Of a stretch of 64,000 bases of DNA, positions 1 to 64,000 are shown one piece after another. Position 1 is the stretch's first letter. Every line of letters starts with the position of its first letter. The stretch lies in the IMG/VR virus record IMGVR_UViG_3300027770_000025, positions 284,583 through 348,582 of that record. One strand, written 5' to 3'. The notes below the pieces were generated by a model. The model did not search any database. It had not been told where the DNA came from and worked only from the letters and a program-made list of their open reading frames with translations. Made by a program: the position numbers and the translations under genes.

Positions 1-955
1 CACTCTGATTTACATTATTACCTGCCCTAGAGGTTAAGGTATATCCATTTATAAAATAAGGCACTAAGCCAAATCCTACCCTATTAGTTATAACCAAAGG
101 TACAGTTTGAGCTGTTGGTGCGGTTCCCTCCGGAAGAGCAGCATCTATTTTATTACCCGCCGAGGTATATCCAGGTAAAATCCTAGCCTCTGCTTTAGGA
201 TCTTTATCAAATGCAAATTGAGATCCAAGGTTAACAAAATTAAGATTATAATAAGGATCTATCCAGCAATCATAAAAGCTAGTATCGTCGTCTTTATAAG
301 ATCTAAGTGAAACCTCCTGTATGAAATCATAATAAGAATAATTTGGACATATCCAAGTCATTTTATCCGCTAGCGATTTATCATTAGAAGAAAATCCCAG
401 ATTCAAATCTTGCGAGACCTCAAGCAGAGTATCGTGTGAATTTAAACTACTGAATGATTTTATTCGGTTTGTGTAAATTCCGGGTATTCTGCATTCTGCA
501 ACTATATTAAATCTTAAATTAATACCCTTCCCCTCAGGATCACTTCCAGATTCAGAGTATTTACTCGATACATCACTAGCAACATTTAGTATATTAAAAT
601 CCATTCTTATTGGCTTATAGTAATCACCAGGTGCTCTCATGTAGAGAGAAACTATGTCTCCATCTTTAGGGTAATTCACTGATATAAATATGCTTTCAGC
701 TGCAATAAAAGAAAATCTGATGACTGGCATAAACCCACCAAGATCCATGTCAAATTTAGTAAGATATAGCGAAATATTATAACCATTAATCGAAATAAAC
801 GGCACATTTAATCCCGTAGATTTTTCTGCAGTTTCCCCTGAACTTCTTAATGAATTAACATCACTAGCTCCGTTAGCAAGGTCAGTCTGAACTAGCTCGT
901 CCAGCTTCATGTTGTTTAGTGCTGAACTAGATATAATTATAGAATCTCTTTCCAT
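1..955 (-). CDS. Baseplate hub-like protein (T4 gp27/VgrG-like), 3' end beyond window
   Basis: Not in the ORF track. ATG at 955, translated by hand as MERDSIIISSSALNNMKLDELVQ...YPKDGDIVSLYMRAPGDYYKPIRMDFNI...MTWICPNYSYYDFIQEV...FYDCWIDPYYNLNFVNL. Directly follows the gp53/LysM-like gene. Confidence 0.55.
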   Translation of the reverse strand, partial: MERDSIIISSSALNNMKLDELVQTDLANGASDVNSLRSSGETAEKSTGLNVPFISINGYNISLYLTKFDMDLGGFMPVIRFSFIAAESIFISVNYPKDGDIVSLYMRAPGDYYKPIRMDFNILNVASDVSSKYSESGSDPEGKGINLRFNIVAECRIPGIYTNRIKSFSSLNSHDTLLEVSQDLNLGFSSNDKSLADKMTWICPNYSYYDFIQEVSLRSYKDDDTSFYDCWIDPYYNLNFVNLGSQFAFDKDPKAEARILPGYTSAGNKIDAALPEGTAPTAQTVPLVITNRVGFGLVPYFINGYTLTSRAGNNVNQS

Positions 956-961
956 TTATCT

Positions 962-1552
962 TTAGCTTGTCTGCGGTGTATTGAATCCTCCTCCGCCAGC
1001 ATTCGGAGCGAATACAAAGAATCCTTTTTTCTTTAATATTGTCTTTTCCCCTGGTTGTAATACATTAGGTGGAAGATTAAGCTCGGGCTTATTTTTTATT
1101 TTATCCTGTAAAAATTTCTTTCTGCCGTCACTCACTTTAAATTTTTTCTGCTCCTGATTTTTCTTGAATACGTTATTAGGATTTGTATTTGTATTAGAAG
1201 TAACCTGCTGATTCTGTATTTTCTTAACCCTAAAAGTTTCCTTTACCGTACTGGCATCAGGGATTGCTAAAGCCATACCCTCCTTTAAAGCAAAGGGATT
1301 ACCTATTGCATTAAACTTTAATAGCGACCCAACCATACCGGGATCTCCCAGTTTAATAGCTGCTATTAGATCTGGTCTCATTTGATAATACTCGGTAACA
1401 ATAAAGAAAGAAGCTATCGATACAGGTAAGTTTTTATATGTTATAGAAGCTTTAGTTAAATCCCATATACCATAGGTTCCCGTTGTATTCAAATCAGTTT
1501 GAGGATTGAATACTGATTTATTCTGGGTGATGGTGTCTATTATTAATGCCAT
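962..1552 (-). CDS. Baseplate wedge gp53 / P2 gpX-like LysM-type protein
   Basis: RPDLIA...LLKFNAIGNPFALKEGMALAIP pattern typical of the LysM-like gp53/gpX fold; baseplate gene context. Confidence 0.65.
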   Translation of the reverse strand: MALIIDTITQNKSVFNPQTDLNTTGTYGIWDLTKASITYKNLPVSIASFFIVTEYYQMRPDLIAAIKLGDPGMVGSLLKFNAIGNPFALKEGMALAIPDASTVKETFRVKKIQNQQVTSNTNTNPNNVFKKNQEQKKFKVSDGRKKFLQDKIKNKPELNLPPNVLQPGEKTILKKKGFFVFAPNAGGGGFNTPQTS

Positions 1553-1562
1553 TTTATATTAA

Positions 1563-3434
1563 TTAATTTCCTTCCGGACCTAAAGTATCAGGTAAATCGT
1601 CAATCTGGCTATTCCATAAGCCGGTCGATAATGCTTGATCCGGGGTATCCTCGCTAAGTACGTTTCCTGCTACATCAGCAAATGCACCAAAGCTTTGTAA
1701 GTTAGCAGATGTTTTTTGAGTGCTATGATAAAGTCTTCCGTCCCCTCTATTGAATATGCTTTCAATCTCACCCCTTTCCCTGCTTCTTGCGTGTTTGAGT
1801 GTGAATGTTGCTTTCATAGTAGTTGGAAAATCATCAGGTCCTAGCGTGTCACCAAATCCAATAGTAACACCATCACATATTAAATTTCCAATCATTGCAA
1901 TAGGATTACATGGATTGCCTATAACTACATGCCATTCTCCTATTGGTGCTCCTGTTAAAAAGCTTAAAGGTGCTTGGTACTTCTCTATAAATTCACCAGT
2001 CATAGCTGTTTTCAAGAATCTAGAAGCATCGTCGCCTAAAGCATTTGTTATTTCTGCTAGTGTATCTGATATATTATTTCCTGAATTTTTACCCAATCTT
2101 GTATAGATCTCCTTTATCTTAGCAATCGATGCCTCGTCGGTTCCCCCCTGGTCTCCACCTACAGTTTCTGGTGTCTCCGATGAATCGCTACCCCCTGTGA
2201 CGTTAGCTATCTTGGATCCATAGGTAAGTAACCATCCCATAGGATCTTTATAGTATTCTTGAAGCCCCTCATCTCCACCAGGAAATCCTATGGCAGGAAA
2301 GTTGCTGTTATATCTAATATCCGGAGTTAAAAAATTACCATAATTTGTACCGATCGATAAAAGATTACCCATTAAATCCAAAAAAGCAGCTTTACTATTA
2401 ACCTCACCAACTGAGCTTAATTCATATTCAAATATTAGACTTAATCCCTCCCATGTAAAACTAAGACCTGTACCTCTGGTATATCCATCGGTAACAACAT
2501 CAACAGGGGTCCAGATATATTCCCCCATTATACCAGCTCTTTCCTTAGCAAGATCTCTTAGCCCCTTAGCTCTTATACCCTTAGATATTGTTTCATCCTC
2601 GTCAGTTGCAATCATGATTCCTTCAGAAAGAGCTGCAGTCGCATCAAAAGCATTACCCATGTCTTCAGATATTTTCTGCATAGCGCCGCCAAAAAATTTA
2701 ATTGGGCCATCCTGGAAAAATCCCTTAGAAAAAGCTTCCTGTACTAAAGTAGCTCCCTGAGAACTTGTGCTCCATACTATGCCTGTACTAAATGTAATAA
2801 GCTCGGTTAGAGCATTTCCCGTATTACCTCCAAACCAGGTAACTGCCTGTGCAACAGGTCTTCCTGCTCCCCCTGCATGATATGATTCGCTGCTTTTAAT
2901 ACTATTCTTTTCGCCAGGTACAGAAAGATTATCCAAAACTGGTGTGGGAAATCTTCTCAGGGTTATCATATAGTTATTCGGGATAGTACCATAGTATTTA
3001 CAGTACAAGAAGTCTTTCCAGTAGTAAGGTGCAGAAAGTCCGCCTATTATTGATCCCTCAACGCTACCAAGAAGACCACTTAATATTCCAGTGTTCACGT
3101 CGGCTACTGATTCGAATGTTGCAGTTTCTCTAACAAGAAAACCCGCTGTTGGATTTTTAGATTGTATTGAAGATACCCTAGTGTTATAGTCGGAAGATTC
3201 TGATCTGTAATAAGCATCAATGAAATCGTTTCCCCCGCTTCCTAGCGAATAAAAAAGATATTGCCCATATTTTCCAGGATTCCTCTTAGAAGCCTCGTAG
3301 AATAAACTCCTGGCAGTTGGACCCTTATATGGATTATTAGAACCTAGATTGCTTGCTTCCGATATAATATCATTAGCAGTACCCTGAAGCGTTGCTTCAT
3401 AGAGTAAACCAATCTTTTGCTTATCTGCTGGCAT
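1563..3434 (-). CDS. Putative baseplate/tail-tube initiator protein (gp48/gp54-like)
   Basis: C-terminal IGNLICDGVTIGFGDTLGPDDFPTTMKATFTLKH resembles tube-fold initiator C-termini; context. Confidence 0.45.
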   Translation of the reverse strand: MPADKQKIGLLYEATLQGTANDIISEASNLGSNNPYKGPTARSLFYEASKRNPGKYGQYLFYSLGSGGNDFIDAYYRSESSDYNTRVSSIQSKNPTAGFLVRETATFESVADVNTGILSGLLGSVEGSIIGGLSAPYYWKDFLYCKYYGTIPNNYMITLRRFPTPVLDNLSVPGEKNSIKSSESYHAGGAGRPVAQAVTWFGGNTGNALTELITFSTGIVWSTSSQGATLVQEAFSKGFFQDGPIKFFGGAMQKISEDMGNAFDATAALSEGIMIATDEDETISKGIRAKGLRDLAKERAGIMGEYIWTPVDVVTDGYTRGTGLSFTWEGLSLIFEYELSSVGEVNSKAAFLDLMGNLLSIGTNYGNFLTPDIRYNSNFPAIGFPGGDEGLQEYYKDPMGWLLTYGSKIANVTGGSDSSETPETVGGDQGGTDEASIAKIKEIYTRLGKNSGNNISDTLAEITNALGDDASRFLKTAMTGEFIEKYQAPLSFLTGAPIGEWHVVIGNPCNPIAMIGNLICDGVTIGFGDTLGPDDFPTTMKATFTLKHARSRERGEIESIFNRGDGRLYHSTQKTSANLQSFGAFADVAGNVLSEDTPDQALSTGLWNSQIDDLPDTLGPEGN

Positions 3435-3454
3435 TTTTAGCTATCACTATTTTT

Positions 3455-3784
3455 TTACAAATTGTGGATAGCATAATCTATTGTTTCTGGGAATTCCTCA
3501 AGAAACTCCTCCAAATTTGATTTAAAGTCAGGAGGCATGTTTCTATAGCAAACAAGTATACTATCACACTTGTTACTATATATTCCTTGAGTTATTTTAT
3601 TACGAATTGAATGATTTAGTATAAATTCTGATTCTGGATTTAGATTAATCGTCTCATACCCAAGATCCCTTATTATTTTGGTTATGTCTATAACATAGAA
3701 ATCGCAAGAAAAATTTGATCTTTTCCTTGCTTCTTTTGGAGAGTTCTTGGAGATATAAAAATTAACATTAGTTCCTTTATCCAT
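3455..3784 (-). CDS. Hypothetical protein
   Basis: ORF tightly packed in the minus-strand operon. Confidence 0.7.
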   Translation of the reverse strand: MDKGTNVNFYISKNSPKEARKRSNFSCDFYVIDITKIIRDLGYETINLNPESEFILNHSIRNKITQGIYSNKCDSILVCYRNMPPDFKSNLEEFLEEFPETIDYAIHNL

Positions 3785-3786
3785 TA

Positions 3787-4065
3787 TTAACTATTTTCTA
3801 TTTTGTCCCAATCTTTGCTTAATAGCATCGAATGAAAGCTATCATATTCGTTGGATTCGTTTCGGTAGGTAAATATTTCGTTATCTACAATGCTATTAGG
3901 TGTTTCTTTCTTCTGATTGATTATCTGTTGATTCTTCATATCCTGTAAATTTTGTCTATGAATCTCGTTTCCTGCCTCTATGCTGGAAAAATGTGAAAAT
4001 TGTTTATTTGGCTTAAGTAAACCAAACTGTCTGAGTAGCTTTCTTCTCTCTCTTCTATTTTCCAT
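3787..4065 (-). CDS. Hypothetical protein (basic N-terminus NRRERRK)
   Basis: ORF packed in operon. Confidence 0.7.
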   Translation of the reverse strand: MENRRERRKLLRQFGLLKPNKQFSHFSSIEAGNEIHRQNLQDMKNQQIINQKKETPNSIVDNEIFTYRNESNEYDSFHSMLLSKDWDKIENS

Positions 4066-4081
4066 TTATAATTTATTTATT

Positions 4082-4669
4082 TTAGATATCTACGCTAAAT
4101 CCTTTTGATTTACCAAAAGTTGAATCGTCTCTATTATAAAGATCCATGCCAACTACAAACTTAAAAAGTTTTAAAAATATTGCAGGGACAAATACGTCTT
4201 TTGCTTTAACCACGTCGTTAGCAGGAATGAAAATGAACTCTGATAATCTTTCCGATTCTGTCCCATCTGTCGTAGGAGTACCCCTTTCTATTCCAGTGAC
4301 ATCAACACCAAAGCAAGGATGCTCCGCATCCACCATTTTAGAGGCCGTTACCGTGCCTAAAAAGTGCCACTTAGTGTTATCATCAATATCAAATCCTGAC
4401 TCTTCTTTTAGCTCTCTTTTAGCTGTTTCTAGGAAGTCCGGATCTTCGTCTTCTGCGGTACCTGATATTAGGCTAATCGAATATCCACCTTCCCTAAAAG
4501 GATTTTTTTCTTTAAGAACTCCTAGCATTAAGGGTAGTCCTTGATCGTCAGTAATAAAAGGTAAAATCACTACAGATTCTACTGTTGATCTTATTCCTAT
4601 TTTACCGTCTATCTCAACAACATCGAATCTTGGGGTTGTTAAAAGTATTTTTTCCTCAGGGTTATTCAT
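4082..4669 (-). CDS. NUDIX hydrolase
   Basis: Nudix box GTAEDEDPDFLETAKRELKEESG. Confidence 0.9.
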   Translation of the reverse strand: MNNPEEKILLTTPRFDVVEIDGKIGIRSTVESVVILPFITDDQGLPLMLGVLKEKNPFREGGYSISLISGTAEDEDPDFLETAKRELKEESGFDIDDNTKWHFLGTVTASKMVDAEHPCFGVDVTGIERGTPTTDGTESERLSEFIFIPANDVVKAKDVFVPAIFLKLFKFVVGMDLYNRDDSTFGKSKGFSVDI

Positions 4670-5330
4670 TGTCAGTTTCTTTATTATTTGTTACTAATGT
4701 TCTTTTATCTGATGCTCCAGGAGAAGGAGATTTAGATTTTTCCACCTTTTCGTAATAAGACTTTTTAATAGAATCAGCCAGAGAAGCTTTAATATCCTCT
4801 ATATCTACTCCATCTAAAACAAAGTCTATAATTTCTCTTTCCGCATCTTCAAAAGAACCTGATAAAACTGTATAAAGATCCTTAGGAGGAAGATTCAATT
4901 TTATTTTAATTGAAACATCAACCATGTTCTTTTTCTGTTTCTTCAGTAGCTTATATATCGGAGAATCGTTTTGTGAGATTTTAGAATCTTCGTATATGAT
5001 GGATGTAACCGTTGTCTGCTCATTCGGTCTCGTATGAATCTGCTGATTATTAACGGGAATGACCTGTGCAAGTTGTGCGGGTAGCATAATCACATACTCA
5101 TTAAGAAGCTCTGAATTTATTCTTTTCCCGCTCTGAAATTCTATAAATGAAATATCTCCATTTAATACGATGTCCTTGTATTTTTCATCGATTCCAATGT
5201 CATCCCCTTTGATCCACTGGTAATCAAATGAGCTATAATGTGAGCGAGCATCATTTATTGTTTGTTCACTTATTTCCATTTTTTTCTTTTTTTTATTCCC
5301 CTTATTAAATAATGAAGATAATATCCCCAT
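4662..5330 (-). CDS. Hypothetical protein
   Basis: ORF overlapping the NUDIX start by 8 nt; the true start may be MEISEQ. Confidence 0.7.
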   Translation of the reverse strand: MGILSSLFNKGNKKKKKMEISEQTINDARSHYSSFDYQWIKGDDIGIDEKYKDIVLNGDISFIEFQSGKRINSELLNEYVIMLPAQLAQVIPVNNQQIHTRPNEQTTVTSIIYEDSKISQNDSPIYKLLKKQKKNMVDVSIKIKLNLPPKDLYTVLSGSFEDAEREIIDFVLDGVDIEDIKASLADSIKKSYYEKVEKSKSPSPGASDKRTLVTNNKETDNE

Positions 5331-5334
5331 AGCT

Positions 5335-5604
5335 TTACTTTTTATCAGATTTTTTAGTAATTGTTTCTAAAGTACTTTGGTTATATAATTCACCGAGGGA
5401 TCTTATGTTGCTATAAAGATCTCCGGTGGTTATCCAGGAGGACTCACCTTTTTTACTTTTTCTCTTATCATATTTCCAGACCTCTATTATATTATCTAGA
5501 TCCTTATCTGGATGCCGGGAATACTCTACCGCAGAATACCCTGGAATCTTACTTAAAGTAAGTCTTTCCCCATAGGGTAAAACAAAATTCTCATCTATCT
5601 CCAT
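5335..5604 (-). CDS. Hypothetical protein
   Basis: First gene after a GAAAC-N18-TACAAT promoter motif. Confidence 0.65.
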   Translation of the reverse strand: MEIDENFVLPYGERLTLSKIPGYSAVEYSRHPDKDLDNIIEVWKYDKRKSKKGESSWITTGDLYSNIRSLGELYNQSTLETITKKSDKK

Positions 5605-5609
5605 ACCTA

Positions 5610-5638
5610 ATTGTAGAAATCAGAAGAGCCTTTGTTTC
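5610..5638 (-). promoter_or_regulatory. Putative middle promoter GAAAC-N18-TACAAT
   Basis: Same motif and spacing at 6 intergenic sites. Confidence 0.6.
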
Positions 5639-5649
5639 GGTTTACGTAT

Positions 5650-6567
5650 TTATTCTTCTGGCATTTTTGCAGAGATCTCTTCAACTTTTCTTTTGTCGAT
5701 GAATTCGGAAAGTAATGAAGCTATATTTTTTAGCATCTCTCTGTCTTGAGATCCTGAATCTACGGATCTTTTATAGTGGTTAAGTAAAGACTCCTCATCA
5801 GAATTGCTCTGTATATCCATTGCTCTCCTAGTTAAATATTTAATATAAGGATCTGGATTTTTTACATCGCTAAAACCACAGGGAACTGTAATTATACCCA
5901 TATCTTGAATTTTAAAAGAGGTTTTTTTATTTAGAGAATCGTTGTTTATATAAACACAAGGATGATGATCGCTAGAATTTAGATATATTTTAAATTCAGA
6001 TAAAAGATCATCTTTAGATCTCTTTGATATCTCGATAAGCATTCCATTATCTAGTGTAGCATCCCAAATATAATCACCGCAGGATTCAAATGATTCTATG
6101 GAACCAGGTATACCTATCAGATCCATAAGCAATTCTACATCGTCTTGTGCATTTTGTTTTATTCTATCTTGTCCTGTGGTTTTTGAATATTCTAAGTGAT
6201 TTGCAAATTCCTCGATAAAGTCATCCATTCTTGATTTGTTATCTTCTTTTGATATCCACTTCTTATTCGGATCTAAGTCTAATTCTATTATAGCGCCATC
6301 AGCATCTTTTTTAAATGAAATTGCGTCATTGGGTATCCAAACGTGATCAGATTCTTTGCCATCTGAATCGACATAGCATATAGCTATAGATGTTCCATTT
6401 TTCTTAGGAATTATTATTTTATCTGAGGGTACTTCCTTTTCTCCAGCTGTTAAATCAATTGCGGATATAATATAACCACCGTCCCACGAATCTTTAATCC
6501 CGGGGATCTGGTAAGATTGACTCTCGTTAATTTTATTCTTCTGAAAATCTTTAAATCCTAATACCAT
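5650..6567 (-). CDS. Putative internal head protein (CTS-like N-terminus MVLGFKDFQKNKINE)
   Basis: Start re-placed at ATG 6567 to avoid overlap; T4 capsid-targeting-like motif. Confidence 0.55.
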   Translation of the reverse strand: MVLGFKDFQKNKINESQSYQIPGIKDSWDGGYIISAIDLTAGEKEVPSDKIIIPKKNGTSIAICYVDSDGKESDHVWIPNDAISFKKDADGAIIELDLDPNKKWISKEDNKSRMDDFIEEFANHLEYSKTTGQDRIKQNAQDDVELLMDLIGIPGSIESFESCGDYIWDATLDNGMLIEISKRSKDDLLSEFKIYLNSSDHHPCVYINNDSLNKKTSFKIQDMGIITVPCGFSDVKNPDPYIKYLTRRAMDIQSNSDEESLLNHYKRSVDSGSQDREMLKNIASLLSEFIDKRKVEEISAKMPEE

Positions 6568-6571
6568 ATTA

Positions 6572-7012
6572 TTATACGTTATCGTTTCCAAAAGAAACCG
6601 TGATTTTAAAATTCTTTGGATCCGTAGATTTATTCATATCAATGGATAAATTACTGGGATAAGTAGGCATTACACTAGCAAGCTTTTCCACATTAAGTTG
6701 GCTATAATCTATTGTTTTGCCCGGTATCAAATCTATATCAAATTGTTTATGCTCGTTCGGATAATCATCCACGCTAAACTCTAGCTCTATTAGATCGATA
6801 TTAAATACGAAATCATCAATACCTGATTTTTTAATTATCAGATCAATGCTATATTCAATAAAAGCTTTAGAATCGTCAATGTCGCTATATTCCTCTGGTC
6901 TGTTAAAAAGATCGATTTCAATATATTTTAGTTCCGTGCCAAATGAGTAATCACCTCTAGAACTACCCTTCTTAGAAGAGCTAAATGCAGAATAGTCGTA
7001 AATTCTTCCCAC
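6572..7012 (-). CDS. Hypothetical late protein (GTG start, RIYDYSAF motif)
   Basis: Preceded by GATATATA motif at 7032-7039. Confidence 0.65.
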   Translation of the reverse strand: MGRIYDYSAFSSSKKGSSRGDYSFGTELKYIEIDLFNRPEEYSDIDDSKAFIEYSIDLIIKKSGIDDFVFNIDLIELEFSVDDYPNEHKQFDIDLIPGKTIDYSQLNVEKLASVMPTYPSNLSIDMNKSTDPKNFKITVSFGNDNV

Positions 7013-7031
7013 TTTTGTTAGATTTTTCTTC

Positions 7032-7071
7032 TATATATCCAATTTACTATTTTTAATAGCAGGAATATATA
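7032..7071. promoter_or_regulatory. Back-to-back late promoter motifs (GATATATA minus 7032-7039; AATATATA plus 7064-7071)
   Basis: Same motif lies about 18-30 nt upstream of structural genes throughout the window. Confidence 0.6.
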
Positions 7072-7100
7072 ATTAAGTATACTAACTAAATAATAAGGGT

Positions 7101-7829
7101 ATGTCAAAGAGCATAAGTCCTATATGGTTCCTTAGAGAGCCTATAGATCCGGAGCACAAAGAGTATGTGCTATTAGATTACTTAAAAGAAACGAGTAAGG
7201 GGTTAAACAAGGAAAATTGTTACCCTATAATGAAAGAAATATCACGGATTGTAAAAATACTAAACGAATTTAGAAAGGATAAGATAATTAGTGAATCAGT
7301 CAAGAAGTCTCTAGGAAAAGAGGACAGAGAATATATCAATTCTTTTGTCCTTATTAATCTTCTACCAGAGCAAAGGGAAACACTAAATATTATAATAGAA
7401 GACTCACTGGATACATTATATGATTATTCGGAGATATGTCTGGACATTTTAAAAGAAGAAGAATCTAAAATAAAAATATTTAGAATTCAATCAAAATTTG
7501 ATGACGCGGATAATCTAGTAAATTCAGGGATAGTTATTATCAGAAATATGGTAACAGATAAACTACTTAATTATTTCTTTAAATCAAACGTTAGAATGGA
7601 AACGCCAGATGGAGAAAAGGAGGTTTCAATTTTAAAAAAAATACACCTAAAAAATTCATTCTTCTCATTGAACTATGAGTATATCTACCATGAGATACTA
7701 AATGAAATAAACACAGATAATAAATACTCGCCTAAATTCTATGTTGTTGAAATATACGAGAACTTTGAAGAAACATCAGAGATCTATAAGTTAGCTAAAG
7801 AGAAATTCATAGAACATATAGGGATATAA
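7101..7829 (+). CDS. Hypothetical protein (only convincing plus-strand gene)
   Basis: 242 aa, non-overlapping, own promoter motif, ends at a bidirectional terminator. Confidence 0.8.
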   Translation: MSKSISPIWFLREPIDPEHKEYVLLDYLKETSKGLNKENCYPIMKEISRIVKILNEFRKDKIISESVKKSLGKEDREYINSFVLINLLPEQRETLNIIIEDSLDTLYDYSEICLDILKEEESKIKIFRIQSKFDDADNLVNSGIVIIRNMVTDKLLNYFFKSNVRMETPDGEKEVSILKKIHLKNSFFSLNYEYIYHEILNEINTDNKYSPKFYVVEIYENFEETSEIYKLAKEKFIEHIGI

Positions 7830-7836
7830 AGATCAC

Positions 7837-7862
7837 AAAAAAAGAGCCTATTGGCTCTTTTT
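7837..7862. terminator. Bidirectional intrinsic terminator
   Basis: AAAAAAAGAGCC-TATT-GGCTCTTTTT between convergent genes. Confidence 0.85.
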
Positions 7863-7880
7863 ATTATAGAGTTATTCTTT

Positions 7881-8225
7881 TTAAAAATTATTTAGTCTTT
7901 TAATAAAAGAATTGTTATCTAAAGACTCATTAGTATCCATATTAGCAATATTACCAAATCCTGCTACATCCATCATACCGGGTTTCCCGTTGAGATCTAT
8001 TCTATAACCAGGTGAATCTATTTTAGATTGCTTAGCAAAAACTGCATCTGCATATCCTGCATAATCGTATGCTGGTTCTCTTTTTATTTCGGATTGTCCC
8101 GATTTTGAAGATATCTCTCCTGTCTGATTTTCACCAGAAAGAGGTTTGTATGTGTTATCATGCACTTTTGAAAGAAACTTCTTAAAATCTAAGATTTCCC
8201 TTTGTGTTACGTTTTGTATATTCAT
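7881..8225 (-). CDS. Hypothetical, putative internal head protein
   Basis: ILDFKKF motif, TNES site, late operon. Confidence 0.6.
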   Translation of the reverse strand: MNIQNVTQREILDFKKFLSKVHDNTYKPLSGENQTGEISSKSGQSEIKREPAYDYAGYADAVFAKQSKIDSPGYRIDLNGKPGMMDVAGFGNIANMDTNESLDNNSFIKRLNNF

Positions 8226-8242
8226 GTTTTTAGTTTTTAATA

Positions 8243-8905
8243 TTAAGCTTCTTTTTTTCCAGTCAAAGAATTCCAGAAAGTTGAAAGATAATCCATTGCT
8301 CCTTTATCAGAATTCGATTGTGATGCAGAGCTAGGGTTTCCGTAGAATTGTGATGCCTTATCTCTTGCAATACTAGAAAGCTGATTTTTGTCGGTATCAC
8401 TTAGTGATGCTAAAGCATCTCTTCCGACAGATCCTTTTGCTCCTGGTCCTCCGAATGCTTCTATTAATGCGTTCTCAATTATAGCTTTTCCTTTTTCTGA
8501 TTGTAATCCTTCTCTCAATGTTGAGTAAAGCCATCCGGTAGGTTTTATACCCATTTGGGTAGCTAAACTATCCAAACCTTTTCTTTGTATAAACTCTTGT
8601 AAAGCTTTTGCCATTAGCGGAGCAAGATAATCAACGTTAGCTTTTTCCCCTGTTAATAATTCAGGGTAATCCTCAATCGGAATCTGATCTACAACTTCCT
8701 GTACTATAACGGACATATTGGAGTTTTCTTCAACACCAATCTGTTCCATTAACTTAGCAGCAACCTTTTGCTTTATAGTTTTTCTTAGACCCTCTCCGGC
8801 AAATCCAAGTAAGCCATTAAAGAATCCGCCTAAATCGCTAAACTGGAATGATTCGTTTGTTTCTCCATCCGAAAATGAATCAAAATTTTTAATAATTCTA
8901 GACAT
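8243..8905 (-). CDS. Putative internal head protein (MSRIIKNFDSFSDGETNES)
   Basis: CTS-like N-terminus; late motif at 8926-8933. Confidence 0.6.
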   Translation of the reverse strand: MSRIIKNFDSFSDGETNESFQFSDLGGFFNGLLGFAGEGLRKTIKQKVAAKLMEQIGVEENSNMSVIVQEVVDQIPIEDYPELLTGEKANVDYLAPLMAKALQEFIQRKGLDSLATQMGIKPTGWLYSTLREGLQSEKGKAIIENALIEAFGGPGAKGSVGRDALASLSDTDKNQLSSIARDKASQFYGNPSSASQSNSDKGAMDYLSTFWNSLTGKKEA

Positions 8906-8963
8906 CTATATTCTTTTATTTTATCTATATATCCACAGAAGAATTATTAATCCAAGGGGTATG

Positions 8964-10370
8964 CTATATGTTGTCCAGAAAAAGATCCACAGCTTTTTGT
9001 CTGTATTTAAGCTTATCCTCCTTGATCTCTGGATTTTTTAATGCCTCTTTCTTCCTATTGACAACAGAGTCGGGAAGCATTGGTCCGAATGTGTCTTTTA
9101 GAATCTTTTTATCAGTTCTCCATTCGAGCGGAAGATGTAAAGCAAATCTAACTATATCAAGGTTTAAGAAGGGGCTTCTTAGCTCTAGAGTATGAGCCAT
9201 AGACATCTTATCCAATCTAGGTAAATGATAATAAGACAGTTCATCAAATACATCAGATTGCTGGGAGTCATATTCATGTATTCTTGAATATCCTCCAAAT
9301 AGCTCATCAGATCCATCACCACTTAAAACTATTCTATAACCAGATTCTTTCTTAACTGCCTCAAATAAATGATACTGCGGGATCACTGATCCTAAATCCA
9401 CCGGTGTTTCATTCCATAGCGTGTATATAAGAGCATTCTTACTTGAATCCATACTATAGTCTAGAAAATTGACAGAAGTGCTTAAATGTGCGCTTAAATC
9501 GTTTACAAACGGTGTTTCCCCATTCTCTATAGTAAACCACGTAACCTTGGCATTCATTTCTTTTAGTACCCCTGCTATAATCGAAGAATCAAGACCCCCT
9601 GATACCAAAAGTGATATTGGGTAGTTCTTAGAGACAAGTCTATTTTTTACGCTCTCAAACATCTTATCCCACAGCCAACTCATGTGTGTCTCGTAATCTG
9701 CACCTTCTAGTTCGGATATTGGTGATTCCCATGTTCTGTAATAAGGACCATATGTTTGTTCAAATAGAGGAGACGCTATATTATAAAAATAAAACGTATT
9801 AGGTAGAATCCTTTTAATCGATTTAATCGGTGTTCTGTTGTCCTTATTGTAACCCCATTTTCTGATAGCACTTATATAGGTTTCGTCTAGCTCATCCAAT
9901 ACAGTGGTAAGACCCTTGATCTCCGAACAAATCTCACCAAGATCATTCTTATAAAGGCATTTCTTTCCCAATGGATCAGTAAATGCGATTACACTTCCTT
10001 TATTAGAATCGTATATTACTACCGCCCAAAATCCATCCCATGTTTGTATATGGGGTAAATATGCAGCAGCAAAGAATTCTAGATTTCCCCCTTTATATCC
10101 GCTGAATAAACTGCATAAATATTCCGTATCAGAAGAAAATGTATTCCTGTCATAATTAAATATTTCCCCATTGAACATCAAATACACCCCGGGAGAAACT
10201 TCTCTTGGCTGATTCCATTCGTCACCATCGGATGTTTGTATAGGCAATCTATGATGACATAATGTAATCTTATCAAGTTCCTCTACAGATCTTTCAATTC
10301 CCCTATGTTTTATCGTATCTAAAATTTCAGGATGTTTATCCGCTCTAGTTGTTAATAATATTCCGCACAT
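8964..10370 (-). CDS. asnB: Asparagine synthetase B-like glutamine amidotransferase
   Basis: N-terminal MCGI (Ntn Cys), FNGEIFNY, SGGLDSS PP-loop, SGDGSDELFGGY, RLDKMSMAHTLELRSPFL. Confidence 0.9.
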   Translation of the reverse strand: MCGILLTTRADKHPEILDTIKHRGIERSVEELDKITLCHHRLPIQTSDGDEWNQPREVSPGVYLMFNGEIFNYDRNTFSSDTEYLCSLFSGYKGGNLEFFAAAYLPHIQTWDGFWAVVIYDSNKGSVIAFTDPLGKKCLYKNDLGEICSEIKGLTTVLDELDETYISAIRKWGYNKDNRTPIKSIKRILPNTFYFYNIASPLFEQTYGPYYRTWESPISELEGADYETHMSWLWDKMFESVKNRLVSKNYPISLLVSGGLDSSIIAGVLKEMNAKVTWFTIENGETPFVNDLSAHLSTSVNFLDYSMDSSKNALIYTLWNETPVDLGSVIPQYHLFEAVKKESGYRIVLSGDGSDELFGGYSRIHEYDSQQSDVFDELSYYHLPRLDKMSMAHTLELRSPFLNLDIVRFALHLPLEWRTDKKILKDTFGPMLPDSVVNRKKEALKNPEIKEDKLKYRQKAVDLFLDNI

Positions 10371-10376
10371 GTTTTT

Positions 10377-10937
10377 TTAATTAAAAAGTATATCCTCAAA
10401 CATTGAACTAATATTGCTCACTGATTGATCGTCAAATTTATTTGTAATTGTCCATATTTTATGAAGTCCAGCTTCCTGAAACATAGATATTACTTTCTCA
10501 TAAGTGTCTCTTTCTCTTGTATCTCCATCAATGTGATCCCACTGATCTTTGCTTCTATCGGACTTATCCGGATTTTCACCATTTATATAGATTATAGTTA
10601 TCTCGTCAAGAAGTGAGTATTTCTTAACTATCCCTATTTGATCCCTAGCTTCGTCTTCTGTTATTCTACCCTCAAGCAATCCCCACACTAAGACAGTTAA
10701 TATTCCTCTATCATGTATGAATGATTCCCCGGGGATGTCCTTTGCTAACTGCATAAGCATAAACTCTTTACCTAATGAAAATGCATGTGCTTCTTTGCTA
10801 TCCTCACTTTTTAGATTTAAGTCGGCAAAGAAATTGGCAAACTTAAACTGAAATCTTGGGATGCTAAAAGATTCTGAGATATATTCAGATAAAAATGTCT
10901 TGCCTGAATTTCTTGGGCCTTCGAATACGTATACCAT
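10377..10937 (-). CDS. dNMP/thymidylate kinase-like P-loop kinase
   Basis: FEGPRNSGKT Walker A and FIHDR motif; start re-placed at ATG 10937, downstream of the promoter and hairpin. Confidence 0.75.
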   Translation of the reverse strand: MVYVFEGPRNSGKTFLSEYISESFSIPRFQFKFANFFADLNLKSEDSKEAHAFSLGKEFMLMQLAKDIPGESFIHDRGILTVLVWGLLEGRITEDEARDQIGIVKKYSLLDEITIIYINGENPDKSDRSKDQWDHIDGDTRERDTYEKVISMFQEAGLHKIWTITNKFDDQSVSNISSMFEDILFN

Positions 10938-10979
10938 ATATTTCTTTTTATGGTGGAACATCGCACATGTTCCACCTAG

Positions 10980-11000
10980 CAAATATAATAAATTAGTACG
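10980..11000 (-). promoter_or_regulatory. Putative early promoter CG-N11-TATATTTG (Bacteroidota -7 box)
   Basis: TAnnTTTG is the established Bacteroidota sigmaA -7 element; CG at fixed spacing at 5 sites. Confidence 0.65.
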
Positions 11001-11011
11001 GGGAAAGCACG

Positions 11012-11044
11012 AAAAACCCCGATCTTTATTAAAATCGGGGTTTT
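11012..11044 (-). terminator. Intrinsic terminator
   Basis: AAAAACCCCGAT...ATCGGGGTTTT. Confidence 0.8.
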
Positions 11045-11046
11045 AT

Positions 11047-13524
11047 TTATTTTGCGTCAATGTTGACGCATTTAAAAGGTGATTGCTGGGGTATCTCATC
11101 GAATGAAGTTGAATTCATTCTTTTAACGTGTGTTGCTATGCTAGGATAAATGTCAGCAGCTATATAATAGCAGTTATTACCTAGGATGTTTTTTATTCCA
11201 CTATCAGACCCTTTCATGTTACTCAATGTACCAATTCCCTCAAGTGCAGATGACACCTGTCTTTTTGAAGTTGTTTTCCTTTTCTTAATATCATCATACT
11301 CACCTACAATGATTTTAGATCCTTCATAAGTTAATAAAGGTCCGCTGTCCGAGTCATCTTCAGTTAGACCAAATATACTATCCTTAGATATTCTTTTAGC
11401 TGTAGAAGATCCTAAAACATTATCATTAATCCATTTTATACAGCTTACAAATTTGCTTCCATCGAAGGTAACACAGTTAGCTATCATTACGAGGAAGTTG
11501 TTGATAGCAACAAATTCTTCCTTACCTAAATCTGGGCTTCTGTCACTTTTTTGTAAAGCAATATTGAAAGCTCTAGATATATCGCTCTTAAGATTATCAT
11601 AATCAATAAAAGGAATTTCTTTATTCTTGATAGACGATTCCATCATTTCAAAAGGTCCGGAAAGATCTAGATCATCATTATCTGAATTTTTATTAATTAA
11701 TTGTTTTATACCATCATATCTAAACTGGGGTCTAATCATACCAAATGTTGTCCAGCCTTTAAGATAATTTCTAAGAAATTCCGTTGCGTCTTCGTTACCT
11801 AGTGTTTTAATCTGTCTAGTCTCTGCCCATTTATTCCAGTTGCATGGGGTTTTTAATGACGATGACCCTAGGTTGATATTATAAACTGCACCTTTAGCAA
11901 AAAAGTATGAAAATTCTTCCGCTGGTTTAGCTTTATCTAAAGCTAAATTCCAATCTTTTATAAATTCTGTGCTGTAGGATGATTTAAGAGATCCGTCCTG
12001 CTTAACAAAATCCTCAGACTCCACTTTTATATTATACTCAGATCTAAGCTTTTTAGCTAATCCCCGTACTCCTGACGCTGATTTTGCATCAGATGATCCA
12101 GATGATTTTTCTGGAGATGCTATTGCTCCTTGAGCTTTGTATTGAACAGCTAGCTCCTTTTCGAAGTCAGAATTGTTGATAATAATTTTACCCTCATTAA
12201 CACTAGAGAATAATTCAGAAATACTTTTAACATATCCTGAATTAGATGTGCTCTCATGCATTTTTGTTCCTATCATGTGCAAAGCTGCATTAATGGCTTT
12301 CCTATTCTTAGCTGAAACCCAATCAGAAGCAATTATATCAGTTAACAATGCTTGGTCTATCTGACCACTTGCATTTTTATTACCTGATAATTTTTGGATA
12401 GTTGAGATAACAGAAGTTGTAGCTGGGCCATATTTTCCATTAGGACCTCCTTTAGATTTTATCAGCTTACCTGCAGAAGTTATACCGTCACAAAGTGCAG
12501 TTTGAATAGCAAAGATTAATCCGCTTCCTTTTATCTTCTTATCAGAATCTGAATCCCCTCTTTTTAAAGGAAAAATAGCTTTAGCAGTTTCTACTTCTTT
12601 AACCTCATTTTCATCCTTGATAACCCTAACCGCTATTCCATACTGTGTCTTTGCTCTAGTCATAAGATCTAGTGCTTGACTAACTAAATTAGTAACATCA
12701 GAATATGTTGTATAAACTTCTTCATCATCCTCTAATTTTTGTAAAGACCTATTTGCTGTTTGGATCATAGTGTTGTTAAATTCTTCTTGAAATTTATCAA
12801 CTTGCTTTTCTAATTCTTCAAGCATTTTTCTATCCTTGTCGCCACCATCTGTATTATCTAAAGTCTTTCTCTTCTCGTCAAGATCTAAAAATGTTCTTTT
12901 CCAATCCCTTCCGTATCCTGATTTTTGATCTTTACCCTCAGAAGAACTTATTAAATTAGTAAGTAATTTTTTTAGATTATCAACTCTTCTTTTATACCCA
13001 GTGAAAATAGATTCATTTAGTATATCATCAAATTCAAATCCTTCGCTGTCATTTAGCTTTTCAGCTTCTTCTTCTGCTTGTTTAGCTATATTGTCTATCG
13101 AATTCTGAAGTTTAGTTGTAGCCATCTTAAACTGCTTAAATATAACATCATCTTTAGATTTAGAAATTTCCGAAGTCCTATCAAGTGCTTCAGCAAATTT
13201 ATATAAGCTCTCTAGATACAGTCTTTTAGCTTCAGCATATTTAGAATTTGCTAGATCATTATCGTCTGCGTAGTCGATCAATTTAGCGGTTAAAGATTTT
13301 ACAGTTTTAGAACTTGCAACATCAGAAAGCTTAAGTCTAATAACATCGGGATTTCTATCTCTCTTAGGAGCTAGGTCAAAGGTTAATATCTTGAAAGCAT
13401 TCAAAGCATTATCGCAAACCTTAACAAGCAAAGAATCTACTTGTTCATTTTCTAATAGCTTACTATAATACCCTTCTAATAGCTGTTTAGCTACCTGATT
13501 GTGAATATATGGATTATTGTTCAT
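11047..13524 (-). CDS. Large coiled-coil virion protein with central peptidoglycan-binding (PG_binding_1-like) domain
   Basis: FPLKRGDS...AIQTAL...NGKYGPATTSVISTIQK...GQIDQALL matches the PGBD pattern; several L/V-N-E sites. Confidence 0.6.
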   Translation of the reverse strand: MNNNPYIHNQVAKQLLEGYYSKLLENEQVDSLLVKVCDNALNAFKILTFDLAPKRDRNPDVIRLKLSDVASSKTVKSLTAKLIDYADDNDLANSKYAEAKRLYLESLYKFAEALDRTSEISKSKDDVIFKQFKMATTKLQNSIDNIAKQAEEEAEKLNDSEGFEFDDILNESIFTGYKRRVDNLKKLLTNLISSSEGKDQKSGYGRDWKRTFLDLDEKRKTLDNTDGGDKDRKMLEELEKQVDKFQEEFNNTMIQTANRSLQKLEDDEEVYTTYSDVTNLVSQALDLMTRAKTQYGIAVRVIKDENEVKEVETAKAIFPLKRGDSDSDKKIKGSGLIFAIQTALCDGITSAGKLIKSKGGPNGKYGPATTSVISTIQKLSGNKNASGQIDQALLTDIIASDWVSAKNRKAINAALHMIGTKMHESTSNSGYVKSISELFSSVNEGKIIINNSDFEKELAVQYKAQGAIASPEKSSGSSDAKSASGVRGLAKKLRSEYNIKVESEDFVKQDGSLKSSYSTEFIKDWNLALDKAKPAEEFSYFFAKGAVYNINLGSSSLKTPCNWNKWAETRQIKTLGNEDATEFLRNYLKGWTTFGMIRPQFRYDGIKQLINKNSDNDDLDLSGPFEMMESSIKNKEIPFIDYDNLKSDISRAFNIALQKSDRSPDLGKEEFVAINNFLVMIANCVTFDGSKFVSCIKWINDNVLGSSTAKRISKDSIFGLTEDDSDSGPLLTYEGSKIIVGEYDDIKKRKTTSKRQVSSALEGIGTLSNMKGSDSGIKNILGNNCYYIAADIYPSIATHVKRMNSTSFDEIPQQSPFKCVNIDAK

Positions 13525-13538
13525 AATTTATTAATCTT

Positions 13539-13811
13539 TTAGTATATATTTTCTTTAGGCCCAGCAGCATCCTTACCCGTATTGTTCTTTTGTATTTCAG
13601 CTGAAAGCGTTTTCATCAAAACCGATATTTCCTGATATATTCCAGCCTGTTGGTTTATACTTGCTATCTCTGAAGCAGTATCTCCAGGTTTTTTAGAATT
13701 CTTAGCATTTTTAATTGCATCAAATTTTTGGGAAAGAGTTGTTTTTATTCCCTGTATTTTGGTCTCCCCGCTGTCTTCCTCGTTAATAACGAATTCTCTA
13801 TATTTAAGCAT
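13539..13811 (-). CDS. Small putative internal head protein (MLKYREFVINE)
   Basis: Close match to T4 CTS MKTYQEFIAE; start re-placed at 13811. Confidence 0.6.
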   Translation of the reverse strand: MLKYREFVINEEDSGETKIQGIKTTLSQKFDAIKNAKNSKKPGDTASEIASINQQAGIYQEISVLMKTLSAEIQKNNTGKDAAGPKENIY

Positions 13812-14739
13812 ACTTTCTAGCAATTGTTATTTTAGATCTTAGATCTCTTATCTCATCCATATACTTCTCTCTAATCTCCTTTATTCTTTTAGAAGCTAGT
13901 TCTCTTGCTCGATCCGGACTGGCTGAATTTTCAACTTCTTTATTTAGGATGTCCCTTTCCATATCCATAGCAACATATCTGTCGTTCCTCTCTTTTAAAA
14001 GGAAAGAAACAAGTTTTTTTCCTTGAGCTGGAACGTATTCTTTTATAGCATTTGTAAATTCGACTAAAGGAAGTTTAGCTACGAATTCAAACGAGGCATC
14101 GCTTTCATTCCCTGATTTAGTATAATTATCTGGACCTGATGTTGATTTAGTTGATCCTGATTTATCCTTAAATCTCTCCCCTGCTTCAATGTCTTTAGTC
14201 ATCAGGTTTCCGTACTTATTTCTGAAGTCAATATCTTTCTGCTTAGCTTTTAATAATGCTGCTTTATATTTAGAGTATAATGATCCAGAAAGCGAAGAAT
14301 CTGCTAGGTTTTTAGCTCTCTTATACATCTCCTCAGCTATATCAGCATCAACTTTTGTTTTAAGCTTTTCCCAATATATTCTAACTCTTTTATTATCGCT
14401 TATGACATCTCTAACCTTAGTGAATATGCTTTCCGTCTTCTTCTCGTGAGATCTAGACTGAGCATCCATTAACTCATTATTTCTTTGAATCAAACGATCG
14501 ATTCTTTTTATCTCTGCAGGATCGCTTTTGGTTTGGGATCTTTCTAGATCTAACTTATCGATCTCAACATTAATATCTTCCCATTTTTCAACATATTCAA
14601 GCTCTGCTGATCTGTACTCATTAGCTAATTTATCTAGTGATTCTATACTGCCACCAAAAGTTCCACTTAGCCAGTTTTTTATAGTGTCGAATATGCCAGC
14701 TTCATTTAAGCTGTCCCATTCTTTAAATTTTAAAGTCAT
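13804..14739 (-). CDS. Coiled-coil putative internal head protein, paralog A
   Basis: MTLKFKEWDSLNEA; aligns by eye with 14742..15890. Confidence 0.6.
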   Translation of the reverse strand: MTLKFKEWDSLNEAGIFDTIKNWLSGTFGGSIESLDKLANEYRSAELEYVEKWEDINVEIDKLDLERSQTKSDPAEIKRIDRLIQRNNELMDAQSRSHEKKTESIFTKVRDVISDNKRVRIYWEKLKTKVDADIAEEMYKRAKNLADSSLSGSLYSKYKAALLKAKQKDIDFRNKYGNLMTKDIEAGERFKDKSGSTKSTSGPDNYTKSGNESDASFEFVAKLPLVEFTNAIKEYVPAQGKKLVSFLLKERNDRYVAMDMERDILNKEVENSASPDRARELASKRIKEIREKYMDEIRDLRSKITIARKYA

Positions 14740-14741
14740 AC

Positions 14742-15890
14742 CTAGTTGTTTAGTTTATCTTTTGCAGTTCTTAATTTACTGGCGTCAATATTACCTGAAG
14801 GAGTAACGAATACATCAGAAATTATTTTCTTAGTTCCTGAGTTTGCATCTTCACCATCAGCTATTCCTTGATTTATCATATTAGTTAACTTTGTGAACTC
14901 TTGCTCCTTGCTTAATGTCTTATCTATATCAGATTCAGTTTTGCCTAGATTCCTGAATAATTTTAATAGATTTTTCTTAGAATCCAAAGCTGAGCTAAGT
15001 TCAAGTAATTCAATCTTAGATTTTTCTATGTAAGATTTGCTAACCTTATCTGGATTAGCACCTATTCTTTTCTCCAATACTGTTAACTTTCTCTCGATAT
15101 TTGCTCTTAAATCAGCAATATCTTTTTCAAGTTCCTTTTTTCTCTCGATGATATCTTTTCCTCTTCTCCCCGCAACCTTTTTCTTTTCCTTTTCCGAATC
15201 TAAGGAAAGGTCCTCCGTATCGGGTCCATTATCCTTCTTTTCTTCTTCCGATTTTTTATCCATTTGATCTTTCAGATTCTGAGCTTTCTCTTCTGCTTCT
15301 TTCTTTTTAGCATTAATCTTATCCTGAAACTTCTTGATGTCTACGTCGTCAGCTTTATCCCTAGCCAATTTATATTCAAGTTCAGCTAATGCAATTTCAT
15401 CGTCTGCTCTTCCTGCCTCGTAATACTCTCTTCTTCTAGTGTTATTATCAATAACCTTAGAGACGAAATCTTTTGCTTTTTTTATCTTAAGTGAATGCGA
15501 CTTAATGAAAGTTTCAAACTCTTTCGTTTTAACGTCTCTTTCTCTTTCAACAGAGCTTATTTTTCCCTTGTCGTTTATTGAACTTAAACCATCTATTTCA
15601 GATTCCAGTTTTTCGATATTTTCTTCGAAATTTGCTCTTTTCTCGATAGCATCAATTTCTAAATCTACAAGAAGCTTTCTTGCCTTATCGATCATTCCTA
15701 CCCTAGATAAAGAGCCTAAGAAAAACTTAGAAAGTGAATTTTTAAGGTAGTCACCAAAGATGCCTTCGTTTACTGTGTGATTGGGTTCTGATCTCTCTAG
15801 GGAAGCAAACTCCTCACTAAGTTCACGGTCTACAGTTTCTATCAGAGACTCGTATTTTTTAAAATCATTAAAAGATGGTAGATTCTTCAT
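14742..15890 (-). CDS. Coiled-coil putative internal head protein, paralog B
   Basis: MKNLPSFNDFKKYESLIE; late motif at 15917-15924. Confidence 0.6.
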   Translation of the reverse strand: MKNLPSFNDFKKYESLIETVDRELSEEFASLERSEPNHTVNEGIFGDYLKNSLSKFFLGSLSRVGMIDKARKLLVDLEIDAIEKRANFEENIEKLESEIDGLSSINDKGKISSVERERDVKTKEFETFIKSHSLKIKKAKDFVSKVIDNNTRRREYYEAGRADDEIALAELEYKLARDKADDVDIKKFQDKINAKKKEAEEKAQNLKDQMDKKSEEEKKDNGPDTEDLSLDSEKEKKKVAGRRGKDIIERKKELEKDIADLRANIERKLTVLEKRIGANPDKVSKSYIEKSKIELLELSSALDSKKNLLKLFRNLGKTESDIDKTLSKEQEFTKLTNMINQGIADGEDANSGTKKIISDVFVTPSGNIDASKLRTAKDKLNN

Positions 15891-15957
15891 TACAAAACAA
15901 TACTTTTTTTATATTGTATATATCCAATTGGAATTTTTATTCTTAACCAGGAAGCAC

Positions 15958-15988
15958 AAAAAAACCCTAGGATAAATCCTAGGGTTTT
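15958..15988 (-). terminator. Intrinsic terminator after major capsid gene
   Basis: AAAACCCTAGGAT-AA-ATCCTAGGGTTTT. Confidence 0.85.
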
Positions 15989-16006
15989 AATTATGCGTGA
16001 GTTAGA

Positions 16007-17737
16007 TTATGCTAAACCACCAGCAGGTACGTTAACAAAGAATGTTAAGTACATAGTTTCTGGTAAGAAACCAGCTTCTACTAATGCGTATCTAGATTTA
16101 ACTGCGATCTTAGGTGACATTGTTCCTTCAGAGATAGTCTGAATAGACTCTGCCATCATGTAAGGCATAAATTTGATACCTGGTTCATCGTCTCCACCTT
16201 TTCTTCCAACTAATACTCTTGTATCACCGTAGCTCATGTTTTGATCAACATATACAGTCATACCAGCAAGCGAACCTACAGGGTATAAAGTACCATTGTT
16301 TTGAGTTAAAGTGTTAGAGAATGGTGCGAAAGTGAATTGAGAGATATCTTGAAGTGCACTTGCAACTGCAGCGTTTGTAACGATGAAGTTAGCAGGACCT
16401 CTTCTACCTCTGTTAGCTACCACGTTACCAGCTGCAAGAATTCTTGAGAATAATCTTCTTTGTAAAGTTGATAAGTTCTCATATCCTCCTGATGAAGGAC
16501 CTGCAGGGATTACCATTGTAGATGTAGTGTCGTCTTTCTTAACATAAGCAGATGTAGTTGAAACACTACCGTTAATAATTAAGTTTAAGTTAAGGTTTTG
16601 GCTTTCTACGTTTAAGAATTGTACGTGGTTAGACCATCCTAAAGCAAATGCTCTTGAAAGGATGTGTTTGTTGATTGCTTGAGAAACCTCATTAACCAAT
16701 GCGTTCTCGATCATTGAAATAACATCGATACCGAATTGTTTGTTAAGATCCTGAATTTGCTCAGTTGTAACTGAAGCAGCAACTTGGAAAGTTTCAGCTT
16801 CTACGAACTTAGTGAAAGTCGAAAGACCCATTGAGTTGTAGTAAGTAGATTCTCCAACACCTCTTAACATTGGGTTGTAAGTTTTAGTACCATCAACGTA
16901 AGGACCTTGGTAAGCTTGGTCGTTGTTGAAACCAGCACCAGAATAACCTTGGATGTGATCTTCTAAAGCTTTAACTAATTGTGCAGTTCCAGCTGAGTTT
17001 TGAGTGTAGAATCCTGATCCACCAGCTCCAGTAACTACTTGATAAGGAGTACCGTTGAAATAAGTAGCAACGGGAGTACCTGATGCAATACCTGTGATTT
17101 GGAAGATAGGGAAACCATCAATTCTTGATAGACCTACGAAAGTTAAAAGTAAAGTGGTGTTTATAGAAGCTGTAGCACCTACTGTGAAAGTTGTAGCATT
17201 AGCACCAGTAGCACCAGTAGCACCAGGGATACCTGAAGCAATTTGGTAAACTGGGAATTTAATCATTGAAGGAGCAGTAGCTAACTGATCAGCAGCTGAA
17301 CTAGCAGCAGCAGCACCTACTTTACCACCTGCGTATACGTAGTCTAAGTAAGACAGAATACCAGTTGGACCTGACATAGGGATAACAGGAACGATATCAA
17401 AACCTACAGTCTTCGCAGCTACCTGAATAGCTAATGGAAGTAATGAAGGGAATTTATCGCCTGAACCTTGCCAAGTGTTGTTATAAAAACCAGCGTTTGC
17501 GCCAGTTGTTAAAGCAGCAGCACCACCAAATGATGCTCCTGGGAATGCTGGAGGAGCAACAGTACCCATACCGTTTACTACGCCTAGTGAGTTGTATGCA
17601 CCAGCAGATTCATTTAATGAATGGTAATGACAATATTTAGTCAACCACCCTTTTTTGTTCTCGTCTGTGATACCAGCCTTGCTCTCAATAAGAGGTGACC
17701 AGGTTTCATAGATTTCTTGTTCGTTTATCAATTTCAT
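16007..17737 (-). CDS. gp23: Major capsid protein (T4 gp23-like)
   Basis: DIVPVIPMSGPTG, TTEQIQDL, NEVSQAINKHIL, GRRGPANFIV, PYM...PKIAVKSRYAL; true start MKLINEQ at 17737; follows the protease gene. Confidence 0.92.
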   Translation of the reverse strand: MKLINEQEIYETWSPLIESKAGITDENKKGWLTKYCHYHSLNESAGAYNSLGVVNGMGTVAPPAFPGASFGGAAALTTGANAGFYNNTWQGSGDKFPSLLPLAIQVAAKTVGFDIVPVIPMSGPTGILSYLDYVYAGGKVGAAAASSAADQLATAPSMIKFPVYQIASGIPGATGATGANATTFTVGATASINTTLLLTFVGLSRIDGFPIFQITGIASGTPVATYFNGTPYQVVTGAGGSGFYTQNSAGTAQLVKALEDHIQGYSGAGFNNDQAYQGPYVDGTKTYNPMLRGVGESTYYNSMGLSTFTKFVEAETFQVAASVTTEQIQDLNKQFGIDVISMIENALVNEVSQAINKHILSRAFALGWSNHVQFLNVESQNLNLNLIINGSVSTTSAYVKKDDTTSTMVIPAGPSSGGYENLSTLQRRLFSRILAAGNVVANRGRRGPANFIVTNAAVASALQDISQFTFAPFSNTLTQNNGTLYPVGSLAGMTVYVDQNMSYGDTRVLVGRKGGDDEPGIKFMPYMMAESIQTISEGTMSPKIAVKSRYALVEAGFLPETMYLTFFVNVPAGGLA

Positions 17738-17762
17738 GATTTTAGTTGTTTTTTTTTGTTTT

Positions 17763-19727
17763 TTATCTTTTTGGAAATTTTTGCTCAAGTGCAGAAGCAA
17801 TATAATTCATATAATCTGAAGAATATCCTTGTGGTTTTGCAGTCTCGGCTACATTTTCACTCTCGTCAAGTTTTTGTACTCCAACTGTTTTAGCTCCAAG
17901 CTGACGTGTTGACCAGAAATTTTTGATCTGATAAGGTGTATCTAAATTATAGAAGTTTGACTGAGCAACAATTGATTGCTGATGTCCTTCAGATAAAGAT
18001 TCCCATACCGGAGCATATTCTGCTGGCATTTGGTCAATAAACTTAAGACCTGTTTTAGAGGTGTCTTCTGACTCGTTAAGAGTTGTTTCGTTAGCCTTTT
18101 GTGTTTCGGCTGATGTTCTTACTGCTTTAGCAGCTTCGTTGATATTTGAAGCGGTTTTTTGTGTCTTAACCGATTCTATTAATGAATCAATCTGTGAAGT
18201 TAGGTTCTCGTAGTTTCCAGCAAAGCCAGATTCGTTAAGACCTGCTTCTGCAGATAGATTTACATTTTCTATTAATGATTGCGTAGATCCTATAGGCAAT
18301 TTGTTAGCAACTGATTCTGCAATATACTCACTGTAAGCAATACCTTTGTTTAATTTCTCCGCAATGTATTCTGAATAATCTAATCCTTTATTAACATTCT
18401 CTGCTAAATAATCAGAATACTCAATGTTTTTGTTTAGATTCTCTGCAATGTATTCAGTGTATTCGATTCCGTTGTTTAATTTTTCTGCAACGTACTCAGT
18501 GTAAGCAATACCTTTATCTAAGCTTTCGCCAAGATATTCTGAATAAGCAATACCTTTATCTACGTTTTCTGCTAGATACTCAGAATATTGAACGCTTTGA
18601 TCTAATTTTTCTGCTAGGTATTTAGAATACTCGATGTTCTTATCTACGCTCTCAGCTACATACTCTGAATAAGAAATAGATTTGTCAACATTCTCAGCTA
18701 GATATTTAGCATAAGAAATATTTTTGTCTAGATTTTCAGCTAAATATTTACTGTAGCTAATATTGCTATCTAAGTTTTCTGCAAGATATTCGCCATACTT
18801 AATAGAATCTTCTAAATTCTCAGCTAAATATTCTGCATATTTTTCAAGCTTAGCAACTCTTTCCTCAAGAGCATCATTAGCTTTACTTAAATCTTCGGAT
18901 TCGCTTAGCGATGTTTTTTGGGTTTTAGCCTCTGCGATAGCTGCTTTCATCGAATCCATTTCTTTTTTCAAGAATACTGAATACTGATTAAGCTCCTCCG
19001 CAGTAACAAATTCATTGTTCTCCATAAGGACTGATTTATTTTTATTGTCTGATTTATTCACGATTTTGTTGAATTCTTCGTTATTTTCAACTTTATATAT
19101 CTTCAGTGAAGATTCTTTTTCGATACCTAAAGATTCATTTAAGCATTCTAATGAATTTAATATGCTATTATTTTTCATTGCTTGAAAATATTGAGATGTA
19201 AACCCTTCACTCTCATATACTCTTTCAAGCTGAGCATCCTTAAATCCAGGATCTGCTACTAGATCATAGGTAAAAATTTTCTTAATCGCCACCTTCTTAT
19301 CGTTGCCAACGGATCCAGCTGCTCTTGAAGAAATAGAAAGAGGAACACCAGCATCTACTAGATTCTTAGCTATTCTACCCGCTGGGGTATCAAGAAGCTT
19401 AACCTTAATTTTAAGATCCCTATTGCTTTTGTCGTAGTTAAGATCTGTCACCATATGTGAGATATTCTTAAGTGATACGTCAAATTTCTCCGGGTGATCT
19501 AATTCTCCAACTAGTCTATTCTGAGATATCTTATCTTTTAAATAATCTAGGTGAGGTAGATATTCGCTCTCTTCGTAAATTCTATTGTTGTTGTTCTCTT
19601 TACCGAAAACAGCAGCAATACCTTCCAGAACGTAATCATCTTTATCAGACTTTTTAGCTTCTAGAACGGAATTCTGTCTTTCGAGGATGAATACCATGTT
19701 TTCGTTTATTGATTGCAGTTGTGGCAT
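17763..19727 (-). CDS. gp21: Prohead protease (gp21-like) fused to scaffold/core domain
   Basis: NNNNRIY, GELDHP, SISSRAAG, TYDLVADPGF catalytic motifs; long C-terminal 14-aa repeat coiled coil; late motif at 19755-19762. Confidence 0.9.
   Translation of the reverse strand: MPQLQSINENMVFILERQNSVLEAKKSDKDDYVLEGIAAVFGKENNNNRIYEESEYLPHLDYLKDKISQNRLVGELDHPEKFDVSLKNISHMVTDLNYDKSNRDLKIKVKLLDTPAGRIAKNLVDAGVPLSISSRAAGSVGNDKKVAIKKIFTYDLVADPGFKDAQLERVYESEGFTSQYFQAMKNNSILNSLECLNESLGIEKESSLKIYKVENNEEFNKIVNKSDNKNKSVLMENNEFVTAEELNQYSVFLKKEMDSMKAAIAEAKTQKTSLSESEDLSKANDALEERVAKLEKYAEYLAENLEDSIKYGEYLAENLDSNISYSKYLAENLDKNISYAKYLAENVDKSISYSEYVAESVDKNIEYSKYLAEKLDQSVQYSEYLAENVDKGIAYSEYLGESLDKGIAYTEYVAEKLNNGIEYTEYIAENLNKNIEYSDYLAENVNKGLDYSEYIAEKLNKGIAYSEYIAESVANKLPIGSTQSLIENVNLSAEAGLNESGFAGNYENLTSQIDSLIESVKTQKTASNINEAAKAVRTSAETQKANETTLNESEDTSKTGLKFIDQMPAEYAPVWESLSEGHQQSIVAQSNFYNLDTPYQIKNFWSTRQLGAKTVGVQKLDESENVAETAKPQGYSSDYMNYIASALEQKFPKR
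18294..18839 (-). repeat. 13 tandem 42-bp (14-aa) repeats Y-x-x-Y-[LIV]-A-E-x-[LV]-x-K-x-I-x
   Basis: Directly visible in translation (YAEYLAENLEDSIK ... YSEYIAESVANK). Confidence 0.9.
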
Positions 19728-19785
19728 GTTTTTATACTACTTTTTTATGTTTATTATATATCGACAGAAAAAATTATTTTTTTGC

Positions 19786-22410
19786 TTATTCATATTTTAT
19801 TCTATCCTTTGTCTGCTCAACAAATCTTTTAGCAAGTTCAAAGGCTTCACCATCTGTCACCCTATATTTTCTTGTTTTATCTCCAAAAGCAGCATATCTG
19901 TTTTTAAACTTAACCTCTGTAGTATCCCCCTTATCATCAAAAAATTCTTTTGCAAAAGTTATTGTTTTCCAATTTTCTATCTTAAGTGCCTCCTTATCCC
20001 TTGTGGTTAATATGGTATCGAAGAGATTGACACCTCCAGGCAATTGTGTGTCTTTTATAACTGTAGAATTTTTTCTATCCTTAATATCAACGTCTTTGGC
20101 ATTAGTTTTTATATAATAATCATCCGCCTTGATATCTACATCTTTTTCCTTATCCTTATCCTTATCCTTATCATTATTAGAGTCATCAGCATCTTGAACC
20201 TCATCTTTGACAACTGGTTTAATCTCTTCTTTCTTTTCTACGTAATTATAAAGTCCTCTTTTAGTTTCTTCCAGCATCTCATCGGTATTAGGTTCAATCT
20301 CAATTGAATCACCATTTCTAGCCTCCCAGTCGATAGGATCTAATAAGAAGTTGGTAAAATCACCAGTCTCATATTTTCCTCTAAGCTTAGGATCTGCATA
20401 ATCCCTCTCTACAACAATATAGATTGCTATTTCTGCAGGTCCGCTTTTTTGTTCAGAAGTTAGATCTATCATTTGTGATCCTTTAGAATCCATATCATCC
20501 TTTCCTTCTACCGAATTTCCACTTACTGTTTTAGTCTGAACGTTTTCGTCTTCTAATACAGGATACCCCTGTTTCTTAAAGTCAGAGAATTTAGTTATTA
20601 CCTGAGACGATGTATTTAAGTTATCGTTAACCTCTACCTCTACCTTCTCTTCATCCTCAACAGGTTTTTGTTCAGCAGTTTCTATTTTATTTTCAGTCTC
20701 TCTTGATAAGGTAACCCCAAAAATCCTATCAAGATCAGCAGAAGAATATTTAGATAATTCCTCAGTGGTTACTTTTTTACCAACAACATTTATTATATTA
20801 TCCTCAGAGTCACTGAAATGAAACTCATACGATTCTGGTGCATCCGGATCAGATATCAATAATGTTCCAGACGAATTATCAAACTCGGACTCAAATAATT
20901 CCCAATCACATGAACCTTGGTAATTAAACAGAGCATTAAGATCATTCTCGATAGATAACATTTTAAAATCAAGATCTTCATTATCGAAATAGCCTCTTTC
21001 TACCACATCACTATTATCAAATGAGATTAAAGTTAGATCATACTTTGATATTTGCTTCTGTACTTCTTTCGAGTTGATCTGGCTTAATATGAATACTGAT
21101 TCGGATCCTGTATCTGCAACCTTTACTATCTCCATCGTTGTTCTAGTCTCATTGCTGAATAAGAATGAAACAGCCATTCCCCATCCTCCAGCAGGTTGTG
21201 ACCAACATACGGTGATAGGCACACCAATCTTTATTGATTTTGGATCGAATGATTCTTTAGCAAAATCATCAACGTTTCCTAATCTAGGAGCTTGATTTCC
21301 ACTATACCAATTCCAAGTTGATCCGACAGCATTAATAGCTAAAAGTGCCCAACCTATCGGATTTGTCCATTCTGCTGCTTTAACAATACTGCCTGCGGCT
21401 TTAGCTCCAGTAACAAATCCTTTGACCATACCTAAAGATTTTGCTGCTATACCTGCATTCTGCATTCTGCCCAATGATCTCTGGAGTTTAGCTCCTTCTA
21501 CCCCGGCCTTTCCTATCTTACTCCAGAATGAAACTGCTTTCATTGGATTTACTGCGCTCCAAATTCCCTTTATACCTTTACTGGCTTTAGTAAGCAGGCT
21601 AGCTGATTTTACTGCAGTCTTTCCTGTTCTTAGAAACTTTATTGCTTTCCAACCTCTTCTTAGAACAATTGCACCACCTAAATATTTAAGGCTAGCAAAT
21701 ATTGCGGTTCCTGCTACAGCATAAGTAGCTACTTTAATACCAGTATTAAGTGCGTCCTTTGCTAAACCAGGTCCAGTAGAATCTTCATCTACTTTTCCAG
21801 CTAGTTTTCTGTCACTGATGTCAAATAACATAAACTTAGAGTTTTTGTTATTTGTCTCTAGAGGCATCATCTTATAGGCATCCAATGTCTCAATTAGATT
21901 AGCCCCAGACTCCTGATCTTCCAGACAAAGAAAAACAGCTTTTGGATTTCCTGGTGTCTGGCTCTTAACAATAAATTCATTATCCAATTTTCCGTCCGCC
22001 TCTAATTTATTATAGGCAAAGTGGAATTTTACAACCTTTTCCTCTTCTGACTTAGTATTGGCAGCATCTTCAAATACTGAATTGGAAATGAAATCACCAA
22101 ATTTAGATACCCTTCCTTCTGGCTGAAATTCATTAGATTCCCTTAATGCTTTTTGCATAGAGTAACCGCTGCCTCCTAAAGATTCCCTAATTATCTCAGA
22201 AATATCCCCGTAGTTTGGTATTTCTTCGGAATCAGCAACCCATTCGCTAGGGTTTTTATCCAACCAATTTTTAAAGTCTGATGAGTATGCCCACCACTGA
22301 AAGTCTTCGAGTGATTGACTTGTTGCTCCCTCCATTTTAATAGGTATAGTAAACATGGGGAAATCGTTTCCCCTAGCATATTTACCGTCTGTTGCTAATA
22401 ATATTATCAT
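19786..22410 (-). CDS. Large putative virion/ejection protein with hydrophobic helices
   Basis: Hydrophobic segments VATYAVAGTAIFASLKYLGGAIVL and NPIGWALLAINAVG; two internal KFxDF motifs; head gene cluster. Confidence 0.5.
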   Translation of the reverse strand: MIILLATDGKYARGNDFPMFTIPIKMEGATSQSLEDFQWWAYSSDFKNWLDKNPSEWVADSEEIPNYGDISEIIRESLGGSGYSMQKALRESNEFQPEGRVSKFGDFISNSVFEDAANTKSEEEKVVKFHFAYNKLEADGKLDNEFIVKSQTPGNPKAVFLCLEDQESGANLIETLDAYKMMPLETNNKNSKFMLFDISDRKLAGKVDEDSTGPGLAKDALNTGIKVATYAVAGTAIFASLKYLGGAIVLRRGWKAIKFLRTGKTAVKSASLLTKASKGIKGIWSAVNPMKAVSFWSKIGKAGVEGAKLQRSLGRMQNAGIAAKSLGMVKGFVTGAKAAGSIVKAAEWTNPIGWALLAINAVGSTWNWYSGNQAPRLGNVDDFAKESFDPKSIKIGVPITVCWSQPAGGWGMAVSFLFSNETRTTMEIVKVADTGSESVFILSQINSKEVQKQISKYDLTLISFDNSDVVERGYFDNEDLDFKMLSIENDLNALFNYQGSCDWELFESEFDNSSGTLLISDPDAPESYEFHFSDSEDNIINVVGKKVTTEELSKYSSADLDRIFGVTLSRETENKIETAEQKPVEDEEKVEVEVNDNLNTSSQVITKFSDFKKQGYPVLEDENVQTKTVSGNSVEGKDDMDSKGSQMIDLTSEQKSGPAEIAIYIVVERDYADPKLRGKYETGDFTNFLLDPIDWEARNGDSIEIEPNTDEMLEETKRGLYNYVEKKEEIKPVVKDEVQDADDSNNDKDKDKDKEKDVDIKADDYYIKTNAKDVDIKDRKNSTVIKDTQLPGGVNLFDTILTTRDKEALKIENWKTITFAKEFFDDKGDTTEVKFKNRYAAFGDKTRKYRVTDGEAFELAKRFVEQTKDRIKYE

Positions 22411-22417
22411 TGTATTT

Positions 22418-23227
22418 TTATTTTTCTGTGTATATTTTATCGTAAGACTCGGAATTTACATCTATTAACTTTTCTATATATCCCTCGTTTCTAAGCTTCT
22501 TAAATGTTAAATTCCCTATAGAGAACTCACCATCTTTACTTAATCCCTCTTTTCTCATCTTCATAATTTTCTCTTTCAGCTTAGTACTTCTCTTATAAAG
22601 CTCTTTTGCATTGTGTGGTAGAACTGAAGAAGCTACTAGTCTAGTGTGAAGCTGCTCAATCTCGTATGCCATAGCCTCGAATTTTTTATTCACATCCTTC
22701 TCGTCTATCTCTGGCGGATCAAATACTGGGTTCTTTATCCATTCGTTATTCAGTAGAGAAAATAATCCAGATGAGTTATGGGGGAATTTAGCATCCTGTA
22801 TATAAAGCTCGACGTCATATCCTCGAATAGCTACATTATGTCTTAGATTCCATATGAATCTAATACCATCTAAAGCTGATTTAAGTATCTGAGGATTTTC
22901 ATCATCAATCCCCTCAAGATTAACTATAACATGAACGTCAAGATCTGATAGATTTGTGTAATTGAAATTGGCTAGTGATCCGGTTAATTGGATATCGACT
23001 ATATCTTTCTCTTTAAGTATTTCGCCGAACTTTTTAAAAAAATCACCTGCTATCCTAAGAAGTTTTTTTCTAACCCTCTGGTCTAATGTCCATTCAATAT
23101 CATCTCCCTTGGTTTTCTTAGTCCAAAAAATAGGGTTTAGCTCATCGTGATAGAATGGATTTACCTGTCTCTCTAGTATAGGAGAAGATAAGTTAATGTA
23201 ATTTTTATAAGATAATACTGAACCCAC
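22418..23227 (-). CDS. Pol-beta-superfamily nucleotidyltransferase
   Basis: GSLANFNYTNLSDLDVHV (GS...DxD) plus VELYIQD; GTG start at 23227 downstream of the late motif. Confidence 0.8.
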   Translation of the reverse strand: MGSVLSYKNYINLSSPILERQVNPFYHDELNPIFWTKKTKGDDIEWTLDQRVRKKLLRIAGDFFKKFGEILKEKDIVDIQLTGSLANFNYTNLSDLDVHVIVNLEGIDDENPQILKSALDGIRFIWNLRHNVAIRGYDVELYIQDAKFPHNSSGLFSLLNNEWIKNPVFDPPEIDEKDVNKKFEAMAYEIEQLHTRLVASSVLPHNAKELYKRSTKLKEKIMKMRKEGLSKDGEFSIGNLTFKKLRNEGYIEKLIDVNSESYDKIYTEK

Positions 23228-23265
23228 AAAAAAAGCTTTTCTTGTATATATCAAAGAAAAGCTTT
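23228..23265 (-). terminator. Terminator hairpin whose loop holds the late promoter motif
   Basis: Minus strand AAAGCTTTTCTT-TGATATATAC-AAGAAAAGCTTT-TTTT. Confidence 0.6.
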
Positions 23266-23336
23266 AGATGTTATTATAAACTGAATATTTAGCTAGGGAA
23301 GCATACCTTTAGCATAACTTCCATTACTGTACTAAC
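23245..23336. repeat. 92-bp direct repeat, copy 1
   Basis: Identical to 24013-24104 by base-by-base comparison. Confidence 0.95.
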
Positions 23337-23403
23337 TCGAGAAGATAGTAGGGAAAGAGCTGTTAACTAATTCTCTTGCTTGGTCTAATGTGCGTTTTTC
23401 CAT
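23332..23403 (-). pseudogene. Truncated early ORF MEKRTLDQARELVNSSFPTIFSS*
   Basis: Has its own CG-N11-TACATTTA promoter (23433-23453) but runs into the repeat junction and stops after 23 codons. Confidence 0.5.
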
Positions 23404-23473
23404 TTTGTATATAGTTTTAATTGGTTATGAAGTAAATGTACAAATCCCCTACGTAGGAAAAAACCCTAGGCAC

Positions 23474-23505
23474 AAAAAAAATCCCTGGGGGTTACCAGGG
23501 ATTTT
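23474..23505 (-). terminator. Intrinsic terminator
   Basis: AAAATCCCTGG-GGGTTA-CCAGGGATTTT. Confidence 0.8.
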
Positions 23506-23522
23506 AATTTAATTTATTGGAA

Positions 23523-23993
23523 TTATCTCCCGAAATAATCTTTAACCTCTTTTGCGGTAAGAAGTTCATATTCAGCATAACCATTCGTTAAAACTAGAAA
23601 TTTTCCGTTTGGTATGGTGAAGACAAAACTATCGTCCAGTACTTTAAAATTATCACCTATTTTATAAAGATCGAAAACCCCCTCGCTAAAGCAAGCGAAT
23701 TCAAAAGTATCCCCCAAAGATGGAAATACCTGTATACTTATTTGACTGGCGTAATCGGCTCCATATACATCGTCTTTCGATACAAATTGTTCTAACTCTC
23801 GTAGGTAAGCTGCCTCTGATAGGCTATTTATGGTACCAACTGCTAATCCGCCACCGCCCATATCGGCTATACAAATTACCCCGTTCCTGTAATCATTAGA
23901 ACCTTCTCTAAAACCTGCATTAGGGTTAGGTGTTCCAATTCTTGGATCTTCTCTGAAAGATTCAAATTGTGCAATGTGTTTTGTTCTGTTCAT
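23523..23993 (-). CDS. Putative internal head protein in repeat-flanked cassette (MNRTKHIAQFESFRE)
   Basis: CTS-like start; late motif at 24013-24020. Confidence 0.6.
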   Translation of the reverse strand: MNRTKHIAQFESFREDPRIGTPNPNAGFREGSNDYRNGVICIADMGGGGLAVGTINSLSEAAYLRELEQFVSKDDVYGADYASQISIQVFPSLGDTFEFACFSEGVFDLYKIGDNFKVLDDSFVFTIPNGKFLVLTNGYAEYELLTAKEVKDYFGR

Positions 23994-24012
23994 TTTTAGT
24001 TATTATTTTACC

Positions 24013-24104
24013 TATATATCAAAGAAAAGCTTTAGATGTTATTATAAACTGAATATTTAGCTAGGGAAGCATACCTTTAGCATAACTTCCATTACTGTAC
24101 TAAC
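24013..24104. repeat. 92-bp direct repeat, copy 2 (3' end of exonuclease gene plus late promoter)
   Basis: Identical to 23245-23336. Confidence 0.95.
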
Positions 24105-24764
24105 ATCGAGTTCACAGTACGTTTTAATGTTTTCATAGTCTTTATCAATCCAGAATGAATCATTTACTTTGGATCCGTCCATTATTCCCTTAGGCGATTC
24201 TATACCAAGAGAACAAGAAAGAAGATCCAGGCTTAAGTATTTTTGATGTGTCCAGCTACCGAAAGCAAACACGTCTGATGTATCAACATACGGAATCTCC
24301 CATGGCTTCTTGTCCCAGATTCTAATATTTGCTGGCGGATTGATTCCATTATAGACCATTCTTTTACCTAAGCAGGGAACGTCAAATCCTTTTATATTAT
24401 GACCGCACAACTTCCAATTTTTTGAAGCTGCATTATTAAGCACCTTAGCTGTTTTAGTTAGAATGTCATGCTCATCGTCCCCGTAGAAAGATGCGAATCT
24501 CACCTCTCCTATATCAGTAAATGATCCAAAAGAAACACACACAACTCTGGAAAATTCAGGCTCTAATCCAGCCTTTTGTTTATAAATAGTTTCAGGATCT
24601 TCAGCAGATAATGACGGATATGCTCCAAGATAATATGCTTCCCTCTTTTTCCATAGCTGCCATAAACGGGGATTAGCATCATGTAATGTTTCGAGATCCT
24701 TATAAAGAGCTGCGGTCTCAACATCAAAATAAAGATATTTATAAATGTCTTCTTTTTTAAACAT
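24057..24764 (-). CDS. DEDD 3'-5' exonuclease (PolB-exonuclease-like)
   Basis: YFDVET, GHNIKGFDVP, YCELDV motifs; early promoter at 24779-24799. Confidence 0.85.
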   Translation of the reverse strand: MFKKEDIYKYLYFDVETAALYKDLETLHDANPRLWQLWKKREAYYLGAYPSLSAEDPETIYKQKAGLEPEFSRVVCVSFGSFTDIGEVRFASFYGDDEHDILTKTAKVLNNAASKNWKLCGHNIKGFDVPCLGKRMVYNGINPPANIRIWDKKPWEIPYVDTSDVFAFGSWTHQKYLSLDLLSCSLGIESPKGIMDGSKVNDSFWIDKDYENIKTYCELDVSTVMEVMLKVCFPS

Positions 24765-24809
24765 AATTTGGTTTTTTACAAAGATAATAGAATATCGCGG
24801 GAATAAAAA

Positions 24810-25709
24810 TTATTTCTTCGAATTTTTATTTATTACTATAGGGGGAAGAGATTTATGATCCATTCTGTATTTTAAGCATGCATCTTCTCTTGCTGGGGAT
24901 TCTATGATTACGTCTATATCCAAGCCGAATGTTGGTATCCTTCTTTTGAGGTATTCTGATTGCTTTGGTATAGATGGTATTCCATAAGCATCACATTCTT
25001 GTGACTCTGAATGTATAAATACAGGTTTTTGCCCAGCCTTCCAGGTTGAGCAGGAAAGAAAAAGGGCTTCTCTTATACTAAGTCCACCATCATTAAACTG
25101 ATGTGGCAATAGCCTAAAACATATTGGAATATTAGATCTGTAGTAAATACCAGATAGAAGATCAGTAACTGAGAAAAGACTGGGTTTGTCATCATTAACA
25201 ACACAAAGTTTAGAAACGACTGTACTGTCCATCTCCGATAATCTCTCACAAAAGAGATCCATAGTATTTCTTCTATTTCCATAAGCTGATCCAACTCTAA
25301 CCATTATAGACGGGTAGTTAATCCCAATTAAATCCAGAATGCTAGATAGTCTGGATAGTAACGATATTGTAGAGCTCTTAATATTATCCAATTGCGTACC
25401 TAAGAAATATTCCCTGTTTATACATAGAAATATTCTGAGATCATTTTTAGTTATTGCCGAATTTATCTCATCGATTATATTCGATACAGGGGATTCTTCC
25501 TCTATTACCTCATTAAAGAAATTTGGTGAAAATTTAAAATTACATACATCTATACATGTGATCTCTATATCGAGCTCAAGATTTAATTTTATATTATCTC
25601 TAATTACACAGAGAAACTCCTCATATGAATTTATCGGGTAGTTTATATCATATGATTCAGAGTGTGGACCTATATAAGATAATTTCGGTGGCGTTTGTCC
25701 TAATATCAT
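24810..25709 (-). CDS. uvsE: UV-damage endonuclease (UvsE/UvdE) homolog with degenerate active site
   Basis: VGSAYG, NDDK..FSVTDL, IPI, STW, HSES, DVIIE scaffold present; metal-ligand residues altered. Confidence 0.7.
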   Translation of the reverse strand: MILGQTPPKLSYIGPHSESYDINYPINSYEEFLCVIRDNIKLNLELDIEITCIDVCNFKFSPNFFNEVIEEESPVSNIIDEINSAITKNDLRIFLCINREYFLGTQLDNIKSSTISLLSRLSSILDLIGINYPSIMVRVGSAYGNRRNTMDLFCERLSEMDSTVVSKLCVVNDDKPSLFSVTDLLSGIYYRSNIPICFRLLPHQFNDGGLSIREALFLSCSTWKAGQKPVFIHSESQECDAYGIPSIPKQSEYLKRRIPTFGLDIDVIIESPAREDACLKYRMDHKSLPPIVINKNSKK

Positions 25710-25759
25710 TTAATCTTTTTAAGATTGTACTGATAAAAGTATTTTTAGTTTCTGTTAAA

Positions 25760-26248
25760 TTAGCCCCCTGTTGTTTCCAGTCCTAACTCGGACGAATTAT
25801 AAACAGTTTTAGAATTATATCCTTTATCAACGATTTCGCTGTTTTTGTATTTGGTTTTTGTGGAAATGTTACCGTGTTCACCACCTTCTGCAAACTTAAC
25901 GGTATTACCCTTAATCTCTATAACTCTTTCAGTCTTTTTACCTTTATTATAAACTTGAATGAAATATCTATAGCCTATATTATTAGGATTTCTGAATGCT
26001 CTAACAATAACACCAGTTACTTTATCCTTTGAATCTAACGGTTCAGCTATTACCACATCACCTATCTTATATTCATCACCCTTTACATTGGTTGGCATAT
26101 TGGGATCAGTACCGACAGAAATTGATAAATCGCTAAAAGGTTTATAGTTTATTTTTAGGACGCCATTAGCTCCTCCATAACCATAGGTATCACCAAAAGC
26201 TCCGCTTTCTCCACCAAAGTCCTCGTTTATTGATTTAATATACTTCAT
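25760..26248 (-). CDS. Hypothetical protein with KOW/SH3-like segment (MKYIKSINED start)
   Basis: YKIGDVVIAEP...VTGVIV; start re-placed at 26248. Confidence 0.6.
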   Translation of the reverse strand: MKYIKSINEDFGGESGAFGDTYGYGGANGVLKINYKPFSDLSISVGTDPNMPTNVKGDEYKIGDVVIAEPLDSKDKVTGVIVRAFRNPNNIGYRYFIQVYNKGKKTERVIEIKGNTVKFAEGGEHGNISTKTKYKNSEIVDKGYNSKTVYNSSELGLETTGG

Positions 26249-26252
26249 TATG

Positions 26253-26810
26253 CTATTTATCTTCGGAGGCCTCACCATTCTGAAGCGCTAGTAGATCTTT
26301 TATTTTTGTAGCTAATTCAAAATTCTCTGTATCGATTGCTTTTTTAAGCATTGCTTCCAGTCTGATAATATCGGATTCATCCTTTGCTATATCATTTTTT
26401 TCTGTATTGCCTATTACATGAATTCTTTGTGGCGAATAAATAACTTCCAAGCTAGAATCAAATCTTATATTTAATCCCGCTTTTATATCACCTCTAGAAG
26501 GTTCATCGTCTTCATCATCATAGTCGTCATCACTTAATTCTACCCATTCCCCATTAACCCAGAATATCATCCAAGGTCCATAGAAAAGCTCGGCCACATC
26601 ATTATCGATAGCATAGTTAAGCAACATCTTCAGCTCAGATTTAATGTCATTTTTATTTAAAGTATCTGAAAATACCTTTCTCTTAATACCAGGGATTACT
26701 GATGTTCCCTCGCCTACCCCTATCTTAAAGCATTTATTAACCCCGATAATAGAGTCCCAATCCAAGCTGGAAATAACCTTGTCAATTAGTTTGTTATTCG
26801 GTTTCTTCAT
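26253..26810 (-). CDS. Protein with C-terminal UVR (UvrB/C) motif
   Basis: LEAMLKKAIDTENFELATKIKDLL. Confidence 0.7.
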   Translation of the reverse strand: MKKPNNKLIDKVISSLDWDSIIGVNKCFKIGVGEGTSVIPGIKRKVFSDTLNKNDIKSELKMLLNYAIDNDVAELFYGPWMIFWVNGEWVELSDDDYDDEDDEPSRGDIKAGLNIRFDSSLEVIYSPQRIHVIGNTEKNDIAKDESDIIRLEAMLKKAIDTENFELATKIKDLLALQNGEASEDK

Positions 26811-26823
26811 TTCTTATATATTT

Positions 26824-27243
26824 CTATTTTTGAAGCCCTGCCTGGTCTGATATATCAGATACCCAAGAAGCATATTTAGCTGGATAAAAATTCTTAATAG
26901 TTTCTATGTCTCTTTTGGATACCCTATATTTATCTCTTATGAAAGATTCTATTAATTCTGACGCTTTAACCTCCTCTATCTTAATTCCTTCAGATTTCTT
27001 AGTCTTTGTATATAACCAAACTGGGGGTTTGGAAAACCTTGCTGAAAGAGTTCCGTGCCACCAATCTACCACCGGTGCGGGTACGATTTTCATCTTATTG
27101 AACTGATTTGCTTGAACGGGGAATTGTATAGACATTATCCTGTTGATCATAAAAAAGTTTCTGGACTTATCTATTTTACCAACAGCTTTCCATTCGTTTG
27201 CTTTGTTATTAAAAATAAGTTTTATAATATCAAATAATTGCAT
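26824..27243 (-). CDS. Probable clamp loader small subunit (gp62-like)
   Basis: FFMINRIMS motif; same operon as gp44-like gene. Confidence 0.5.
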   Translation of the reverse strand: MQLFDIIKLIFNNKANEWKAVGKIDKSRNFFMINRIMSIQFPVQANQFNKMKIVPAPVVDWWHGTLSARFSKPPVWLYTKTKKSEGIKIEEVKASELIESFIRDKYRVSKRDIETIKNFYPAKYASWVSDISDQAGLQK

Positions 27244-27249
27244 AGTGTA

Positions 27250-28398
27250 TTATTTTAAGAAATTTTCAAATGGATCAAATCCTTTAGGCTGGACTGGGGT
27301 AACTATCCATTCTGTTCCGTCTAATATTTTTATTCTATCCAGGGTTACTGATTTTTTTTCTAGCTTAATCCCTCTTGTTGTTTCCATTTTACATGAGAAA
27401 GAAACATTCTCCGGTATCACAATGTTATCTAACCACATAAGTTTGGTATTTCTTAAAAAATTATTCTTTACCTTTATCCTATTTTCTGTGCTATCAACTC
27501 CCTTGCATATCTTTAGAATTAATGGGGATATCCAATTTAAAAAATCATCATCACCAACTAATGATTTTATCGATAAATTTTTCCATTCCGATTCGATTAG
27601 TAAATCATAGATTTTCTCTGCACTCTTTGGAGTAAACCTAGTAATCTTTCCTGCGTTTTCAAATTCCCATACGCTGGGTACAGAATCACCCTTGTCACCT
27701 ATTAATATCTTATTGAATATAAACGGAAAGCTGTCTATCTCTTCTATATCAACTTTCTTTAAGAAATCTTTGAGTCTTTCTTTCTCGGGAGAAATAGTAG
27801 ATCCCATATTAAATATGCTTACCTCACTTTTTGTTTCGTCTAGCCAATTTTTCTTCCATCCTTTAGGTACCGAAAGTACATTATTTTTAGAATTATTGTT
27901 CCAGGTTGCTGTCCAGATATCAGGCCCTTTCATTCTAGCAAGCTGATGTAAATCTTTATCACCACTTATTATAATACAGCTTTCCCCTATATCGTTGAAT
28001 TTTTCTGACCAATATAAAAGAAGATCATCGCCTTCTGCTCCCTCCACTTTAGAAAAAATAAATCCCATTTTTTCTAGGTGAGTTCCAAACGCCTGCATGA
28101 GATCAAAGAAAATTGACCAGTCTACATTTTCATCCTTTACCCTTCCCGATTTATATCCGCCATCTTCAATTTCTACGTCCTTTCTCCAACTTCTACTATC
28201 TGATGCAAAAACTAATCTTCCCCCTATAGGTAGCATCTTCAGTGATGAGCATAAATCAGTAGCAATTTTTCTAATAAACATGGATTGATCTGATTTGCTT
28301 TTCAGTACTTTCCCTGGATCTACGTTAGATCCATATCCTGCAAATACCCCAAATGTTTTATGGAATATGTAGTTGCCATCTATCAGTATATTAATCAT
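27250..28398 (-). CDS. rnh: 5'-3' exonuclease / T4 RNase H (FEN family)
   Basis: LIDGNY, EGDD, SGDKDLHQL, LIGDKGDSVP. Confidence 0.88.
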   Translation of the reverse strand: MINILIDGNYIFHKTFGVFAGYGSNVDPGKVLKSKSDQSMFIRKIATDLCSSLKMLPIGGRLVFASDSRSWRKDVEIEDGGYKSGRVKDENVDWSIFFDLMQAFGTHLEKMGFIFSKVEGAEGDDLLLYWSEKFNDIGESCIIISGDKDLHQLARMKGPDIWTATWNNNSKNNVLSVPKGWKKNWLDETKSEVSIFNMGSTISPEKERLKDFLKKVDIEEIDSFPFIFNKILIGDKGDSVPSVWEFENAGKITRFTPKSAEKIYDLLIESEWKNLSIKSLVGDDDFLNWISPLILKICKGVDSTENRIKVKNNFLRNTKLMWLDNIVIPENVSFSCKMETTRGIKLEKKSVTLDRIKILDGTEWIVTPVQPKGFDPFENFLK

Positions 28399-28918
28399 TT
28401 CCTCCTCCTATTTTTTCTAATACCTCATCTATTGTGAAGTTTGGGTTTGTTATTATACAGTCAAAATCAGAAAAGTTTTTAAAATCTTCCCTGTCTGCTT
28501 GAATTCTTCTCTCCGATTTATCTGCGTCGTTTCTTCCTGCTAGTCTTTCCCTTAATGTATGTTCGTCAATATCGATGAACATTATAAGTGACTCTTTTCT
28601 ATCTTCAGGTTTAAGTTTTTCTATTCCAGAAGGGGTCATTATAAAAAGATTAGCTCTATAGAATTCATCAAGAGACGTTCCATAGAACCAGCTATTAAAT
28701 TCGACCCATTCATAAAATTCGCCCTTCCCAATCATTTCCGTAGCCTTATCGTAAGTAATAAAGTAATAATCTACACCATTGAATTCACCCTCTCTTGGAG
28801 GTCTAGATGTATGCGAAACTGAATATATTAGATCTTTCCCCTTTAGAAGTTTAACTAAATGATCCTTCCCAGATCCTCCTTTTCCTGCTATTATTATTCT
28901 TCTCCAACTATCTTTCAT
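28391..28918 (-). CDS. gmk: Guanylate kinase-like protein
   Basis: GKGGSGK, SHTSRPPREGEFNGVDYYF, YGT. Confidence 0.88.
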   Translation of the reverse strand: MKDSWRRIIIAGKGGSGKDHLVKLLKGKDLIYSVSHTSRPPREGEFNGVDYYFITYDKATEMIGKGEFYEWVEFNSWFYGTSLDEFYRANLFIMTPSGIEKLKPEDRKESLIMFIDIDEHTLRERLAGRNDADKSERRIQADREDFKNFSDFDCIITNPNFTIDEVLEKIGGGND

Positions 28919-28919
28919 A

Positions 28920-29864
28920 TCAATCGGTTAGTTTCTGTATTTGAAACACGAGTGATAATAAAGAAACAATAGGGTCTATAACTTGAGTCCTTTGAGCTTG
29001 ATGTTCTGCAACCAATACGATGACAGCAGGAATTATCTTCTTTAATTCAGGTTTATTATTGATTATCCAATTTATAAACTCCTCGCCAAGTGCAGACATT
29101 ACCTCATCAACCTTTCCGTGATATTCACCTACTATATTTTGATAATTTTTAACAGGATCTTTCGATGTTGTTATGAGGGTATATAAATCCTCGTATGACC
29201 AGCCAAGCTCATTTATTTTTGCAGAATCTACTTTCTTTATACCTTCGATCATCCATGTTTGAACCTTGTTAAGAGCTGATCTAAAATCAGGATAATAATT
29301 CTTCTGAAACTCAACAAGAGATTCGGAATCTATTTCAATCCCAATTTTTCCAAGAATCAACCCTATTCTTTTATTCCATTCTGCTTTTAATTCCTCCTCC
29401 TCGTTACTATTTACAGGGTTGAAATCAATAAGTTCAAAACGGCTTTGGATTGCATCAGGAACCTTATTGATATAGTTACACGTAGCAATGAATCTAGCAT
29501 TGCCAGCGAACTTTTCGACTGTTCCCCTTAGTGCTTTATAGAATTGGTCGGAAGCTCCGTCAAACTCATCTAAAATAACTATTTTTTTAGATGATTTTCC
29601 ATCCATTACAGAAATGGTAGAACAGAAGTCATTTATTTTTACTCTGATAGTTTCTACCGAGCTCTCGTCGGAGACATTTATAAATATACTAGGATAGCCG
29701 TTAGCTAAGATTTTGGCAAGAGTTGTTTTGCCACATCCAGGAGGTCCGCTTAAAAGTACGTTATGACCTAGGCCATTCGTAAAAAGATTCGATATCCTAT
29801 GAGGGAGAATCATATGCTTAAGCTCCTTTGGTCTAAGCTTTTCTGTTAAAAGTTCCTGTATCAT
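28920..29864 (-). CDS. gp44: Clamp loader large subunit (gp44/RFC AAA+)
   Basis: EKLRP, GPPGCGKTT, ILDEFD, AIQSRF, PDFRSALN. Confidence 0.92.
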   Translation of the reverse strand: MIQELLTEKLRPKELKHMILPHRISNLFTNGLGHNVLLSGPPGCGKTTLAKILANGYPSIFINVSDESSVETIRVKINDFCSTISVMDGKSSKKIVILDEFDGASDQFYKALRGTVEKFAGNARFIATCNYINKVPDAIQSRFELIDFNPVNSNEEEELKAEWNKRIGLILGKIGIEIDSESLVEFQKNYYPDFRSALNKVQTWMIEGIKKVDSAKINELGWSYEDLYTLITTSKDPVKNYQNIVGEYHGKVDEVMSALGEEFINWIINNKPELKKIIPAVIVLVAEHQAQRTQVIDPIVSLLSLVFQIQKLTD

Positions 29865-29897
29865 ATTGTTTCTATAGTTAAAAAATGAAGTTGTTTC

Positions 29898-31244
29898 TTA
29901 AAATTTCGAAGAAAGATCGTCTGAAGAATCTTTGTCCTGTCTAATGTCTACAAAACGTGGTAAGAAAAGGGATCTATTCTCGTGCTTATCTGTAATAGTG
30001 ACGTTATATAAAACTGCTGCGATTTTTCCAATGTGTGAATCGGGATCTTTACTTAAAGATTGTAAATCAAGATCTGTGAATCCGGATCCAACTTTAACAT
30101 TAAGTGTCTTCGAAGCATCAGTCATAATAAACCCACCGATATAGCCTTCCCTTTTACCTTCACCTGGATACCATCCGGTAATTTCAAGGTCACATTCATT
30201 AACCTCTTTGAACTTGACCCATGATTTAGATCTTTTGCATTCATAAGCACCGTTGTCTTTACAGATTACACCCTCTCCACCAATATCTACAATTTTTTTA
30301 TAAATTGCAGGGACTTCACCAGGATCAGAAAGCTCCCACATCTGGGCAAGCTTAACTGGTGATTCATCGGATAATCCATTGGTAATTTTTTCTAAAGTGT
30401 GTCTCCTATCAATATACTCTAAAACACCAACTCCTTTATCTAAGGTTACAAGTTCATCGAAATCAAAAACATTAAATAAAAATCCACTCTCTATATCAAT
30501 ACTGGCTGTTCCCTTTAGTATTTGTGTTACCTTACCGCTAACTGACTTTCTATTTAAGTCAGTTAATTCGCCGTCAAAAAACCAATTACCAGATAAACCT
30601 GAGTTTATCATACAAAGTTTTAAATCGAAAGTTATCTTAGGGAAGCAAGAGGCATTAAGCTCATTGAATGCCCGGGTAAAATATGTTATCTCACCATTTT
30701 TATATACTGCAATCACACGGACGCCATCATATTTTTCCTCACAATAGATTTTGTCCCATTTATCGATTGTTGAATGATCGTCGGTAGCTAGCATTAAGGA
30801 AGGATCTGGGATTAGCTCTCTAGAAAGTGCCTTATTAATTAGCTTTGCTCCAATCCCTATGTTCATTCTCTTGGTTAATATCTTCATAAGAGTCTTGCGG
30901 AGTTCTTCGTCTTCGCTTTCAACCTCTGATAATTTAGAGGATAATAATGTTTCCGCTCTAGATCTTAGCGAATCGTTTGCAGCGGGTGCTTTCTTTAAAT
31001 CTTCAACCAAATCTTTAAACTCCTCCCATAAATTAGGATTATGCTCTTTACACTGGGGTGGGAAATTTAGCTTATGCAGCTTAGTAGTAACAAAAGGATT
31101 AAAGCATGTATCCAGGATATACTCCATTTGAGGATTTATTGACTCCTTAATTAATACCTGTTTTGCTTTTTGCGAGCCATCACCTGTTAGAGATTCTACT
31201 ACCTTTAGAATCTTAATACTGTTTACCATTTCATCAAATTTCAT
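29898..31244 (-). CDS. ATP-dependent DNA ligase
   Basis: EEKYDGVR, FDGEL, EGVICK, KFKE, VGSGFTD, LFLPRF; early promoter at 31262-31282. Confidence 0.95.
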   Translation of the reverse strand: MKFDEMVNSIKILKVVESLTGDGSQKAKQVLIKESINPQMEYILDTCFNPFVTTKLHKLNFPPQCKEHNPNLWEEFKDLVEDLKKAPAANDSLRSRAETLLSSKLSEVESEDEELRKTLMKILTKRMNIGIGAKLINKALSRELIPDPSLMLATDDHSTIDKWDKIYCEEKYDGVRVIAVYKNGEITYFTRAFNELNASCFPKITFDLKLCMINSGLSGNWFFDGELTDLNRKSVSGKVTQILKGTASIDIESGFLFNVFDFDELVTLDKGVGVLEYIDRRHTLEKITNGLSDESPVKLAQMWELSDPGEVPAIYKKIVDIGGEGVICKDNGAYECKRSKSWVKFKEVNECDLEITGWYPGEGKREGYIGGFIMTDASKTLNVKVGSGFTDLDLQSLSKDPDSHIGKIAAVLYNVTITDKHENRSLFLPRFVDIRQDKDSSDDLSSKF

Positions 31245-31465
31245 ATATTGTATATTTTCTACAAATATAACGAATGATAACGGTTAAAAAAAATTATTCC
31301 TGATAATTTCGGAAAGAAAATTAGCACAATGGCGAAGGGTATTTAATATCTTCTATTTCACATTTTAACCATACTGTATTGAGTCATACGGTATATTGAA
31401 GGTGTTATGCTGATATAATGAGTAGAGTCGCTTATAACTGACTATAAGCTGTATTAAGAAAATAT

Positions 31466-33079
31466 TTATAGAGTTACTTCCGGTGCTTCTTCTTCCGCAC
31501 CTTCAGCTGGAGCAGCTTCTCCTTCAGCGGCTTCAGCTTTAGGAGCTTCTTTTGCCTCTTTTTTCTTGTAAGATTCGTTAGCTGCTAATTGATCTGGTGT
31601 TAATCCAAGGAATCTTTGAATAAGATAATCATTATCAAAATATGCTTTTTCCTCTTCCCCTGCTTTAACCTTAAGTTCTCCTAGGCCTTTGATGAATTCA
31701 CTTCTTTTAGAAAAATTGGTTAATTGAACCATTTCTTCAAATTCACTTTCCCTATGAAAATCTAATCCAAGATTTGTTTTAAAGCTTCTATCCCTAGATA
31801 GTTCGGGAAAATCTAAACACATCTGAATGTATAAAGGTTTTACTAATATCTCTTGAAATATCGATCTTAATCTCCTTAGAAATTTCTCAAATCTTATCTC
31901 ATCTCTTTCCAATTGATCTATTCCTGTCTGATAGTTAACTGGACCAGAAGCTCTGGATGCAAACCTAGCATAAGGTATCTTTGAATCCATTTTAAGCTTG
32001 TTATAGAAATAAAGAACATTATCCATAACGTTGAAATCAGGTCCGCTTGGATTAAGTGACTCAATTTGAGGTGATTGTCCATTCTGTTCCGGGAATAGAT
32101 AGTTTTTATAAAACTGAACCTTAGGTCTTCCATTAACTGTTAATTCCCCTGATGCGTCATTAATTGAGATATCTTCCTTATAGTTTGACATTAGCTGTCC
32201 TAAAGTTTGCATCGCTTTTTGAGGTGATTGGCTTCCGGTAGGTATAATAAATTTAAGTCTATAAGAAGCATTCATAACATTCCAGATTATTCTGGAATTT
32301 TCCATGATCCTAAGAATGTTATATGATCTAACTAATCTCTCGATATAGCTAACCCTAGATACGCTGTTTCCTTTAGCATAAGAGATATAGACAATCTGCT
32401 CGTTTGTAAGCTTCCGAGTCATTTGCGGATTCTTGGGATACTGAATCCAAAATTGCTGATATTCATTCTCACCAATTTTTTCAACCGCTGGCTGAAGTGA
32501 AGAAGCATCCAATTCTTTGAATCCTATTATCTCCTTACCCTTATTATCATAGATAATCTCGAAAGCAAGAAATCCATCTATTAGGAATTGTTTAAAATAC
32601 TGCCATCCTAGTATAGAATTCTGAAATCCAAAAACGTTATAAATCCTGTTATAGTGATCGGCTATTTTATCCTTTACCTTTTCCTTAATATCTAGATTAA
32701 CGAAAGAAGGATTAGCAAAATAATTTCTATCGTCGTATGTGATAGATTCGTCTGTAATAGTATCAAGTATAAATTCAATTTCTCCATTTAGTGAAAATTT
32801 TCTTAAAAAGTTTCTTTTTTCTATATAATCCTTATCGAAATAAGCAATATATTTTCTTACCTTGGTATCCTGATAGGAAGCTGTCCAATAGAAAGCATCA
32901 TCCTGGGTAAATCCAGTCCCCTGCTGAGAGAAAGCTCCTTCTGTTTTACCTATGGCCTGAGAGTTTCTAACGACCATATCATCATACTGCATACCAAACT
33001 TGGAAACCTTTCCTAGGTTCCTTATTATGTTGCCTAGAGCTGACTCGTTAGGTCTTAAAAAATCTAAAAATCCTGCCAT
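31466..33079 (-). CDS. gp20: Portal protein (gp20-like), paralog 2
   Basis: FLIDG, SYIERLVRSYNILRIMENSRIIW, KIPYARF, RDEIRFEKFLRRLRSIF. Confidence 0.88.
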   Translation of the reverse strand: MAGFLDFLRPNESALGNIIRNLGKVSKFGMQYDDMVVRNSQAIGKTEGAFSQQGTGFTQDDAFYWTASYQDTKVRKYIAYFDKDYIEKRNFLRKFSLNGEIEFILDTITDESITYDDRNYFANPSFVNLDIKEKVKDKIADHYNRIYNVFGFQNSILGWQYFKQFLIDGFLAFEIIYDNKGKEIIGFKELDASSLQPAVEKIGENEYQQFWIQYPKNPQMTRKLTNEQIVYISYAKGNSVSRVSYIERLVRSYNILRIMENSRIIWNVMNASYRLKFIIPTGSQSPQKAMQTLGQLMSNYKEDISINDASGELTVNGRPKVQFYKNYLFPEQNGQSPQIESLNPSGPDFNVMDNVLYFYNKLKMDSKIPYARFASRASGPVNYQTGIDQLERDEIRFEKFLRRLRSIFQEILVKPLYIQMCLDFPELSRDRSFKTNLGLDFHRESEFEEMVQLTNFSKRSEFIKGLGELKVKAGEEEKAYFDNDYLIQRFLGLTPDQLAANESYKKKEAKEAPKAEAAEGEAAPAEGAEEEAPEVTL

Positions 33080-33088
33080 TTCTTATTT

Positions 33089-34699
33089 TTATAATGTTAC
33101 TTGGGTTGATTTTTCTTCTCCCTCTTCACCATTCTCTCCGCCTTCTTTATCCTCTGACTTTTTCTTTTCCTTCGCTTTTCTATCCATAACCTCTCTATTT
33201 GCAATGATATCTTGTCTAGACATACCAAGGAATGTTTCGATAAGAAATGCAGTAGAGAAATAAGGCTTTTCCTCATCACCAACTAATCCGGACATAGCAG
33301 TAACAGATTCTTTTCTTTTGTTGATCACGTCCATTTCCTGATTAATCTTAAATGGATTATCAGAAAAGTAGTCAAGTCCCATTTGACTTTTAAACATGAA
33401 ATCTTTTTCTAAATGTGTATATTTCTTAGCCATCTGAATCCAGAGTGGTTTGACTAATATCTCTTGGAATACAGATCTTAATCTTTCGATAAATTTGGCA
33501 AACCTTATCTCCTCCTTGTCCAATCCTTCTGCACCGTTAGAGTAGGGAGAAGTATTACCCCCGTCGGGTGTATGAAATCTAGAGGGTGGAACTTTCGATT
33601 CCTGGACAAACTTATCAAAGAAATATGATAAAGGTGCGGGATCATTAAGATTTGGTCCTTCTGTATTAACTGGCTCGATAGTAGGTGTACCGTTAACCCC
33701 AGAAGGCATCAGATAGTTCTTATAGAACTGTATCTTAGGTTTACCGTCTACCAGTAATTCTCCGCTATCATCATTTAGCTGAATGTCTTCCTTATAAATA
33801 CTCATAAGTTCTCCTAAAGTCTGCATACCTTTTTGAGGAGATTTAGTACCAATGGGAACTGTCATCTTTAGTCTGAATGAAGAATTCATTACTGACCATA
33901 TAATTCTGGTATATTCTATAATCCTTAGAATATTATAGGGCCTAATTAATCTCTCGATGTAACTTACTCTAGATATAGAGTTTCCCTTAGCGTATGAAAT
34001 GTAAATTATTTGTGGATCGTAAAGTACTCTTCTCCTTTTTGGGTCCTGAGGAAATTGTGTCCAGGTATTAATAAAGGTACCGTCTATTTGTTTTTCAACC
34101 GATGGTACAATAGTAACCGAATCTAATTCTTTGAATCCTACGATATATTTACCGTCATCATCATATATGATCTCAAAGCATAAAAATCCATCAACTAAAA
34201 ACTGTCTGAAGTATTGCCATCCTGTTATATCATCACTGAATCCCCATATATCATAAAGCTTCTTGTAATTCTCATATAACTCATCTTTAAGTTTCTCATT
34301 GATATTAGTTATATCGATAAAATCAGGGTATGCAAAAAAGTTAGCTGGATCATAAGATATAGCCTCATCGCATATAGTATCTAGTACCCATTCTATTTCG
34401 GGATTAAGCGAGAATTTTCTTAAATAATCTCTTTTACCCTTATAATCTTTATCGAAATATGAAATGAATTGTCTTGTAGTAATATCCTGCTTCGCTAATG
34501 TCCAAAGCATGCTTTCATCTTCTACATTAGCCTTATTCTTGTTTAAGAATGCAGCTTCAGTTACACCAACTGCTTGTGAATTTCTGATGACCATGTCATC
34601 ATATTTCATACCAAAAGTGCTTAGCTTTCTCACCGATTCCCTAATCCTCTGTATAACAGGAGATTGGGATGGATCATTATTATCTACAAAACCGGCCAT
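33089..34699 (-). CDS. gp20: Portal protein (gp20-like), paralog 1
   Basis: FLVDG, SYIERLIRPYNILRIIEYTRIIW, KVPPSRF, KEEIRFAKFIERLRSVF. Confidence 0.88.
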   Translation of the reverse strand: MAGFVDNNDPSQSPVIQRIRESVRKLSTFGMKYDDMVIRNSQAVGVTEAAFLNKNKANVEDESMLWTLAKQDITTRQFISYFDKDYKGKRDYLRKFSLNPEIEWVLDTICDEAISYDPANFFAYPDFIDITNINEKLKDELYENYKKLYDIWGFSDDITGWQYFRQFLVDGFLCFEIIYDDDGKYIVGFKELDSVTIVPSVEKQIDGTFINTWTQFPQDPKRRRVLYDPQIIYISYAKGNSISRVSYIERLIRPYNILRIIEYTRIIWSVMNSSFRLKMTVPIGTKSPQKGMQTLGELMSIYKEDIQLNDDSGELLVDGKPKIQFYKNYLMPSGVNGTPTIEPVNTEGPNLNDPAPLSYFFDKFVQESKVPPSRFHTPDGGNTSPYSNGAEGLDKEEIRFAKFIERLRSVFQEILVKPLWIQMAKKYTHLEKDFMFKSQMGLDYFSDNPFKINQEMDVINKRKESVTAMSGLVGDEEKPYFSTAFLIETFLGMSRQDIIANREVMDRKAKEKKKSEDKEGGENGEEGEEKSTQVTL

Positions 34700-34732
34700 T
34701 TAGTATATTTTTAGTTATTCTAGTTACGAAAC

Positions 34733-35338
34733 TCAAATTAATTTCGATTGGTATTCCTTATATATCCCTGCTATATCTAAGCCCTCTACTTGAGATTTTC
34801 TAAGATATGGTATTTTATACCAGTCATCTAGATCTAAAATGCTGATCTCCCTTATGAATGTTGTCTTAAATCCGAAGACTGAATACTCATATCCCGTACC
34901 CAAAAGAATTTTTTTAAGATTTATATTTGTTAAAGGCAGTGGGGTTATTGCTCCACCTTTTGTGTAATGATTTTGGTTTTTCTCTATGATGCTAGTAAAG
35001 TTATCATAGATCTTACCCAATATTTTCACTCTATATTCGGGAGGGGTTACTATTAAATCTATACCAGAGAGTATAATCCCATTTTCTTTTGTCTGGTAAG
35101 AATCAGTACATAGCACTATGGGATTTCTGTCTATAAACTTTCTTTTCTCTGTTACCTCGCTGTCTGTAGGATAGGGAAAGGAGTATATCTCGCCAGGGAT
35201 AAACGGGGGTGAGAATTTCTTCTCCGATTTCCCGCCTTGGAAATACTTTTCTGTAAATATATCATCGGTATTCCTTACAAGATCTGCAATACTGGGAAAT
35301 TCTTTTTTATATTCTAATACTAATTCTGAATAGGTCAT
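34733..35338 (-). CDS. gp2: DNA end protector (T4 gp2-like)
   Basis: PGEIYSFPY...DRNPIVL...GIDLIVTPP pattern; adjacent to gp4 as in T4-like phages. Confidence 0.6.
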   Translation of the reverse strand: MTYSELVLEYKKEFPSIADLVRNTDDIFTEKYFQGGKSEKKFSPPFIPGEIYSFPYPTDSEVTEKRKFIDRNPIVLCTDSYQTKENGIILSGIDLIVTPPEYRVKILGKIYDNFTSIIEKNQNHYTKGGAITPLPLTNINLKKILLGTGYEYSVFGFKTTFIREISILDLDDWYKIPYLRKSQVEGLDIAGIYKEYQSKLI

Positions 35339-35820
35339 CTACTTTTAAATAGAAATTTTTCATCGACCACACCGAATCTAAACCCTCTTTTTTCTGCCCA
35401 TTCCTTTGCTGCTTTGAATTTTGCCTGATTTGTTATCCATACCTGCATACTGTGATTATATGACTTTAACTTAGCAAGAGTCATAGCTCCTTCGTAGATG
35501 GGCTTTTGTGTTTGTCTTTCTGGTTTTATTTCGATAATCCACTCTTGCTCTTCTTCAGATTCTTTGAGTACCTTTATATAGAAATCCACATTATAATCAT
35601 GTTCTTTCTTATCCAGTGGATTGAAATACTTAATTGCTATAGGTTCGGAACTCCATTTTAATATAGAATCATTTGTATCGCAATAAACACAAAAACGATA
35701 TTCCCAGGAAGACCTGTATATTATATTATGGATGTCACCAATATACTTTTCTGGCTTAGATGGTTCAAATTTTCCAGATTTATAATCACCATTAGGCTTT
35801 ACCTTCTTTATATCGGTCAT
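35335..35820 (-). CDS. gp4: Head completion nuclease (gp4/TnsA-like)
   Basis: PEKYIGD...YRSSWE...WSSE...VDFY...EIKP...NQAKFKAA. Confidence 0.9.
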   Translation of the reverse strand: MTDIKKVKPNGDYKSGKFEPSKPEKYIGDIHNIIYRSSWEYRFCVYCDTNDSILKWSSEPIAIKYFNPLDKKEHDYNVDFYIKVLKESEEEQEWIIEIKPERQTQKPIYEGAMTLAKLKSYNHSMQVWITNQAKFKAAKEWAEKRGFRFGVVDEKFLFKSR

Positions 35821-35831
35821 TCGAATTAAGA

Positions 35832-36191
35832 TTAAACGTTATAAGTGTTATCATCACCAGTTATATAACTGAATGGTATCATCTTAGGACTTTTCGGAGG
35901 ATGCAGTTTCTTCCATCCTTTTGCAAATCCATTCTTAGCTATTTGAGTAAAATAAGCAAATGGATTGTTAGATTTTTCCGGATTGAATCTGTCCCAATAT
36001 TTACAAAGATCCTCCATAGCAAATGCCATGCAATCCTCTTTGTCTTCCGGATCCTTATAAGCCATTTTTTTAGATATACCTTGTATCATAAGGTTAAACA
36101 TTCTTATGGTCTCGGGGGTAAGTTTACCCAATTTTTTTGATTCTATAACAGCGACAATAAGTTCACTATTTCTAACATATTCTTTTGCCAT
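35832..36191 (-). CDS. gp55: Late-transcription sigma factor (gp55-like, short)
   Basis: YVRNSEL, FNPEKSNNPFAYFTQI. Confidence 0.8.
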   Translation of the reverse strand: MAKEYVRNSELIVAVIESKKLGKLTPETIRMFNLMIQGISKKMAYKDPEDKEDCMAFAMEDLCKYWDRFNPEKSNNPFAYFTQIAKNGFAKGWKKLHPPKSPKMIPFSYITGDDNTYNV

Positions 36192-36254
36192 TAATTTTTT
36201 ATATTTTTTAAGGTTGGTATTACTCTTTCTAGTAGAAAAAAGGTAAATTATTTC

Positions 36255-36286
36255 AAAAAAAAGAACGTAGCCTATTGTCTACGTTC
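36255..36286 (-). terminator. Intrinsic terminator
   Basis: Minus strand GAACGTAG-ACAATAGG-CTACGTTC-TTTTTTT. Confidence 0.8.
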
Positions 36287-36303
36287 CCTGATTGTTTTTA
36301 ATA

Positions 36304-36462
36304 CTATTTGGAGTCTTCTTTTGTATCTTCTTCCTCTTCTTGTTCTTCTTGTTCTTTCCCTGTTGGGGCTTTACTTAATTTTCCTGCGGAAGAATCTACG
36401 AATTTTTTTCCCGGTGCGTTCTGATTTTCTGCCTTAGGAGCAAAATAGAAGTTGCGGCTTAG
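36304..36462 (-). CDS. -1 frame extension (52 aa) of the 766-aa protein
   Basis: LSRNFYFAPKAENQNAPGKKFVDSSAGKLSKAPTGKEQEEQEEEEDTKEDSK*, with no start codon, opening at the TTA AAA AAA AAC TAA slippery site. Confidence 0.6.
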   Translation of the reverse strand, partial: LSRNFYFAPKAENQNAPGKKFVDSSAGKLSKAPTGKEQEEQEEEEDTKEDSK

Positions 36463-38759
36463 TTTTTTTTTAAATCGTCTGCTTCGTCTAGGTTGTATCC
36501 AATTTCGTCATTTACTTCGAAATCGATATCACCTTCTGTTCCAGGAGCTTCAGCTAGATTCATAAATTTATCCAGAGAAGTTAAGTGTTTTTTTTCTTTC
36601 GTAGATTTTCCAGATTCGTTTACTGTTAGGTTGTAACCGTGCATATGATCTAATTTCATTCCGATCTCGTCGTCTTCGCCTTTAGGTGCTTTAGTAAATC
36701 CGTGTCCGTCTGCAAATGTTTTCAATAAAGCTTTTTGTTCTTCCTCGCTTAATGCAGATTTATTTAGATTTCTTGAAATCTCATCTGATTCTTTAACTTC
36801 ACCGCCTTCTTCTTCACCTTTAGAATCGTCATTTTTTTCTGCTGCTTGACTTAAAGCCTCTTCTAAATCAGAAATCTCGTTAACTAAAAAGTCTGAAGTT
36901 TTACCAGTATCTAAAAGAATAGTGAATCTACCCGAAGATCCATCTACGGATATGATCTTCCCCGTTTCTCCTGATTCTTTAACCTTGATGTAATCCCCAA
37001 TGTTGAATTTCTCATCTTCAGATAGGGTTTCGATCTCAGGAGTGATTTCAGCTTTATCTAATTCAATATTGATTTGATTCCATTTTTCTCTTAGTACTGA
37101 AAGTTCGCTATTAAGTAAAGAATGTGCGGTCTTCATTTCTTTTGAAGCAGCATATAATGGATTGTTTTCCATTAAGCTCTCAATTTTATTGATTTGATCT
37201 TCCACACTAGAAATATTTTCTAATACTTTAGTTCTGTCATTAATCATAATAGACTTAAGTTTTTGCTCTCCGTCTAAGAATTCTGTTAATCCTTCAGCGA
37301 TATCATATCTTAAGTAATCCTTAACCATTTTAACTGCCTGAGATCCATTTACTTTGTAAATTGAATTCTCTCTCATTCCCTCGTTAATTCTCTGAAGATA
37401 AATCTCGTTATTCCATTTAATAAGGTTGATTGCTACTCCTTCGTAAATATTGGAAGTTATATTTTTAGCAAAATCTAATTCAACGATATTAGAGAAGTTT
37501 ACATAAAGATTAAGGATATCATTAACTACCTGAGATTCATTAACAGCAAAGTGAGATGCTGATTCTAATCCTAATACTTTACCTAATTCTCCAACGCTTC
37601 TAAAGTTTAATTTTGATTTACCTAGGTAAACAGATACACTTTCATTTTCTTCTACTAAGCTAACATATTTCTTACCTAATTGAATTAGGATACCATTTTC
37701 GTTAATTCTAACATAAGATCTAACCGATGCGTTTACCAATCCGATATAATCAGATGGAACTGAACCAATTTCTTTTGTACTTAATTTTCTAAAAGATTCA
37801 CCTTGAGCTTCAAATAAGCTGTTACCTATTGCAAAGATAGTCTTATCCCCTTCAATTAAGATCGGTGAGTAAATTCTGCCTACTTTTGATTCACCTTGAG
37901 CATTAACAGGGATTTCTAATTTTCTAGTATCAGCTGCTTCATTAACATTTAAGTAATTGATTAAATTTCTAACAACCGGATTGAAAGACCATTTAGTAAT
38001 TTCTTTAGATAATAAACCAGAAGATTTACCTTCTGAAATTAACCAGTTGTTTAATGACTCGCTAAGCTCAGAATAAAAGCTATTATTTCCACTTTGCTTA
38101 ATAGATTCTAAAACTTTAGAAACCTCTATCTCTCTAGCGAATTTAGTAGATTTCTCTTTTAATCCCTCAATCAAAGGTAAAACTGTAACGTCCCATTTGA
38201 ATGATTCTAATTCAGCAATAAAGTTATCAATTACTGCAAATTCAGGTACGTTTTTATTTACGATGATATTTGCATATTGTTCACAAACAATTTTAACTTT
38301 AGGGTATTCGTATATAGAAAGACCTCTTAGATCGTTAATTGATTCTAAAACTCCTAGATTTTTTAATCCCTGAGCATCAACAAAAGATTTAGCGCTATCA
38401 TCATTCGAAGCTAAATTATTTAAGCTTTCTAATAATGAATTGCTAGTATCCTCTTTCTTTTCGTTATCTAAATATGAACCAGCATTATTTAAAGATGGAT
38501 TAGCTTTTAGTCCTCCCCATGATTCCATTAAAGATGATGCTGCTTTTTTAGAAGCCCCCATCTGTTCGCTCTTTATTGATTCCCAGTGATTTTTTAATTC
38601 TGGTGTTGCTTCTATATCTGAAGCTTGCTCGTTAAGAGCAGCAAGAACTTGGCTTTCGCTCATTTCAGATGATCCGTTAAGATAGCTTTCGCATATCTGT
38701 CTAACCTCTGGCGATTTTGTTAGTTCTTTTAGTTTTTTAACTTGGTTTATAAAATCCAT
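36459..38759 (-). CDS. Large acidic late protein, putative prohead core/head protein
   Basis: Late motif at 38784-38791; many [LIV]xE sites; KOW-like FNIGDYIKVKESGETGKII; C-terminal AP repeats. Confidence 0.55.
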   Translation of the reverse strand: MDFINQVKKLKELTKSPEVRQICESYLNGSSEMSESQVLAALNEQASDIEATPELKNHWESIKSEQMGASKKAASSLMESWGGLKANPSLNNAGSYLDNEKKEDTSNSLLESLNNLASNDDSAKSFVDAQGLKNLGVLESINDLRGLSIYEYPKVKIVCEQYANIIVNKNVPEFAVIDNFIAELESFKWDVTVLPLIEGLKEKSTKFAREIEVSKVLESIKQSGNNSFYSELSESLNNWLISEGKSSGLLSKEITKWSFNPVVRNLINYLNVNEAADTRKLEIPVNAQGESKVGRIYSPILIEGDKTIFAIGNSLFEAQGESFRKLSTKEIGSVPSDYIGLVNASVRSYVRINENGILIQLGKKYVSLVEENESVSVYLGKSKLNFRSVGELGKVLGLESASHFAVNESQVVNDILNLYVNFSNIVELDFAKNITSNIYEGVAINLIKWNNEIYLQRINEGMRENSIYKVNGSQAVKMVKDYLRYDIAEGLTEFLDGEQKLKSIMINDRTKVLENISSVEDQINKIESLMENNPLYAASKEMKTAHSLLNSELSVLREKWNQINIELDKAEITPEIETLSEDEKFNIGDYIKVKESGETGKIISVDGSSGRFTILLDTGKTSDFLVNEISDLEEALSQAAEKNDDSKGEEEGGEVKESDEISRNLNKSALSEEEQKALLKTFADGHGFTKAPKGEDDEIGMKLDHMHGYNLTVNESGKSTKEKKHLTSLDKFMNLAEAPGTEGDIDFEVNDEIGYNLDEADDLKKN

Positions 38760-38843
38760 GGTCTTTTGTTTTTTTAATCTTTTTATATATCCACGTTATG
38801 GATAGAAACTTTTTACTATATATTTAAACTGTGTCGAATTTTA

Positions 38844-39329
38844 TCACTTACACACTAAGATTTCTAATTTAATATCTATGTCAGAATGTGTATTACAGAA
38901 AACTATGCCTCCTAGGTCTGAATATACCCCAGGTTTAGATAGAAGCCATCCCTCGTAAATTGAATCAGTAGCTGATATTCTTTTTCCCGAAAGCACCATT
39001 AATTCACCCATATAATATGTATTTCCCAGATAAGTCCATTCGAGATATTTTCTTGACTCCACTGTAGTTGACGGAAATATAGCTTTTACTCCTAAGAACG
39101 AAACATATCCAAGATCGTCTCCTATATCTGTTTGCTGAAGAAGAAAACATTTTCCTGCTTTTAATGTAACCCTACTTTTACTAAAAGATACGGTTTCTTC
39201 TAGGAGATCCCTCATATCTAGGTAAATTGGTAGCTTCATGCTATTACCCTCATCTAATACAAGGCTGCCTCTATAGAATCTGAATCCCGTTCCTTCGTCA
39301 TATGGGCATATTATTGGTTTAGTTGCCAT
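38844..39329 (-). CDS. Putative structural protein, paralog A
   Basis: Aligns by eye with 39334..40008 (RF..SLV, YLD, LG..S, W.Y.GN, MG..MVL.G, GW.L, GG..F.N, KL.I). Confidence 0.65.
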   Translation of the reverse strand: MATKPIICPYDEGTGFRFYRGSLVLDEGNSMKLPIYLDMRDLLEETVSFSKSRVTLKAGKCFLLQQTDIGDDLGYVSFLGVKAIFPSTTVESRKYLEWTYLGNTYYMGELMVLSGKRISATDSIYEGWLLSKPGVYSDLGGIVFCNTHSDIDIKLEILVCK

Positions 39330-39333
39330 TTTA

Positions 39334-40008
39334 TTAGTTAGCTGTTATTATAGTCAATTTAACCGTCTTCGACGTTGGGTTACTAAAGGATAGCCCACCA
39401 TTTCCGATATTGGCTGGACCTGTGTGTCCGTATGTAGAGAACGGATCTAAATCCCATCCTTTCCAATGAAGATCTTTTTTTATGGCTCCGGTTAGAACCA
39501 TAAATTTACCCATTATATTTCTGGAGTTTCCTTTATAGTCCCAAAATAGGATTCTCTCATCGGCTTTAGATTCTGGTAGATAATATGCTCTTGCTACTAT
39601 CATTGATGCTTCTCCTAAAGTTCCTTCAAAAGAACCTGGGTCTATGTTAACAGAGTTTAAAGGTCCTATTGTAAAAGTTTGTTTTTGAAAATCAGAAAAA
39701 TCTTGAAGTGGATGGAAAAAGGATGCAATGTCAAGATAATCTAAAGTATCAGCTTTTTGTGTAACCACCAATGATTCTTTTACAAATCTAAGCTCTGGTT
39801 TTTCGTTAAATTCTCTAAATGTAGCTTCTATTCTAAGTAAAGAATCCCTATTAATCGCTAGATTAGTATAGAGAGTATCGAATCCCCCTGTTGTTCCTGA
39901 CATGGGGTTCAGCGGATATCCTGCAGATCCACCTGCTATTTGATTCCCGCCGTCGCTAAAAGCAGATCCCCCGTCAAAGTTATATGATGCTATGTCTTGA
40001 TCTGCCAC
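39334..40008 (-). CDS. Putative structural protein, paralog B
   Basis: See paralog A. Confidence 0.65.
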   Translation of the reverse strand: MADQDIASYNFDGGSAFSDGGNQIAGGSAGYPLNPMSGTTGGFDTLYTNLAINRDSLLRIEATFREFNEKPELRFVKESLVVTQKADTLDYLDIASFFHPLQDFSDFQKQTFTIGPLNSVNIDPGSFEGTLGEASMIVARAYYLPESKADERILFWDYKGNSRNIMGKFMVLTGAIKKDLHWKGWDLDPFSTYGHTGPANIGNGGLSFSNPTSKTVKLTIITAN

Positions 40009-40015
40009 CTTTAAA

Positions 40016-40696
40016 TTAATTTATTTTTGTCGGATCCATTTCAACCGCTGTGTTATATCTTCCTGCATTTAATGATTCTACAATTTCGCCAACTGGTTCC
40101 TCTGACTCGTTTGAATCACCCCCATCGACAACTTCACCTATTTTTTCTTCCAGTTCCTCGATTTTTTCCTCTAGCTCTTCGACTTTATTATCTAGTGCCT
40201 CCTCTATTTTTTCTTCGAGTATAGCTTCTATTTTATCTTCAGTTTCAGACTGGACTGCTTCATCAGTGGGCTTTATGTAATCAACCAAAGATTTAATAAA
40301 CCCCAGAGCAACAATAGGTAGAATTGCTCCACTAACTATCGAGAGGACCCTTTTTTGATATATGAGATCCTCTTCAGTTAGACCAAATAATTCTATCCAA
40401 CCCTGAAAATTAGCCAGGTGCGTGTATGCGTAATATGTGTTACCCATAGCTTGCATAAGGGTCAATAATATAAAAAGACCCCAAACTATACCCTTATTCA
40501 TCTTTTCGAGTGTAATTATCGAAGCAAGTGAAGCTGCAGCACCAATCTCGAAAGCCACTGCTAAACTTACAGCTAACCAATCTGGATTGGATAGCTTAAA
40601 GAAGTCTATTACGTGTATTGTCGAGATTACTGAAACAAGTAAGTACAGTGTAACAAATGTACCTATTATAAAATAGCCCGTTGTTTTCTTTCCCAT
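40016..40696 (-). CDS. Four-TM membrane protein with acidic coiled-coil tail (holin-like?)
   Basis: Four hydrophobic stretches in the N-terminal 140 aa; late operon. Confidence 0.5.
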   Translation of the reverse strand: MGKKTTGYFIIGTFVTLYLLVSVISTIHVIDFFKLSNPDWLAVSLAVAFEIGAAASLASIITLEKMNKGIVWGLFILLTLMQAMGNTYYAYTHLANFQGWIELFGLTEEDLIYQKRVLSIVSGAILPIVALGFIKSLVDYIKPTDEAVQSETEDKIEAILEEKIEEALDNKVEELEEKIEELEEKIGEVVDGGDSNESEEPVGEIVESLNAGRYNTAVEMDPTKIN

Positions 40697-40995
40697 TATT
40701 TAGAATTTTCAAGTTTTTTAATTTCAAGATCTATTTCAGATTGGCGATTAACATCCATGATTTTTCTGTCCGTAGATTGAATCATTCTTTTTTCTGCTTT
40801 TAGACCTTCGATCTCAATAATCTTATTTAGCTCGTTTTTAGTGCAAAGAGAATCCATATAAGAGCTTTGGATTTTAGAATTTTTCTCTAGTCTATCTAGG
40901 TCTCTGTTTACTCCGCATTGTCTCAATAGGATGATAAGGGTTAAAAATAGGGTGATAGCCCAAGAATAACTTTTAATTTTTTCTATCGTTTTCAT
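40696..40995 (-). CDS. Single-TM coiled-coil protein (spanin-like?)
   Basis: N-terminal TM WAITLFLTLIILLRQC then coiled coil; late motif at 41017-41024. Confidence 0.45.
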   Translation of the reverse strand: MKTIEKIKSYSWAITLFLTLIILLRQCGVNRDLDRLEKNSKIQSSYMDSLCTKNELNKIIEIEGLKAEKRMIQSTDRKIMDVNRQSEIDLEIKKLENSK

Positions 40996-41040
40996 ATAGC
41001 TGTTTTTATTTCTTTATATATATCTATAGTAAAATGCAAC

Positions 41041-41072
41041 AAAAAACCGATCCTTAAAAAGAACCGGTTTTT
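41041..41072 (-). terminator. Intrinsic terminator (imperfect stem)
   Basis: AAAAAACCGATCC...GAACCGGTTTTT. Confidence 0.6.
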
Positions 41073-41096
41073 ATATGATTTTTTTTGTTTATTAAA

Positions 41097-41627
41097 TTAT
41101 CCTAAAGAAACCCCTTGCATAGCAGCACCTAATTGCTGTTCGAGGTCTTTAATCTCAGAAACATCTTTCTTAGCATCATTTAAAGCCTGATCGAATGGTT
41201 TATATAATTCAATAAAGGTTTCAGCGCTTTTAAGTCCTTTACCTCTACCTTTAGAGATAAAATAATGACTTGCTTCTAGGGGTAAAGCAGACATATAAAT
41301 AACCTGATTCTTTACTCCCTCTTTTTTAATTTTCTGAATTTGCTTACTTACTTCTCTAACCCCTAGAGCTTCAGTAGAATTCCATTCAGCCTCATTAGTC
41401 ATGTAATCCTCATATTTAGCTAAAAGCTCTTGACTAAATGTTATTGCATAAACTTTAGTTTTAATTTCTTCCTTTCTAGATTTGATTTGGGATTCTAAAG
41501 ACTCAACGAGATCCTTATCGATAGAAAAACCGCTCTCTTGGTTTATAGTATCGAAGTCAATTGAAGCAGATGCTCCGGGTCCGTTTTGAAGTTCTAATGT
41601 AGTTTCTTCTAATTTTTGCTTTGCCAT
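41097..41627 (-). CDS. Hypothetical helical protein
   Basis: ORF with GAAAC-N17-TAAAAT promoter motif at 41649-41676. Confidence 0.7.
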   Translation of the reverse strand: MAKQKLEETTLELQNGPGASASIDFDTINQESGFSIDKDLVESLESQIKSRKEEIKTKVYAITFSQELLAKYEDYMTNEAEWNSTEALGVREVSKQIQKIKKEGVKNQVIYMSALPLEASHYFISKGRGKGLKSAETFIELYKPFDQALNDAKKDVSEIKDLEQQLGAAMQGVSLG

Positions 41628-41676
41628 ATTATTTTTTTGTATTTATTTATTTTAGTTGTTTTTGTGTGATTGTTTC

Positions 41677-42486
41677 CTAATCAATAGAAAAAATATCAAA
41701 ATCTACCCTATTGTCATTAAGATATGCTCTAAGAGGCTCCCTCAAATCTTTTGTCTTATATACTTTCGCAGGACCTTCTGGCCCAATATGGCAAAGAAAT
41801 CCGTCCTGGGTCTCTATATTTGCTTCCTCCTCTAATATCAATCTATATAGACTAATCTGAATGGAATATTCATTATGATTGTTTTCATATAGATGAGAAA
41901 AAGGTCTAAGTAATTTTTTATATCTACCCTTGGGATGCTCGTCATGTTTAAAATCCCCGTTCGTTTTCCAATCTCCAATCAGTAAAAATGGCTTATCGTG
42001 TTCTTCCGACCAAAAAAGAAATGGCTGATCTATAGTTCCAGCTAATCTCCATCTTCTAGAAAATATTTTTAGCTCCGATTTAAGTGGCAATAAAACGCTT
42101 AGTCTTTTATCGTGGATCTCCATGAACTTTTCAATTCTTTCCCTTAATATCTCATCATCAGGAATAATTGGGGCTTTACCGCTCCAAAAGTCTTCTATCC
42201 ATTTATGAACTCTAGTGCCCAAGCTATTAGCTACGTCCGCCTTACCCTGCCATTCATTAAGAACTACTGAAACATCAACACCTCTTTCGTCTGCCTTTCT
42301 TTTAGACCAATATTCCCTGTCAAAAGGAACTTTAAATGTTTTAAGAAATGTTGTTACTGAATCAAACTTTGAAGAGTTATATCTGTATACGTGTGATGGT
42401 TCATCGAAAGTAAACCCACGATCATCGAATATCTCTAGCTTTATCTCTATCTCTTTTTTAGCGCTTATTAGTCTAGAATCCATCAA
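41677..42486 (-). CDS. PD-(D/E)XK (RecB-like) exonuclease
   Basis: SVTT, GTRVH, AGTID, IGDWKT, YSIQISLY. Confidence 0.85.
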   Translation of the reverse strand: MMDSRLISAKKEIEIKLEIFDDRGFTFDEPSHVYRYNSSKFDSVTTFLKTFKVPFDREYWSKRKADERGVDVSVVLNEWQGKADVANSLGTRVHKWIEDFWSGKAPIIPDDEILRERIEKFMEIHDKRLSVLLPLKSELKIFSRRWRLAGTIDQPFLFWSEEHDKPFLLIGDWKTNGDFKHDEHPKGRYKKLLRPFSHLYENNHNEYSIQISLYRLILEEEANIETQDGFLCHIGPEGPAKVYKTKDLREPLRAYLNDNRVDFDIFSID

Positions 42487-42929
42487 AACAAATTAATTAG
42501 GTAACTTGCATTTGCTATAGTAAATACAAGTAAGAAAATTTCTAGTATAAATCTAAATATCCATATCCAGCTCAATTCTCTAAAAACGTATTGGTAAACT
42601 ACCAGGTAGGACTCCTCGTCGGTTCCTTTAATTGGTTCTATCCATAGAGTTATTAGTTCCTCTATGTTAATAGCCTTGAAGTATTGATTTATGGGCTTTA
42701 TCTCGTTCATAACAAAAGAAGGTCTTGCTTCTTTTGGTAGATCTGCAGAAAATAGAACCTCTGGGGGTAGATTTACCACAGTATAGATTCGGCCAAACCA
42801 ATCTATTCTCATTCCCTTCCTTGTCCAGATTGGGGACTTTCCCAACTCTTCTTTTATAATCTTAAGATAATCCCTATATAATTTGATATCTTTATAAACT
42901 TTAAAAAATTTTAATATAGCTAGCCACAT
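42483..42929 (-). CDS. Hypothetical membrane protein
   Basis: C-terminal hydrophobic helix. Confidence 0.65.
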   Translation of the reverse strand: MWLAILKFFKVYKDIKLYRDYLKIIKEELGKSPIWTRKGMRIDWFGRIYTVVNLPPEVLFSADLPKEARPSFVMNEIKPINQYFKAINIEELITLWIEPIKGTDEESYLVVYQYVFRELSWIWIFRFILEIFLLVFTIANASYLINLF

Positions 42930-42963
42930 ATTTTTGCTTTATGTTTTATATGAGAATTACACA

Positions 42964-43596
42964 TTAATGTTTCCCCTCCATCTTTTTTTTGATCCTACCC
43001 CTTGCTCTTCTTATTCGAGTAGCGATAGATCTTTTCTTAATGCCATACTTTTCTGCTATGTCCTTGTATTTCATACCATTAATCTCTCTGTCAATCATAA
43101 TATCTCTATAGGTATCAGGTAAAGATCTTATTTCATCTAAAACGGACTCATAAACAGAGTCAATGGTATTTTCCTCGCTAAAGAATCCATATGCTGGATC
43201 ATCCTCAATAGTATAAAATCCACCTATTTCTCCTATTGTGTTTTTAGAAGAAAGGTACTCTAAATCACCATCCTCATGAGCTATTAATCTCTTTCTAGAT
43301 TTCAGAAGTAATAGCGATTCATTTCTTGCTATGTTATAACACCATGTGGAAAAATTACCTCTCTCCATATCATATTGATCTATCTTTAGCCATATCTTGG
43401 ACATGGTATTAAGAAAAGAATCCTCTGCTAATTCCATATTTTTTAGAATCAAAAAACAATGGTTGGATACACCAGGTTTAAGTCTGTTAAATAAATCACT
43501 GAATGACTTGTCTGTTTTATTTAGAATGAAATCCTCTGCTAATGTCTGAATGTTTGTCTCTTTAATCTCCTTTACTTCTCTGTGTTCTTTTTGCAT
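42964..43596 (-). CDS. ECF-type sigma-70 factor
   Basis: Region 2 AEDSFLNT...FSTWCYNIARN; region 4 LPDTYRDIM...GMKYKDIAEKYG...SIATRIRRAR. Confidence 0.9.
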   Translation of the reverse strand: MQKEHREVKEIKETNIQTLAEDFILNKTDKSFSDLFNRLKPGVSNHCFLILKNMELAEDSFLNTMSKIWLKIDQYDMERGNFSTWCYNIARNESLLLLKSRKRLIAHEDGDLEYLSSKNTIGEIGGFYTIEDDPAYGFFSEENTIDSVYESVLDEIRSLPDTYRDIMIDREINGMKYKDIAEKYGIKKRSIATRIRRARGRIKKKMEGKH

Positions 43597-43598
43597 AT

Positions 43599-44204
43599 TT
43601 AGATTTGGTCAAATTGGTTAATTTTATATAATTCTATTCCAGCCTCTATTAGAAATGGAAGTGAATCTGGTTTTCTATAAACTTCTGAAAAAACTACTCT
43701 TTTTATTCCCGATTGTATTATCAATTTAGAACATTCAAAGCAGGGGGAAAGAGTTACATATATTGTAGATCCATCGGAACTTTGGGTACTCTTTGCAAGT
43801 TTTGTTATCGCGTTTGCTTCCGCATGAAGGACGTAGGGTAATGTAGCCATATTCTCATCCTCACAGATATTAGGAAATCCAGTTGGTGATCCATTATAGC
43901 CATCAGAAATTATTGATTTATCCTTTACCATTAAGCATCCCACCTGCATTCTTTTACAGTGAGAATTTTTTCCCCATGTATTAGCCATTTGTAAATAGAT
44001 AAGATCGTTTTTCATTGCCTTTGAATTTTCCCCATATAATGGGCTTTTTTGAATGGCATCGGAATGATCCCAGGAAATGTCAAAAGTTTTTCCTATTTTT
44101 TTGACGCTCCAATTATTTATGCTAAGGAAATCTGGATTGGAGAAATCAAAATCTTCTGAAACTATTTCTCGTCCTGAATAATGTGATAGTATAGATAACT
44201 CCAT
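43599..44204 (-). CDS. dCMP deaminase
   Basis: VGC, GYNG, HAEANAI, SPCFECSK; early promoter at 44221-44241. Confidence 0.9.
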   Translation of the reverse strand: MELSILSHYSGREIVSEDFDFSNPDFLSINNWSVKKIGKTFDISWDHSDAIQKSPLYGENSKAMKNDLIYLQMANTWGKNSHCKRMQVGCLMVKDKSIISDGYNGSPTGFPNICEDENMATLPYVLHAEANAITKLAKSTQSSDGSTIYVTLSPCFECSKLIIQSGIKRVVFSEVYRKPDSLPFLIEAGIELYKINQFDQI

Positions 44205-44268
44205 TAGTTTATAATTTCTGCAAACATAATAAAATTGTACGAGGAAAAAAAATATTTTACGATATTTT

Positions 44269-46023
44269 TTAGATCCTTCTAGAATCTGGTCTAAATGGTT
44301 GATCTATTGCTGAAACTGTTAACGGTCCTTCAAGAAGTCCTGCTATTCTGGTAAGTGCATTTTTTATATCCTGCATATCACTATTACTTTCTAATCCATT
44401 ATTACCAGATGCTGGTGTTTCTGATTTTTTATCGGTTCCAGATTTATCTGCAGCTGATTTCATTAAATCTGCGGATGGCTTTGTTTCTGCTGCCTTTGTT
44501 TCCTCTGGTGCTTCCTTATCTTTAGCTGCTTCTTTCTTTGCTAAAGGGTTAAGCTTTTTAACGTTATTTACTAAAGAAGGTGTTTCACCTATTTTAGATG
44601 CTGCCGAGGTTTCAGTAATCTTTTTACCGAGATCAGTTTTAGTTTCTTCCTTCTTTGAAAAGACCCCCTTTAATCCACCTTTCTTATCTATAACCCCTTT
44701 AAGAGCTCCGAGACCTTTTTTAGCAAATGGACTTGCAGCGCCAAGACTTTCCGTTGCTTTATCTGCAGCGGAAAATAAAGCATCCTCTGCGCCTCCTCCT
44801 ATTTTAGAAAGTAACGAAGATACTTTAGTCTCTTTCTTAACATCCTCTGCGCCTCCTCCTATTTTAGAAAGTAGCGAAGATCCTTTAGTCTCTTTCTTAG
44901 GACCCTCCTCAGCACTCTTTTCTTTTTTCCTCTTCTTAGGATTTACTACTTCTTCAGATTTTTTAAGTTCATCGGGTTTCTCTTTAGTTCCAGAGTCTAG
45001 AGTATCCGGTAGATTTTCTAATTTAGAATCGCTCTTATCCGATTTACCTAAGACTTGCTCTGCTGATTTATCCTCCGATTTTTCCTTGCTAATAAGTGAT
45101 TGCGTAGCTAGAAGTTTAGCTTTAGCTACCGCTAGCGAATTATAATAATCTTTATCCTTAGATAAATTCTTTAATATAGCTACCCATGTATTACTCCTAT
45201 TATTTAGATCCTCCCCACTCAATTTATTTTTTATCTCGAGATCTAAAGCCTCTTTCTCAATCTTAGTAATCTCACCATCTATTCCATCCTTTCCTTTACC
45301 GATTAACGAATATAGGGTTTCTACGATCTCACCTGTAGATTTTCTTGAATTATCGTCTTTAGCATTATCCTGAGCTTCTTCATACTTCTCAAGCAATCCA
45401 CTTAAATTCATATTTATGCCCTCGGAATCTATTAATCCCGGATCACTTGGATTACCAAAAAAGTTTAGACTACCTTCTTTGCTATTCTTTAAAAGAGAAC
45501 TAAACTCGGGAACGTTTTTTAATCCTTCCATTAGATCCTTAACGTTAATTGGGATAACACCAGCACCCTTTGGTAACTTAACTACCTCCGGACCATTTTC
45601 ACCAACCAAATATTTGCCTTCTTTCTTAGCAACCCCACCTTCCTGAAATGCTTTAATTATTCCCTTTAATCCCCCCGCGATATTACTGAAATCCTTATTT
45701 GGCCCTTCTCCGCCTTTAGAAACAGATCCTTTTGCCATTTCTGCTATTTTTCCCATAAGTGGGCCTTTCTCGCCAAGTAGTCCACTGATAGCTTTGGTAA
45801 GATCCTTTATTGCTCCTTCACCCTTCTCACTTTCTTTAGGATTAGCCGTAGAAGCCTTATTAGAGGTCGTAGCTGACTCCTTTTCGCTTTTTGTAGATTT
45901 ATCCGTTGATGATATAAGGGACTCTGTAGCGGAAGTATTTTTCTTAATAGACTCAGCTAGAGAATTTATATTCCTGCCAAGGTCGGCTATTTGGGAAAAT
46001 AATTTTTGATTAGGATCTGCCAT
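44269..46023 (-). CDS. Tape-measure-like protein (uncertain)
   Basis: Position after tail chaperones; FQEGG...YLVGENGPEVV motif common in TMP C-termini; low-complexity K/E/G-rich. Confidence 0.45.
   Translation of the reverse strand: MADPNQKLFSQIADLGRNINSLAESIKKNTSATESLISSTDKSTKSEKESATTSNKASTANPKESEKGEGAIKDLTKAISGLLGEKGPLMGKIAEMAKGSVSKGGEGPNKDFSNIAGGLKGIIKAFQEGGVAKKEGKYLVGENGPEVVKLPKGAGVIPINVKDLMEGLKNVPEFSSLLKNSKEGSLNFFGNPSDPGLIDSEGINMNLSGLLEKYEEAQDNAKDDNSRKSTGEIVETLYSLIGKGKDGIDGEITKIEKEALDLEIKNKLSGEDLNNRSNTWVAILKNLSKDKDYYNSLAVAKAKLLATQSLISKEKSEDKSAEQVLGKSDKSDSKLENLPDTLDSGTKEKPDELKKSEEVVNPKKRKKEKSAEEGPKKETKGSSLLSKIGGGAEDVKKETKVSSLLSKIGGGAEDALFSAADKATESLGAASPFAKKGLGALKGVIDKKGGLKGVFSKKEETKTDLGKKITETSAASKIGETPSLVNNVKKLNPLAKKEAAKDKEAPEETKAAETKPSADLMKSAADKSGTDKKSETPASGNNGLESNSDMQDIKNALTRIAGLLEGPLTVSAIDQPFRPDSRRI
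44781..44900. repeat. Tandem 60-bp in-frame duplication (KKETKxSSLLSKIGGGAEDx x2)
   Basis: 44781-44840 vs 44841-44900, 3 mismatches. Confidence 0.9.
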
Positions 46024-46061
46024 TTAATTTGGTTATTATCTCTATATATTTCTTAATAAGA

Positions 46062-46292
46062 TTACTTACCAAAACTAAACAACTCTTTGACCCCGCTTTT
46101 AGCTTTCGCCTCTGCATTTTCAACTTCTATGGCATCATTGAGCTTATCTATCCATATCTGATATTCGTAGAAAGGTATGCTTTCTATCCAATCAGGATCC
46201 AGACTATGCTCCTTCCATAATCTAAACTTGATATCAAAGAAGTTCTCTAAAGATATCTGAAATAACGAAAAGAGATCTGATCCCGTAGGGAA
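46062..46292 (-). CDS. gp51-like tail/baseplate chaperone ORF, probably reached by +1 frameshift
   Basis: FPTGSDLFSLFQISLENFFDIKFRLWKEHSLDPDWIESIPFYEYQIWIDKLNDAIEVEN...; no ATG/GTG/TTG start; not in ORF track. Confidence 0.65.
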   Translation of the reverse strand, partial: FPTGSDLFSLFQISLENFFDIKFRLWKEHSLDPDWIESIPFYEYQIWIDKLNDAIEVENAEAKAKSGVKELFSFGK

Positions 46293-47331
46293 AGTTTATT
46301 CTAGCGGTGACCTCCATATCACCGCATACTGGGCACTTTTGTTTTACCTCTAGCTTCGTTCCCACTTTGATTTTCTGAGCAAGCTCAAAATACAAGCTAA
46401 ATTCTTCTTTGGTCCAATAATCGCTTTCTCTCATTCTGGAAAGGATCCTTTGGAAATTTAGATCCCTCCATTCGCTAAACATGAAAGGCGCTATATCAAG
46501 AAATCCATCATCAATATCAATATTTTTCTTAGCACATTCTGTTATGAATGAAGTTATTTCCTGGGTTACCCCTATACTAGGAATGTATAGTTCAACAGTC
46601 TTATCAAGTTTTTTAATGGTAAAAACAAAACCTCTGGTCTCTTCACTATAATACTTAGCAATATTTTCGTCAAGTTCATAAGAACTTAGTACGCCAGTTC
46701 TGAGTTCTATACCTTCATTGAAGGGACATTCTGGTGTTTGGTTGCATGATTTTTGCGGCTTAAGGATAATAGAGTTCTCGCCTTTAACGAACGTAAGATC
46801 TCTAATAGCCATGATTATAAAGAATCTATCTTCTTGCTTAAGATCTTTATAAGAAACCACCCCTTCTCCCGAAAATTCCATCCGAGAGCATCGATCTATT
46901 ATGTGAGTTAATTTTTCCTCTATGTCCAATTGATCATCTTCATCGATTGTGGAGAAATGTCTTATCTCTCTAACCTCAGCAGCTCTAATAGCAATTTTAG
47001 TTCCGTCCGGATAATATTTACCTTCCGATGGTAATATCCCAACCGGTATATTTTTCCAACCCATCTCTAATGATATAGGTTTATTTACACTTTGAGCTTT
47101 ACCTAAGGAAGCTAATTGTTGATCATATTGTATCTGATCGATCTTTGGTTGAACCGGTTGGGGAATAGCCTGCTGAACTTGTTGTTGAATTTGTTCAGTT
47201 CTAGCGGATAGCTCCTGTACCTGCGACACCACATTGGTTTCCTTTGCAATAGGCTGGGGATCATCATATTCTATACCCCCCGCAATTTCCTTTCTCTTAA
47301 GAATCTCTTCTGGTGAAATATTATTATCCAT
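46234..47331 (-). CDS. Baseplate hub assembly / tail assembly chaperone (gp26-like)
   Basis: LPSEGKYY, IRAAEVREI, DRFFIIMAIR, C-terminal CPVC; follows the tube genes. Confidence 0.7.
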   Translation of the reverse strand: MDNNISPEEILKRKEIAGGIEYDDPQPIAKETNVVSQVQELSARTEQIQQQVQQAIPQPVQPKIDQIQYDQQLASLGKAQSVNKPISLEMGWKNIPVGILPSEGKYYPDGTKIAIRAAEVREIRHFSTIDEDDQLDIEEKLTHIIDRCSRMEFSGEGVVSYKDLKQEDRFFIIMAIRDLTFVKGENSIILKPQKSCNQTPECPFNEGIELRTGVLSSYELDENIAKYYSEETRGFVFTIKKLDKTVELYIPSIGVTQEITSFITECAKKNIDIDDGFLDIAPFMFSEWRDLNFQRILSRMRESDYWTKEEFSLYFELAQKIKVGTKLEVKQKCPVCGDMEVTARINFPYGIRSLFVISDIFRELL

Positions 47332-47366
47332 TATTTAATCGTTTTTCTTATTATATAACAAAAAAC

Positions 47367-47397
47367 AAAAAAGGAGACAAATTAATCGTCTCCTTTT
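47367..47397 (-). terminator. Intrinsic terminator after tube genes
   Basis: AAAAGGAGAC...GTCTCCTTTT. Confidence 0.8.
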
Positions 47398-47419
47398 GCA
47401 TTTAATTTAAAATATATTA

Positions 47420-47995
47420 TTACATAAACAAATCTTCCCAGTAATCACATATCCATGATGTGGTTACAGTGTAGATAGCTGGATTTTCGTAATCTAACTG
47501 CATATCATTAATGGCAGTACTGATAAAGCAAGAAGGTATTCTAATTCTTCTAAAAACATCCCCTCTTTTATTAAATATCGAGATAACCATAGAACCAACA
47601 TAATCGCTTTTAATACCCATCGCACCTGTTAGTGGATTGTATATTAAGTCGCTCCATTGTCTAAGTATCTTATAAACACTCATTGAATTTACGTCATTTA
47701 AGTTAACCTCAAATTCCATACTTAATGTCATATCACTAGTAGTAGGCTCACCTGCAGCATATCTTCTTTGAGCAAACTTATAAGTTTGTTCAATGTTCCC
47801 GTTTGCTAAAATATCTACGGCCAAACCAGTTATAGATTTAACCTGCTGAGCTAAAATTGATTCCCCTTTAAAAGTCGTGCTAGCATCTACTATTCCCGAC
47901 GGTGGCGTGATCAAAACCTCAAATTGGTTAAGATATACCGGTTCGTAGTTGTTTATCGCGGCTTTAGAGTTTGTATAATGTGGTAAACCTGCCAT
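47420..47995 (-). CDS. gp19: Tail tube protein (gp19-like), paralog 2
   Basis: EPVYLNQFEV, LRQWSDLIYNPLTG, CDYWED; follows sheath. Confidence 0.85.
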   Translation of the reverse strand: MAGLPHYTNSKAAINNYEPVYLNQFEVLITPPSGIVDASTTFKGESILAQQVKSITGLAVDILANGNIEQTYKFAQRRYAAGEPTTSDMTLSMEFEVNLNDVNSMSVYKILRQWSDLIYNPLTGAMGIKSDYVGSMVISIFNKRGDVFRRIRIPSCFISTAINDMQLDYENPAIYTVTTSWICDYWEDLFM

Positions 47996-48012
47996 TTATT
48001 TTTTTTATTTTT

Positions 48013-48567
48013 TTATAAGAATAAATCCTCCCAGTAATCAACTGCCCAAGTCATATCATCTATTTTAAATATATCAGTTGAGGTGTAATTAAGATTCATT
48101 TCACTTATTGCCTTAGTGGGATAGCAGTCTCTGCATGTTATTCTTCTGAAAACGTCTCCTTGTTTATTAAAGATAGAAACTACGATAGTACCTGTATAGT
48201 CATTCTTAAGACCCATTGCTCCTGTTAATGGATTATAGATCAAATCACTCCATTGTCTCAATGTTTTAAAAACGTACATTGAGTTGTCATCATTTAAGTT
48301 TACTGTGAAGCTTAAACTTAAATCCAGATAGGTATTATCAGGTTTAGGTCCAGCATAATTTCTTTTAGCAAACTTATACTTTTGAGTAGTTAGTCCTGGG
48401 TTTTTATCTAAGGTAAGTCCACCAACCTTTGACACGTGCTGAAGAAGTATCTCTCCACCCGCAACAGCAGAAGGAGGTATAACAGTAACCTCAAACTGGT
48501 TCAGATAAACAGGTTCGTATTTGTTTATTGCTGATAATGAATTTTGATAATGTGATAGTCCTGCCAT
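48013..48567 (-). CDS. gp19: Tail tube protein (gp19-like), paralog 1
   Basis: Same motifs; directly downstream of sheath. Confidence 0.85.
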   Translation of the reverse strand: MAGLSHYQNSLSAINKYEPVYLNQFEVTVIPPSAVAGGEILLQHVSKVGGLTLDKNPGLTTQKYKFAKRNYAGPKPDNTYLDLSLSFTVNLNDDNSMYVFKTLRQWSDLIYNPLTGAMGLKNDYTGTIVVSIFNKQGDVFRRITCRDCYPTKAISEMNLNYTSTDIFKIDDMTWAVDYWEDLFL

Positions 48568-48613
48568 ATTCAGTTTATATTTATCTTAGTTGCCTAAAAG
48601 GCTCCAATTCGCA

Positions 48614-51600
48614 TTATACGAATTGAATAAAGCCTCCCGCTGCTATACCACCTGTTCTGGTAACAGTAATTCTATTTATGAACTTCTGTATACCTCTAGC
48701 AGGTTCGATGATAACGTCTATGATTCCCATATTCATATCAATGATTGCTGGAGTGTTATTAGAAGCATCCATAACAGTTTGGTAGTTGTATATTCCACCG
48801 CCTGCTCTAACGCCATCTAGGTAGTTATCAACTAATGTTTTAATTTCAAGTCTAATTGAATCGTCATTAAAATCAAATAGGTAGTTAGAAAGAATTGACT
48901 GAACGTCTGTTTCGATACTTATTAAAAGGTCTCTTACGTGAACTAAGTTGAATGCAGAGTTAACTTGTTGATAAGCAGTTTGGTTACCAAAGATAACTAC
49001 CCCAATCCCTCTTCTCTTGATGATCGGGTTAATACCGAATGGTTCAAGATTTCCTCTGTCCTCATCGGTAAAGTCATATTCAACACCCACGATATTACCG
49101 CCTCCGCTTAGTATACCTCTTTTTTGACCTGCGATAATTGCATAAGGTTCTCCTGTAGCAAATTTTCTAACAAAGTTATTAGATACCATAGCAGCTGGTG
49201 GTACGTCTATATTTCTATTAGATTCCCTGATAGTAATATAAGGAGCGTAGAATGCAGCAAATTTAGATCCTTCTGCTTCACTAGGTAAACTGAAAGTATA
49301 AGAAGGATTTAGAGATAAGTTACCCCCGTCAACTATATAAGCAGTATTTAAACTTGGATAAGGATTAACAGCTGTAGGTGCGTTAGTAAATCTAGGATCT
49401 GTACTCTTTTGAAACTGAGCCATAGAAGGTGCGTTAATAAGAGCAAGCGATTGCTGTCTTATCATTGCCAATCTGCTTAACTGGTATTTAGAGTTAGGCA
49501 GAATTTGTCCAGAGAATGTATCTACTACGTATCTGAATGATATAACGTCCCTAGAAGCTAATGTCTGAGCAATATTTGTATCATACATAACATCTAGTAT
49601 GGTAGAAACTCTAGCATCAGTTCCGTTAGGTCTATGTGATTCTTTCATGGTAAATCCAGAGAGATAAGTGAAATCAAAAGATCTTGTAAATTGAGATATC
49701 GATGAGAATTTCTGAACTCTTGACATATTACCATTTCCTGAATAATAAAGAACTGGTCTAGCACATGTTGCTTTATAGGTTCCTGATGTAGTCGTAGAAG
49801 CAACTTTAGTGATCTTAGCTAATCTGCTTTGTTGATTGCCTGTTTCAGGTACGCAGATGTCAAGGTCAGTACATACTACCAAATCTCCAACCGACATAGG
49901 TACGTTTCCGTTTGCATCTTCTGTTATGTAGAATGATGTTGTGTCTATTCTAGTACAATCTACGAATTCATTAATCGATCCCTCTTGAGAAATTATATCG
50001 AATTTTTGCGATGATACCGCAGTACCGATATTATCAGAAGCATATGTTGCAGCGAATAATGCTATGTTATTTATAGTATTACCAGCTAAAGAAACGTTTG
50101 TGTGGGATCTTGTGTTAACGTAGTTGAATTGATCCCTATCTACTGTGTTTTCGAAAGTAAGGTAATTTACGCTTGTTCCCGCAGAGTTTAGCCAAATAAT
50201 ATCTCCGTCCATTATTTCGGTATATTTAACATTCTGGAATAATGTTGATGCGTTATAAGCTTGGAGAACTCTTGAGGTTCCAGTTGTAGCATTCGGACCG
50301 GTTACCCCATTAGGCGTAGGTACGTTGCTAACTAAATCTAGATAATCTGAATTACCGAATTGATAAGCGCTAGTGTAAAAAGGTTTAGCACTTCCTGAAG
50401 CTCCTGTATTATATGAGGTTACACTATAAACAGGAGATACCGTTATACCTTGAGATCTATAGTAAGATGTATCTAATGGATGGCTAAAGAATATTCTAAG
50501 CTCGTTATTGACGTCTTTAGTTCCGGTAACTTTAAGTTTAACCAAATCATGTAAAGAGAATTGGTTGATTAATGCTCCAGTTGCACCGGAGATACCTTCA
50601 ACTATACCCATTATGTATTTCTGGTCATCCGAAGAGTTAACAGTTAAGAAAGATTTTAGCTCATTCTTCTGTGTTGCATTTAATAAATAACCCGCAGTTC
50701 CACCTGTTCCTGATGTTTGGAGATAATGTAATCCCGCGTCATAAGCAGAAGAATCGTAAGGAGCAAAAGCTTGGTAAACAACTCCTGCTGTTGTACCTGC
50801 GTTGATTGCGAATAAAGTACCTGCTTTCATACCGGATGTGTATCCAGTAGCTCCTGTAGGACCCGCAAATCCACCAGCTCCAGTAACACCTATTACATTT
50901 TGTGTGTAAAGGTAATCTGCAACTAATGCCTGGTCATAACTTAGGAAGTTAATTGTAGGATTAGCTAAATCCCTGTCTCCCGATAATTCATCAATCAGGT
51001 GATTACCTACTAAATCTATTGTGTATGGATTAGTACAAATATTATCAAATGCTTCTTCGTCAATAGCACAGAATAAACCTGTTGCTGGCGAATTAGAATT
51101 TACTAAGGTTTGTATGTATTGATTAACACCATTAAGATCCACGAAGTCTGGAATTATACATCCTGTTACTGAGGTAACTATATTAACATCCTGTTGGCTA
51201 AGGAATGAATCAATTTGGCTTTTTATGAATCCGTTATTAGTAAAGTAGCTAGACCATTTTGGATCTAAAGCTAAAGCTGCATAATTTGTCCAATCCCCGG
51301 ATACTGCTATTACATCAATGAAATAATCCGAAATATAGTCGTAAGGGTGCATGAAAGTAGGAACGTTATTAGCTCCATACCAATCTAGTGCAAAAATATC
51401 AAAACCTTTTAAAGGTTTTGAAGAGTCAGTAGACTTTCTAGTAATCACACTGATAGGGGTTTTACCCAAGTTAGTTAAAGCAAATAGCTTTCCTGTGTCA
51501 GGTGTACTTAATGTAGCTAAGAAATATTTTGTATCTGCGTACCAGAATCTTTCTTTATTATAGTAAGATGAATATAACTCAGAAGTTACCACTCCGTTAT

Positions 51601-51964
51601 ATTGCTCGGTATCAAGAGAGTATGCTCTATATGTAACCTCATCTGCACTTCCAGTATCTGTGTCATTATTAAGCTTCAATAAATTTAAACCGAAAACCGG
51701 TCCAGTATTTAAACAGGTTAATATCGATCGGTGGAAGAAAGACCCCTTATTTTCTAAGGATCTATCAATGTCTCCAAACACAGAGATCATAGTAGTAGGA
51801 TCAGGAATGTATACAGGAGTATTGAAAGGTCCCTTATTAGAGAAACCCACAACCAATCTAATCGTTTGAGATGTTAGGATAACGCTTTGTGACGCGTCGA
51901 ATTCAAGAGTATAAACCCCTGAGGCTTTAAACTGTGAATAGTCTATTTTAACCTTATTTGCCAT
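48614..51964 (-). CDS. gp18: Contractile tail sheath protein (gp18-like) with large insertions
   Basis: SGVYTLEFD, VGFSNKGPFNTP, VPPAAMV, INPI, VRDLLISIE, LFDFND, IIEPARG; late motif at 51994-52001. Confidence 0.92.
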   Translation of the reverse strand: MANKVKIDYSQFKASGVYTLEFDASQSVILTSQTIRLVVGFSNKGPFNTPVYIPDPTTMISVFGDIDRSLENKGSFFHRSILTCLNTGPVFGLNLLKLNNDTDTGSADEVTYRAYSLDTEQYNGVVTSELYSSYYNKERFWYADTKYFLATLSTPDTGKLFALTNLGKTPISVITRKSTDSSKPLKGFDIFALDWYGANNVPTFMHPYDYISDYFIDVIAVSGDWTNYAALALDPKWSSYFTNNGFIKSQIDSFLSQQDVNIVTSVTGCIIPDFVDLNGVNQYIQTLVNSNSPATGLFCAIDEEAFDNICTNPYTIDLVGNHLIDELSGDRDLANPTINFLSYDQALVADYLYTQNVIGVTGAGGFAGPTGATGYTSGMKAGTLFAINAGTTAGVVYQAFAPYDSSAYDAGLHYLQTSGTGGTAGYLLNATQKNELKSFLTVNSSDDQKYIMGIVEGISGATGALINQFSLHDLVKLKVTGTKDVNNELRIFFSHPLDTSYYRSQGITVSPVYSVTSYNTGASGSAKPFYTSAYQFGNSDYLDLVSNVPTPNGVTGPNATTGTSRVLQAYNASTLFQNVKYTEIMDGDIIWLNSAGTSVNYLTFENTVDRDQFNYVNTRSHTNVSLAGNTINNIALFAATYASDNIGTAVSSQKFDIISQEGSINEFVDCTRIDTTSFYITEDANGNVPMSVGDLVVCTDLDICVPETGNQQSRLAKITKVASTTTSGTYKATCARPVLYYSGNGNMSRVQKFSSISQFTRSFDFTYLSGFTMKESHRPNGTDARVSTILDVMYDTNIAQTLASRDVISFRYVVDTFSGQILPNSKYQLSRLAMIRQQSLALINAPSMAQFQKSTDPRFTNAPTAVNPYPSLNTAYIVDGGNLSLNPSYTFSLPSEAEGSKFAAFYAPYITIRESNRNIDVPPAAMVSNNFVRKFATGEPYAIIAGQKRGILSGGGNIVGVEYDFTDEDRGNLEPFGINPIIKRRGIGVVIFGNQTAYQQVNSAFNLVHVRDLLISIETDVQSILSNYLFDFNDDSIRLEIKTLVDNYLDGVRAGGGIYNYQTVMDASNNTPAIIDMNMGIIDVIIEPARGIQKFINRITVTRTGGIAAGGFIQFV

Positions 51965-52036
51965 TATTTTTAAGATATTTTTTGCTTCTTTACTATATAT
52001 CGAAATAGAAAGTAGAATATTAGATCAATTGAATCT

Positions 52037-53878
52037 TCAGAGCAATTTATTGAAATCCCCATAGCTTCTTCCATCTTTAGTCAAAGGACCTTTGTTTCCG
52101 TATCCGTATTCATCATTTTCTGTTGCAATTCCAGCTTCGAGCTTTGCTGTTATTAGTTGTTTGTATTCATTGTCAAGTTCATCAAAGACATCACCGACCA
52201 TTTGGTTGAAATCATATCCATCAAAAAGACCCGGTAGATTCACTAAAGTCATTGCTACGTCATCATGCCCGGTCTGGCTAGAATATGTTCCCCTGTTATT
52301 AAGTCCAAATGTAAATAGTTCAGGGATTGTCCATTTCTTATCATTTACTAAGATTTTTCCCTCCCTTATTAAACTTCTAAGAAGTTCACAGTACTTCATC
52401 TTGTTTTTTTCATTGTATTTAATACCTGGTTTTAGAATCCGAGCAGACTCTGAGTGTTTTGTAAATAAAAACATCTCATCATAATAATCATCATCAGTCA
52501 TTAGTTTTTCATAAAGCAATTCACCCTTGAAATTCATCTCAATAGCTAATTTAGTTCTATCTATGCTTACAACTTTTACTAATCCTCTTAATAGCTTAAC
52601 CAGCTCTTCTAATTTTATCTCGTTATCTCTAAAAACCCCAACCTGTACAAGTCCGAAGAAATCTGACTCATCTTCAAATTCCTCTATTGCTTCTATTACT
52701 TTTTTAGGTAAGGGGGTAACCTTGAATATATTAACAACAGTAAAATCACCCTTTATACCTGCGCTTATATCAACAGAAAAGACGAACTTCTTACCTGGGG
52801 AGTTAGCATTATCTAGATTAAATTTAGGATGCCATAGGAGTTTTTCGTAATTAAGACTTTCCTCGTAATGTAAGCAATCTATCTCTCTCCATTCATATTC
52901 AACTTCATTAGACTTAATTTTTTTAAGCTCATTGGAGCCTAAAAGTAAAGATGAAGAGCTTAAGAATTGGTTACCGTATTCCTGATTGAAGAGTTCCTCG
53001 CTTCCAAGGTTACCTATTTCCAGTTGTTTCCATGCTTCGTCTCTTCCTGGAACTTGCCACCAATCAACCCTTATTGGATTAAAACTATTCTCTCCAGTGA
53101 GAGCACCCTGGTAAATCTCATAGAATTTATTCATTCCATTCGGAGTGGATGTTATGATTATTCTAGATACCTTTGATGATGATACAGTAGGATACGTAGA
53201 TCTAAAGAATGCTTCAATAAAGTTAGTATTAATATGAGCAAACTCATCCATATAAAGGAAGTGTATAGTAAAACCGATACCTGATGTTTTAGTTGTAGTT
53301 TTAGCTAGAATTCTACATCCGTTATCAAATCTCATTGACATCACATTATTAACTATCATTCCAGGTTTAAGAAAGAATGGCAGACCTTTTATAATCGCCT
53401 TGATCTTATCCATTAACTCTTCTGCAGTATCGCCAACATTGGCTAGAATCATCGCATTTTTATCATGATTGAATAAGAGATACCAAACAAGTATAATAGA
53501 TGAAGTTATGGATTTACCAACCTGTCTAGGGGCTAGGAATATATTAAATCTATTTGCCTGATATTCTCTAAGAACAGAGCTTTGATAATCCCTAAGCTTG
53601 ATGTAATTTAAACCCTCATCTGTCATTACCTGGCAGTATTTAGAGAAATATGTAACGTCTTCCGCACATTTTCTCATCTCGAGAATCTCCTCATTAGTAT
53701 ACTCCCAAAGTATATTTGGTTTTTTTAGATCAGGATTTCCGTCATGAAATGGGTTATCCACTTCTTTGTAATCTAATCCCTCTTCATCGATTTTTCTAAG
53801 AAGTTCATTTACTCTTTCTGTGCTCCAATAGCTACTTTCTGATTGGACTTCCTCTTTTTGTACTGCTTCTGAAAACAT
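52037..53878 (-). CDS. gp17: Terminase large subunit (gp17-like)
   Basis: LRDYQ, PRQVGKS, YMDEFAH, ITSTPNG, FNQEY, VDISAG, GHDDVAM. Confidence 0.95.
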   Translation of the reverse strand: MFSEAVQKEEVQSESSYWSTERVNELLRKIDEEGLDYKEVDNPFHDGNPDLKKPNILWEYTNEEILEMRKCAEDVTYFSKYCQVMTDEGLNYIKLRDYQSSVLREYQANRFNIFLAPRQVGKSITSSIILVWYLLFNHDKNAMILANVGDTAEELMDKIKAIIKGLPFFLKPGMIVNNVMSMRFDNGCRILAKTTTKTSGIGFTIHFLYMDEFAHINTNFIEAFFRSTYPTVSSSKVSRIIITSTPNGMNKFYEIYQGALTGENSFNPIRVDWWQVPGRDEAWKQLEIGNLGSEELFNQEYGNQFLSSSSLLLGSNELKKIKSNEVEYEWREIDCLHYEESLNYEKLLWHPKFNLDNANSPGKKFVFSVDISAGIKGDFTVVNIFKVTPLPKKVIEAIEEFEDESDFFGLVQVGVFRDNEIKLEELVKLLRGLVKVVSIDRTKLAIEMNFKGELLYEKLMTDDDYYDEMFLFTKHSESARILKPGIKYNEKNKMKYCELLRSLIREGKILVNDKKWTIPELFTFGLNNRGTYSSQTGHDDVAMTLVNLPGLFDGYDFNQMVGDVFDELDNEYKQLITAKLEAGIATENDEYGYGNKGPLTKDGRSYGDFNKLL

Positions 53879-53879
53879 A

Positions 53880-54659
53880 TTATTCTATTATATCGTCCTC
53901 GATAATGAAGTTGCTTTGATCTTCCTCATCGTCTTGCGGACGGAATTTATCATCAATCAATTTTTTTTCTCTCGCATTAACAACGGAGTTAGGATCAAGT
54001 TCTATAGGTTTAACATCAATAACCTCGTTTCCTAGTATATCCCTAAGACCCTCCATTATACCTCTTGTTCCCCTAGATCTTATACCAGCTCCATCCGTAT
54101 TAGAAGGATAGAAACTATTACCCTCGCCCGTCTGATTTTGATCCATAACTACTCCACCTGAATGTTTCTTTACTTCAAGTTCTGCATTTACCCTTTTATA
54201 GCTCTGCTCCATTTTTTCAAGGTAAGCCTGATAATCCTTGGGCATTTGCATTATTTGAGATTGAAGCTGAGCAAGCACCTCAAAAATTCTAGGATGCATG
54301 TTTCCTAAATCTATCTCTTCTAGTAATTTAGTGATCGCATGTTGAGCAGATTTCATCTGAAACATCATCGATGAAACGTTCATAGCATCAACTTTTTTCT
54401 TAACATCAAGAAATTCTACGTGCCCGTGAGCGTCAGGATCTACATAGAATTTTGCTACTGAATCCATTAAAAATCTGGCCTCTGTTAAAGCACTAAGCTT
54501 CTCGTCGGCAAAATTCATGAGTTCTGATGTTTTTAATCTCGGAAGGTCTCCAGAATCTAAAGAAATTGAATCCAGAGATTCTTCCATTATTATGGCATCT
54601 AGATTTTCTTTTATTTTCTCCTGTATTACCTTCTCTGGTTTAGGTTTTCTTCTTGGCAT
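53880..54659 (-). CDS. Hypothetical protein, candidate terminase small subunit
   Basis: Immediately upstream of TerL; helical HPRIFEVLAQL motif reminiscent of T4 gp16. Confidence 0.5.
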   Translation of the reverse strand: MPRRKPKPEKVIQEKIKENLDAIIMEESLDSISLDSGDLPRLKTSELMNFADEKLSALTEARFLMDSVAKFYVDPDAHGHVEFLDVKKKVDAMNVSSMMFQMKSAQHAITKLLEEIDLGNMHPRIFEVLAQLQSQIMQMPKDYQAYLEKMEQSYKRVNAELEVKKHSGGVVMDQNQTGEGNSFYPSNTDGAGIRSRGTRGIMEGLRDILGNEVIDVKPIELDPNSVVNAREKKLIDDKFRPQDDEEDQSNFIIEDDIIE

Positions 54660-54662
54660 ATT

Positions 54663-57152
54663 TTATCTGTTTCTAGCGAACTTAGGTATGTTCATCAATG
54701 GTTTAGCATTATCAATTATGTGTGCTAGTTGCGAATCCCTTACTATGTTTTGATTTAAAACAGTAGATTGGGTATCAACATCTATCATATTTTTAAATAG
54801 TCTTATATTACTTAGATATATCGGACCTGTGAATATTTTATAGGCATTTGTTTCTGTTCCATAGAATGGACTTGCTTTATCTGTGTTAATATTAGAAGGT
54901 GCGGCAAATAATATAGGCTCAGTAAACATTCTAACTTCCTCGTGTAGCTTTTTTAATTTACTAGATTGCTCGTTCGGATTAACAGGATCGTAGGTCATCC
55001 CCCATATGTTAGCTGCTATCTGTTTATATGTATTAGAAATATTAACAACTACGCCATACCATTCCCCGTATTCTGGTGTAAATTGTAAAGGAGAATTTAT
55101 GATCATACTATTAAGTCTTATAACCAAGCTCCCCTGGTCTAAGAAAGGATTAGTATTTTCGTCCATTACTCCTGAGTGTATTAGATCTACTCTCATACCC
55201 TTCATGTCAGAATTAGCGTCTAAATAAAGACCGCTTATTAAATTTCTACTTTGTGCTTTTTGTACTTTCCAAACTATAGTTCCTTGTGAGAAAGTGGTTG
55301 AGTTATTTTTGACAGTAAATCTATACTCGTCAATAACTGATAAAACCTCATATCCCCCAGAGTGTAGCTTATCAGCTCTTATTGCAACATAACCTTCAGG
55401 ATTTGTAGCATAGGTTTCCCATCTTTCTAATCTATGTCTATTGGGATAAGTACTTAAATATAAATAATCAGAATCAGAGTTCTCTAGGGTTGCATTTAAT
55501 ATCGGATAACCTCTTTTAGTCATCTTTGTGTTATCGTAGAAATCTCTTAAAGTGAACCAACAAGTGTATGCTAATTCCTCATTATCTCTTAATAAAGGAA
55601 GTGACTTATATCTAACAGCATTCTTATATCTGCTAGGATCGAATATAAATTCAGGCGTATCAGAAAAAGCTTCACTTAGATCATAATAGTTATTTAAAAC
55701 TATTGTCCAGTTATTATTAAGATCGTATTCGATTATCGGAAGATCATTATAAACATAAGATCTGATAGGATCCTGAGACATCTGTGTTATTGTGGTAGCG
55801 TACTGTTGTGGCTTAGAAGACTTTAGCTCCTCAGATTTAACTTCTTCTCCGAATAACTCCTGAGTAGTTACCGCTATTCCTTCTAGTTCCTCCTTGTATG
55901 CAGGATCTTGAAAATATGTATTACTTCTAGGACTGTATTTCTGTAGCTCTATTTTAAAATAAACCGGAGCATTCATGAAATCCCTGAATAAATAAGTTGA
56001 ATTTATTTCGTAAATTCTATTAGTTATAGGGAAGTAAAGAATATCTCTCTTTCTAGGTTGTGATCCTTTACCAAATATGCTTTCAAAATATTTTCTATCT
56101 ATTTGAATTTCAAAAGGATTTTCAAACTGAAGTCCAAAAGGATCATAATTTATTTTATTATCAGGGAATTGATTTTGGGGAACTAGTATTTTAACACATT
56201 TCTCATCAACAACATTGAAAAGAGTGTATTCTCTAAGAATAACATCTTTACCCCTTCCCTGAGGTTGTACAGAATAATAGTTTGCTTCTAATCCAAAAAC
56301 TTTATTAACCATCTGGCTTAAATCCTGATAAAGATTTAAAGCTTTATTTACTGCATAAGGATTGAATGTGAAATTACAATCACTAAATATAACGGGTCTA
56401 GTTGAAACCTCATTAGAACATATTAGTGCAGGTTTTGATATAACTTTCTCTGGTGTAGGAGCATATTCAAGATCAAGTTCAAATTGAACTATCACTATGC
56501 TAGGATCTATTGGTTCGTCTGTATTATAGATTAATGTGCCATCATCATTGACAAGGACAGAGGTAAATCTGAATTCGGGGTAGAACTTATTATTGGGATC
56601 TAAAGTTATTTCAAAAAGATCCGAGAATTCGTTTGTTAATCCTCCTAAAGCTGTTCCTACATTTGTCCAAAGAGACCATGTTTTTCCGTCTATGCTATAT
56701 CTGAAATCTATAGCGATATCATCAGCATCTAATATAGATCCCGAATTATTACTGTTTCCCGTATCAATTATCCATCCCTTAAATTTAGTGACGTATGTAA
56801 ATGGATTATCCCATGATAGAATTCTATAATTACCTATATACGTGAAGTTTAAGGCACTATCTAGCTGTTCTATTCTGGTATTATAGTAATCAATGCTATC
56901 GCAAGGCTTGTAGTAAGTTTTGCCCTCTATTACAACTGTGTGATATCCATCACATCCTATTTGTAATGCTCTAGCTTTTGCAGATTCTGGGGTAGCAAAA
57001 AGATTATCTACTGAAGATTTTTTAATCTTATCAGTATTCTGCAACCCGTCATGATATTTATATCTTATATCAGTAAGATCGTATTGCTCCCCGCTTCCGT
57101 TATAAACTGGGGTTCCTTTCTTAGGAAACTTGTCCTCTGGGTTAAAACTCAT
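54663..57152 (-). CDS. gp14: Neck protein (gp14-like) with N- and C-terminal accessory domains
   Basis: FGLQFENPFEIQIDRKYFE...PRKRDILYFPITNRIYEI core; late motif at 57175-57182. Confidence 0.7.
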   Translation of the reverse strand: MSFNPEDKFPKKGTPVYNGSGEQYDLTDIRYKYHDGLQNTDKIKKSSVDNLFATPESAKARALQIGCDGYHTVVIEGKTYYKPCDSIDYYNTRIEQLDSALNFTYIGNYRILSWDNPFTYVTKFKGWIIDTGNSNNSGSILDADDIAIDFRYSIDGKTWSLWTNVGTALGGLTNEFSDLFEITLDPNNKFYPEFRFTSVLVNDDGTLIYNTDEPIDPSIVIVQFELDLEYAPTPEKVISKPALICSNEVSTRPVIFSDCNFTFNPYAVNKALNLYQDLSQMVNKVFGLEANYYSVQPQGRGKDVILREYTLFNVVDEKCVKILVPQNQFPDNKINYDPFGLQFENPFEIQIDRKYFESIFGKGSQPRKRDILYFPITNRIYEINSTYLFRDFMNAPVYFKIELQKYSPRSNTYFQDPAYKEELEGIAVTTQELFGEEVKSEELKSSKPQQYATTITQMSQDPIRSYVYNDLPIIEYDLNNNWTIVLNNYYDLSEAFSDTPEFIFDPSRYKNAVRYKSLPLLRDNEELAYTCWFTLRDFYDNTKMTKRGYPILNATLENSDSDYLYLSTYPNRHRLERWETYATNPEGYVAIRADKLHSGGYEVLSVIDEYRFTVKNNSTTFSQGTIVWKVQKAQSRNLISGLYLDANSDMKGMRVDLIHSGVMDENTNPFLDQGSLVIRLNSMIINSPLQFTPEYGEWYGVVVNISNTYKQIAANIWGMTYDPVNPNEQSSKLKKLHEEVRMFTEPILFAAPSNINTDKASPFYGTETNAYKIFTGPIYLSNIRLFKNMIDVDTQSTVLNQNIVRDSQLAHIIDNAKPLMNIPKFARNR

Positions 57153-57204
57153 TATTTAGTGGATATCTTTTCTTTATATATCCACTTAAATAAATAAGAG
57201 AAGC

Positions 57205-58386
57205 TTAGACTTCTTCAGAAGTCCATTCGATAACGGATTGAAATACACGTTCTGGTGTTATTGATTTAGTACATTCAAAATGTCTATCTGTGTCCTTATG
57301 CTCAGGACACCACAACCAATCACCTTTATCGAACTTATGTTCAACTTTATTGAAGCATCCGTGGCAAACATCGGTGTTTATTATTCTGAGAGTTTTGTCA
57401 GAGAATTCACAAAATGGTTGGGTGAAACCTGAGATCACAACAACGGGAACGTCTAAGCCCCAGGCCAGCCACGAAAGACCTGAACTTACACCAACGAAGA
57501 ATTCACAATTAAGTATATCGCTTATTCTGTCCTCTATTGGTCTATCACCAGTTCTATCAATCACATTAGAAAAATGATTTCCCTGTTTATGAATTACAAC
57601 AACTTCATATCCTATACTTTTAAATAGATCAATAAGCTGCTGCCATCCTCCGGGATAATTCCAATGTTTTGCAGCAGCAGTAGATTCTGTTCCGATACAA
57701 ATGTATTTTTTATCCGAAGGGGTTTCATTTATTGCTTTCTTTAATCTTGGTCTGATCTCACCGATATATTCTAGTCCTAATATATCTGATGCAACTTTCT
57801 GCAGCGGACATAATCTAGGATCAACTTTATGATGATTAATATCGGTTTCTTGATACCATCCAATTCCAACTAAAACGTCAATATTATCCTCTCTATATCC
57901 TGGGTGTTTGAATTTAAGAACATCATATTGTCCTTCGAATAGGTGATTCCAGAAAGTAGTGATTGTTATATCCGAACAGTTATGAACCTCTGCGAATCTA
58001 TTAACATAAGGGACCCAAGCTAAAGTGTCACCAAGTGAACTGCTTTCTAAAGAAATTATCACTTTACCCGATCTTATCTTTTTAAAAAGGTTGAATTCAT
58101 GAACCTGCTCACCATTCTTGTCATAAACAAATATCGTTACATCATCAATCCATCTTCTGTATGCGTAGCAGAAATGACCTGTAATTATCTGGGAAGAGTA
58201 TATTACAGAACCCGATGCGTCTTTTATATGTACTGTATACGGTTCAACATTAAAATCTCCAAAGTCTATAGTTACTTTAGGCGATTGATCAAACTGGGCT
58301 CTTATCTTTACCTTATGTTTAAATATAGGGTAATCTGACTTTTTTACGTCATCATAGATAGCTATTGATTCCTTGTGTATCTGCAT
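57205..58386 (-). CDS. Aah/TibC-like protein O-heptosyltransferase homolog (GT-B, Cys cluster)
   Basis: SSSLGDTLAWVPY, KHWNYPGGWQ, FVGVSSGLSWLAW, ISGFT, CHGCFN...WCP...FECTKSI. Confidence 0.8.
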   Translation of the reverse strand: MQIHKESIAIYDDVKKSDYPIFKHKVKIRAQFDQSPKVTIDFGDFNVEPYTVHIKDASGSVIYSSQIITGHFCYAYRRWIDDVTIFVYDKNGEQVHEFNLFKKIRSGKVIISLESSSLGDTLAWVPYVNRFAEVHNCSDITITTFWNHLFEGQYDVLKFKHPGYREDNIDVLVGIGWYQETDINHHKVDPRLCPLQKVASDILGLEYIGEIRPRLKKAINETPSDKKYICIGTESTAAAKHWNYPGGWQQLIDLFKSIGYEVVVIHKQGNHFSNVIDRTGDRPIEDRISDILNCEFFVGVSSGLSWLAWGLDVPVVVISGFTQPFCEFSDKTLRIINTDVCHGCFNKVEHKFDKGDWLWCPEHKDTDRHFECTKSITPERVFQSVIEWTSEEV

Positions 58387-58393
58387 TGATCAT

Positions 58394-59350
58394 TTATTTT
58401 TTAATAAACCCGAGTATTTCTAAAATCTGATAAATATTCTTCGAATCATCATCAGTCATATAATAAGCATCTTCGTTGTTATTATATGAGCCCGAATAGG
58501 TTGGTAAATCCCTAAATAGTACAGGGGTCTTCCAAGAAAGCGATTCCTTTATGCATAGAGGATTTAATTCTATAATTGAATTAAAAACAAATAAATCTGC
58601 AGCTTGATAGAATACATCAACATCATTTCTTTCCCCCCAAATAGTGCAATTTCCAGGTAATTCATCCATTAGGGGTTTCCAATAATCCTCAAAATTAGAA
58701 GCTTGGTTTCCTACGAAATGAAATTGTATAGGGAAATATTCAAGTAGTCTAGCGTACTTAATAAGCTCCCCCTGATTTTTACCAGGGGTAAATAATCCAA
58801 CATTTATAACATGTTTTTTAGAGTGATCTAGCCCTAGATATTCTATAGAATTATTTTTGTCTGGTTTTTTAATTTCAATCGGATACTCTAGTAGTTCGCT
58901 AGGGATTCCTAGGATTTTGAATTTTTCATCTATCCATTTAGAAACCATGACAAACTTATCTGGTTTATAAATTTTGATCGTGGGATCGAATTGTGAACTA
59001 TGACAGGTCTCACATATAACATAATCCCTTTCCGGCCGATAAATGTTCTTTAGAACTTCATTATCAACAAATGTTTCGGGTAACTCTTCGAAATGTACCA
59101 CATCAGGTCTTATCTGTTCTATTATTTCTATTAGCCTTTTCTTATCGTCACCAAGAGCTATAAACCTATCACCAAGAATTGATATAACTTTATTTCTCTG
59201 GACAACATAATGATCACCATAGAAACTGTATTCCACACAATATATCTCAGCAGAGTCGTTTAATGACTCTATCTTCTTTAGTAGATATTGGGGAAGTCCT
59301 CCGGTAGAAAAATGTGGGGAAATATAAAGTATTCTCCTTCTATTTTCCAT
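58394..59350 (-). CDS. Glycosyltransferase family 4 (GT-B)
   Basis: PHFSTGGLPQY, NVGLFTPGKNQ, ADLFVFNSIIELNPLCIKES. Confidence 0.85.
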   Translation of the reverse strand: MENRRRILYISPHFSTGGLPQYLLKKIESLNDSAEIYCVEYSFYGDHYVVQRNKVISILGDRFIALGDDKKRLIEIIEQIRPDVVHFEELPETFVDNEVLKNIYRPERDYVICETCHSSQFDPTIKIYKPDKFVMVSKWIDEKFKILGIPSELLEYPIEIKKPDKNNSIEYLGLDHSKKHVINVGLFTPGKNQGELIKYARLLEYFPIQFHFVGNQASNFEDYWKPLMDELPGNCTIWGERNDVDVFYQAADLFVFNSIIELNPLCIKESLSWKTPVLFRDLPTYSGSYNNNEDAYYMTDDDSKNIYQILEILGFIKK

Positions 59351-59358
59351 ATTGAGTA

Positions 59359-59634
59359 TTAACCTTCTTTTGTAAATATTCCGCTTTCGAAATCAAGTTT
59401 TCCGTTTCCGAATTGGTCAGTTACTTTTTTCTGTAAATCTGATTCCTTTAAAGAGATATCTTCTGCATAATCGTAAAGAGAATTAATCTCTGTCTCAATA
59501 ATTTCTAAATCTTTTCTATGAAAAGCTGCTTCGATGTTAAGTCTTCCTACTCTAACAACGTTTGCTGTTAATTCGTCTCTTAATTTCTGGATCTCCATTA
59601 AGAGTTCTTCTGGTAATTTAATTTGTTCTGACAT
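59359..59634 (-). CDS. Small coiled-coil protein
   Basis: Coiled coil ending FGNGKLDFESGIF. Confidence 0.7.
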   Translation of the reverse strand: MSEQIKLPEELLMEIQKLRDELTANVVRVGRLNIEAAFHRKDLEIIETEINSLYDYAEDISLKESDLQKKVTDQFGNGKLDFESGIFTKEG

Positions 59635-59649
59635 ATCTTATTTTTTATT

Positions 59650-60855
59650 TTATAGTGATGGCCCTTTGACCGATTTTAATATTTTAGTCTCTATAGGGGC
59701 ATTTTGTTCTATATTTTCTCCTATTATTTTTGATTTTATTATTGCTCTCTCGTGGAGCTGTTTTACGTAATCGCCAGTGTCATAATATGCTGAATTTATT
59801 AAAAGGAAACATCTAAACGGGAATGGATTTTTTCTATTCTGATTTATGAGCCTTTCGGTGCAGGTCAACATAGAATTGTAATCTTCTACACATTCAAATG
59901 TTTCTGCCATCCACATAATATGTTCATTCCTTTCACAACAGAACTGCTCTGCATACCGATAGTGATCTATTGACAATTCGTAGTCGCCAATGAATCTATA
60001 AGCGTATCCCATCAAACAAAGTGCAAGATAAGCCATCTCATTAGGAAGATGCCCTATTTTTTTATCCGCCCATCCGTTGTTTATATTCAGGTACTGCTCG
60101 AAATAAAATATACACCTTCTTGCGTACTCGTCCGCGTGATCCTTTTTGAAAGGAAATTCTGAATAATTTCCATAACAATCGGAATAACTTTTACCTAAAT
60201 ACCAAAGGTGATACATGTCATTCAGAATCTTTCCGTTTGCAACTTGGTCTATTTCAAGTTCCAAAGCATCTCTCAGAAATTTCGTAGGGGAATTCCAGGT
60301 TTGGCCATCATTAGTTATAATGTGTCTAAAAGATCTAGGTAAATTTACCCTTTGAAATCCTTCGTTATCATCTCCATATCCAGGAAGCAGTATAACTTCA
60401 TGTCTTTTATCGTGCTTAAAAATCCAGGGTAATTTAGCATTCCATAGCCATGTTCTAAAATATATGCTACCTCCAGAATCCGCAGTTATATTAAAACTCT
60501 GAATGTTTGTATTTTCTAATAATTCCCAAGCAAAATCTGAATCGACAACCAGCTGTTCATCAGCATCCATTCTAAGAATCCAATCACATCCGTGATCTGA
60601 TGTTAAACATTTTTGTAGTGCATGGTCTCTGTTAAACCCAGGATATTCCCATTTGGTCTCGTATAAGAATCCAGGGATTTGTTTTTCCCTCATGAAGTTT
60701 CTTATCAGATCCTGTGTTCCGTCTACTGATCCATTATCTTGTATAACCCAATAATCAACATACACATAGCAGGATTCAAGCATTCTTAAAATGGTATTTG
60801 CTTCATTAGCAACCATAGCATTTAAGCATATTCTACTTCTTCTTTTCATGTACAT
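59650..60855 (-). CDS. Glycosyltransferase family 2 with TPR-like C-terminus
   Basis: NEANTI, DNGSVDGT, RMDADE, HE; helical repeat C-terminus. Confidence 0.85.
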   Translation of the reverse strand: MYMKRRSRICLNAMVANEANTILRMLESCYVYVDYWVIQDNGSVDGTQDLIRNFMREKQIPGFLYETKWEYPGFNRDHALQKCLTSDHGCDWILRMDADEQLVVDSDFAWELLENTNIQSFNITADSGGSIYFRTWLWNAKLPWIFKHDKRHEVILLPGYGDDNEGFQRVNLPRSFRHIITNDGQTWNSPTKFLRDALELEIDQVANGKILNDMYHLWYLGKSYSDCYGNYSEFPFKKDHADEYARRCIFYFEQYLNINNGWADKKIGHLPNEMAYLALCLMGYAYRFIGDYELSIDHYRYAEQFCCERNEHIMWMAETFECVEDYNSMLTCTERLINQNRKNPFPFRCFLLINSAYYDTGDYVKQLHERAIIKSKIIGENIEQNAPIETKILKSVKGPSL

Positions 60856-62095
60856 AGTTTAAATAACATTCATCCACACCGAATTTAAGTCTTTCTAACC
60901 CGGAATTCTGCAATCTCGGGCTAGTTCTGGTTTCATTATCCCAATCCCAATCAACTCCTCCTATATCTAATATTCTTTGATGGATCATTTCATTATAATG
61001 ATCACGAATTAATCTAGCTCTTCTATTTATATCAATCGAATTATTGCTTGTAGTGGTGTTTTTATCGCTGTACTGGAGATATAACATCTCTTTCACATGT
61101 ATCATTCGAGTATTGATAAAAGTCCTTATAATGAGCTCAAAATCGTCCGCTACGGGAAATTTAATATTATGCCCACCTATCTTCTGGTAAATGTCTCTAC
61201 GCCATATTCTAGCGTGATTAGGCATACCTATATTAAATCTTATTGTTCTTGGATTTATATCCGCCGTATGGTGTGCTAAATACTCCTTACCGTCAGCAAC
61301 CACCATTGTGTGCCCAGCATATCCCCAGCAATATGCGTTATCATGTCGTCCGTACCAATCGCCTGATCTACCGCTATCATAGCTTTTAAATTCACCGTCA
61401 TCATAAAGTTCGCAGCAATCTGTGTATATGAAACCAGCATCCTTATATGTAATTGAAGCTTCATAGCAAATCTCAAGACAGTTGCTTATTAAAGCATCAT
61501 CATGATCCAATTCAAGAAGCCACTCACCCTCGCATAGCATAGCTGCTCTGTGCTTTGCAAGCCCTATATTACCGTTACTTATAGGGAGTATTCTATGAAT
61601 TTTAATCCTAAAATCTTTCTGTGATAGCTCGTTTAGATATTTCCATGTCAGGTCCGCATTAGAATCATCTACTATAACCCATTCCCAATCTTGCATTGTT
61701 TGAGCTTTTAGACTATCGTACATGCGATCAATCTTAATAGTGCTGGTATTATATGTTGGGGTAAATATAGAGAATTTAGGCTTGGATAAAGAGCAATTTA
61801 TAAATGTTGATTGTACAACTATATCGTTTGCTAAAACGTTATCAGGAATCTGTGAATCCCTGGAAAACATTATCTCTTTAAGTCTAAAGTCATCGACGTT
61901 TATTTGATCACCGATCGATATTATAAGATCTGGCTTATATAATGAATAATCCTCTACGACTGTATTATTATAGATCAATGAGTGGACTATTACTTCATCA
62001 AAAAGTCCTTCCTCATAATAGATATCAGATTGGAGTTTTATAGTTCCTTTTACTGGCCAGCCATAAACAATTGCACTAGGTTTTGCTGTTTGCAT
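60833..62095 (-). CDS. Glycosyltransferase family 2
   Basis: FSIFTPTYN, WEWVIVDDS, ELDHDD, ADDFEL. Confidence 0.9.
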   Translation of the reverse strand: MQTAKPSAIVYGWPVKGTIKLQSDIYYEEGLFDEVIVHSLIYNNTVVEDYSLYKPDLIISIGDQINVDDFRLKEIMFSRDSQIPDNVLANDIVVQSTFINCSLSKPKFSIFTPTYNTSTIKIDRMYDSLKAQTMQDWEWVIVDDSNADLTWKYLNELSQKDFRIKIHRILPISNGNIGLAKHRAAMLCEGEWLLELDHDDALISNCLEICYEASITYKDAGFIYTDCCELYDDGEFKSYDSGRSGDWYGRHDNAYCWGYAGHTMVVADGKEYLAHHTADINPRTIRFNIGMPNHARIWRRDIYQKIGGHNIKFPVADDFELIIRTFINTRMIHVKEMLYLQYSDKNTTTSNNSIDINRRARLIRDHYNEMIHQRILDIGGVDWDWDNETRTSPRLQNSGLERLKFGVDECYLNYVHEKKK

Positions 62096-62673
62096 TATAT
62101 CTCGGTATTAAAAAAGAATAATTGAAATAATCTTCCGTTTTCTTTACTGTCACCAAAATAGTCTAAAGAGACATGAAATAGATCTCCCCTATAAAGGGCA
62201 AGTCTATTATACACATTCCCTATTTTATCGACCATCTCCCATTTAGTGTAGTCTTGTGAATATCTATTATGAATAGCATTTGCATTCTCCTCCTCCGTGT
62301 GCTCATAATTTTTCCAATTACGGAGGCCATTTTCTTTAAGTTTAAATAATCCAGTCCCTGATGAAATAGGTGCATCTGGGGTTAGATAAAGAACACCCGC
62401 CCAATTTGTTGTATAATCAGAATGTATCCATGATCTATCAGAGGCTAAGGTGTATTGAAAAGCTCCAGTTGAATCATCGCCCCACCAAGTAACGTTTCCG
62501 GCAAAAGGTCTGATTATATCCTGAATTAATCCCTTAGAACTATCAGTCATAAAAGATGCTGTTCTCTGTCCTGGGTAATTCCCAATTGAGCTAAATTCTT
62601 GGCTAAGAGCAAAAGCCCTAACCTCATCGGGATTATCATAAAAGTCATCAACTATTAAACTTTGTACTCTCAT
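62095..62673 (-). CDS. 2OG-Fe(II) oxygenase-like protein (DUF6445-like)
   Basis: VDDFY, YPGQRT, WIHSD (HxD), WAGVLYL, YNRL...FH, RLFQLFF; middle promoter at 62695-62723. Confidence 0.75.
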   Translation of the reverse strand: MRVQSLIVDDFYDNPDEVRAFALSQEFSSIGNYPGQRTASFMTDSSKGLIQDIIRPFAGNVTWWGDDSTGAFQYTLASDRSWIHSDYTTNWAGVLYLTPDAPISSGTGLFKLKENGLRNWKNYEHTEEENANAIHNRYSQDYTKWEMVDKIGNVYNRLALYRGDLFHVSLDYFGDSKENGRLFQLFFFNTEI

Positions 62674-62831
62674 AATTTACGATATAATTTATAGATTATA
62701 CTAAAAAATTTAGCTTAGGTTCCAGTAAAATTAATAAAAGATATGGATTTTATATCCAGTATACAGTTGAATGAGTTAGGTTAAATCAGAACCATATAAT
62801 ATCAAGAAATAAATAGCTGATCGAAAAAAAA

Positions 62832-64000
62832 TTACTTTTTCTTAAGTTCCCTGAGCTCTGCAGAAAGTTCTTTAATAGCTTCTATTAATAACGGAATGAT
62901 CTTTTCGTACTTAACCCCTTTAAATCCGCTAAGTCTCGTGGTGACAACTTCAGGTAAAACCGATTCTATCTCCTGCGCGATAACTCCAACATCATGACCT
63001 TCGAATCCATGCTGATACCTATGTTCTAGTTTCCAATCAAACTCATAACCTGAGATGGATTCCACTTTACTTAGTGCGTCCGAAATTTTAACGATGTTCT
63101 GTTTTAAATCCCTATCCGAAGTAGAGAAAGCAACAATATCAGCCTCAGCATCAATCCTACCAACGACATTAGCATATCCGATTTTTCCACTACCAATATT
63201 TGGCCCTACTGCCAGTGCAGTAGTTATGACTATACCACCATTTGCTGTAGTATTCTCTGACATACTAGCGTTACCTAAAGCAGATGCGCTGGTCCAATAG
63301 GCAATACTCGGTGCGATACCTCCTGTTAAACCACCACCACCCCCTGCTGCTCCTTGTGCTCCGTTGACTCCTGAAGTTCCTGCTGATCCTGTTTTACCAC
63401 TAGATCCTGATGATCCTGCTGCTCCTTGTGCTCCTTGTGCTCCTTGTGCTCCAACTGTTCCTTGTGCTCCTTGAGCACCTGTAATACTTATACCGGCTGG
63501 TCCAACTGTTCCTTGTGCTCCTTGTGCTCCATTGACTCCTGATGTACCACTAGATCCTGCTGATCCTGCTGCTCCTTGTGCTCCTTGTGCTCCTTGTGCT
63601 CCTTGTGCTCCAACTGTTCCTTGTGCTCCTTGTGCTCCTTGTGCTCCATTGACTCCTGATGTACCACTAGATCCTGCTGAACCATCTCCTCCGTTTCCCC
63701 CATTTTTTCCTGCTGCTCCTTGTGCTCCTTGTGCTCCATTTCCTGCTGGTCCAACTGTTCCTTGTGCTCCTTGTGCTCCATTGACTCCTGATGTACCACT
63801 AGATCCTGCTGATCCTGCTGCTCCTTGTGCTCCTTGTGCTCCTTGTGCTCCTTGTGCTCCTTGTGCTCCTTGTGCTCCATTTACTCCTGATGTACCACTA
63901 GATCCTGCTGATCCTGCTGCTCCTTGTGCTCCTTGTGCTCCTTGTGCTCCTTGTGCTCCTTGTGCTCCTTGTGCTCCTTGTGCTCCTGTTTTTCCACTAG
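62832..64000 (-). CDS. Collagen-like fibre protein with C-terminal peptidase S74 intramolecular chaperone (5' end beyond window)
   Basis: Frame open from 63998: (GAQ)n [15 protein letters not shown] repeats, then [11 protein letters not shown]...GVIAQE...[17 protein letters not shown]. Confidence 0.88.
63343..64000 (-). repeat. Gly-X-Y collagen repeats (9-bp GGAGCACAA units and larger [12 protein letters not shown] blocks)
   Basis: Tandem TGCTCCTTG on the plus strand. Confidence 0.95.

What the first reader, a model, noticed from the sequence alone, without database searches (positions are those of the whole stretch)
5610..62723. Complete three-tier promoter/sigma cascade readable from the DNA
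Three distinct intergenic motifs partition the genes by function. Class I, CG-N11-TAnnTTT(G/A), occurs at 10980, 23433, 24779, 31262 and 44221 (kinase-asnB, exonuclease, ligase, dCMP deaminase-ECF sigma operon). Class II, G(A/G)AA(C/T)-N17/18-TAnAA(T/A), occurs at 5610-5638, 25724-25752, 29869-29897, 36226-36254, 41649-41676 and 62695-62723 (clamp loader/RNase H operon, gp55-like sigma, glycosylation cluster). Class III, (G/A)ATATATA about 18-30 nt before the start, occurs at 7032, 7064, 8926, 15917, 19755, 23245, 24013, 38784, 41017, 46043, 51994 and 57175 (virion genes). The wiring is self-consistent: the ECF sigma gene is under class I, the gp55-like gene under class II (GAAAC resembles an ECF -35), and structural genes under class III. 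Inference: host sigmaA, then phage ECF sigma, then gp55-like sigma, with the ECF sigma replacing T4 MotA/AsiA middle transcription.
Basis: partly seen in the sequence, partly recalled or inferred. Interest (0 to 1): 0.8.

Follow-up and report, generated by a model that had tools for sequence, protein, structure and literature searches.

The report
Three promoter classes, huge Bacteroidota phage
This stretch of a ~349-kb uncultivated T4-like "huge phage" carries three conserved promoter types and two phage sigma-factor genes, wired so that the host's RNA polymerase would be handed from host sigma to a phage ECF-type sigma and then to a T4 gp55-type sigma; no transcript or biochemical data yet test that hand-over.

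Summary
All three motifs sit at the stated coordinates, on the coding strand, just upstream of start codons. They are kept at orthologous positions in many metagenomic relatives whose leaders have otherwise diverged. Class III (GATATATA) occurs 14/14 on the coding strand here and 223 vs 2 in relatives, and is avoided on the antisense strand. Class II (GAAAC-N17/18-TAnAAw) shows a sharp spacing peak at 18. Class I carries the Bacteroidota sigma-A box TAnnTTTG behind a T-run and a conserved CG. The window is the last 64 kb of a ~349-kb huge phage related to Lak megaphages. The ECF-type sigma gene lies behind class I and the gp55-like gene behind class II, in every relative examined. Assigning class I to host sigma-A and class III to the gp55-like protein is well grounded. 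Assigning class II to the ECF sigma rests on architecture, on the AAC-type -35 (its closest solved homolog, SigW, reads TGAAAC) and on exclusion. No transcription start sites could be obtained, and 82% of the genome is unseen. Verdict: a new variant of known sigma cascades, pairing a sigma-swap middle tier with a T4-like late tier.

The parts
42964..43596 (-). ECF-type (group IV) sigma factor gene, 210 aa, second gene of a class I operon
   Evidence: Pfam Sigma70_r2 (res 35-103) plus r4_2 (150-201). Passes the TIGR02937 ECF superfamily cutoff, 64.6 vs 42.9 bits. Best PDB relative is SigW 5WUQ, E 5e-12. 158 relatives in IMG/VR.
35832..36191 (-). gp55-like late sigma gene, 119 aa, sigma region 2 only
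   Evidence: phrog_234 'late sigma transcription factor', E 4e-15. Pfam Sigma70_r2, 26.4 vs 24 bits. Its only PDB hit is T4 gp55 7D7C_F, E 4.7e-4.
43599..44204 (-). dCMP deaminase, first gene of the class I operon that carries the ECF sigma
   Evidence: Pfam dCMP_cyt_deam_1, E 8e-25; phrog_174, E 4e-52
44221..44241 (-). Class I box CG-N11-TATGTTTG, 16 nt before dCMP deaminase
   Evidence: conserved in most relatives
31262..31282 (-). Class I box CG-N11-TATATTTG, 17 nt before the ATP-dependent DNA ligase (29898-31244)
   Evidence: the TAnnTTTG box is kept in 31 of 39 distinct orthologous leaders
24779..24799 (-). Class I box CG-N11-TATCTTTG, 14 nt before the 3'-5' exonuclease (24057-24764)
10980..11000 (-). 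Class I box CG-N11-TATATTTG, after a terminator, before the kinase-like and asnB-like genes. It overlaps the TTG start of the mechanically called ORF, so the true start is probably downstream of the inverted repeat.
23433..23453 (-). Class I variant box CG-N11-TACATTTA, after a terminator, before a 24-aa ORF
   Evidence: weakest member, conservation not tested
62695..62723 (-). Class II box GGAAC-N18-TATAAT, 21 nt before the DUF6445 gene and the glycosyltransferase cluster
42945..42973 (-). Class II box GAAAC-N18-TATAAA, 15 nt before the 148-aa gene. The -35 lies in the last codons of the sigma gene.
   Evidence: the intergenic -10 is conserved
41649..41676 (-). Class II box GAAAC-N17-TAAAAT, 21 nt before the 176-aa gene
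   Evidence: TAGAAACAA...CTAAAA is kept down to 41% protein identity
36226..36254 (-). Class II box GAAAT-N18-TAGAAA, abutting a terminator, 34 nt before the gp55-like gene
   Evidence: GAAAT in close relatives, GAAAC in distant ones
34717..34745 (-). Class II box GAAAT-N18-TAGAAT, 17 nt before portal paralog 33089-34699. Paired with a class III box.
   Evidence: present in all 17 representatives
29869..29897 (-). Class II box GAAAC-N18-TAGAAA, 4 nt before the clamp loader operon (28920-29864 and following genes)
   Evidence: kept in 24 of 38 distinct orthologous leaders under a strict regex
25724..25752 (-). Class II box GAAAC-N18-TACAAT, 14 nt before the UvdE-like endonuclease
   Evidence: 4 of 4 orthologous leaders
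5610..5638 (-). Class II box GAAAC-N18-TACAAT, 5 nt before the 89-aa gene
5339..5367 (-). Class II box GAAAC-N18-TAAAAA, 8 nt before the 222-aa gene. It lies inside the preceding gene.
   Evidence: conservation not tested
57175..57182 (-). Class III box GATATATA, 22 nt before the 829-aa virion gene, then the 259-aa gene and the large terminase
51994..52001 (-). Class III box GATATATA, 29 nt before the tail sheath gene
   Evidence: kept in all 15 representatives that have the gene
48578..48585 (-). Variant late box GATAAATA, 10 nt before tail tube gene 48013-48567
   Evidence: Conserved in most relatives; replaced by a canonical GATATATA in L011 and L012. Coordinates. Function less certain because of the short distance to the ATG.
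47351..47359 (-). Variant late box GTTATATAA, after the terminator, before the 365-aa gene 46234-47331
   Evidence: Invariant in all 26 leaders shown (46 distinct leaders found); coordinates
46043..46050 (-). Class III box AATATATA, 19 nt before the 584-aa gene
41017..41024 (-). Class III box GATATATA, after a terminator, 21 nt before the four-gene operon 40995-38844
38817..38824 (-). Class III box AATATATA, distal of a tandem pair before the 766-aa gene
   Evidence: both boxes kept down to about 40% protein identity
38784..38791 (-). Class III box GATATATA, proximal of the tandem pair, 24 nt before the 766-aa gene
34759..34766 (-). Class III box GATATATA inside the 3' end of the gp2-like gene, 59 nt before the portal paralog.
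   Evidence: present in all 17 representatives
24013..24020 (-). Class III box GATATATA, 19 nt before the 156-aa gene
23245..23252 (-). Class III box GATATATA, 17 nt before a GTG at 23227, the likely true start of gene 22418-23227
22475..22482 (-). Class III box GATATATA, 64 nt before the 874-aa gene.
19755..19762 (-). Class III box GATATATA, 27 nt before the prohead protease-like gene and the major capsid gene
15917..15924 (-). Class III box GATATATA, after a terminator, 26 nt before the 382-aa gene
13543..13550 (-). Class III box AATATATA, 18 nt before the 825-aa gene.
8926..8933 (-). Class III box GATATATA, 20 nt before the 220-aa gene
7032..7039 (-). Class III box GATATATA, 19 nt before the 146-aa gene (GTG start)
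7064..7071 (+). Class III box AATATATA on the + strand, 29 nt before the only + strand gene, 7101-7829
15961..15988 (-). Intrinsic terminator (12-bp stem plus T-run) upstream of a class III box
23478..23505 (-). Intrinsic terminator (11-bp stem) upstream of the class I variant box
36260..36289 (-). Intrinsic terminator (11-bp stem). Its T-run abuts the class II -35 of the gp55-like gene and insulates that gene from the upstream late gene.
   Evidence: hairpin kept in relatives
41042..41072 (-). Intrinsic terminator (14-bp stem) between the class II 176-aa gene and the next class III unit
   Evidence: hairpin kept with compensatory changes in relatives
47369..47397 (-). Intrinsic terminator (12-bp stem) after the sheath and tube operon
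11012..11044 (-). Terminator-like hairpin with a 9-nt loop, upstream of class I box 10980
   Evidence: Read from the sequence. Not called by the scan, whose loop limit is 8.

Best explanation
The window is the terminal 64 kb of a ~349-kb T4-like huge phage of a Bacteroidota host. The phage has no RNA polymerase gene in view and appears to redirect the host core enzyme by swapping sigma factors.

Step 1 (early). Host sigma-A reads class I promoters. These have an A/T-rich upstream region, a run of at least 7 T over the -33 region, a conserved CG near -25, and the Bacteroidota -7 box TAnnTTTG. Class I expresses nucleotide-metabolism genes, a ligase, an exonuclease and the phage ECF-type sigma.

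Step 2 (middle). The ECF-type sigma has a sigma-2 and a sigma-4 domain. It reads the bipartite class II promoters GAAAC(a)-N17/18-(c)TAnAAw. Class II expresses replication and repair genes, a glycosyltransferase cluster and the gp55-like gene. A terminator insulates the gp55-like gene from upstream late transcription.

Step 3 (late). The gp55-like protein has sigma region 2 only. It reads the single 8-9 bp class III element GATATATA(a), with variants AATATATA, GTTATATAA and GATAAATA, about 19-29 nt before virion genes. This element has no -35, as in T4 late promoters.

Shown here: the motifs, their geometry, strand specificity, conservation and antisense avoidance; the identities of the two sigma genes; and which box precedes which gene.
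Inferred: which sigma reads which class, and the temporal order.

Sub-confidences: the boxes are promoters, 0.9. Class I is read by host sigma-A, 0.8. Class III is read by the gp55-like protein, 0.8. Class II is read by the ECF sigma, 0.6.
For: Genome identity and host.
- The sigma gene is 100% identical to one on a 348,582-bp IMG/VR contig.
- The capsid is nearest to huge phage LR756500, Lak Prevotella phages, and Tenacibaculum and Flavobacterium jumbo phages.
- SD-like cores occur in 2 of 62 leaders against a 14.6% background, and leaders are 55% A. E. coli-type sigma-70 promoters are at or below chance.

Class I.
- TAnnTTTG is the Flavobacterium sigma-A box at -12 to -5 (PMC9723704).
- The box is conserved before dCMP deaminase and ligase. 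Lak-B5 also enriches TGTATCTTTG upstream of genes.

Class III.
- 14/14 GATATATA on the coding strand; 9 fully intergenic, p 5e-10.
- 223 vs 2 by strand in 1.15 Mb of relatives.
- Antisense count 0 vs 10-16 expected in 13 diverged relatives, P 1e-7 to 6e-5.
- The logo shows an 8-9 bp core with no upstream element, matching the T4 late promoter architecture and the region-2-only gp55 (PMC2988020).
- The gp55-like protein's only PDB hit is T4 gp55.

Class II.
- Sharp spacing peak at 18, repeated at 17-18 on the coding strand only in relatives.
- Unbiased k-mer enrichment recovers GAAACAA.
- Conserved before the gp55-like gene, g41627, g42929, the clamp loader, the UvdE-like gene and the portal paralog.
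- ECF promoters typically carry AAC in the -35 with a group-specific -10, and SigW uses TGAAAC (PMC5758882).
- The phage sigma's best solved homolog is SigW across both domains. Its region 4.2 reads TRIRRAR against SigW TRIHRGR.

Wiring.
- The sigma gene lies behind class I and the gp55-like gene behind a terminator plus class II, in all relatives with enough sequence.
- No MotA-box signal.
Against: - No transcript 5' ends. The metatranscriptome contigs were too sparse.
- The class II -10 (TAnAAw) lacks the CGT typical of ECF promoters, including those of Flavobacterium.
- Measured from GAAAC to TA, the spacer of 17-18 is at or beyond the 14-17 range quoted for ECF sigmas.
- The ECF sigma gene is not autoregulated and has no recognisable anti-sigma partner. 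Both features are common among cellular ECF sigmas.
- Only about 18% of the genome was seen, so other sigma factors or activators may exist.
- ECF sigma and class II co-occur in every relative, so there is no negative control.
- More distant phages with 25-32% identical ECF homologs (LR756500, Lak) show no clear GAAAC-N18 peak in 40-kb samples.
- The gp55-like protein lacks about 60 C-terminal residues of T4 gp55. No gp33 or gp45 homolog was identified in the window.
- gp4-like and gp2-like head-completion genes sit behind class II rather than a conserved class III box.
Confidence: 0.55

Rival explanations
1. Class II promoters are read by host sigma-A, or another host sigma, remodelled or recruited by a phage activator, as in T4 MotA/AsiA sigma appropriation or Mu Mor. 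The ECF-type sigma then serves a different, unseen regulon.
For: - The class II -10 (TAnAAT) looks like a generic sigma-70-family -10 rather than an ECF CGT box.
- Two conserved class II genes of unknown function flank the sigma gene and could be co-factors.
- 82% of the genome is unseen.
Against: - The Bacteroidota sigma-A -10 equivalent is TAnnTTTG. Class II lacks the TTTG part, whereas T4 middle promoters keep the host -10.
- There is no MotA-box signal and no MotA/AsiA family hit among the roughly 61 window proteins scanned against PHROGs and/or Pfam.
- The -35 GAAAC matches the ECF AAC rule and SigW's TGAAAC.
- Neither small protein resembles a known transcription factor fold.
Confidence: 0.2
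2. Class II is read by a further phage-encoded sigma located outside the window. The ECF-type sigma seen here reads something else, for example a subset of class I-like or unrecognised promoters.
For: - Huge phages can encode several sigma-like proteins (PMC7824862).
- Only the last 64 kb of 349 kb was examined.
Against: - Within the window, three promoter classes match three available sigmas (host sigma-A plus two phage sigmas) with fitting architectures.
- Every intergenic gap of 45 nt or more, apart from three that look like unannotated coding sequence, is accounted for by one of the three classes, a variant late box or a terminator, leaving no orphan motif for the ECF sigma.
- No paralog from the same contig appeared among the top 80 of 158 sigma relatives. 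This is weak evidence.
Confidence: 0.1
3. Classes I and II are not separate temporal tiers. Both fire early, with the ECF sigma simply boosting a subset, so the programme is two-tier (pre-replicative and late).
For: - No timing data exist.
- Class I and class II genes are interleaved and functionally similar: ligase and an exonuclease versus clamp loader, an exonuclease and UvdE.
- T4-like cyanophages are thought to lack a distinct middle mode (my own recollection of the literature, not checked here).
Against: - The ECF sigma must first be made from a class I promoter, so class II genes cannot precede it.
- The gp55-like gene is insulated by a terminator and depends on class II. This enforces at least a delay.
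Confidence: 0.1
4. The boxes are not promoters. They are other conserved leader signals, such as RNA processing sites or translation enhancers, or compositional artefacts of AT-rich leaders.
For: - Total motif counts equal chance in this AT-rich DNA.
- Bacteroidota leaders are A-rich, which favours TAnAAw.
Against: - Fixed bipartite spacing.
- Absolute strand specificity and antisense avoidance.
- Positions immediately downstream of terminators.
- Conservation amid diverged flanks.
- Boxes lie 19-64 nt from start codons rather than at a fixed translation-related distance.
- Class I matches a known sigma-A consensus.
Confidence: 0.03

Closest known systems
Bacteriophage T4 transcription programme: sigma-70 early; MotA/AsiA sigma appropriation for middle; gp55/gp33/gp45 for late
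   Same: - T4-like virion and replication genes.
- A gp55 homolog consisting of sigma region 2.
- Late promoters that are a single ~8-bp -10-type element without a -35, placed just upstream of virion genes.
- Three tiers in which the late sigma gene is itself under the middle tier.
   Different: - The late box is GATATATA, two mismatches from TATAAATA, which is never intergenic here.
- The middle tier shows no MotA box and no detectable MotA/AsiA. A two-domain ECF-type sigma is the candidate instead.
- Early promoters follow the Bacteroidota TAnnTTTG rule.
- The gp55-like protein is 119 aa against 185 aa in T4.
- gp33 and gp45 were not seen in the window.
Bacillus phage SPO1 sigma cascade: host sigma-A, then gp28, then gp33/gp34
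   Same: Successive replacement of the host sigma by phage-encoded sigmas, each tier expressing the sigma for the next (PMC13401047 abstract).
   Different: - Unrelated phage lineage and host phylum.
- The SPO1 late sigma is not gp55-like.
- Here the middle sigma is ECF-type and the late one is a region-2-only protein.
Coliphage phiEco32 gp36 sigma with gp79
   Same: A phage-encoded two-domain sigma (the N-terminal domain reads the -10, the C-terminal domain the -35) takes over host core RNAP after an early sigma-70 phase (PMC12276001).
   Different: - One sigma serves both middle and late genes, with an AATGTA element at -11.5.
- It needs the co-factor gp79, which displaces host sigma-4. No gp79-like fold was found here.
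- It is a podovirus of E. coli.
Cellular ECF sigma factors, for example B. subtilis SigW and E. coli sigma-E
   Same: - Sigma-2 plus sigma-4 architecture.
- Conserved region 4.2 helix.
- The candidate cognate -35, GAAAC, fits the AAC rule and SigW's TGAAAC.
   Different: - The -10 is TAnAAw, not CGT.
- No autoregulatory promoter.
- No recognisable anti-sigma.
- Encoded by a lytic-type phage and placed under a host-type promoter.
Comparative genomics of 'group 2' jumbo phages (Iyer et al. 2021, PMC7824862)
   Same: That study already notes that T4-like jumbo phages, including Lak, encode a minimal sigma, a fuller cellular-type sigma and gp33, and are likely to use them to recruit host RNAP.
   Different: It describes gene content only. 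It gives no promoter motifs, no wiring between the sigma genes, and no ECF classification of the fuller sigma.

Membership tests
T4-type late transcription (gp55 system) | A gp55 homolog: a small sigma-like protein with region 2 only | tested here: met
   phrog_234, E 4e-15. Pfam Sigma70_r2 above cutoff, with no r4. Its only PDB hit is T4 gp55 7D7C_F, E 4.7e-4, residues 4-104 vs 9-121.
T4-type late transcription (gp55 system) | The late promoter is a single ~8-bp -10-type element with no -35 | tested here: met
   A logo of 78 distinct orthologous sites shows a GATATATAa core and no conserved upstream element. Architecture as described in PMC2988020.
T4-type late transcription (gp55 system) | Late promoter consensus TATAAATA | tested here: not met
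   TATAAATA occurs 12 times, none intergenic. The box used is GATATATA. A GATAAATA variant lies before the tube gene.
T4-type late transcription (gp55 system) | gp33 co-activator and gp45 sliding clamp encoded by the phage | tested here: inconclusive
   No gp33 or gp45 family hit among the window proteins scanned. A clamp loader is present. 82% of the genome was not examined.
T4-type late transcription (gp55 system) | Clamp-dependent activation coupled to replication | not testable with these tools
   Requires biochemistry. The gp55-like protein lacks the C-terminal ~60 residues of T4 gp55 but has its own conserved tail, IPFSYITGDDNxYN.
ECF (group IV) sigma factors | Sigma-2 and sigma-4 domains only, about 200 aa | tested here: met
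   r2 at 35-103 and r4_2 at 150-201 in 210 aa. TIGR02937, 64.6 vs 42.9 bits. SigW 5WUQ, E 5e-12.
ECF (group IV) sigma factors | Cognate promoters with an AAC motif in the -35 | tested here: met
   Class II -35 is GAAAC, GGAAC or GAAAT. The rule is from PMC5758882. This holds only if class II is the cognate set, which is inferred.
ECF (group IV) sigma factors | A -10 containing CGT (common, but group-specific) | tested here: not met
   Class II -10 is (c)TAnAAw, with no CG in the two preceding positions.
ECF (group IV) sigma factors | Autoregulation: the cognate promoter lies upstream of the sigma's own operon | tested here: not met
   Only a class I box precedes the dCMP deaminase-sigma operon, here and in relatives.
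ECF (group IV) sigma factors | A co-encoded anti-sigma factor | tested here: inconclusive
   The downstream 148-aa gene has no Pfam, NCBIfam or PHROG hit, no informative Atlas hit and no PDB fold match (best E 0.05).
Bacteroidota sigma-A promoters | A -7 box TAnnTTTG | tested here: met
   Four of five class I sites carry TAnnTTTG and one carries TACATTTA. Conserved in relatives. Consensus from PMC9723704.
Bacteroidota sigma-A promoters | A -33 element TTTG or TTG about 19 bp upstream | tested here: not met
   TTTG-N17-21-TAnnTTTG and TTG-N18-20-TAnnTTTG find no intergenic site. A run of at least 7 T covers the -33 region instead, followed by a conserved CG near -25.
T4 middle promoters (MotA/AsiA sigma appropriation) | A MotA box (TGCTTtA) near -30 combined with the host -10 | tested here: not met
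   TGCTT.A occurs 37 vs 39 times by strand. Two of 37 lie near starts against 7.7% expected, and none is paired with a -10 near a start.

The most novel reading that the evidence does not exclude
A widespread lineage of freshwater T4-like huge phages of Bacteroidota has domesticated an ECF-type sigma as its dedicated middle-gene sigma. This sigma would have been freed from anti-sigma control and autoregulation, placed under a host-type early promoter, and retuned to an A/T-rich -10 (GAAAC-N17/18-TAnAAw), a new ECF promoter specificity. The programme would then be a pure sigma-swap cascade, with an SPO1-like middle tier grafted onto a T4-like gp55 late tier, in place of T4's sigma appropriation.
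Probability: 0.5. Interest if true: 0.7.

Novelty: new variant of a known kind. Interest (0 to 1): 0.6.

Why it matters
Huge phages of Bacteroidota are known almost only from metagenomes, and nothing is known about how they time gene expression. Here the regulatory map can be read from DNA: three promoter classes, their terminators and the two sigma genes. The map is shared by relatives found with two independent gene queries (158 loci with the ECF sigma, 267 with gp55). That gives four practical gains:
- A way to sort hundreds of genes of unknown function in these genomes into early, middle and late classes.
- Defined promoter-sigma pairs that can be tested in vitro with Flavobacterium or Bacteroides core RNAP. 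If confirmed, they could serve as orthogonal expression parts for Bacteroidota, where standard genetic tools work poorly.
- A natural example of how gp55 specificity drifts, from TATAAATA to GATATATA with a GATAAATA intermediate.
- A candidate answer to how T4-like phages that lack MotA/AsiA run a middle phase.

Tried and rejected
- Megablast of 22 kb against GenBank phages found nothing. The relationship is visible only at protein level.
- Metatranscriptomes: six freshwater RNA runs hold fragments, but the contigs are at most 375 nt at depth 2-7, with no start or end pile-ups. They give no TSS information and could be DNA carry-over.
- Co-variation or co-occurrence of the ECF sigma with class II:
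  - Lak and LR756500 have only 25-32% identical homologs and show no clear GAAAC-N18 peak in 40-kb samples.
  - The ECF-less Chryseobacterium phage MA9V-2 shows none of the three motifs, but it is too distant to count as a control.
  - Within the clade, every locus has both the sigma and the box, so there is no negative control.
- The two conserved class II genes flanking the sigma (148 aa and 176 aa) were tested as candidate anti-sigma, co-activator or sigma-4 mimic. They have no family hits and no informative Atlas hit. Their AlphaFold models are confident (pLDDT 87.6 and 83.3), but no PDB fold match reaches E 0.001.
- The strict Bacteroidota -33/-7 regex finds no intergenic site, so class I is not a textbook host promoter.
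- Canonical sigma-70 promoters are at or below chance.
- Rfam and tRNA scans of the window found nothing.
- A Markov simulation for motif avoidance timed out. An analytic expectation replaced it.
- The idea that the motifs are compositional artefacts was rejected on spacing, strand, avoidance and conservation.

Full report
WHAT THE WINDOW IS

Nearly all long ORFs lie on the minus strand, and GC is about 35%. Profile searches give a T4-like myovirus gene set:
- Virion genes: major head protein, prohead protease, tail sheath, two tail-tube paralogs, two portal paralogs, large terminase, a gp4-like head-completion protein, a gp2-like DNA end protector and tail-fibre pieces.
- Replication, repair and metabolism genes: clamp loader, ATP-dependent ligase, several exonucleases, a UvdE-like endonuclease, dCMP deaminase, guanylate kinase, an asparagine-synthase-like gene and glycosyltransferases.

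There is no nucleotide-level relative in GenBank phages. The ECF sigma gene is 100% identical to one on a 348,582-bp IMG/VR contig, and the coordinates place the window at the last ~64 kb of that contig. The capsid protein is closest to a 462-kb metagenomic huge phage (43%), the Lak megaphages of Prevotella (44%), and Tenacibaculum and Flavobacterium jumbo phages.

Three independent features point to a Bacteroidota host:
- These relatives.
- The near absence of Shine-Dalgarno cores, found in 2 of 62 leaders against a 14.6% background, with leaders that are 55% A.
- Use of the TAnnTTTG box, with no excess of E. coli-type promoters.

CHECKING THE OBSERVATION

Class III. GATATATA occurs 14 times, all on the coding strand. 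Nine are fully intergenic, although only 4.1% of the window is intergenic (p 5e-10). They sit 19-29 nt before start codons. T4's TATAAATA is never intergenic. The raw count of RATATATA is at chance, so placement is what is non-random. In 80 related loci (1.15 Mb) the octamer occurs 223 times on the coding strand and 2 on the other. In 13 diverged relatives it is absent from the antisense strand against 10-16 expected (P 1e-7 to 6e-5). It is also over-represented on the sense strand, 56 against 15-23 expected. Selection against spurious, potent promoters would produce this pattern.

Class II. Varying the spacer from 8 to 30 gives 8 start-proximal sites at 18 and 1 at 17, and 0 at spacers 13-16 and 19-24. 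The same 17-18 peak, on the coding strand only, appears in the relatives. Unbiased k-mer enrichment in upstream windows recovers ATATATA/GATATATA and GAAACAA without prior input.

Class I. Five of 11 regex hits are intergenic (p 4e-5). The five share a longer pattern: an A/T-rich upstream region, a run of at least 7 T, CC, CG, N11, then (T)TAnnTTT(G/A).

PHYLOGENETIC FOOTPRINTING

Using window proteins to locate orthologs in representatives at 100% down to about 40% protein identity, the boxes persist at the same positions while the surrounding leader diverges:
- Class III is kept before the sheath gene, g40995, g38759 (two tandem boxes, both kept) and g46023.
- Class II is kept before the gp55-like gene, g41627, g42929, the clamp loader (24 of 38 distinct leaders under a strict regex) and the UvdE-like gene (4 of 4).
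- Class I is kept before dCMP deaminase and ligase (31 of 39).
- The in-operon control gene, gp4-like, has no class I or II box.

The portal paralog 33089-34699 carries both a class III box (about 59 nt upstream) and a class II box (about 17 nt) in all 17 representatives.

GTTATATAA lies at 47351-47359 and is invariant in all 26 leaders shown. GATAAATA lies at 48578-48585; the same position holds a canonical GATATATA in two relatives. With those added, every intergenic gap of 45 nt or more, apart from three that look like unannotated coding sequence, holds a box, a variant late box or a terminator. Strong terminators sit directly upstream of many boxes.

THE TWO SIGMA GENES AND THE WIRING

Gene 42964-43596 (210 aa) has sigma-70 regions 2 and 4_2 only. 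It passes the ECF superfamily cutoff and best resembles Bacteroidetes ECF subfamilies and SigW. Its best solved relative is B. subtilis SigW across both domains (E 5e-12), with a well-conserved region 4.2 helix. It is the second gene of an operon headed by dCMP deaminase, behind class I box 44221.

Gene 35832-36191 (119 aa) is a region-2-only protein of the 'late sigma' PHROG. Its only PDB match is T4 gp55, over residues 9-121 of 185. It sits behind a terminator whose T-run abuts a class II box. This arrangement holds in every relative, with GAAAT in close relatives and GAAAC in distant ones.

MECHANISM

Class I matches the experimentally defined Flavobacterium sigma-A box, TAnnTTTG at -12 to -5 (PMC9723704). 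It does not carry a textbook -33 TTTG. A T-run covers that region and a conserved CG sits near -25, so it is a phage-specific version of the host promoter.

Class III has exactly the architecture of T4 late promoters, an 8-bp downstream element with no -35. That suits a sigma lacking region 4 (PMC2988020). Its sequence differs from T4's at two positions.

Class II is bipartite with fixed spacing, as required by a sigma with both domains. Its -35 obeys the ECF 'AAC' rule and equals SigW's TGAAAC minus the T (PMC5758882).

With three classes and three available sigmas, the assignment by architecture is coherent. It enforces an order: the ECF sigma must be made from class I before class II can fire, and gp55 from class II before class III.

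The weak link is the assignment of class II to the ECF sigma:
- The -10 is TAnAAw, not CGT.
- The spacer is at the long end of the ECF range.
- The sigma is neither autoregulated nor paired with a recognisable anti-sigma.
- I could find no negative control in nature.
- No transcript ends could be obtained.
- Only 18% of the genome is in view.

COMPARISON WITH WHAT IS KNOWN

Sigma cascades are classic. In SPO1 the order is host sigma-A, then gp28, then gp33/34. In phiEco32, gp36 acts with gp79 (PMC12276001). T4 itself uses appropriation (MotA/AsiA) for middle genes and gp55/gp33/gp45 for late genes.

Iyer et al. (PMC7824862) already recorded that T4-like 'group 2' jumbo phages, including Lak, encode a minimal sigma and a fuller sigma plus gp33. 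[quoted passage not shown] I found no description of the promoter classes or of the wiring between the two sigma genes in this clade.

No MotA-box signal and no MotA/AsiA hit were found in the window. The finding is therefore a new variant of a known kind: a T4-like late system coupled to a sigma-swap middle tier that uses an ECF-type sigma with an unusual A/T-rich -10.

VERDICT

- Observation: confirmed and extended.
- Interpretation: partly supported. The wiring is shown; the sigma-promoter assignments and timing are inferred; 'complete' is an overstatement for 64 of 349 kb.
- Confidence: 0.55 in the full three-tier model. About 0.9 that the boxes are promoters. About 0.8 each for class I being read by sigma-A and class III by the gp55-like protein. 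About 0.6 for class II being read by the ECF sigma.
- Interest: 0.6.

Noticed in passing
window 31466-33079 and 33089-34699; 47420-47995 and 48013-48567: There are two tandem portal-protein paralogs (both phrog_213, about 50% identical) and two tandem tail-tube paralogs. Only the upstream portal paralog has its own dual class II plus class III promoter. A duplicated portal is unusual for a tailed phage.
   Followed up: partly
window 19094-19101 and 4952-4959: Two GATATATA boxes lie inside genes. Each is followed by an in-frame start codon at a promoter-typical distance: GTG 19061, 32 nt on, giving a 432-aa C-terminal product of the 654-aa protease-like gene; and ATG 4925, 26 nt on, giving 87 aa. 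These may be nested genes, for example a scaffold within the protease gene.
   Followed up: partly
window 10952-10976: A perfect 10+10 inverted repeat, GGTGGAACAT-GTGCG-ATGTTCCACC, lies immediately downstream of class I box 10980-11000. It would fall in the 5' UTR of the kinase-like and asnB-like operon and could be an operator or a regulatory hairpin.
   Followed up: no
window about 23245-23290 and 24013-24058: A direct repeat of about 45 nt (ATATTCAGTTTATAATAACATCTAAAGCTTTTCTTTGATATATA) duplicates a whole class III promoter region in front of two different genes.
   Followed up: no
L061, L063, L069, L073 (upstream of gp55 homologs): In the most distant relatives, a GC-rich hairpin followed by a T-run lies between the class II box and the gp55 start codon. 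This could be an attenuator or terminator gating late-sigma expression.
   Followed up: no
window 35832-35900 (C-terminus of the gp55-like protein): The gp55-like protein lacks the C-terminal third of T4 gp55. It ends in a tail, IPFSYITGDDNxYN(V/I), that is strongly conserved across relatives and is a candidate sliding-clamp or partner-binding peptide. The codons for FSYIT also create a GTTATATAA box at 35861-35869, 40 nt before the gp4-like gene. That box is kept in only a minority of relatives.
   Followed up: partly
window 42483-42929 and 41097-41627: Two conserved class II genes next to the sigma gene (148 aa and 176 aa) give confident AlphaFold models (pLDDT 87.6 and 83.3) but have no family, Atlas or PDB fold relatives. 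The 148-aa protein ends in a long hydrophobic helix.
   Followed up: yes
window 31283-31465 and 62724-62831: About 180 nt and about 110 nt of intergenic DNA are not explained by any box, terminator, Rfam family or tRNA.
   Followed up: partly
window terminators at 15961-15988, 23478-23505, 41042-41072, 11012-11044 and equivalents in relatives: Terminator T-runs are regularly followed by GTGC, GTTGC or GTG (TTTTTTGTGC...), here and in relatives. The meaning of this conserved post-terminator motif is unknown.
   Followed up: no
window 23329-23403: A 24-aa ORF is the only coding potential behind the class I variant box 23433-23453. It lies between a terminator and the next class III box, and could be a small early peptide or a non-coding early transcript.
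   Followed up: no
window 63264-63487: Collagen-like G-A-Q/G-x-y triplet repeats lie within what looks like one long tail-fibre gene that the mechanical ORF list splits (62832-63263 matches tail-fibre C-termini).
   Followed up: no
L082 (Prevotella phage Lak-B5, 378090-418377): Upstream regions in this Lak segment are enriched for TGTATCTTTG, a TAnnTTTG-type box (6 of 6 occurrences of TATCTTTG are upstream of ORFs). Standard-code ORF coverage is low (0.62), and the gp55 homolog's frame is interrupted by in-frame stop codons in a standard-code translation. Both are what stop-codon recoding would produce.
   Followed up: no

What the first reader, a model, noticed from the sequence alone, without database searches (positions are those of the whole stretch)
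10980..44241. Bacteroidota-type early promoters with an invariant CG exactly 11 nt upstream of the -7 box
All five class I sites share a T-run, then CG, then exactly 11 nt, then TAnnTTT(G/A): tttccccCG, ttattccCG, tttaacCG, tttcctCG, tttcctaCG. TAnnTTTG is the established Bacteroidota sigmaA -7 element, which together with the AT-rich SD-less leaders indicates the host phylum. A fixed-position CG in an AT-rich spacer is not part of the textbook TTTG/TAnnTTTG consensus. It could be a phage activator site or an extended promoter element.
Basis: partly seen in the sequence, partly recalled or inferred. Interest (0 to 1): 0.6.

Follow-up and report, generated by a model that had tools for sequence, protein, structure and literature searches.

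The report
Jumbo-phage early promoters with fixed CG
A 349-kb freshwater phage of Bacteroidota carries about 60 copies of one promoter type. It combines the host's normal -7 box with a phage-specific upstream box: a run of seven T, then a CG locked exactly 11 bases before the -7 box. Its relatives share this design, host genomes do not, and what reads the CG is still unknown.

Summary
All five window sites exist on the minus strand. Four sit 14-18 nt upstream of a start codon, and the fifth (23433) sits 29 nt upstream. The window is the last 64 kb of a 348,582-bp virus record. A weight matrix finds 63 such sites genome-wide, against 0-1 in shuffles. The consensus is A-T7-A-T-C-C-CG, then N11, then TAnnTTTG, with A at the predicted start.

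CG before TAnnTTTG occurs 48 times at N11, against 4-13 at neighbouring offsets. It stays at N11 when the T-run shifts. It is kept in orthologous promoters of five relatives while flanking bases vary.

It is not strictly invariant. CG is present in 52 of 64 sites, and in 31 of 34 outside a dense early-gene cluster.

Sampled Bacteroidia genomes lack it: 1 of 150 comparable sites has the CG. Four unrelated IMG/VR phage records checked carry only 1-2 sites each.

The sites precede two phage sigma genes, DNA-metabolism genes, tRNAs and many small ORFs. A second motif, GATATATA, precedes structural genes. No phage RNA polymerase was found.

Best reading: these are host sigma-A early promoters with a phage-specific upstream element at -37 to -24. 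It could be the holoenzyme itself or a phage cofactor.

The parts
44221..44253 (-). Class I promoter. T8 run, CCT, CG, N11, then TATGTTTG. Predicted start near 44216. It drives the dCMP deaminase gene (43599-44204) and an ECF-type sigma gene (42964-43596).
   Evidence: Sequence. Matrix score 34.0 bits, 16 nt before the ATG. Pfam hits for both genes. Orthologous promoter ahead of the same sigma gene in five relatives, with CG kept in four of them.
31262..31294 (-). Class I promoter. T8 run, AAC, CG, N11, then TATATTTG. It drives the ATP-dependent DNA ligase gene (29898-31244).
   Evidence: 27.8 bits, 17 nt before the ATG. Pfam DNA_ligase_A_M. Related contigs keep the box and CG with a changed spacer (loci L141, L150, L185; L076).
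24779..24811 (-). Class I promoter with a shortened T-run (AATTTTTATTCC, then CG). N11, then TATCTTTG. It drives a PolB-exonuclease-like / RNase H-fold gene (24057-24764).
   Evidence: 25.0 bits, 14 nt before the ATG. Pfam DNA_pol_B_exo2.
23433..23465 (-). Cluster-type class I promoter. T6 run, CCTA, CG, N11, then TACATTTA, followed by the leader AACCAATTAAAAC. Only a 23-codon ORF follows it. It lies inside a 769-nt cassette (23256-24024) flanked by a direct repeat.
   Evidence: Sequence. Below the 12-bit matrix cut. A contig of metatranscriptome run X20 joins 23255 to 24025, skipping the cassette.
10980..11012 (-). Weak class I promoter. CCC then CG, N11, then TATATTTG. The T-run is displaced and belongs to the terminator hairpin just upstream. 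The leader carries a 10-bp hairpin. It drives a P-loop protein gene (10377-10961).
   Evidence: 13.4 bits. Hairpin of -18.4 kcal/mol abutting the box. Weak AAA_14 hit.
42964..43596 (-). Phage ECF-type sigma factor gene (210 aa), second gene of the operon behind the promoter at 44221.
   Evidence: Pfam Sigma70_r2 and Sigma70_r4_2. NCBIfam Sig70_bacteroi1. Present in all five relatives checked.
35832..36191 (-). Minimal sigma factor gene (119 aa, region 2 only). It is the candidate reader of the GATATATA motif. It has no class I or class II site upstream.
   Evidence: Pfam Sigma70_r2. 86-88% identical in four relatives.
51994..52001 (-). One example of the second promoter class, GATATATA. This copy lies ahead of the tail sheath gene (48614-51964). 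Other window copies start at 4959, 7039, 8933, 15924, 19101, 19762, 22482, 23252, 24020, 34766, 38791, 41024 and 57182.
   Evidence: 62 of 77 genome copies lie within 100 nt upstream of a gene start, a 13-fold enrichment. PHROG hits for sheath and prohead protease.

Best explanation
WHAT IS WELL SUPPORTED (about 0.85)
Class I sites are the early promoters of a jumbo-phage family that has no RNA polymerase of its own. They are started by the host's primary sigma factor (sigma-A, the 'ABfr' type). That sigma reads the perfect -7 box: T-12, A-11, T-8, T-7, T-6, G-5. Transcription starts at a conserved A five bases after the G.

The host's weak -33 TTTG and its AT-rich, variable-length spacer are replaced by a phage-specific box of fixed geometry:
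- A at -37
- T7 at -36 to -30
- A/T at -29 and -28
- pyrimidines at -27 and -26
- CG at -25/-24

The CG is a functional element. It sits one helical turn upstream of T-12/A-11, so on the same face of the DNA. It is locked in register with the -7 box.

These promoters express the phage's own sigma factors. Those sigmas are inferred to switch the core enzyme to the GATATATA promoters of the structural genes.

COMMITTED MECHANISM FOR THE CG (inferred, about 0.4-0.45)
The CG is contacted by the RNA polymerase holoenzyme itself, in the stretch between sigma region 4 and sigma regions 2/3. It acts as a spacer element that strengthens and marks phage promoters. The T-tract supplies the upstream contact or curvature in place of TTG.
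For: - Motif statistics.
- A at the predicted +1 in 38 of 48 sites, and almost no G at -10/-9. This matches TAHHTTTG and the 4-5 nt start rule in F. johnsoniae (PMC6847099).
- No canonical TTG-N18-21-TAnnTTTG lies ahead of any gene. Class I is therefore the only promoter class with a host -7 box.
- No RNAP beta or beta' homologues were found.
- Class I sites precede the RpoD-like sigma gene (genome 70181), the ECF sigma operon, ligase, exonuclease, deaminase, ClpB-like ATPase, tRNA genes and about 30 small ORFs.
- GATATATA precedes sheath, protease and other structural genes.
- The CG stays at N11 when the T-run end moves to 16 or 18 nt (10 cases). This points to a reader fixed relative to the -7 box.
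- There is no dyad symmetry around the CG (z = -0.5). This fits an asymmetric reader.
- Orthologous promoters of the sigma operon in six phages keep the T-run, the CG (5 of 6) and the -7 box, while the 4 nt before the CG and the 11 after it vary.
- G109 (99% complete) and G110 (92% complete) lack the RpoD-like sigma yet have the promoters. In G109, 14 of 14 carry CG. The phage's own sigma-A-like protein is therefore not required.
Against: - No transcription start, timing or binding data exist. The only RNA run holds assembled contigs of a related strain, which cannot show starts.
- If the holoenzyme had an intrinsic preference for this CG, some host promoters should use it. In 201 Bacteroidia genomes, 1 of 150 listed T7-N17-TAnnTTTG sites has it. 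CCCG-N11-TAnnTTTG is no commoner than its reversed control, 614 against 721.
- Four unrelated IMG/VR records (one of them complete, 50.9 kb) carry only 1-2 such sites each.
- Lak-A2 shares the T-run architecture (38 sites) but never the CG.
- All sites avoid the G that would make a host TTTG (1 of 39). This is odd for promoters tuned only for host sigma region 4. It is typical of promoters read with a helper such as T4 MotA/AsiA.
- No part of any bacterial holoenzyme is known to read bases at -25/-24.
Confidence: 0.42

Rival explanations
1. Sigma appropriation. A phage-family protein, injected with the DNA or made at a low level from the same promoters, docks on host sigma-A / RNA polymerase. 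It reads the T-tract and CG box in place of the -33 element, as T4 MotA with AsiA reads the MotA box at -30.
For: - The box replaces the -33 TTG in every site and ends 11 nt from the -10-like box. This is the same zone as the MotA box, 11-13 bp from -10 (own knowledge).
- It is asymmetric.
- As a repeated class it is confined to this phage family. Hosts lack it, four unrelated phage records carry 1-2 sites each, and nearly all exact matches in IMG/VR are relatives of the phage.
- Lak shares only the T-run.
- The bases between T-run and CG differ by lineage: ATCC in this phage, ATTC/ATTT in G105 and G109.
Against: - No MotA C-terminal domain or AsiA homologue was found.
- No other host-type promoter exists from which such a factor could be made first. 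It would have to be packaged in the virion or rely on basal activity.
- The CG is locked to the -7 box rather than to the T-run. This fits a rigid holoenzyme contact at least as well.
- No candidate gene was identified.
Confidence: 0.33
2. The box is an operator for a phage-encoded early-gene shut-off protein. The protein binds over -37 to -24 and turns class I promoters off at the switch to late transcription. Initiation itself needs only the -7 box.
For: - The box overlaps the region where RNA polymerase must bind.
- All class I promoters could be silenced together.
- Phages such as phi29 (p4) and SPO1 (TF1) use such proteins (own knowledge).
- The element is family-specific.
Against: - A repressor site need not keep a one-base-exact distance to the -7 box, yet the CG does.
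- There is no dyad symmetry.
- The T-run sits exactly where the host upstream element lies, so it is more simply a promoter part.
Confidence: 0.1
3. The phage's own RpoD-like sigma (304 aa, genome 70285-71199) reads class I promoters. Its altered region 4.2 would recognise the box.
For: - Its gene carries a class I promoter, which allows positive feedback.
- Region 4.2 differs from the host at the position of E. coli R584: host LTRERVRQ, phage MSSERIRQ. Region 2.4 also differs.
- The gene lies next to the dense cluster of class I promoters in four phages. G109 and G110, which lack the gene, showed no such cluster with the pattern used.
Against: - G109 and G110 lack this sigma but keep class I promoters with the CG.
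- The -7 box is the exact host consensus, although the phage sigma has changed the -12-reading residues.
- The protein cannot be present at time zero unless it is packaged.
Confidence: 0.07
4. The CG has no function. It is inherited with promoter cassettes that spread by duplication.
For: Many cluster promoters are clearly paralogous, with shared leaders and shared spacer ends.
Against: - Information content falls to about zero at -11 to -4 between two highly conserved blocks.
- CG is kept in diverged orthologues and in phages with only 40-60% protein identity, while neighbouring bases change.
- CpG is under-represented genome-wide, observed/expected 0.68.
Confidence: 0.05

Closest known systems
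Bacteroidota sigma-A (sigma-ABfr) promoters: -33 TTTG / -7 TAnnTTTG
   Same: The -7 box is identical, including the absence of G at -10/-9. There is an A at the position where starts fall, 4-5 nt after the box. The upstream region is AT-rich.
   Different: There is no TTG at -33, and only 1 of 39 sites has G after the T-run. [quoted passage not shown] A CG sits at -25/-24, which host genomes do not show.
T4 middle promoters (MotA box at -30 plus sigma-70 -10; MotA/AsiA sigma appropriation)
   Same: The host -10-type element is kept. The -35-type element is replaced by a phage-specific asymmetric box that ends about 11-13 bp from it. There are dozens of copies per genome. The phage belongs to the same broad T4-like 'group 2' jumbo set, which relies on host core enzyme plus phage sigmas.
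   Different: No MotA or AsiA homologue was found. The box sequence is unrelated. No separate, earlier host-type promoter class exists here.
T4 and T5 early promoters (host sigma-70 promoters with a phage-specific extended consensus and A/T tracts)
   Same: They are read by unmodified host holoenzyme at time zero. Their consensus is much longer and tighter than the host's. There are many copies ahead of small early genes, each often with its own terminator.
   Different: Those promoters keep a recognisable -35 hexamer. Here the equivalent G is avoided, and a GC step is conserved inside the spacer.
Spacer elements read by RNA polymerase (extended -10 TGn; the 'Z-element' contacted by the beta' zipper)
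   Same: These are short, position-locked elements between the two main boxes that add affinity.
   Different: The known elements lie at about -22 to -14, not at -25/-24. None is a CG. None has been described for Bacteroidota.
Lak megaphage upstream motif (found here in Prevotella phage Lak-A2)
   Same: The T6/7 run lies at the same distance from TAnnTTTG. There are 38 copies and 0 in the reversed control. TerL is related.
   Different: There is no CG at N11. Lak has TG directly before TATCTTTG.

Membership tests
Bacteroidota sigma-A promoter | -7 box TAnnTTTG (TAHHTTTG) | tested here: met
   All sites carry TAnnTTT[GA], with G at the last position in 36 of 48 seed sites. G occurs at the two n positions in 1 of 48 and 3 of 48. 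The rule is from PMC6847099.
Bacteroidota sigma-A promoter | Transcription start 4-5 nt after the -7 box | tested here: inconclusive
   A is conserved (38 of 48) at the fifth base after the G. No 5'-end data were available. The RNA run holds contigs only.
Bacteroidota sigma-A promoter | -33 element TTTG / TTG | tested here: not met
   The T-run covers the position, but G follows it in only 1 of 39 sites, against about 52 of 150 comparable host sites. No TTG-N18-21-TAnnTTTG lies ahead of any gene.
Bacteroidota sigma-A promoter | [quoted passage not shown] | tested here: not met
   The distance from T-run end to TA is 17 nt in 43 of 80 sites and 16-18 in 58. CCCG sits inside the spacer. The host rule is from PMC7366714.
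T4-type middle promoter (MotA/AsiA) | Phage-specific box replacing the -35-type element at a fixed distance from a host -10-type box | tested here: met
   The box spans -37 to -24 and ends 11 nt from TA.
T4-type middle promoter (MotA/AsiA) | MotA and AsiA homologues encoded by the phage | tested here: not met
   PF09158 (MotCF) and PF09010 (AsiA) give no match at E <= 1 in the whole genome. Analogues with other folds are not excluded.
T4-type middle promoter (MotA/AsiA) | A separate earlier promoter class from which the activator is made | tested here: not met
   No canonical host promoters were found.
Group 2 jumbo phages (host core RNAP plus phage sigmas) | No RNAP genes; a minimal sigma and an RpoD-like sigma; T4-type terminase and sheath | tested here: met
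   The definition is from PMC7824862.
UP element (alpha C-terminal domain site) | A/T tract at about -40 to -60, upstream of the -35 element | tested here: not met
   The T-tract lies at -36 to -30, in the place of the -33 element. Upstream of it only a weak A/T bias is seen.

The most novel reading that the evidence does not exclude
The T-tract and CG box is the docking site of a so far unknown phage-family protein, packaged in the virion or made very early. This protein would take over Bacteroidota sigma-A by replacing its -33 contact. That would be a sigma-appropriation system unrelated in sequence to T4 MotA/AsiA. Part of it (the T-run) would be shared with the Lak megaphages of the gut.
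Probability: 0.3. Interest if true: 0.75.

Novelty: new variant of a known kind. Interest (0 to 1): 0.55.

Why it matters
- Transcription of the huge uncultured phages of Bacteroidota (Lak, 'moraphages' and their kin) is unstudied. No paper in the searched library reports this motif.
- A 33-nt promoter architecture with about 60 copies per genome gives a ready map of early against late genes in these genomes.
- It is also a sequence signature for recognising family members and fragments in metagenomes.
- It offers compact candidate promoter parts for Flavobacteriia and other Bacteroidota, where genetic tools are scarce.
- The position-locked CG is a clean, testable handle. Either Bacteroidota RNA polymerase reads a spacer position nobody has described, or these phages carry a new kind of promoter-specificity factor.

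Tried and rejected
- A megablast of 24 kb of the window against GenBank phages found no match.
- The sigma-70 consensus scan was uninformative, as expected for Bacteroidota: 62 hits against 75 in shuffles.
- RNA evidence. One metatranscriptome run (X20) holds about 14% of the words. Its contigs are 90-99% alike and short, and they cannot show starts or strands, so no transcription-start information came of it.
- T-run as a terminator tail. Only 22% of sites have a stable hairpin abutting the run, against 5% in shuffles. This is a secondary use at most.
- Palindromic operator. There is no dyad symmetry around the CG.
- Methylation idea. No C5 DNA methyltransferase domain was found. N4 and other methylases were not searched.
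- Exact-box matches in bacterial genomes. There are 20 single hits. Eight are one orthologous small-RNA locus of Bacteroidales MAGs, and the rest are scattered. By my own rough estimate this fits chance among host promoters that have a T-run. It is not a host promoter class.
- Third promoter class. The motif GAAAT...CTAGAATA is conserved upstream of the minimal sigma gene, but a loose genome scan gave only 35 hits against about 17 in shuffles. This is not established.
- PDB holds no Bacteroidota sigma-A structure that could show what lies near -25.
- PMC1951883 (ompA promoter mutagenesis) is not held in the library.
- The host-genome counts include two unpublished genomes, G098 and G194. They contribute 5 of 614 and 15 of 769 matches, so the conclusion does not depend on them.

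Full report
WHAT THE WINDOW IS

The window is the last 64 kb (284,583-348,582) of a single 348,582-bp IMG/VR virus record. The record is 36% G+C and CheckV rates it complete. Nearly all genes lie on the minus strand.

The window holds the tail sheath, large terminase, portal and prohead protease genes. The terminase is 32-39% identical to those of uncultured megaphages, Sphingomonas phage PAU, Tenacibaculum phage PTm1 and the Prevotella Lak phages.

No RNA polymerase beta or beta' domain is present. There are three sigma-70-family genes:
- A 304-aa protein with regions 1.2, 2, 3 and 4 (genome 70285-71199). It is 39% identical over its full length to the roughly 287-aa primary sigma of four Bacteroidota MAGs.
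- A 210-aa ECF-type protein that matches the Bacteroidetes subfamily model (window 42964-43596).
- A 119-aa protein with region 2 only (window 35832-36191).

This is the 'group 2' jumbo-phage layout: host core enzyme plus phage sigmas (PMC7824862). Near-identical DNA occurs in freshwater and lake metagenomes from about 15 studies.

THE OBSERVATION

All five sites are present as described, on the minus strand. Four lie 14-18 nt before a start codon, and site 23433 lies 29 nt before a 23-codon ORF.

Genome-wide, the CG turns out to be the end of a 14-nt box. From 48 seed sites the consensus is w-w-T-A-T7-A-t-C-C-C-G, then N8, then t-C-T, then TAtaTTTG, then c. Information content is near zero in the eight bases after the CG.

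A weight matrix finds 63 sites above 12 bits, against 0-1 in shuffles. Almost all lie just upstream of a gene on the same strand. The median distance from the -7 box to the ATG is 25 nt.

CG before TAnnTTTG occurs 48 times at N11 and 4-13 times at N8-N14.

Using the F. johnsoniae numbering (T-12, A-11, T-8, T-7, T-6, G-5, start 4-5 nt further on; PMC6847099):
- The CG lies at -25/-24.
- The T-run lies at -36 to -30.
- The base at the predicted +1 is A in 38 of 48 sites.
- G is nearly absent at -10/-9, as in the host rule TAHHTTTG.

HOW INVARIANT THE CG IS, AND WHAT IT IS LOCKED TO

CG is present in 52 of 64 sites.
- Outside a dense cluster at 74-98 kb, 31 of 34 sites have it.
- Inside the cluster, 21 of 30 have it. 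The rest read CCCA, CTCA, CTCT or CCGA.
- Cluster sites carry two extra conserved features. One is ..CT just before TA (22 of 30). The other is a leader AACCAAyTAAAAC (26 of 30). Both are rare elsewhere.

There are therefore two sub-classes. The window's sites are of the dispersed kind, except 23433.

When the T-run ends 16 or 18 nt from TA instead of 17, the CG still lies at N11 (10 cases). The CG is in register with the -7 box, not with the T-run. There is no dyad symmetry around it.

The T-run doubles as a terminator tail in only about a fifth of sites.

COMPARISON WITH RELATIVES

The exact 33-nt pattern occurs in 59 stretches of about 40 IMG/VR contigs. Many of these contigs are 125-434 kb long. 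Nearly all encode homologues of this phage's proteins.

In five whole relatives, A-T7-N17-TAnnTTTG occurs 51, 36, 17, 14 and 5 times. The reversed control gives zero in every one.

In G109, all 14 sites have CG at N11, while the four bases before it vary.

The promoter ahead of the dCMP-deaminase / ECF-sigma operon (window 44221) is at the same place in all six phages. The T-run, the CG (5 of 6) and the -7 box are kept, and the bases between them differ. The ligase promoter (window 31262) behaves the same way in related contigs.

G109 (99% complete) and G110 (92% complete) lack the 304-aa sigma but keep the ECF-type and minimal sigmas. The phage's sigma-A-like protein is therefore not needed for class I promoters.

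In the four phages that have that gene, it lies next to a dense cluster of class I promoters. This association is unexplained.

Further away, Lak-A2 has 38 sites with a T6/7 run at the same distance from TGTATCTTTG. The control gives zero, and none has the CG. PTm1 and the 462-kb phage LR756500 show background only.

Four unrelated IMG/VR records, including one complete 50.9-kb phage, carry only 1-2 sites each.

COMPARISON WITH HOSTS

- In 101 sampled Bacteroidia genomes, CCCG-N11-TAnnTTTG occurs 614 times, against 721 for the reversed control. The phage has 21 against 0.
- In 201 genomes, T7-N17-TAnnTTTG occurs 769 times. Of the 150 matches listed, one has CG at N11, and about a third have G straight after the T-run, which is the host TTTG (counted by eye).
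- In the phage the figures are 32 of 39 and 1 of 39.
- The 20 exact matches in 596 Gb of prokaryotic genomes are single sites. Eight of them are one small-RNA locus of Bacteroidales MAGs.

Both the CG and the avoidance of TTG are therefore phage-specific. These counts include two unpublished genomes (G098, G194), which contribute under 2% of matches.

WHICH GENES ARE SERVED

Class I sites precede:
- the RpoD-like sigma gene and the ECF-sigma operon
- ATP-dependent DNA ligase, a PolB-exonuclease-like protein and a ClpB-like ATPase
- P-loop proteins and three tRNA loci
- about 30 small ORFs at 74-98 kb

A second motif, GATATATA, has 62 of its 77 copies within 100 nt upstream of a gene. Its leaders can be as short as 4-10 nt. 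It precedes the sheath, protease and other structural genes.

No canonical host promoter (TTG-N18-21-TAnnTTTG) lies ahead of any gene.

The simplest cascade, which is inferred and not shown, is this. Host sigma-A fires class I promoters. These express the phage sigmas. The minimal sigma then reads GATATATA, by analogy with T4 gp55 and TATAAATA.

MECHANISM OF THE CG

Shown:
- The CG is position-locked to the -7 box.
- It is asymmetric.
- It is conserved across diverged relatives.
- It is missing from the sampled host genomes, from Lak-A2 and from the four unrelated phage records examined.
- It does not depend on the 304-aa sigma.

Inferred: at -25/-24 it lies one helical turn from both the -33 region and T-12/A-11, so it faces the enzyme.

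I commit, at about 0.4, to direct reading by the host holoenzyme as a spacer element. The reasons are that these promoters must fire first and that the register with the -7 box is exact.

The main rival, at about 0.33, is a phage-supplied cofactor of the MotA/AsiA kind. In its favour are the restriction to one phage family, the avoided TTG and the lack of any host use. Against it are the missing MotA/AsiA homologues and the lack of an earlier promoter class.

An early shut-off operator, reading by the phage RpoD-like sigma, and a hitch-hiking CG are less likely. The reasons are given under the rival explanations.

NOVELTY

Phage-specific early or middle promoter consensus sequences are a known kind. 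This box, its CG at -25/-24, and its spread through a family of uncultured Bacteroidota jumbo phages were not found in the literature searched. The 'moraphage' paper on aquatic Bacteroidota jumbo phages does not analyse promoters. I rate the finding a new variant of a known kind.

Noticed in passing
window 4959, 7039, 8933, 15924, 19101, 19762, 22482, 23252, 24020, 34766, 38791, 41024, 52001, 57182 (minus strand); 77 copies genome-wide: A second, more abundant upstream motif, (G)GATATATA(r). 62 of its 77 copies lie within 100 nt before a gene start, some only 4-10 nt before the ATG. It sits ahead of the sheath, protease and other structural genes. It is probably the late promoter class read by the minimal sigma, by analogy with T4 TATAAATA.
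   Followed up: partly
window 23256-24024: A 769-nt cassette flanked by a direct repeat of about 90 nt. The repeat comprises the 3' end of the exonuclease gene plus a GATATATA promoter. The cassette holds a 156-aa gene, a terminator and the class I site 23433, which drives only a 23-codon ORF. A contig in metatranscriptome run X20 joins 23255 to 24025, so a related strain lacks the cassette.
   Followed up: partly
genome 74-98 kb (L004/L005), outside the window: About 22 copies of the repeat GGGAACGTTGACAACGGTT, mostly antisense to the small early genes and near their 3' ends. It could be a conserved C-terminal coding motif of a paralogous family, or a DNA site such as an ECF-type -35 GGAAC. 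Not resolved.
   Followed up: no
genome 98-135 kb and elsewhere (L005-L007), behind GATATATA sites: Many genes behind class II promoters begin with similar codons, M-K-N/H-L/I-K-x-F/Y-x-x-F/Y-E. This suggests a large paralogous family.
   Followed up: no
window 36192-36458, and L122-L125: The minimal sigma is 86-88% identical across the family, far more conserved than most proteins. Its upstream region shares GAAAT..(about 20 nt)..CTAGAATA after a terminator. This may be a third ('middle') promoter type, but a loose genome scan gave only a two-fold excess.
   Followed up: partly
L082, L087, L089-L092, L096, L099 (Bacteroidales MAGs): An exact copy of the phage box plus -7 box precedes a conserved transcript of about 110 nt. 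The transcript begins GTACAGGATTTGGCACGATATTTG and ends in a GC-rich terminator. It is a candidate small RNA. It contains a sigma-54-like TGGCAC-N5-TTG string.
   Followed up: no
MK250019.1 (Prevotella phage Lak-A2), whole record: 38 sites with a T6/7 run, then 17-18 nt, then TGTATCTTTG, on both strands. The reversed control gives none. This is a putative Lak promoter class with the same T-run geometry, a TG before the -7 box and no CG.
   Followed up: partly
genome 45.7-47.6 kb, 55.5 kb, 120.7 kb, 182.5 kb, 200.2-200.65 kb: The phage carries tRNA genes (His, Cys, two Arg, Met, Lys) and a tmRNA with tag EVEYAYAA. Several tRNAs sit behind class I promoters.
   Followed up: partly
window 63881-64000 and genome 2584-4338: Both ends of the record carry short in-frame tandem repeats: 9-nt GGAGCACAA units at the window's end, and similar GGTAC/TCAGGA-rich units near the start. 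They look like collagen-like or Gly-rich repeat proteins. The record is classed 'linear' without terminal repeats.
   Followed up: no
window 10935-10975 (minus strand leader of site 10980): The leader behind the weak class I site carries a perfect 10-bp hairpin (GGTGGAACAT ... ATGTTCCACC) before the A-rich stretch and the ATG. It may be a regulatory or stabilising structure.
   Followed up: no
genome 70206-70284 (L004): Between the class I promoter at 70181 and the start of the RpoD-like sigma gene (70285) there is a leader of about 90 nt. It has an out-of-frame ATG 17 nt after the -7 box, so it may hold an upstream ORF or a regulatory leader.
   Followed up: no

Follow-up and report, generated by a model that had tools for sequence, protein, structure and literature searches.

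An ancient and conserved tandem pair of portal genes in a clade of uncultured freshwater huge phages

Introduction

The portal is the most conserved machine of tailed phages and herpesviruses and is taught as a ring of twelve copies of one protein. In bacteriophage T4 it is formed by gp20 (Pfam Portal_T4, PF07230; PDB 3JA7, 6UZC, 9LU6/9LU7, 9MKB), the product of one gene that assembles into a homododecamer. Rings or capsomers assembled from duplicated modules are known from other assemblies, among them the tail tube of phage T5, where a duplicated and fused tube domain in pb6 yields a pseudo-hexameric trimer (PMC10038345), the hetero-hexameric major capsid proteins of sphaerolipoviruses (PMC6441041), and cellular rings such as the V-ATPase proteolipid ring (Vma3/Vma11/Vma16) and the heteromeric PCNA, CCT, proteasome and Lsm rings. 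In literature searches for two portal genes, portal paralogues, heteromeric portals or a description of the clade analyzed here, nothing relevant was found. We analyzed a window of 64,000 nucleotides (positions 284,583 to 348,582 of IMG/VR record IMGVR_UViG_3300027770_000025), for which a first-pass annotation had noted two intact, tandem, diverged gp20 paralogs and had suggested a heteromeric (e.g. 6+6) portal or a second specialised vertex.

Features of the locus

The observation held: two intact open reading frames, denoted A and B, encode full-length T4 gp20-type portal proteins on the minus strand, separated by 9 nt. The features relevant to the analysis, in coordinates of the window, are as follows.

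33089..34699 (-), portal paralogue A (536 aa), first gene of the pair in transcription, with predicted N-terminal region, wing, stem, clip, tunnel loop, crown and an acidic tail ending in VTL
31466..33079 (-), portal paralogue B (537 aa), second gene of the pair, with the same predicted domain architecture
33080..33088 (-), 9-nt spacer (AAATAAGAA on the coding strand) between the TAA stop of A and the ATG of B
34733..35338 (-), gp2-like DNA end protector immediately upstream of portal A (phrog_429, E 1.8e-4); the syntenic gene in relatives carries Pfam Phage_T4_gp2
35335..35820 (-), gp4-like head completion (head closure) protein (phrog_218, E 2.5e-47)
35832..36191 (-), gp55-like late sigma factor (phrog_234, E 4.2e-15), first gene of the block sigma, gp4, gp2, portal A, portal B, which also occurs in relatives
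36260..36289 (-), terminator-like hairpin upstream of the block, a probable operon boundary identified by consensus scan only
48013..48567 (-), tail tube paralogue T1 (184 aa), first gene of a second tandem pair (phrog_32623 and tail tube phrog_45)
47420..47995 (-), tail tube paralogue T2 (191 aa), the more diverged copy (phrog_32623 and tail tube phrog_45)
48614..51964 (-), tail sheath (1116 aa; phrog_34521, E 7.6e-119)
52037..53878 (-), large terminase subunit (phrog_5989 and phrog_2), the packaging motor that docks on the portal clip
54663..57152 (-), neck protein of the T4 gp13/gp14 family (829 aa; PF11649, 24.9-25.9 bits; phrog_679), the only member detectable in the genome
16007..17800 (-), gp23-like major capsid protein (597 aa; PF07068, E 3.6e-41; phrog_138), with a distant gp24-like paralogue outside the window

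Sequence and structure analysis

Portals A and B were aligned by BLASTP, which gave 257/504 identities (51%), collinear from MAGF; both proteins end in VTL. In profile searches, A and B matched PF07230 with 191.2 bits (E 3.5e-56) and 229.8 bits (E 7e-68), respectively, far above the cut-off of 22.9 bits, and both matched PHROG 213 ('portal protein'). They are the only two portal matches in the 348,582-bp genome and its strongest paralogue pair in a genome-wide all-against-all comparison. In the same comparison no close paralogue was found of the large terminase or the tail sheath, nor was one found of gp2 or gp4, and the major capsid protein has only the distant gp24-like second match; there is therefore no second terminase or capsid module. 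The blocks YISYAKGNS, MQTLG and QFYKNYL, which the first-pass annotation had listed as identical between the copies, are present in both, but they are family-wide conserved motifs and not the product of gene conversion, as the longest exact nucleotide match between the two genes is 16 nt.

A profile of the family hit T4 gp20 structures at E about 1e-76. AF2 models of A (pLDDT 81, pTM 0.78) and B (pLDDT 80.3, pTM 0.76) show the full portal fold, with wing, two stem helices joined by a clip, tunnel loop, bent helix and crown in the same order, using domain boundaries from PMC4493910. For model A, the top Foldseek hits were T4 gp20 chains (E 1e-19 to 1e-15, probability 1.00), at about 15-18% sequence identity in structural alignment. 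A prediction of the complex of A (75-520) with B (74-520), based on our own alignments, gave a score of 0.01, which is evidence neither for nor against binding.

The 9-nt spacer leaves no room for a promoter or terminator, which implies co-transcription of the two genes. Pieces of both genes and of the junction occur in contigs from three metatranscriptome libraries, one of them spanning 32824-33144; as these are unstranded assembled contigs, DNA carry-over is not excluded.

Phylogeny and distribution

The junction was confirmed in independent data, with a contig of an independent freshwater DNA run spanning 32364-34093, and the same tandem pair occurs in well over a hundred other IMG/VR contigs. 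The contigs fall into two deep groups, group 1 (g1) and group 2 (g2). All 139 group-1 loci and all 66 group-2 loci with both full-length genes have the order A then B, with gaps of 1-23 nt and 2-11 nt, respectively. Every apparent single-copy locus inside the clade is cut by a contig end. Long portal-A matches in three loci (L135, L136 and L144), which suggested an insertion or intron, were the A gene merged with a truncated B gene at a contig end.

The tree, in which the A clade and the B clade are each monophyletic, is ((g1 A, g2 first) 99, (g1 B, g2 second) 94) 97, with 21 single-copy representatives outside, and places one duplication at the base of the clade. Orthologues between the two groups are 52-53% identical, against 48-49% for the paralogues. 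All 88 outgroup loci have one portal, including the 50 that have room for a second, and the near outgroups, designated P0001, P0005, P0006/G007 and P0012, are single-copy. In the P0005 lineage, an open reading frame starting 9 nt after the portal looked like a second portal but is unrelated. In a collection of phage records, 2132 records matched the portal, and only LR756501 and LR756503 had a second match; this looked like an independent duplication, but in LR756501 it is only a 58-residue C-terminal fragment. A megablast search with the locus found nothing in this collection, which holds no close record of the clade.

The tail tube gene, 13 kb away, is likewise tandemly duplicated in the same clade, which the first-pass annotation had not noted. 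T1 and T2 are 54.7% identical, and the T2 clade has a support of 95/99 and a long stem. Of the two-portal genomes, 11 of 11 have two tandem tube genes, whereas 9 of 9 single-portal relatives have one. This co-distribution is a single co-occurrence on one ancestral branch and not a series of independent events. Genome or capsid size does not simply explain the pair, as larger relatives (462-735 kb phages and Lak megaphages) and a smaller complete one (256 kb) all have one portal and one tube.

Selection and paralogue-specific sites

Neutral evolution of one copy and an assembly artefact had been named in the first-pass annotation as grounds for refutation, and neither was found. dN/dS is 0.02-0.03 for both copies at dS 0.07-1.7. 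The dN values of A and of B, measured across the same genome pairs, correlate at r = 0.95 with a ratio of 0.99. Divergence is symmetric, with 65 sites conserved only in A and 59 only in B. Both copies keep the conserved N-terminal motif, the wing, which with 57% identity is among the regions best conserved between A and B, and a shared derived C-terminal (V/I)T(L/I) ending, which fits both copies sitting in the same place in the capsid.

Within group 1, 19 of 25 fixed A/B differences fall in the stem, clip and tunnel-loop core (odds ratio 4.8, p = 9e-4), regions that in T4 form the inter-subunit beta-sheet and the neighbour-to-neighbour tunnel-loop contacts (PMC4493910). When conservation was required across both deep groups, only 6 paralogue-specific sites remained, mostly conservative (Q/K, Y/F, N/G, L/V, D/E, E/D), and their concentration in the ring core was not significant (p = 0.22). 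The interface signal is therefore weak and largely specific to group 1, and we do not rest the case on it.

Interpretation

The two genes are functional paralogues that arose by a single tandem duplication in the common ancestor of a large clade of uncultured freshwater huge phages with genomes of roughly 280-434 kb, probably infecting Bacteroidota. Both are, as the spacer implies, transcribed from one late-gene block in the order sigma factor, gp4, gp2, portal A, portal B. We regard as established by the analysis the duplication and its age, the complete retention of both copies, their equal and strong constraint, the intact predicted fold, the co-transcription implied by the spacer, and the co-distribution with the tube pair; co-assembly of A and B, their stoichiometry and their mutual dependence are inferred. 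The interpretation in the first-pass annotation is thus supported only in part: both a 6+6 heteromeric portal and a second specialised vertex are compatible with all the evidence, but neither follows directly from it.

Most likely, with a probability of about 0.5, both copies have become indispensable subunits of the one portal at the packaging vertex and co-assemble into a hetero-dodecamer, for which the simplest arrangement would be alternating A and B (6+6), turning the 12-fold ring into a true 6-fold ring. The short spacer suggests that the two proteins are made in similar amounts. In this view, the route would be that known for other duplicated ring proteins: after duplication, each copy accumulated changes that weakened self-contacts but were tolerated in mixed contacts, so that neither gene could then be lost. 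We found no precedent for a heteromeric portal, and retention, equal constraint and tight linkage are equally expected if A and B form two separate essential rings. As the tail tube duplicated on the same ancestral branch, the symmetry of the whole DNA conduit, portal and then tube, may have been remodelled in a coordinated way in this lineage. In a further-reaching and only tentative reading, the clade would have replaced the homododecameric portal with an obligate A6B6 hetero-dodecamer and, in the same evolutionary step, the homohexameric tail tube with a two-protein tube, leaving the conduit from capsid to tail tip with half the usual rotational symmetry. This would be the first heteromeric portal known in any tailed virus and a natural example of a duplication ratchet acting on a core virion machine.

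A serious rival, possible although less favored, is that A and B form two separate homo-oligomeric rings with different essential jobs, one being the capsid-embedded portal and the other a portal-derived ring elsewhere or at another time, for example stacked on the portal as an extra adaptor or valve, anchoring an internal core, or marking a second special vertex. Complete retention, equal constraint and operon linkage fit this equally well, each paralogue has its own set of conserved sites, and clade-specific conserved sequences at the clip tip and tunnel loop could reflect different partners. The detection of only one gp13/gp14-family neck protein, whereas T4 has two, could leave a structural slot open, but this match is weak, and too weak to argue that a hexameric neck docks directly on the portal. 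Against two rings, both copies keep every portal domain, including the N-terminal region that head assembly requires in T4 (PMC4493910) and the capsid-contacting wing, which a ring no longer sitting in the capsid vertex would be expected to lose or remodel. Moreover, divergence from the ancestor is symmetric, whereas a new function usually leaves one fast-evolving copy, and no second terminase or capsid module exists.

It is unlikely that A and B are alternative or conditional portals, with each virion using one or the other depending on host or condition, or that one copy serves mainly as a decoy or back-up against host defences. Some bacterial defence sensors recognise phage portal proteins, and huge phages carry many counter-defence genes. 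However, a spacer of 1-23 nt inside one operon gives no means of separate regulation, interchangeable copies should often be lost, yet no loss is seen among more than 200 loci spanning about 53% orthologue identity, and a decoy would not need whole-length constraint equal to that of the working copy. An assembly artefact, a collapsed strain mixture or a recent duplication with one decaying copy, for which nothing speaks beyond the prior expectation that portals are single-copy genes, is refuted by the junction in independent assemblies and runs, the 51% identity with saturated synonymous divergence, the low dN/dS of both copies and the conservation of the pair in two deep groups.

A whole, widespread clade that has needed two portal genes over very deep divergence would be an exception to the rule of a portal made of one protein. 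It offers natural experiments on how symmetry mismatches at the capsid, portal, motor and neck junction are handled, and on how duplicated ring subunits become mutually dependent.

Comparison with known systems

With T4 gp20, the pair shares family, predicted fold and a T4-like morphogenesis context next to gp2, gp4 and a late sigma factor, with one large terminase gene and with sheath, tube, neck and major capsid protein genes in the same window; it differs in that two diverged genes are kept side by side where T4 has one. T4 gp23 and its vertex-specialised paralogue gp24 are likewise a duplicated virion structural protein of which both copies are retained in T4-like phages and fill non-equivalent positions of one assembly, and this genome also encodes a gp23-like and a distant gp24-like protein. 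However, gp23 and gp24 occupy different capsomers (hexamers and pentamers) and are strongly asymmetric in abundance, whereas the portal pair is symmetric in rate and constraint and concerns a single 12-subunit ring.

In the V-ATPase, PCNA, CCT, proteasome and Lsm rings, a homomeric ring gene duplicated and both copies were retained indefinitely under purifying selection, with symmetric divergence and fixed stoichiometry; there, co-assembly and positional specificity are shown experimentally, while for the portal pair they are inferred only. T5 pb6, relevant to the co-duplicated tube genes, shows that a duplicated tail-tube module can build a ring of lower true symmetry (3-fold) that mimics a hexamer, but its two domains are fused in one polypeptide, whereas here they are two separate genes, and T5 has a single portal gene. 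The major capsid proteins of sphaerolipoviruses are two paralogous viral structural proteins that are encoded side by side and co-assemble into one pseudo-symmetric capsomer, in a different fold (single jelly roll), a different virus lineage and a different virion component.

Identification of the portal gene pair

The window comprises the last 64 kb of a 348,582-bp IMG/VR virus record that is rated complete by CheckV. Two ORFs lie head to tail on its minus strand:

33089-34699 (minus strand), portal A, 536 aa
31466-33079 (minus strand), portal B, 537 aa, downstream of A

The two proteins align end to end at 51% identity (257 of 504) from a shared MAGF start, and both end in VTL. Both match Pfam Portal_T4 far above the cut-off as well as PHROG 213, and a profile built from them and their relatives hits the solved T4 gp20 portal at an E-value of about 1e-76. 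AlphaFold2 models of both are confident (pLDDT 81 and 80, pTM 0.78 and 0.76 for A and B, respectively) and show the same complete predicted portal architecture, with T4 gp20 chains as the best structural matches of model A. The two ORFs are the only portal matches in the genome and form its strongest paralogue pair. The observation of two intact, diverged portal paralogues in the first-pass annotation is thereby confirmed.

To exclude an artefact, the locus was traced in independent data. It occurs in at least 17 freshwater or lake DNA runs, and a contig from an independent sample bridges the A/B junction. The longest exact nucleotide match between the two genes is 16 nt, so the identical peptide blocks shared by the two proteins are conserved family motifs and not the product of gene conversion.

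Genomic context

Read in the direction of transcription, the window holds a T4-like late region, with a neck protein (gp13/gp14 family), the large terminase, the sheath and two tandem tail-tube genes, followed further on by a gp55-like late sigma factor, a gp4-like head completion protein, a gp2-like DNA end protector, portal A and portal B, and then by DNA ligase, clamp loader and an exonuclease. The stop codon of A and the start codon of B are 9 nt apart. A terminator-like hairpin precedes the sigma gene, and a 221-nt gap follows B. No close paralogue of the terminase, gp2, gp4 or sheath was found in the genome, and the major capsid protein has only a distant gp24-like second copy, as in T4. 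The ATP-dependent DNA ligase (window 29898-31244) sits between portal B and the clamp loader; in the single-portal relative P0001, a representative from the protein cluster search described below, the portal is followed directly by the clamp loader (locus L175), so the ligase is a lineage-specific insertion at this junction.

Among the 404 called genes of the whole genome, only 5% have a Shine-Dalgarno core upstream, and leaders are A-rich. Stop codons are 307 TAA, 59 TAG and 38 TGA, with no sign of recoding, and there are no tRNA genes in the window. The characterised relatives infect Bacteroidota (Lak phages on Prevotella, and Tenacibaculum and Chryseobacterium phages). Together, these data point to a Bacteroidota host, which is an inference. 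Further duplicated or clustered genes were seen in the same genome:

window 57205-59350 and genome 186972-191261, a two-gene glycosyltransferase module (393 aa and 318 aa), duplicated elsewhere in the genome as longer versions (783 aa and 644 aa, the latter with an added methyltransferase domain)
window 59650-62095, more glycosyltransferases; together with the module, these may indicate glycan modification of the virion or the host surface
genome 104203-112960 (plus strand) and 214194-214940, a five-member family of about 250-350-aa proteins (45-63% identical; phrog_21719 and phrog_7816, function unknown), mostly in a plus-strand island of an otherwise minus-strand genome
genome 244458-249514, three tandem paralogous genes of about 520-580 aa with weak N-terminal matches to tail fibre families, probably a set of alternative receptor-binding proteins

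Distribution and phylogeny

Searches of IMG/VR with each paralogue returned the same contigs, with each paralogue having its own orthologues from 100% down to about 67% identity. Of 157 loci, 149 held two portal ORFs. All 139 loci with both genes complete have the order A then B on one strand, with gaps of 1-23 nt, and the few single-copy cases inside the clade are contig truncations. These loci are referred to as group 1.

A search of 1.84 billion cluster representatives gave a dense set of more distant portals, and in a tree including these, A and B are each other's closest relatives (support 99). One representative, P0002, branched beside A and turned out to stand for a second large group (group 2) of 184 stretches, of which 80 loci were retrieved. 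All 80 have two tandem portal ORFs, and 66 of the pairs are complete, with gaps of 2-11 nt. A single interrupted copy was found among the 80 group-2 loci: in the 5.2-kb contig IMGVR_UViG_3300033571_004955 (locus L323, 2523-2525), the first (A-type) portal copy has one in-frame TAG within the otherwise conserved NYLMP clip motif, which could be a sequencing error, a defective variant, or TAG recoding in that phage, as seen in Lak phages.

The final tree is ((group 1 A, group 2 first gene) 99, (group 1 B, group 2 second gene) 94) 97, with all 21 single-copy representatives outside. Mean identity between groups is 53% for A and 52% for B, as compared to 48-49% between paralogues. There was therefore one duplication, shortly before two deep lineages split, and both copies and their order have been kept ever since. 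The bracketing lineages, represented by P0001, P0005, P0012 and P0006/G007 and by the genomes G009, G010 and G011, are single-copy in the same synteny. So are LR756500, LR745206, LR756501 and Lak-B4, and all 88 further outgroup loci, 50 of which have room for a tandem copy.

In the phage-record collection, 2132 records match this portal and only two show a second match. In one of these, the 735-kb huge phage LR756501, that match is an open fragment of 58 residues (LR756501.1 15166-15351), which lies far from the full portal gene, matches only the C-terminal end of the portal family model, and is probably a relic or a small portal-derived protein. Genome size does not explain the pair, as complete two-portal genomes are 319-434 kb, while single-portal relatives range from 256 kb to 735 kb.

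Selection and sequence divergence

Nei-Gojobori dN/dS between orthologues is 0.02-0.03 for both paralogues in every divergence class, from dS 0.07 to 1.7. Across the same pairs of genomes, dN of A and dN of B correlate at r = 0.95 with a median ratio of 0.99, and the internal topologies of the A and B clades mirror each other. Divergence from the ancestor is symmetric: the post-duplication stems are 0.19 and 0.12 substitutions per site; at polarisable fixed differences, A keeps the outgroup state 4 times and B 6 times, or 2 and 2 when both groups are used; and 65 sites are conserved only in A and 59 only in B. Neither copy is decaying, and neither looks like a fast-evolving derived copy.

To locate the differences between the copies, T4 domain boundaries (PMC4493910) were transferred through the models. 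Identity between A and B is highest in stem helix alpha-5 (72%), the clip (59%) and the wing (55-57%), and lowest in stem helix alpha-7 and the tunnel loop (29%) and in the crown (35%). Within group 1, 25 sites are fixed differently in A and B, 19 of which lie in the stem, clip and tunnel core (odds ratio 4.8 against sites conserved in both copies, p = 9e-4). In T4, these regions form the inter-subunit beta-sheet, and the tunnel loops of neighbouring subunits touch each other. However, when conservation is required in both deep groups, only six such sites remain (Q77K, Y92F, N336G, L357V, D394E and E396D in A numbering) and the enrichment is not significant (p = 0.22), so that the interface signal is suggestive at best. 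Both copies share the conserved N-terminal motif. Both also end in a low-complexity acidic tail (window 31466-31570 for B and 33089-33190 for A) that finishes with a conserved, derived (V/I)T(L/I) tripeptide. The single-copy outgroups end differently; the motif therefore arose before or at the duplication and is kept in both copies, possibly as a binding or processing signal.

Tandem tail-tube genes

The tail-tube gene is also tandemly duplicated in the window, the two products being 54.7% identical:

48013-48567 (minus strand), tail tube T1, 184 aa
47420-47995 (minus strand), tail tube T2, 191 aa, the more diverged copy

This pair has exactly the same phyletic distribution as the portal pair. 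Two tandem tube genes occur in 6 of 6 group-1 genomes (including this one) and 5 of 5 group-2 genomes, i.e. in 11 of 11 two-portal genomes, and one tube gene occurs in all 9 single-portal genomes in which a tube gene was found. T1 and T2 form one clade that excludes the outgroups, in which T2 has a long stem and T1 a short one, so this divergence is asymmetric. Because all two-portal genomes belong to one clade, this is one co-occurrence on one ancestral branch and not a statistical association; both pairs have nevertheless been retained ever since.

Expression

Contigs assembled from three freshwater metatranscriptome libraries cover parts of both portal genes, and one spans the A/B junction. 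This is compatible with co-transcription, but the evidence is weak, as the contigs are unstranded and DNA carry-over is possible.

Interpretation

Complete retention of both genes over very deep divergence argues that each is indispensable, and tight operon linkage argues for joint, probably similar, expression. Retention of every predicted portal domain, including the capsid-facing wing and the N-terminal region, argues that both sit in the portal vertex. The simplest model is one mixed ring, most simply with alternating A and B, which would have been locked in by complementary loss of self-compatibility after duplication, a route documented for other duplicated ring proteins. We assign this model a probability of about 0.5. 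The one complex prediction performed gave no verdict and does not bear on this choice. The reality of the pair, its age and its conservation are established by the analyses, whereas co-expression, placement in the portal vertex, ring assembly, mixing of the two proteins in one ring and their mutual dependence are inferred. The reading of the first-pass annotation, which took the two retained copies to suggest a heteromeric (e.g. 6+6) portal or a second specialised vertex, is compatible with the evidence but not yet demonstrated. The main rival, two separate rings with distinct roles, is possible but less likely; conditional or decoy use is improbable, and an artefact is effectively excluded.

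Comparison with known systems

Both proteins are members of the gp20 portal family by sequence, predicted fold and context. What differs from every described case we could find is the two-gene state, and the pair is unreported in the literature searched here. In T4, the 12-to-6 symmetry step lies between the gp13 dodecamer and the gp14 hexamer (PMC12929587); speculatively, a 6+6 portal would move that step into the portal itself. The closest analogies are T4 gp23/gp24, a duplicated capsid protein with positional specialisation; the T5 tube protein pb6, a pseudo-hexamer built from a duplicated domain (PMC10038345); the hetero-hexameric capsomers of sphaerolipoviruses (PMC6441041); and duplicated cellular ring proteins.
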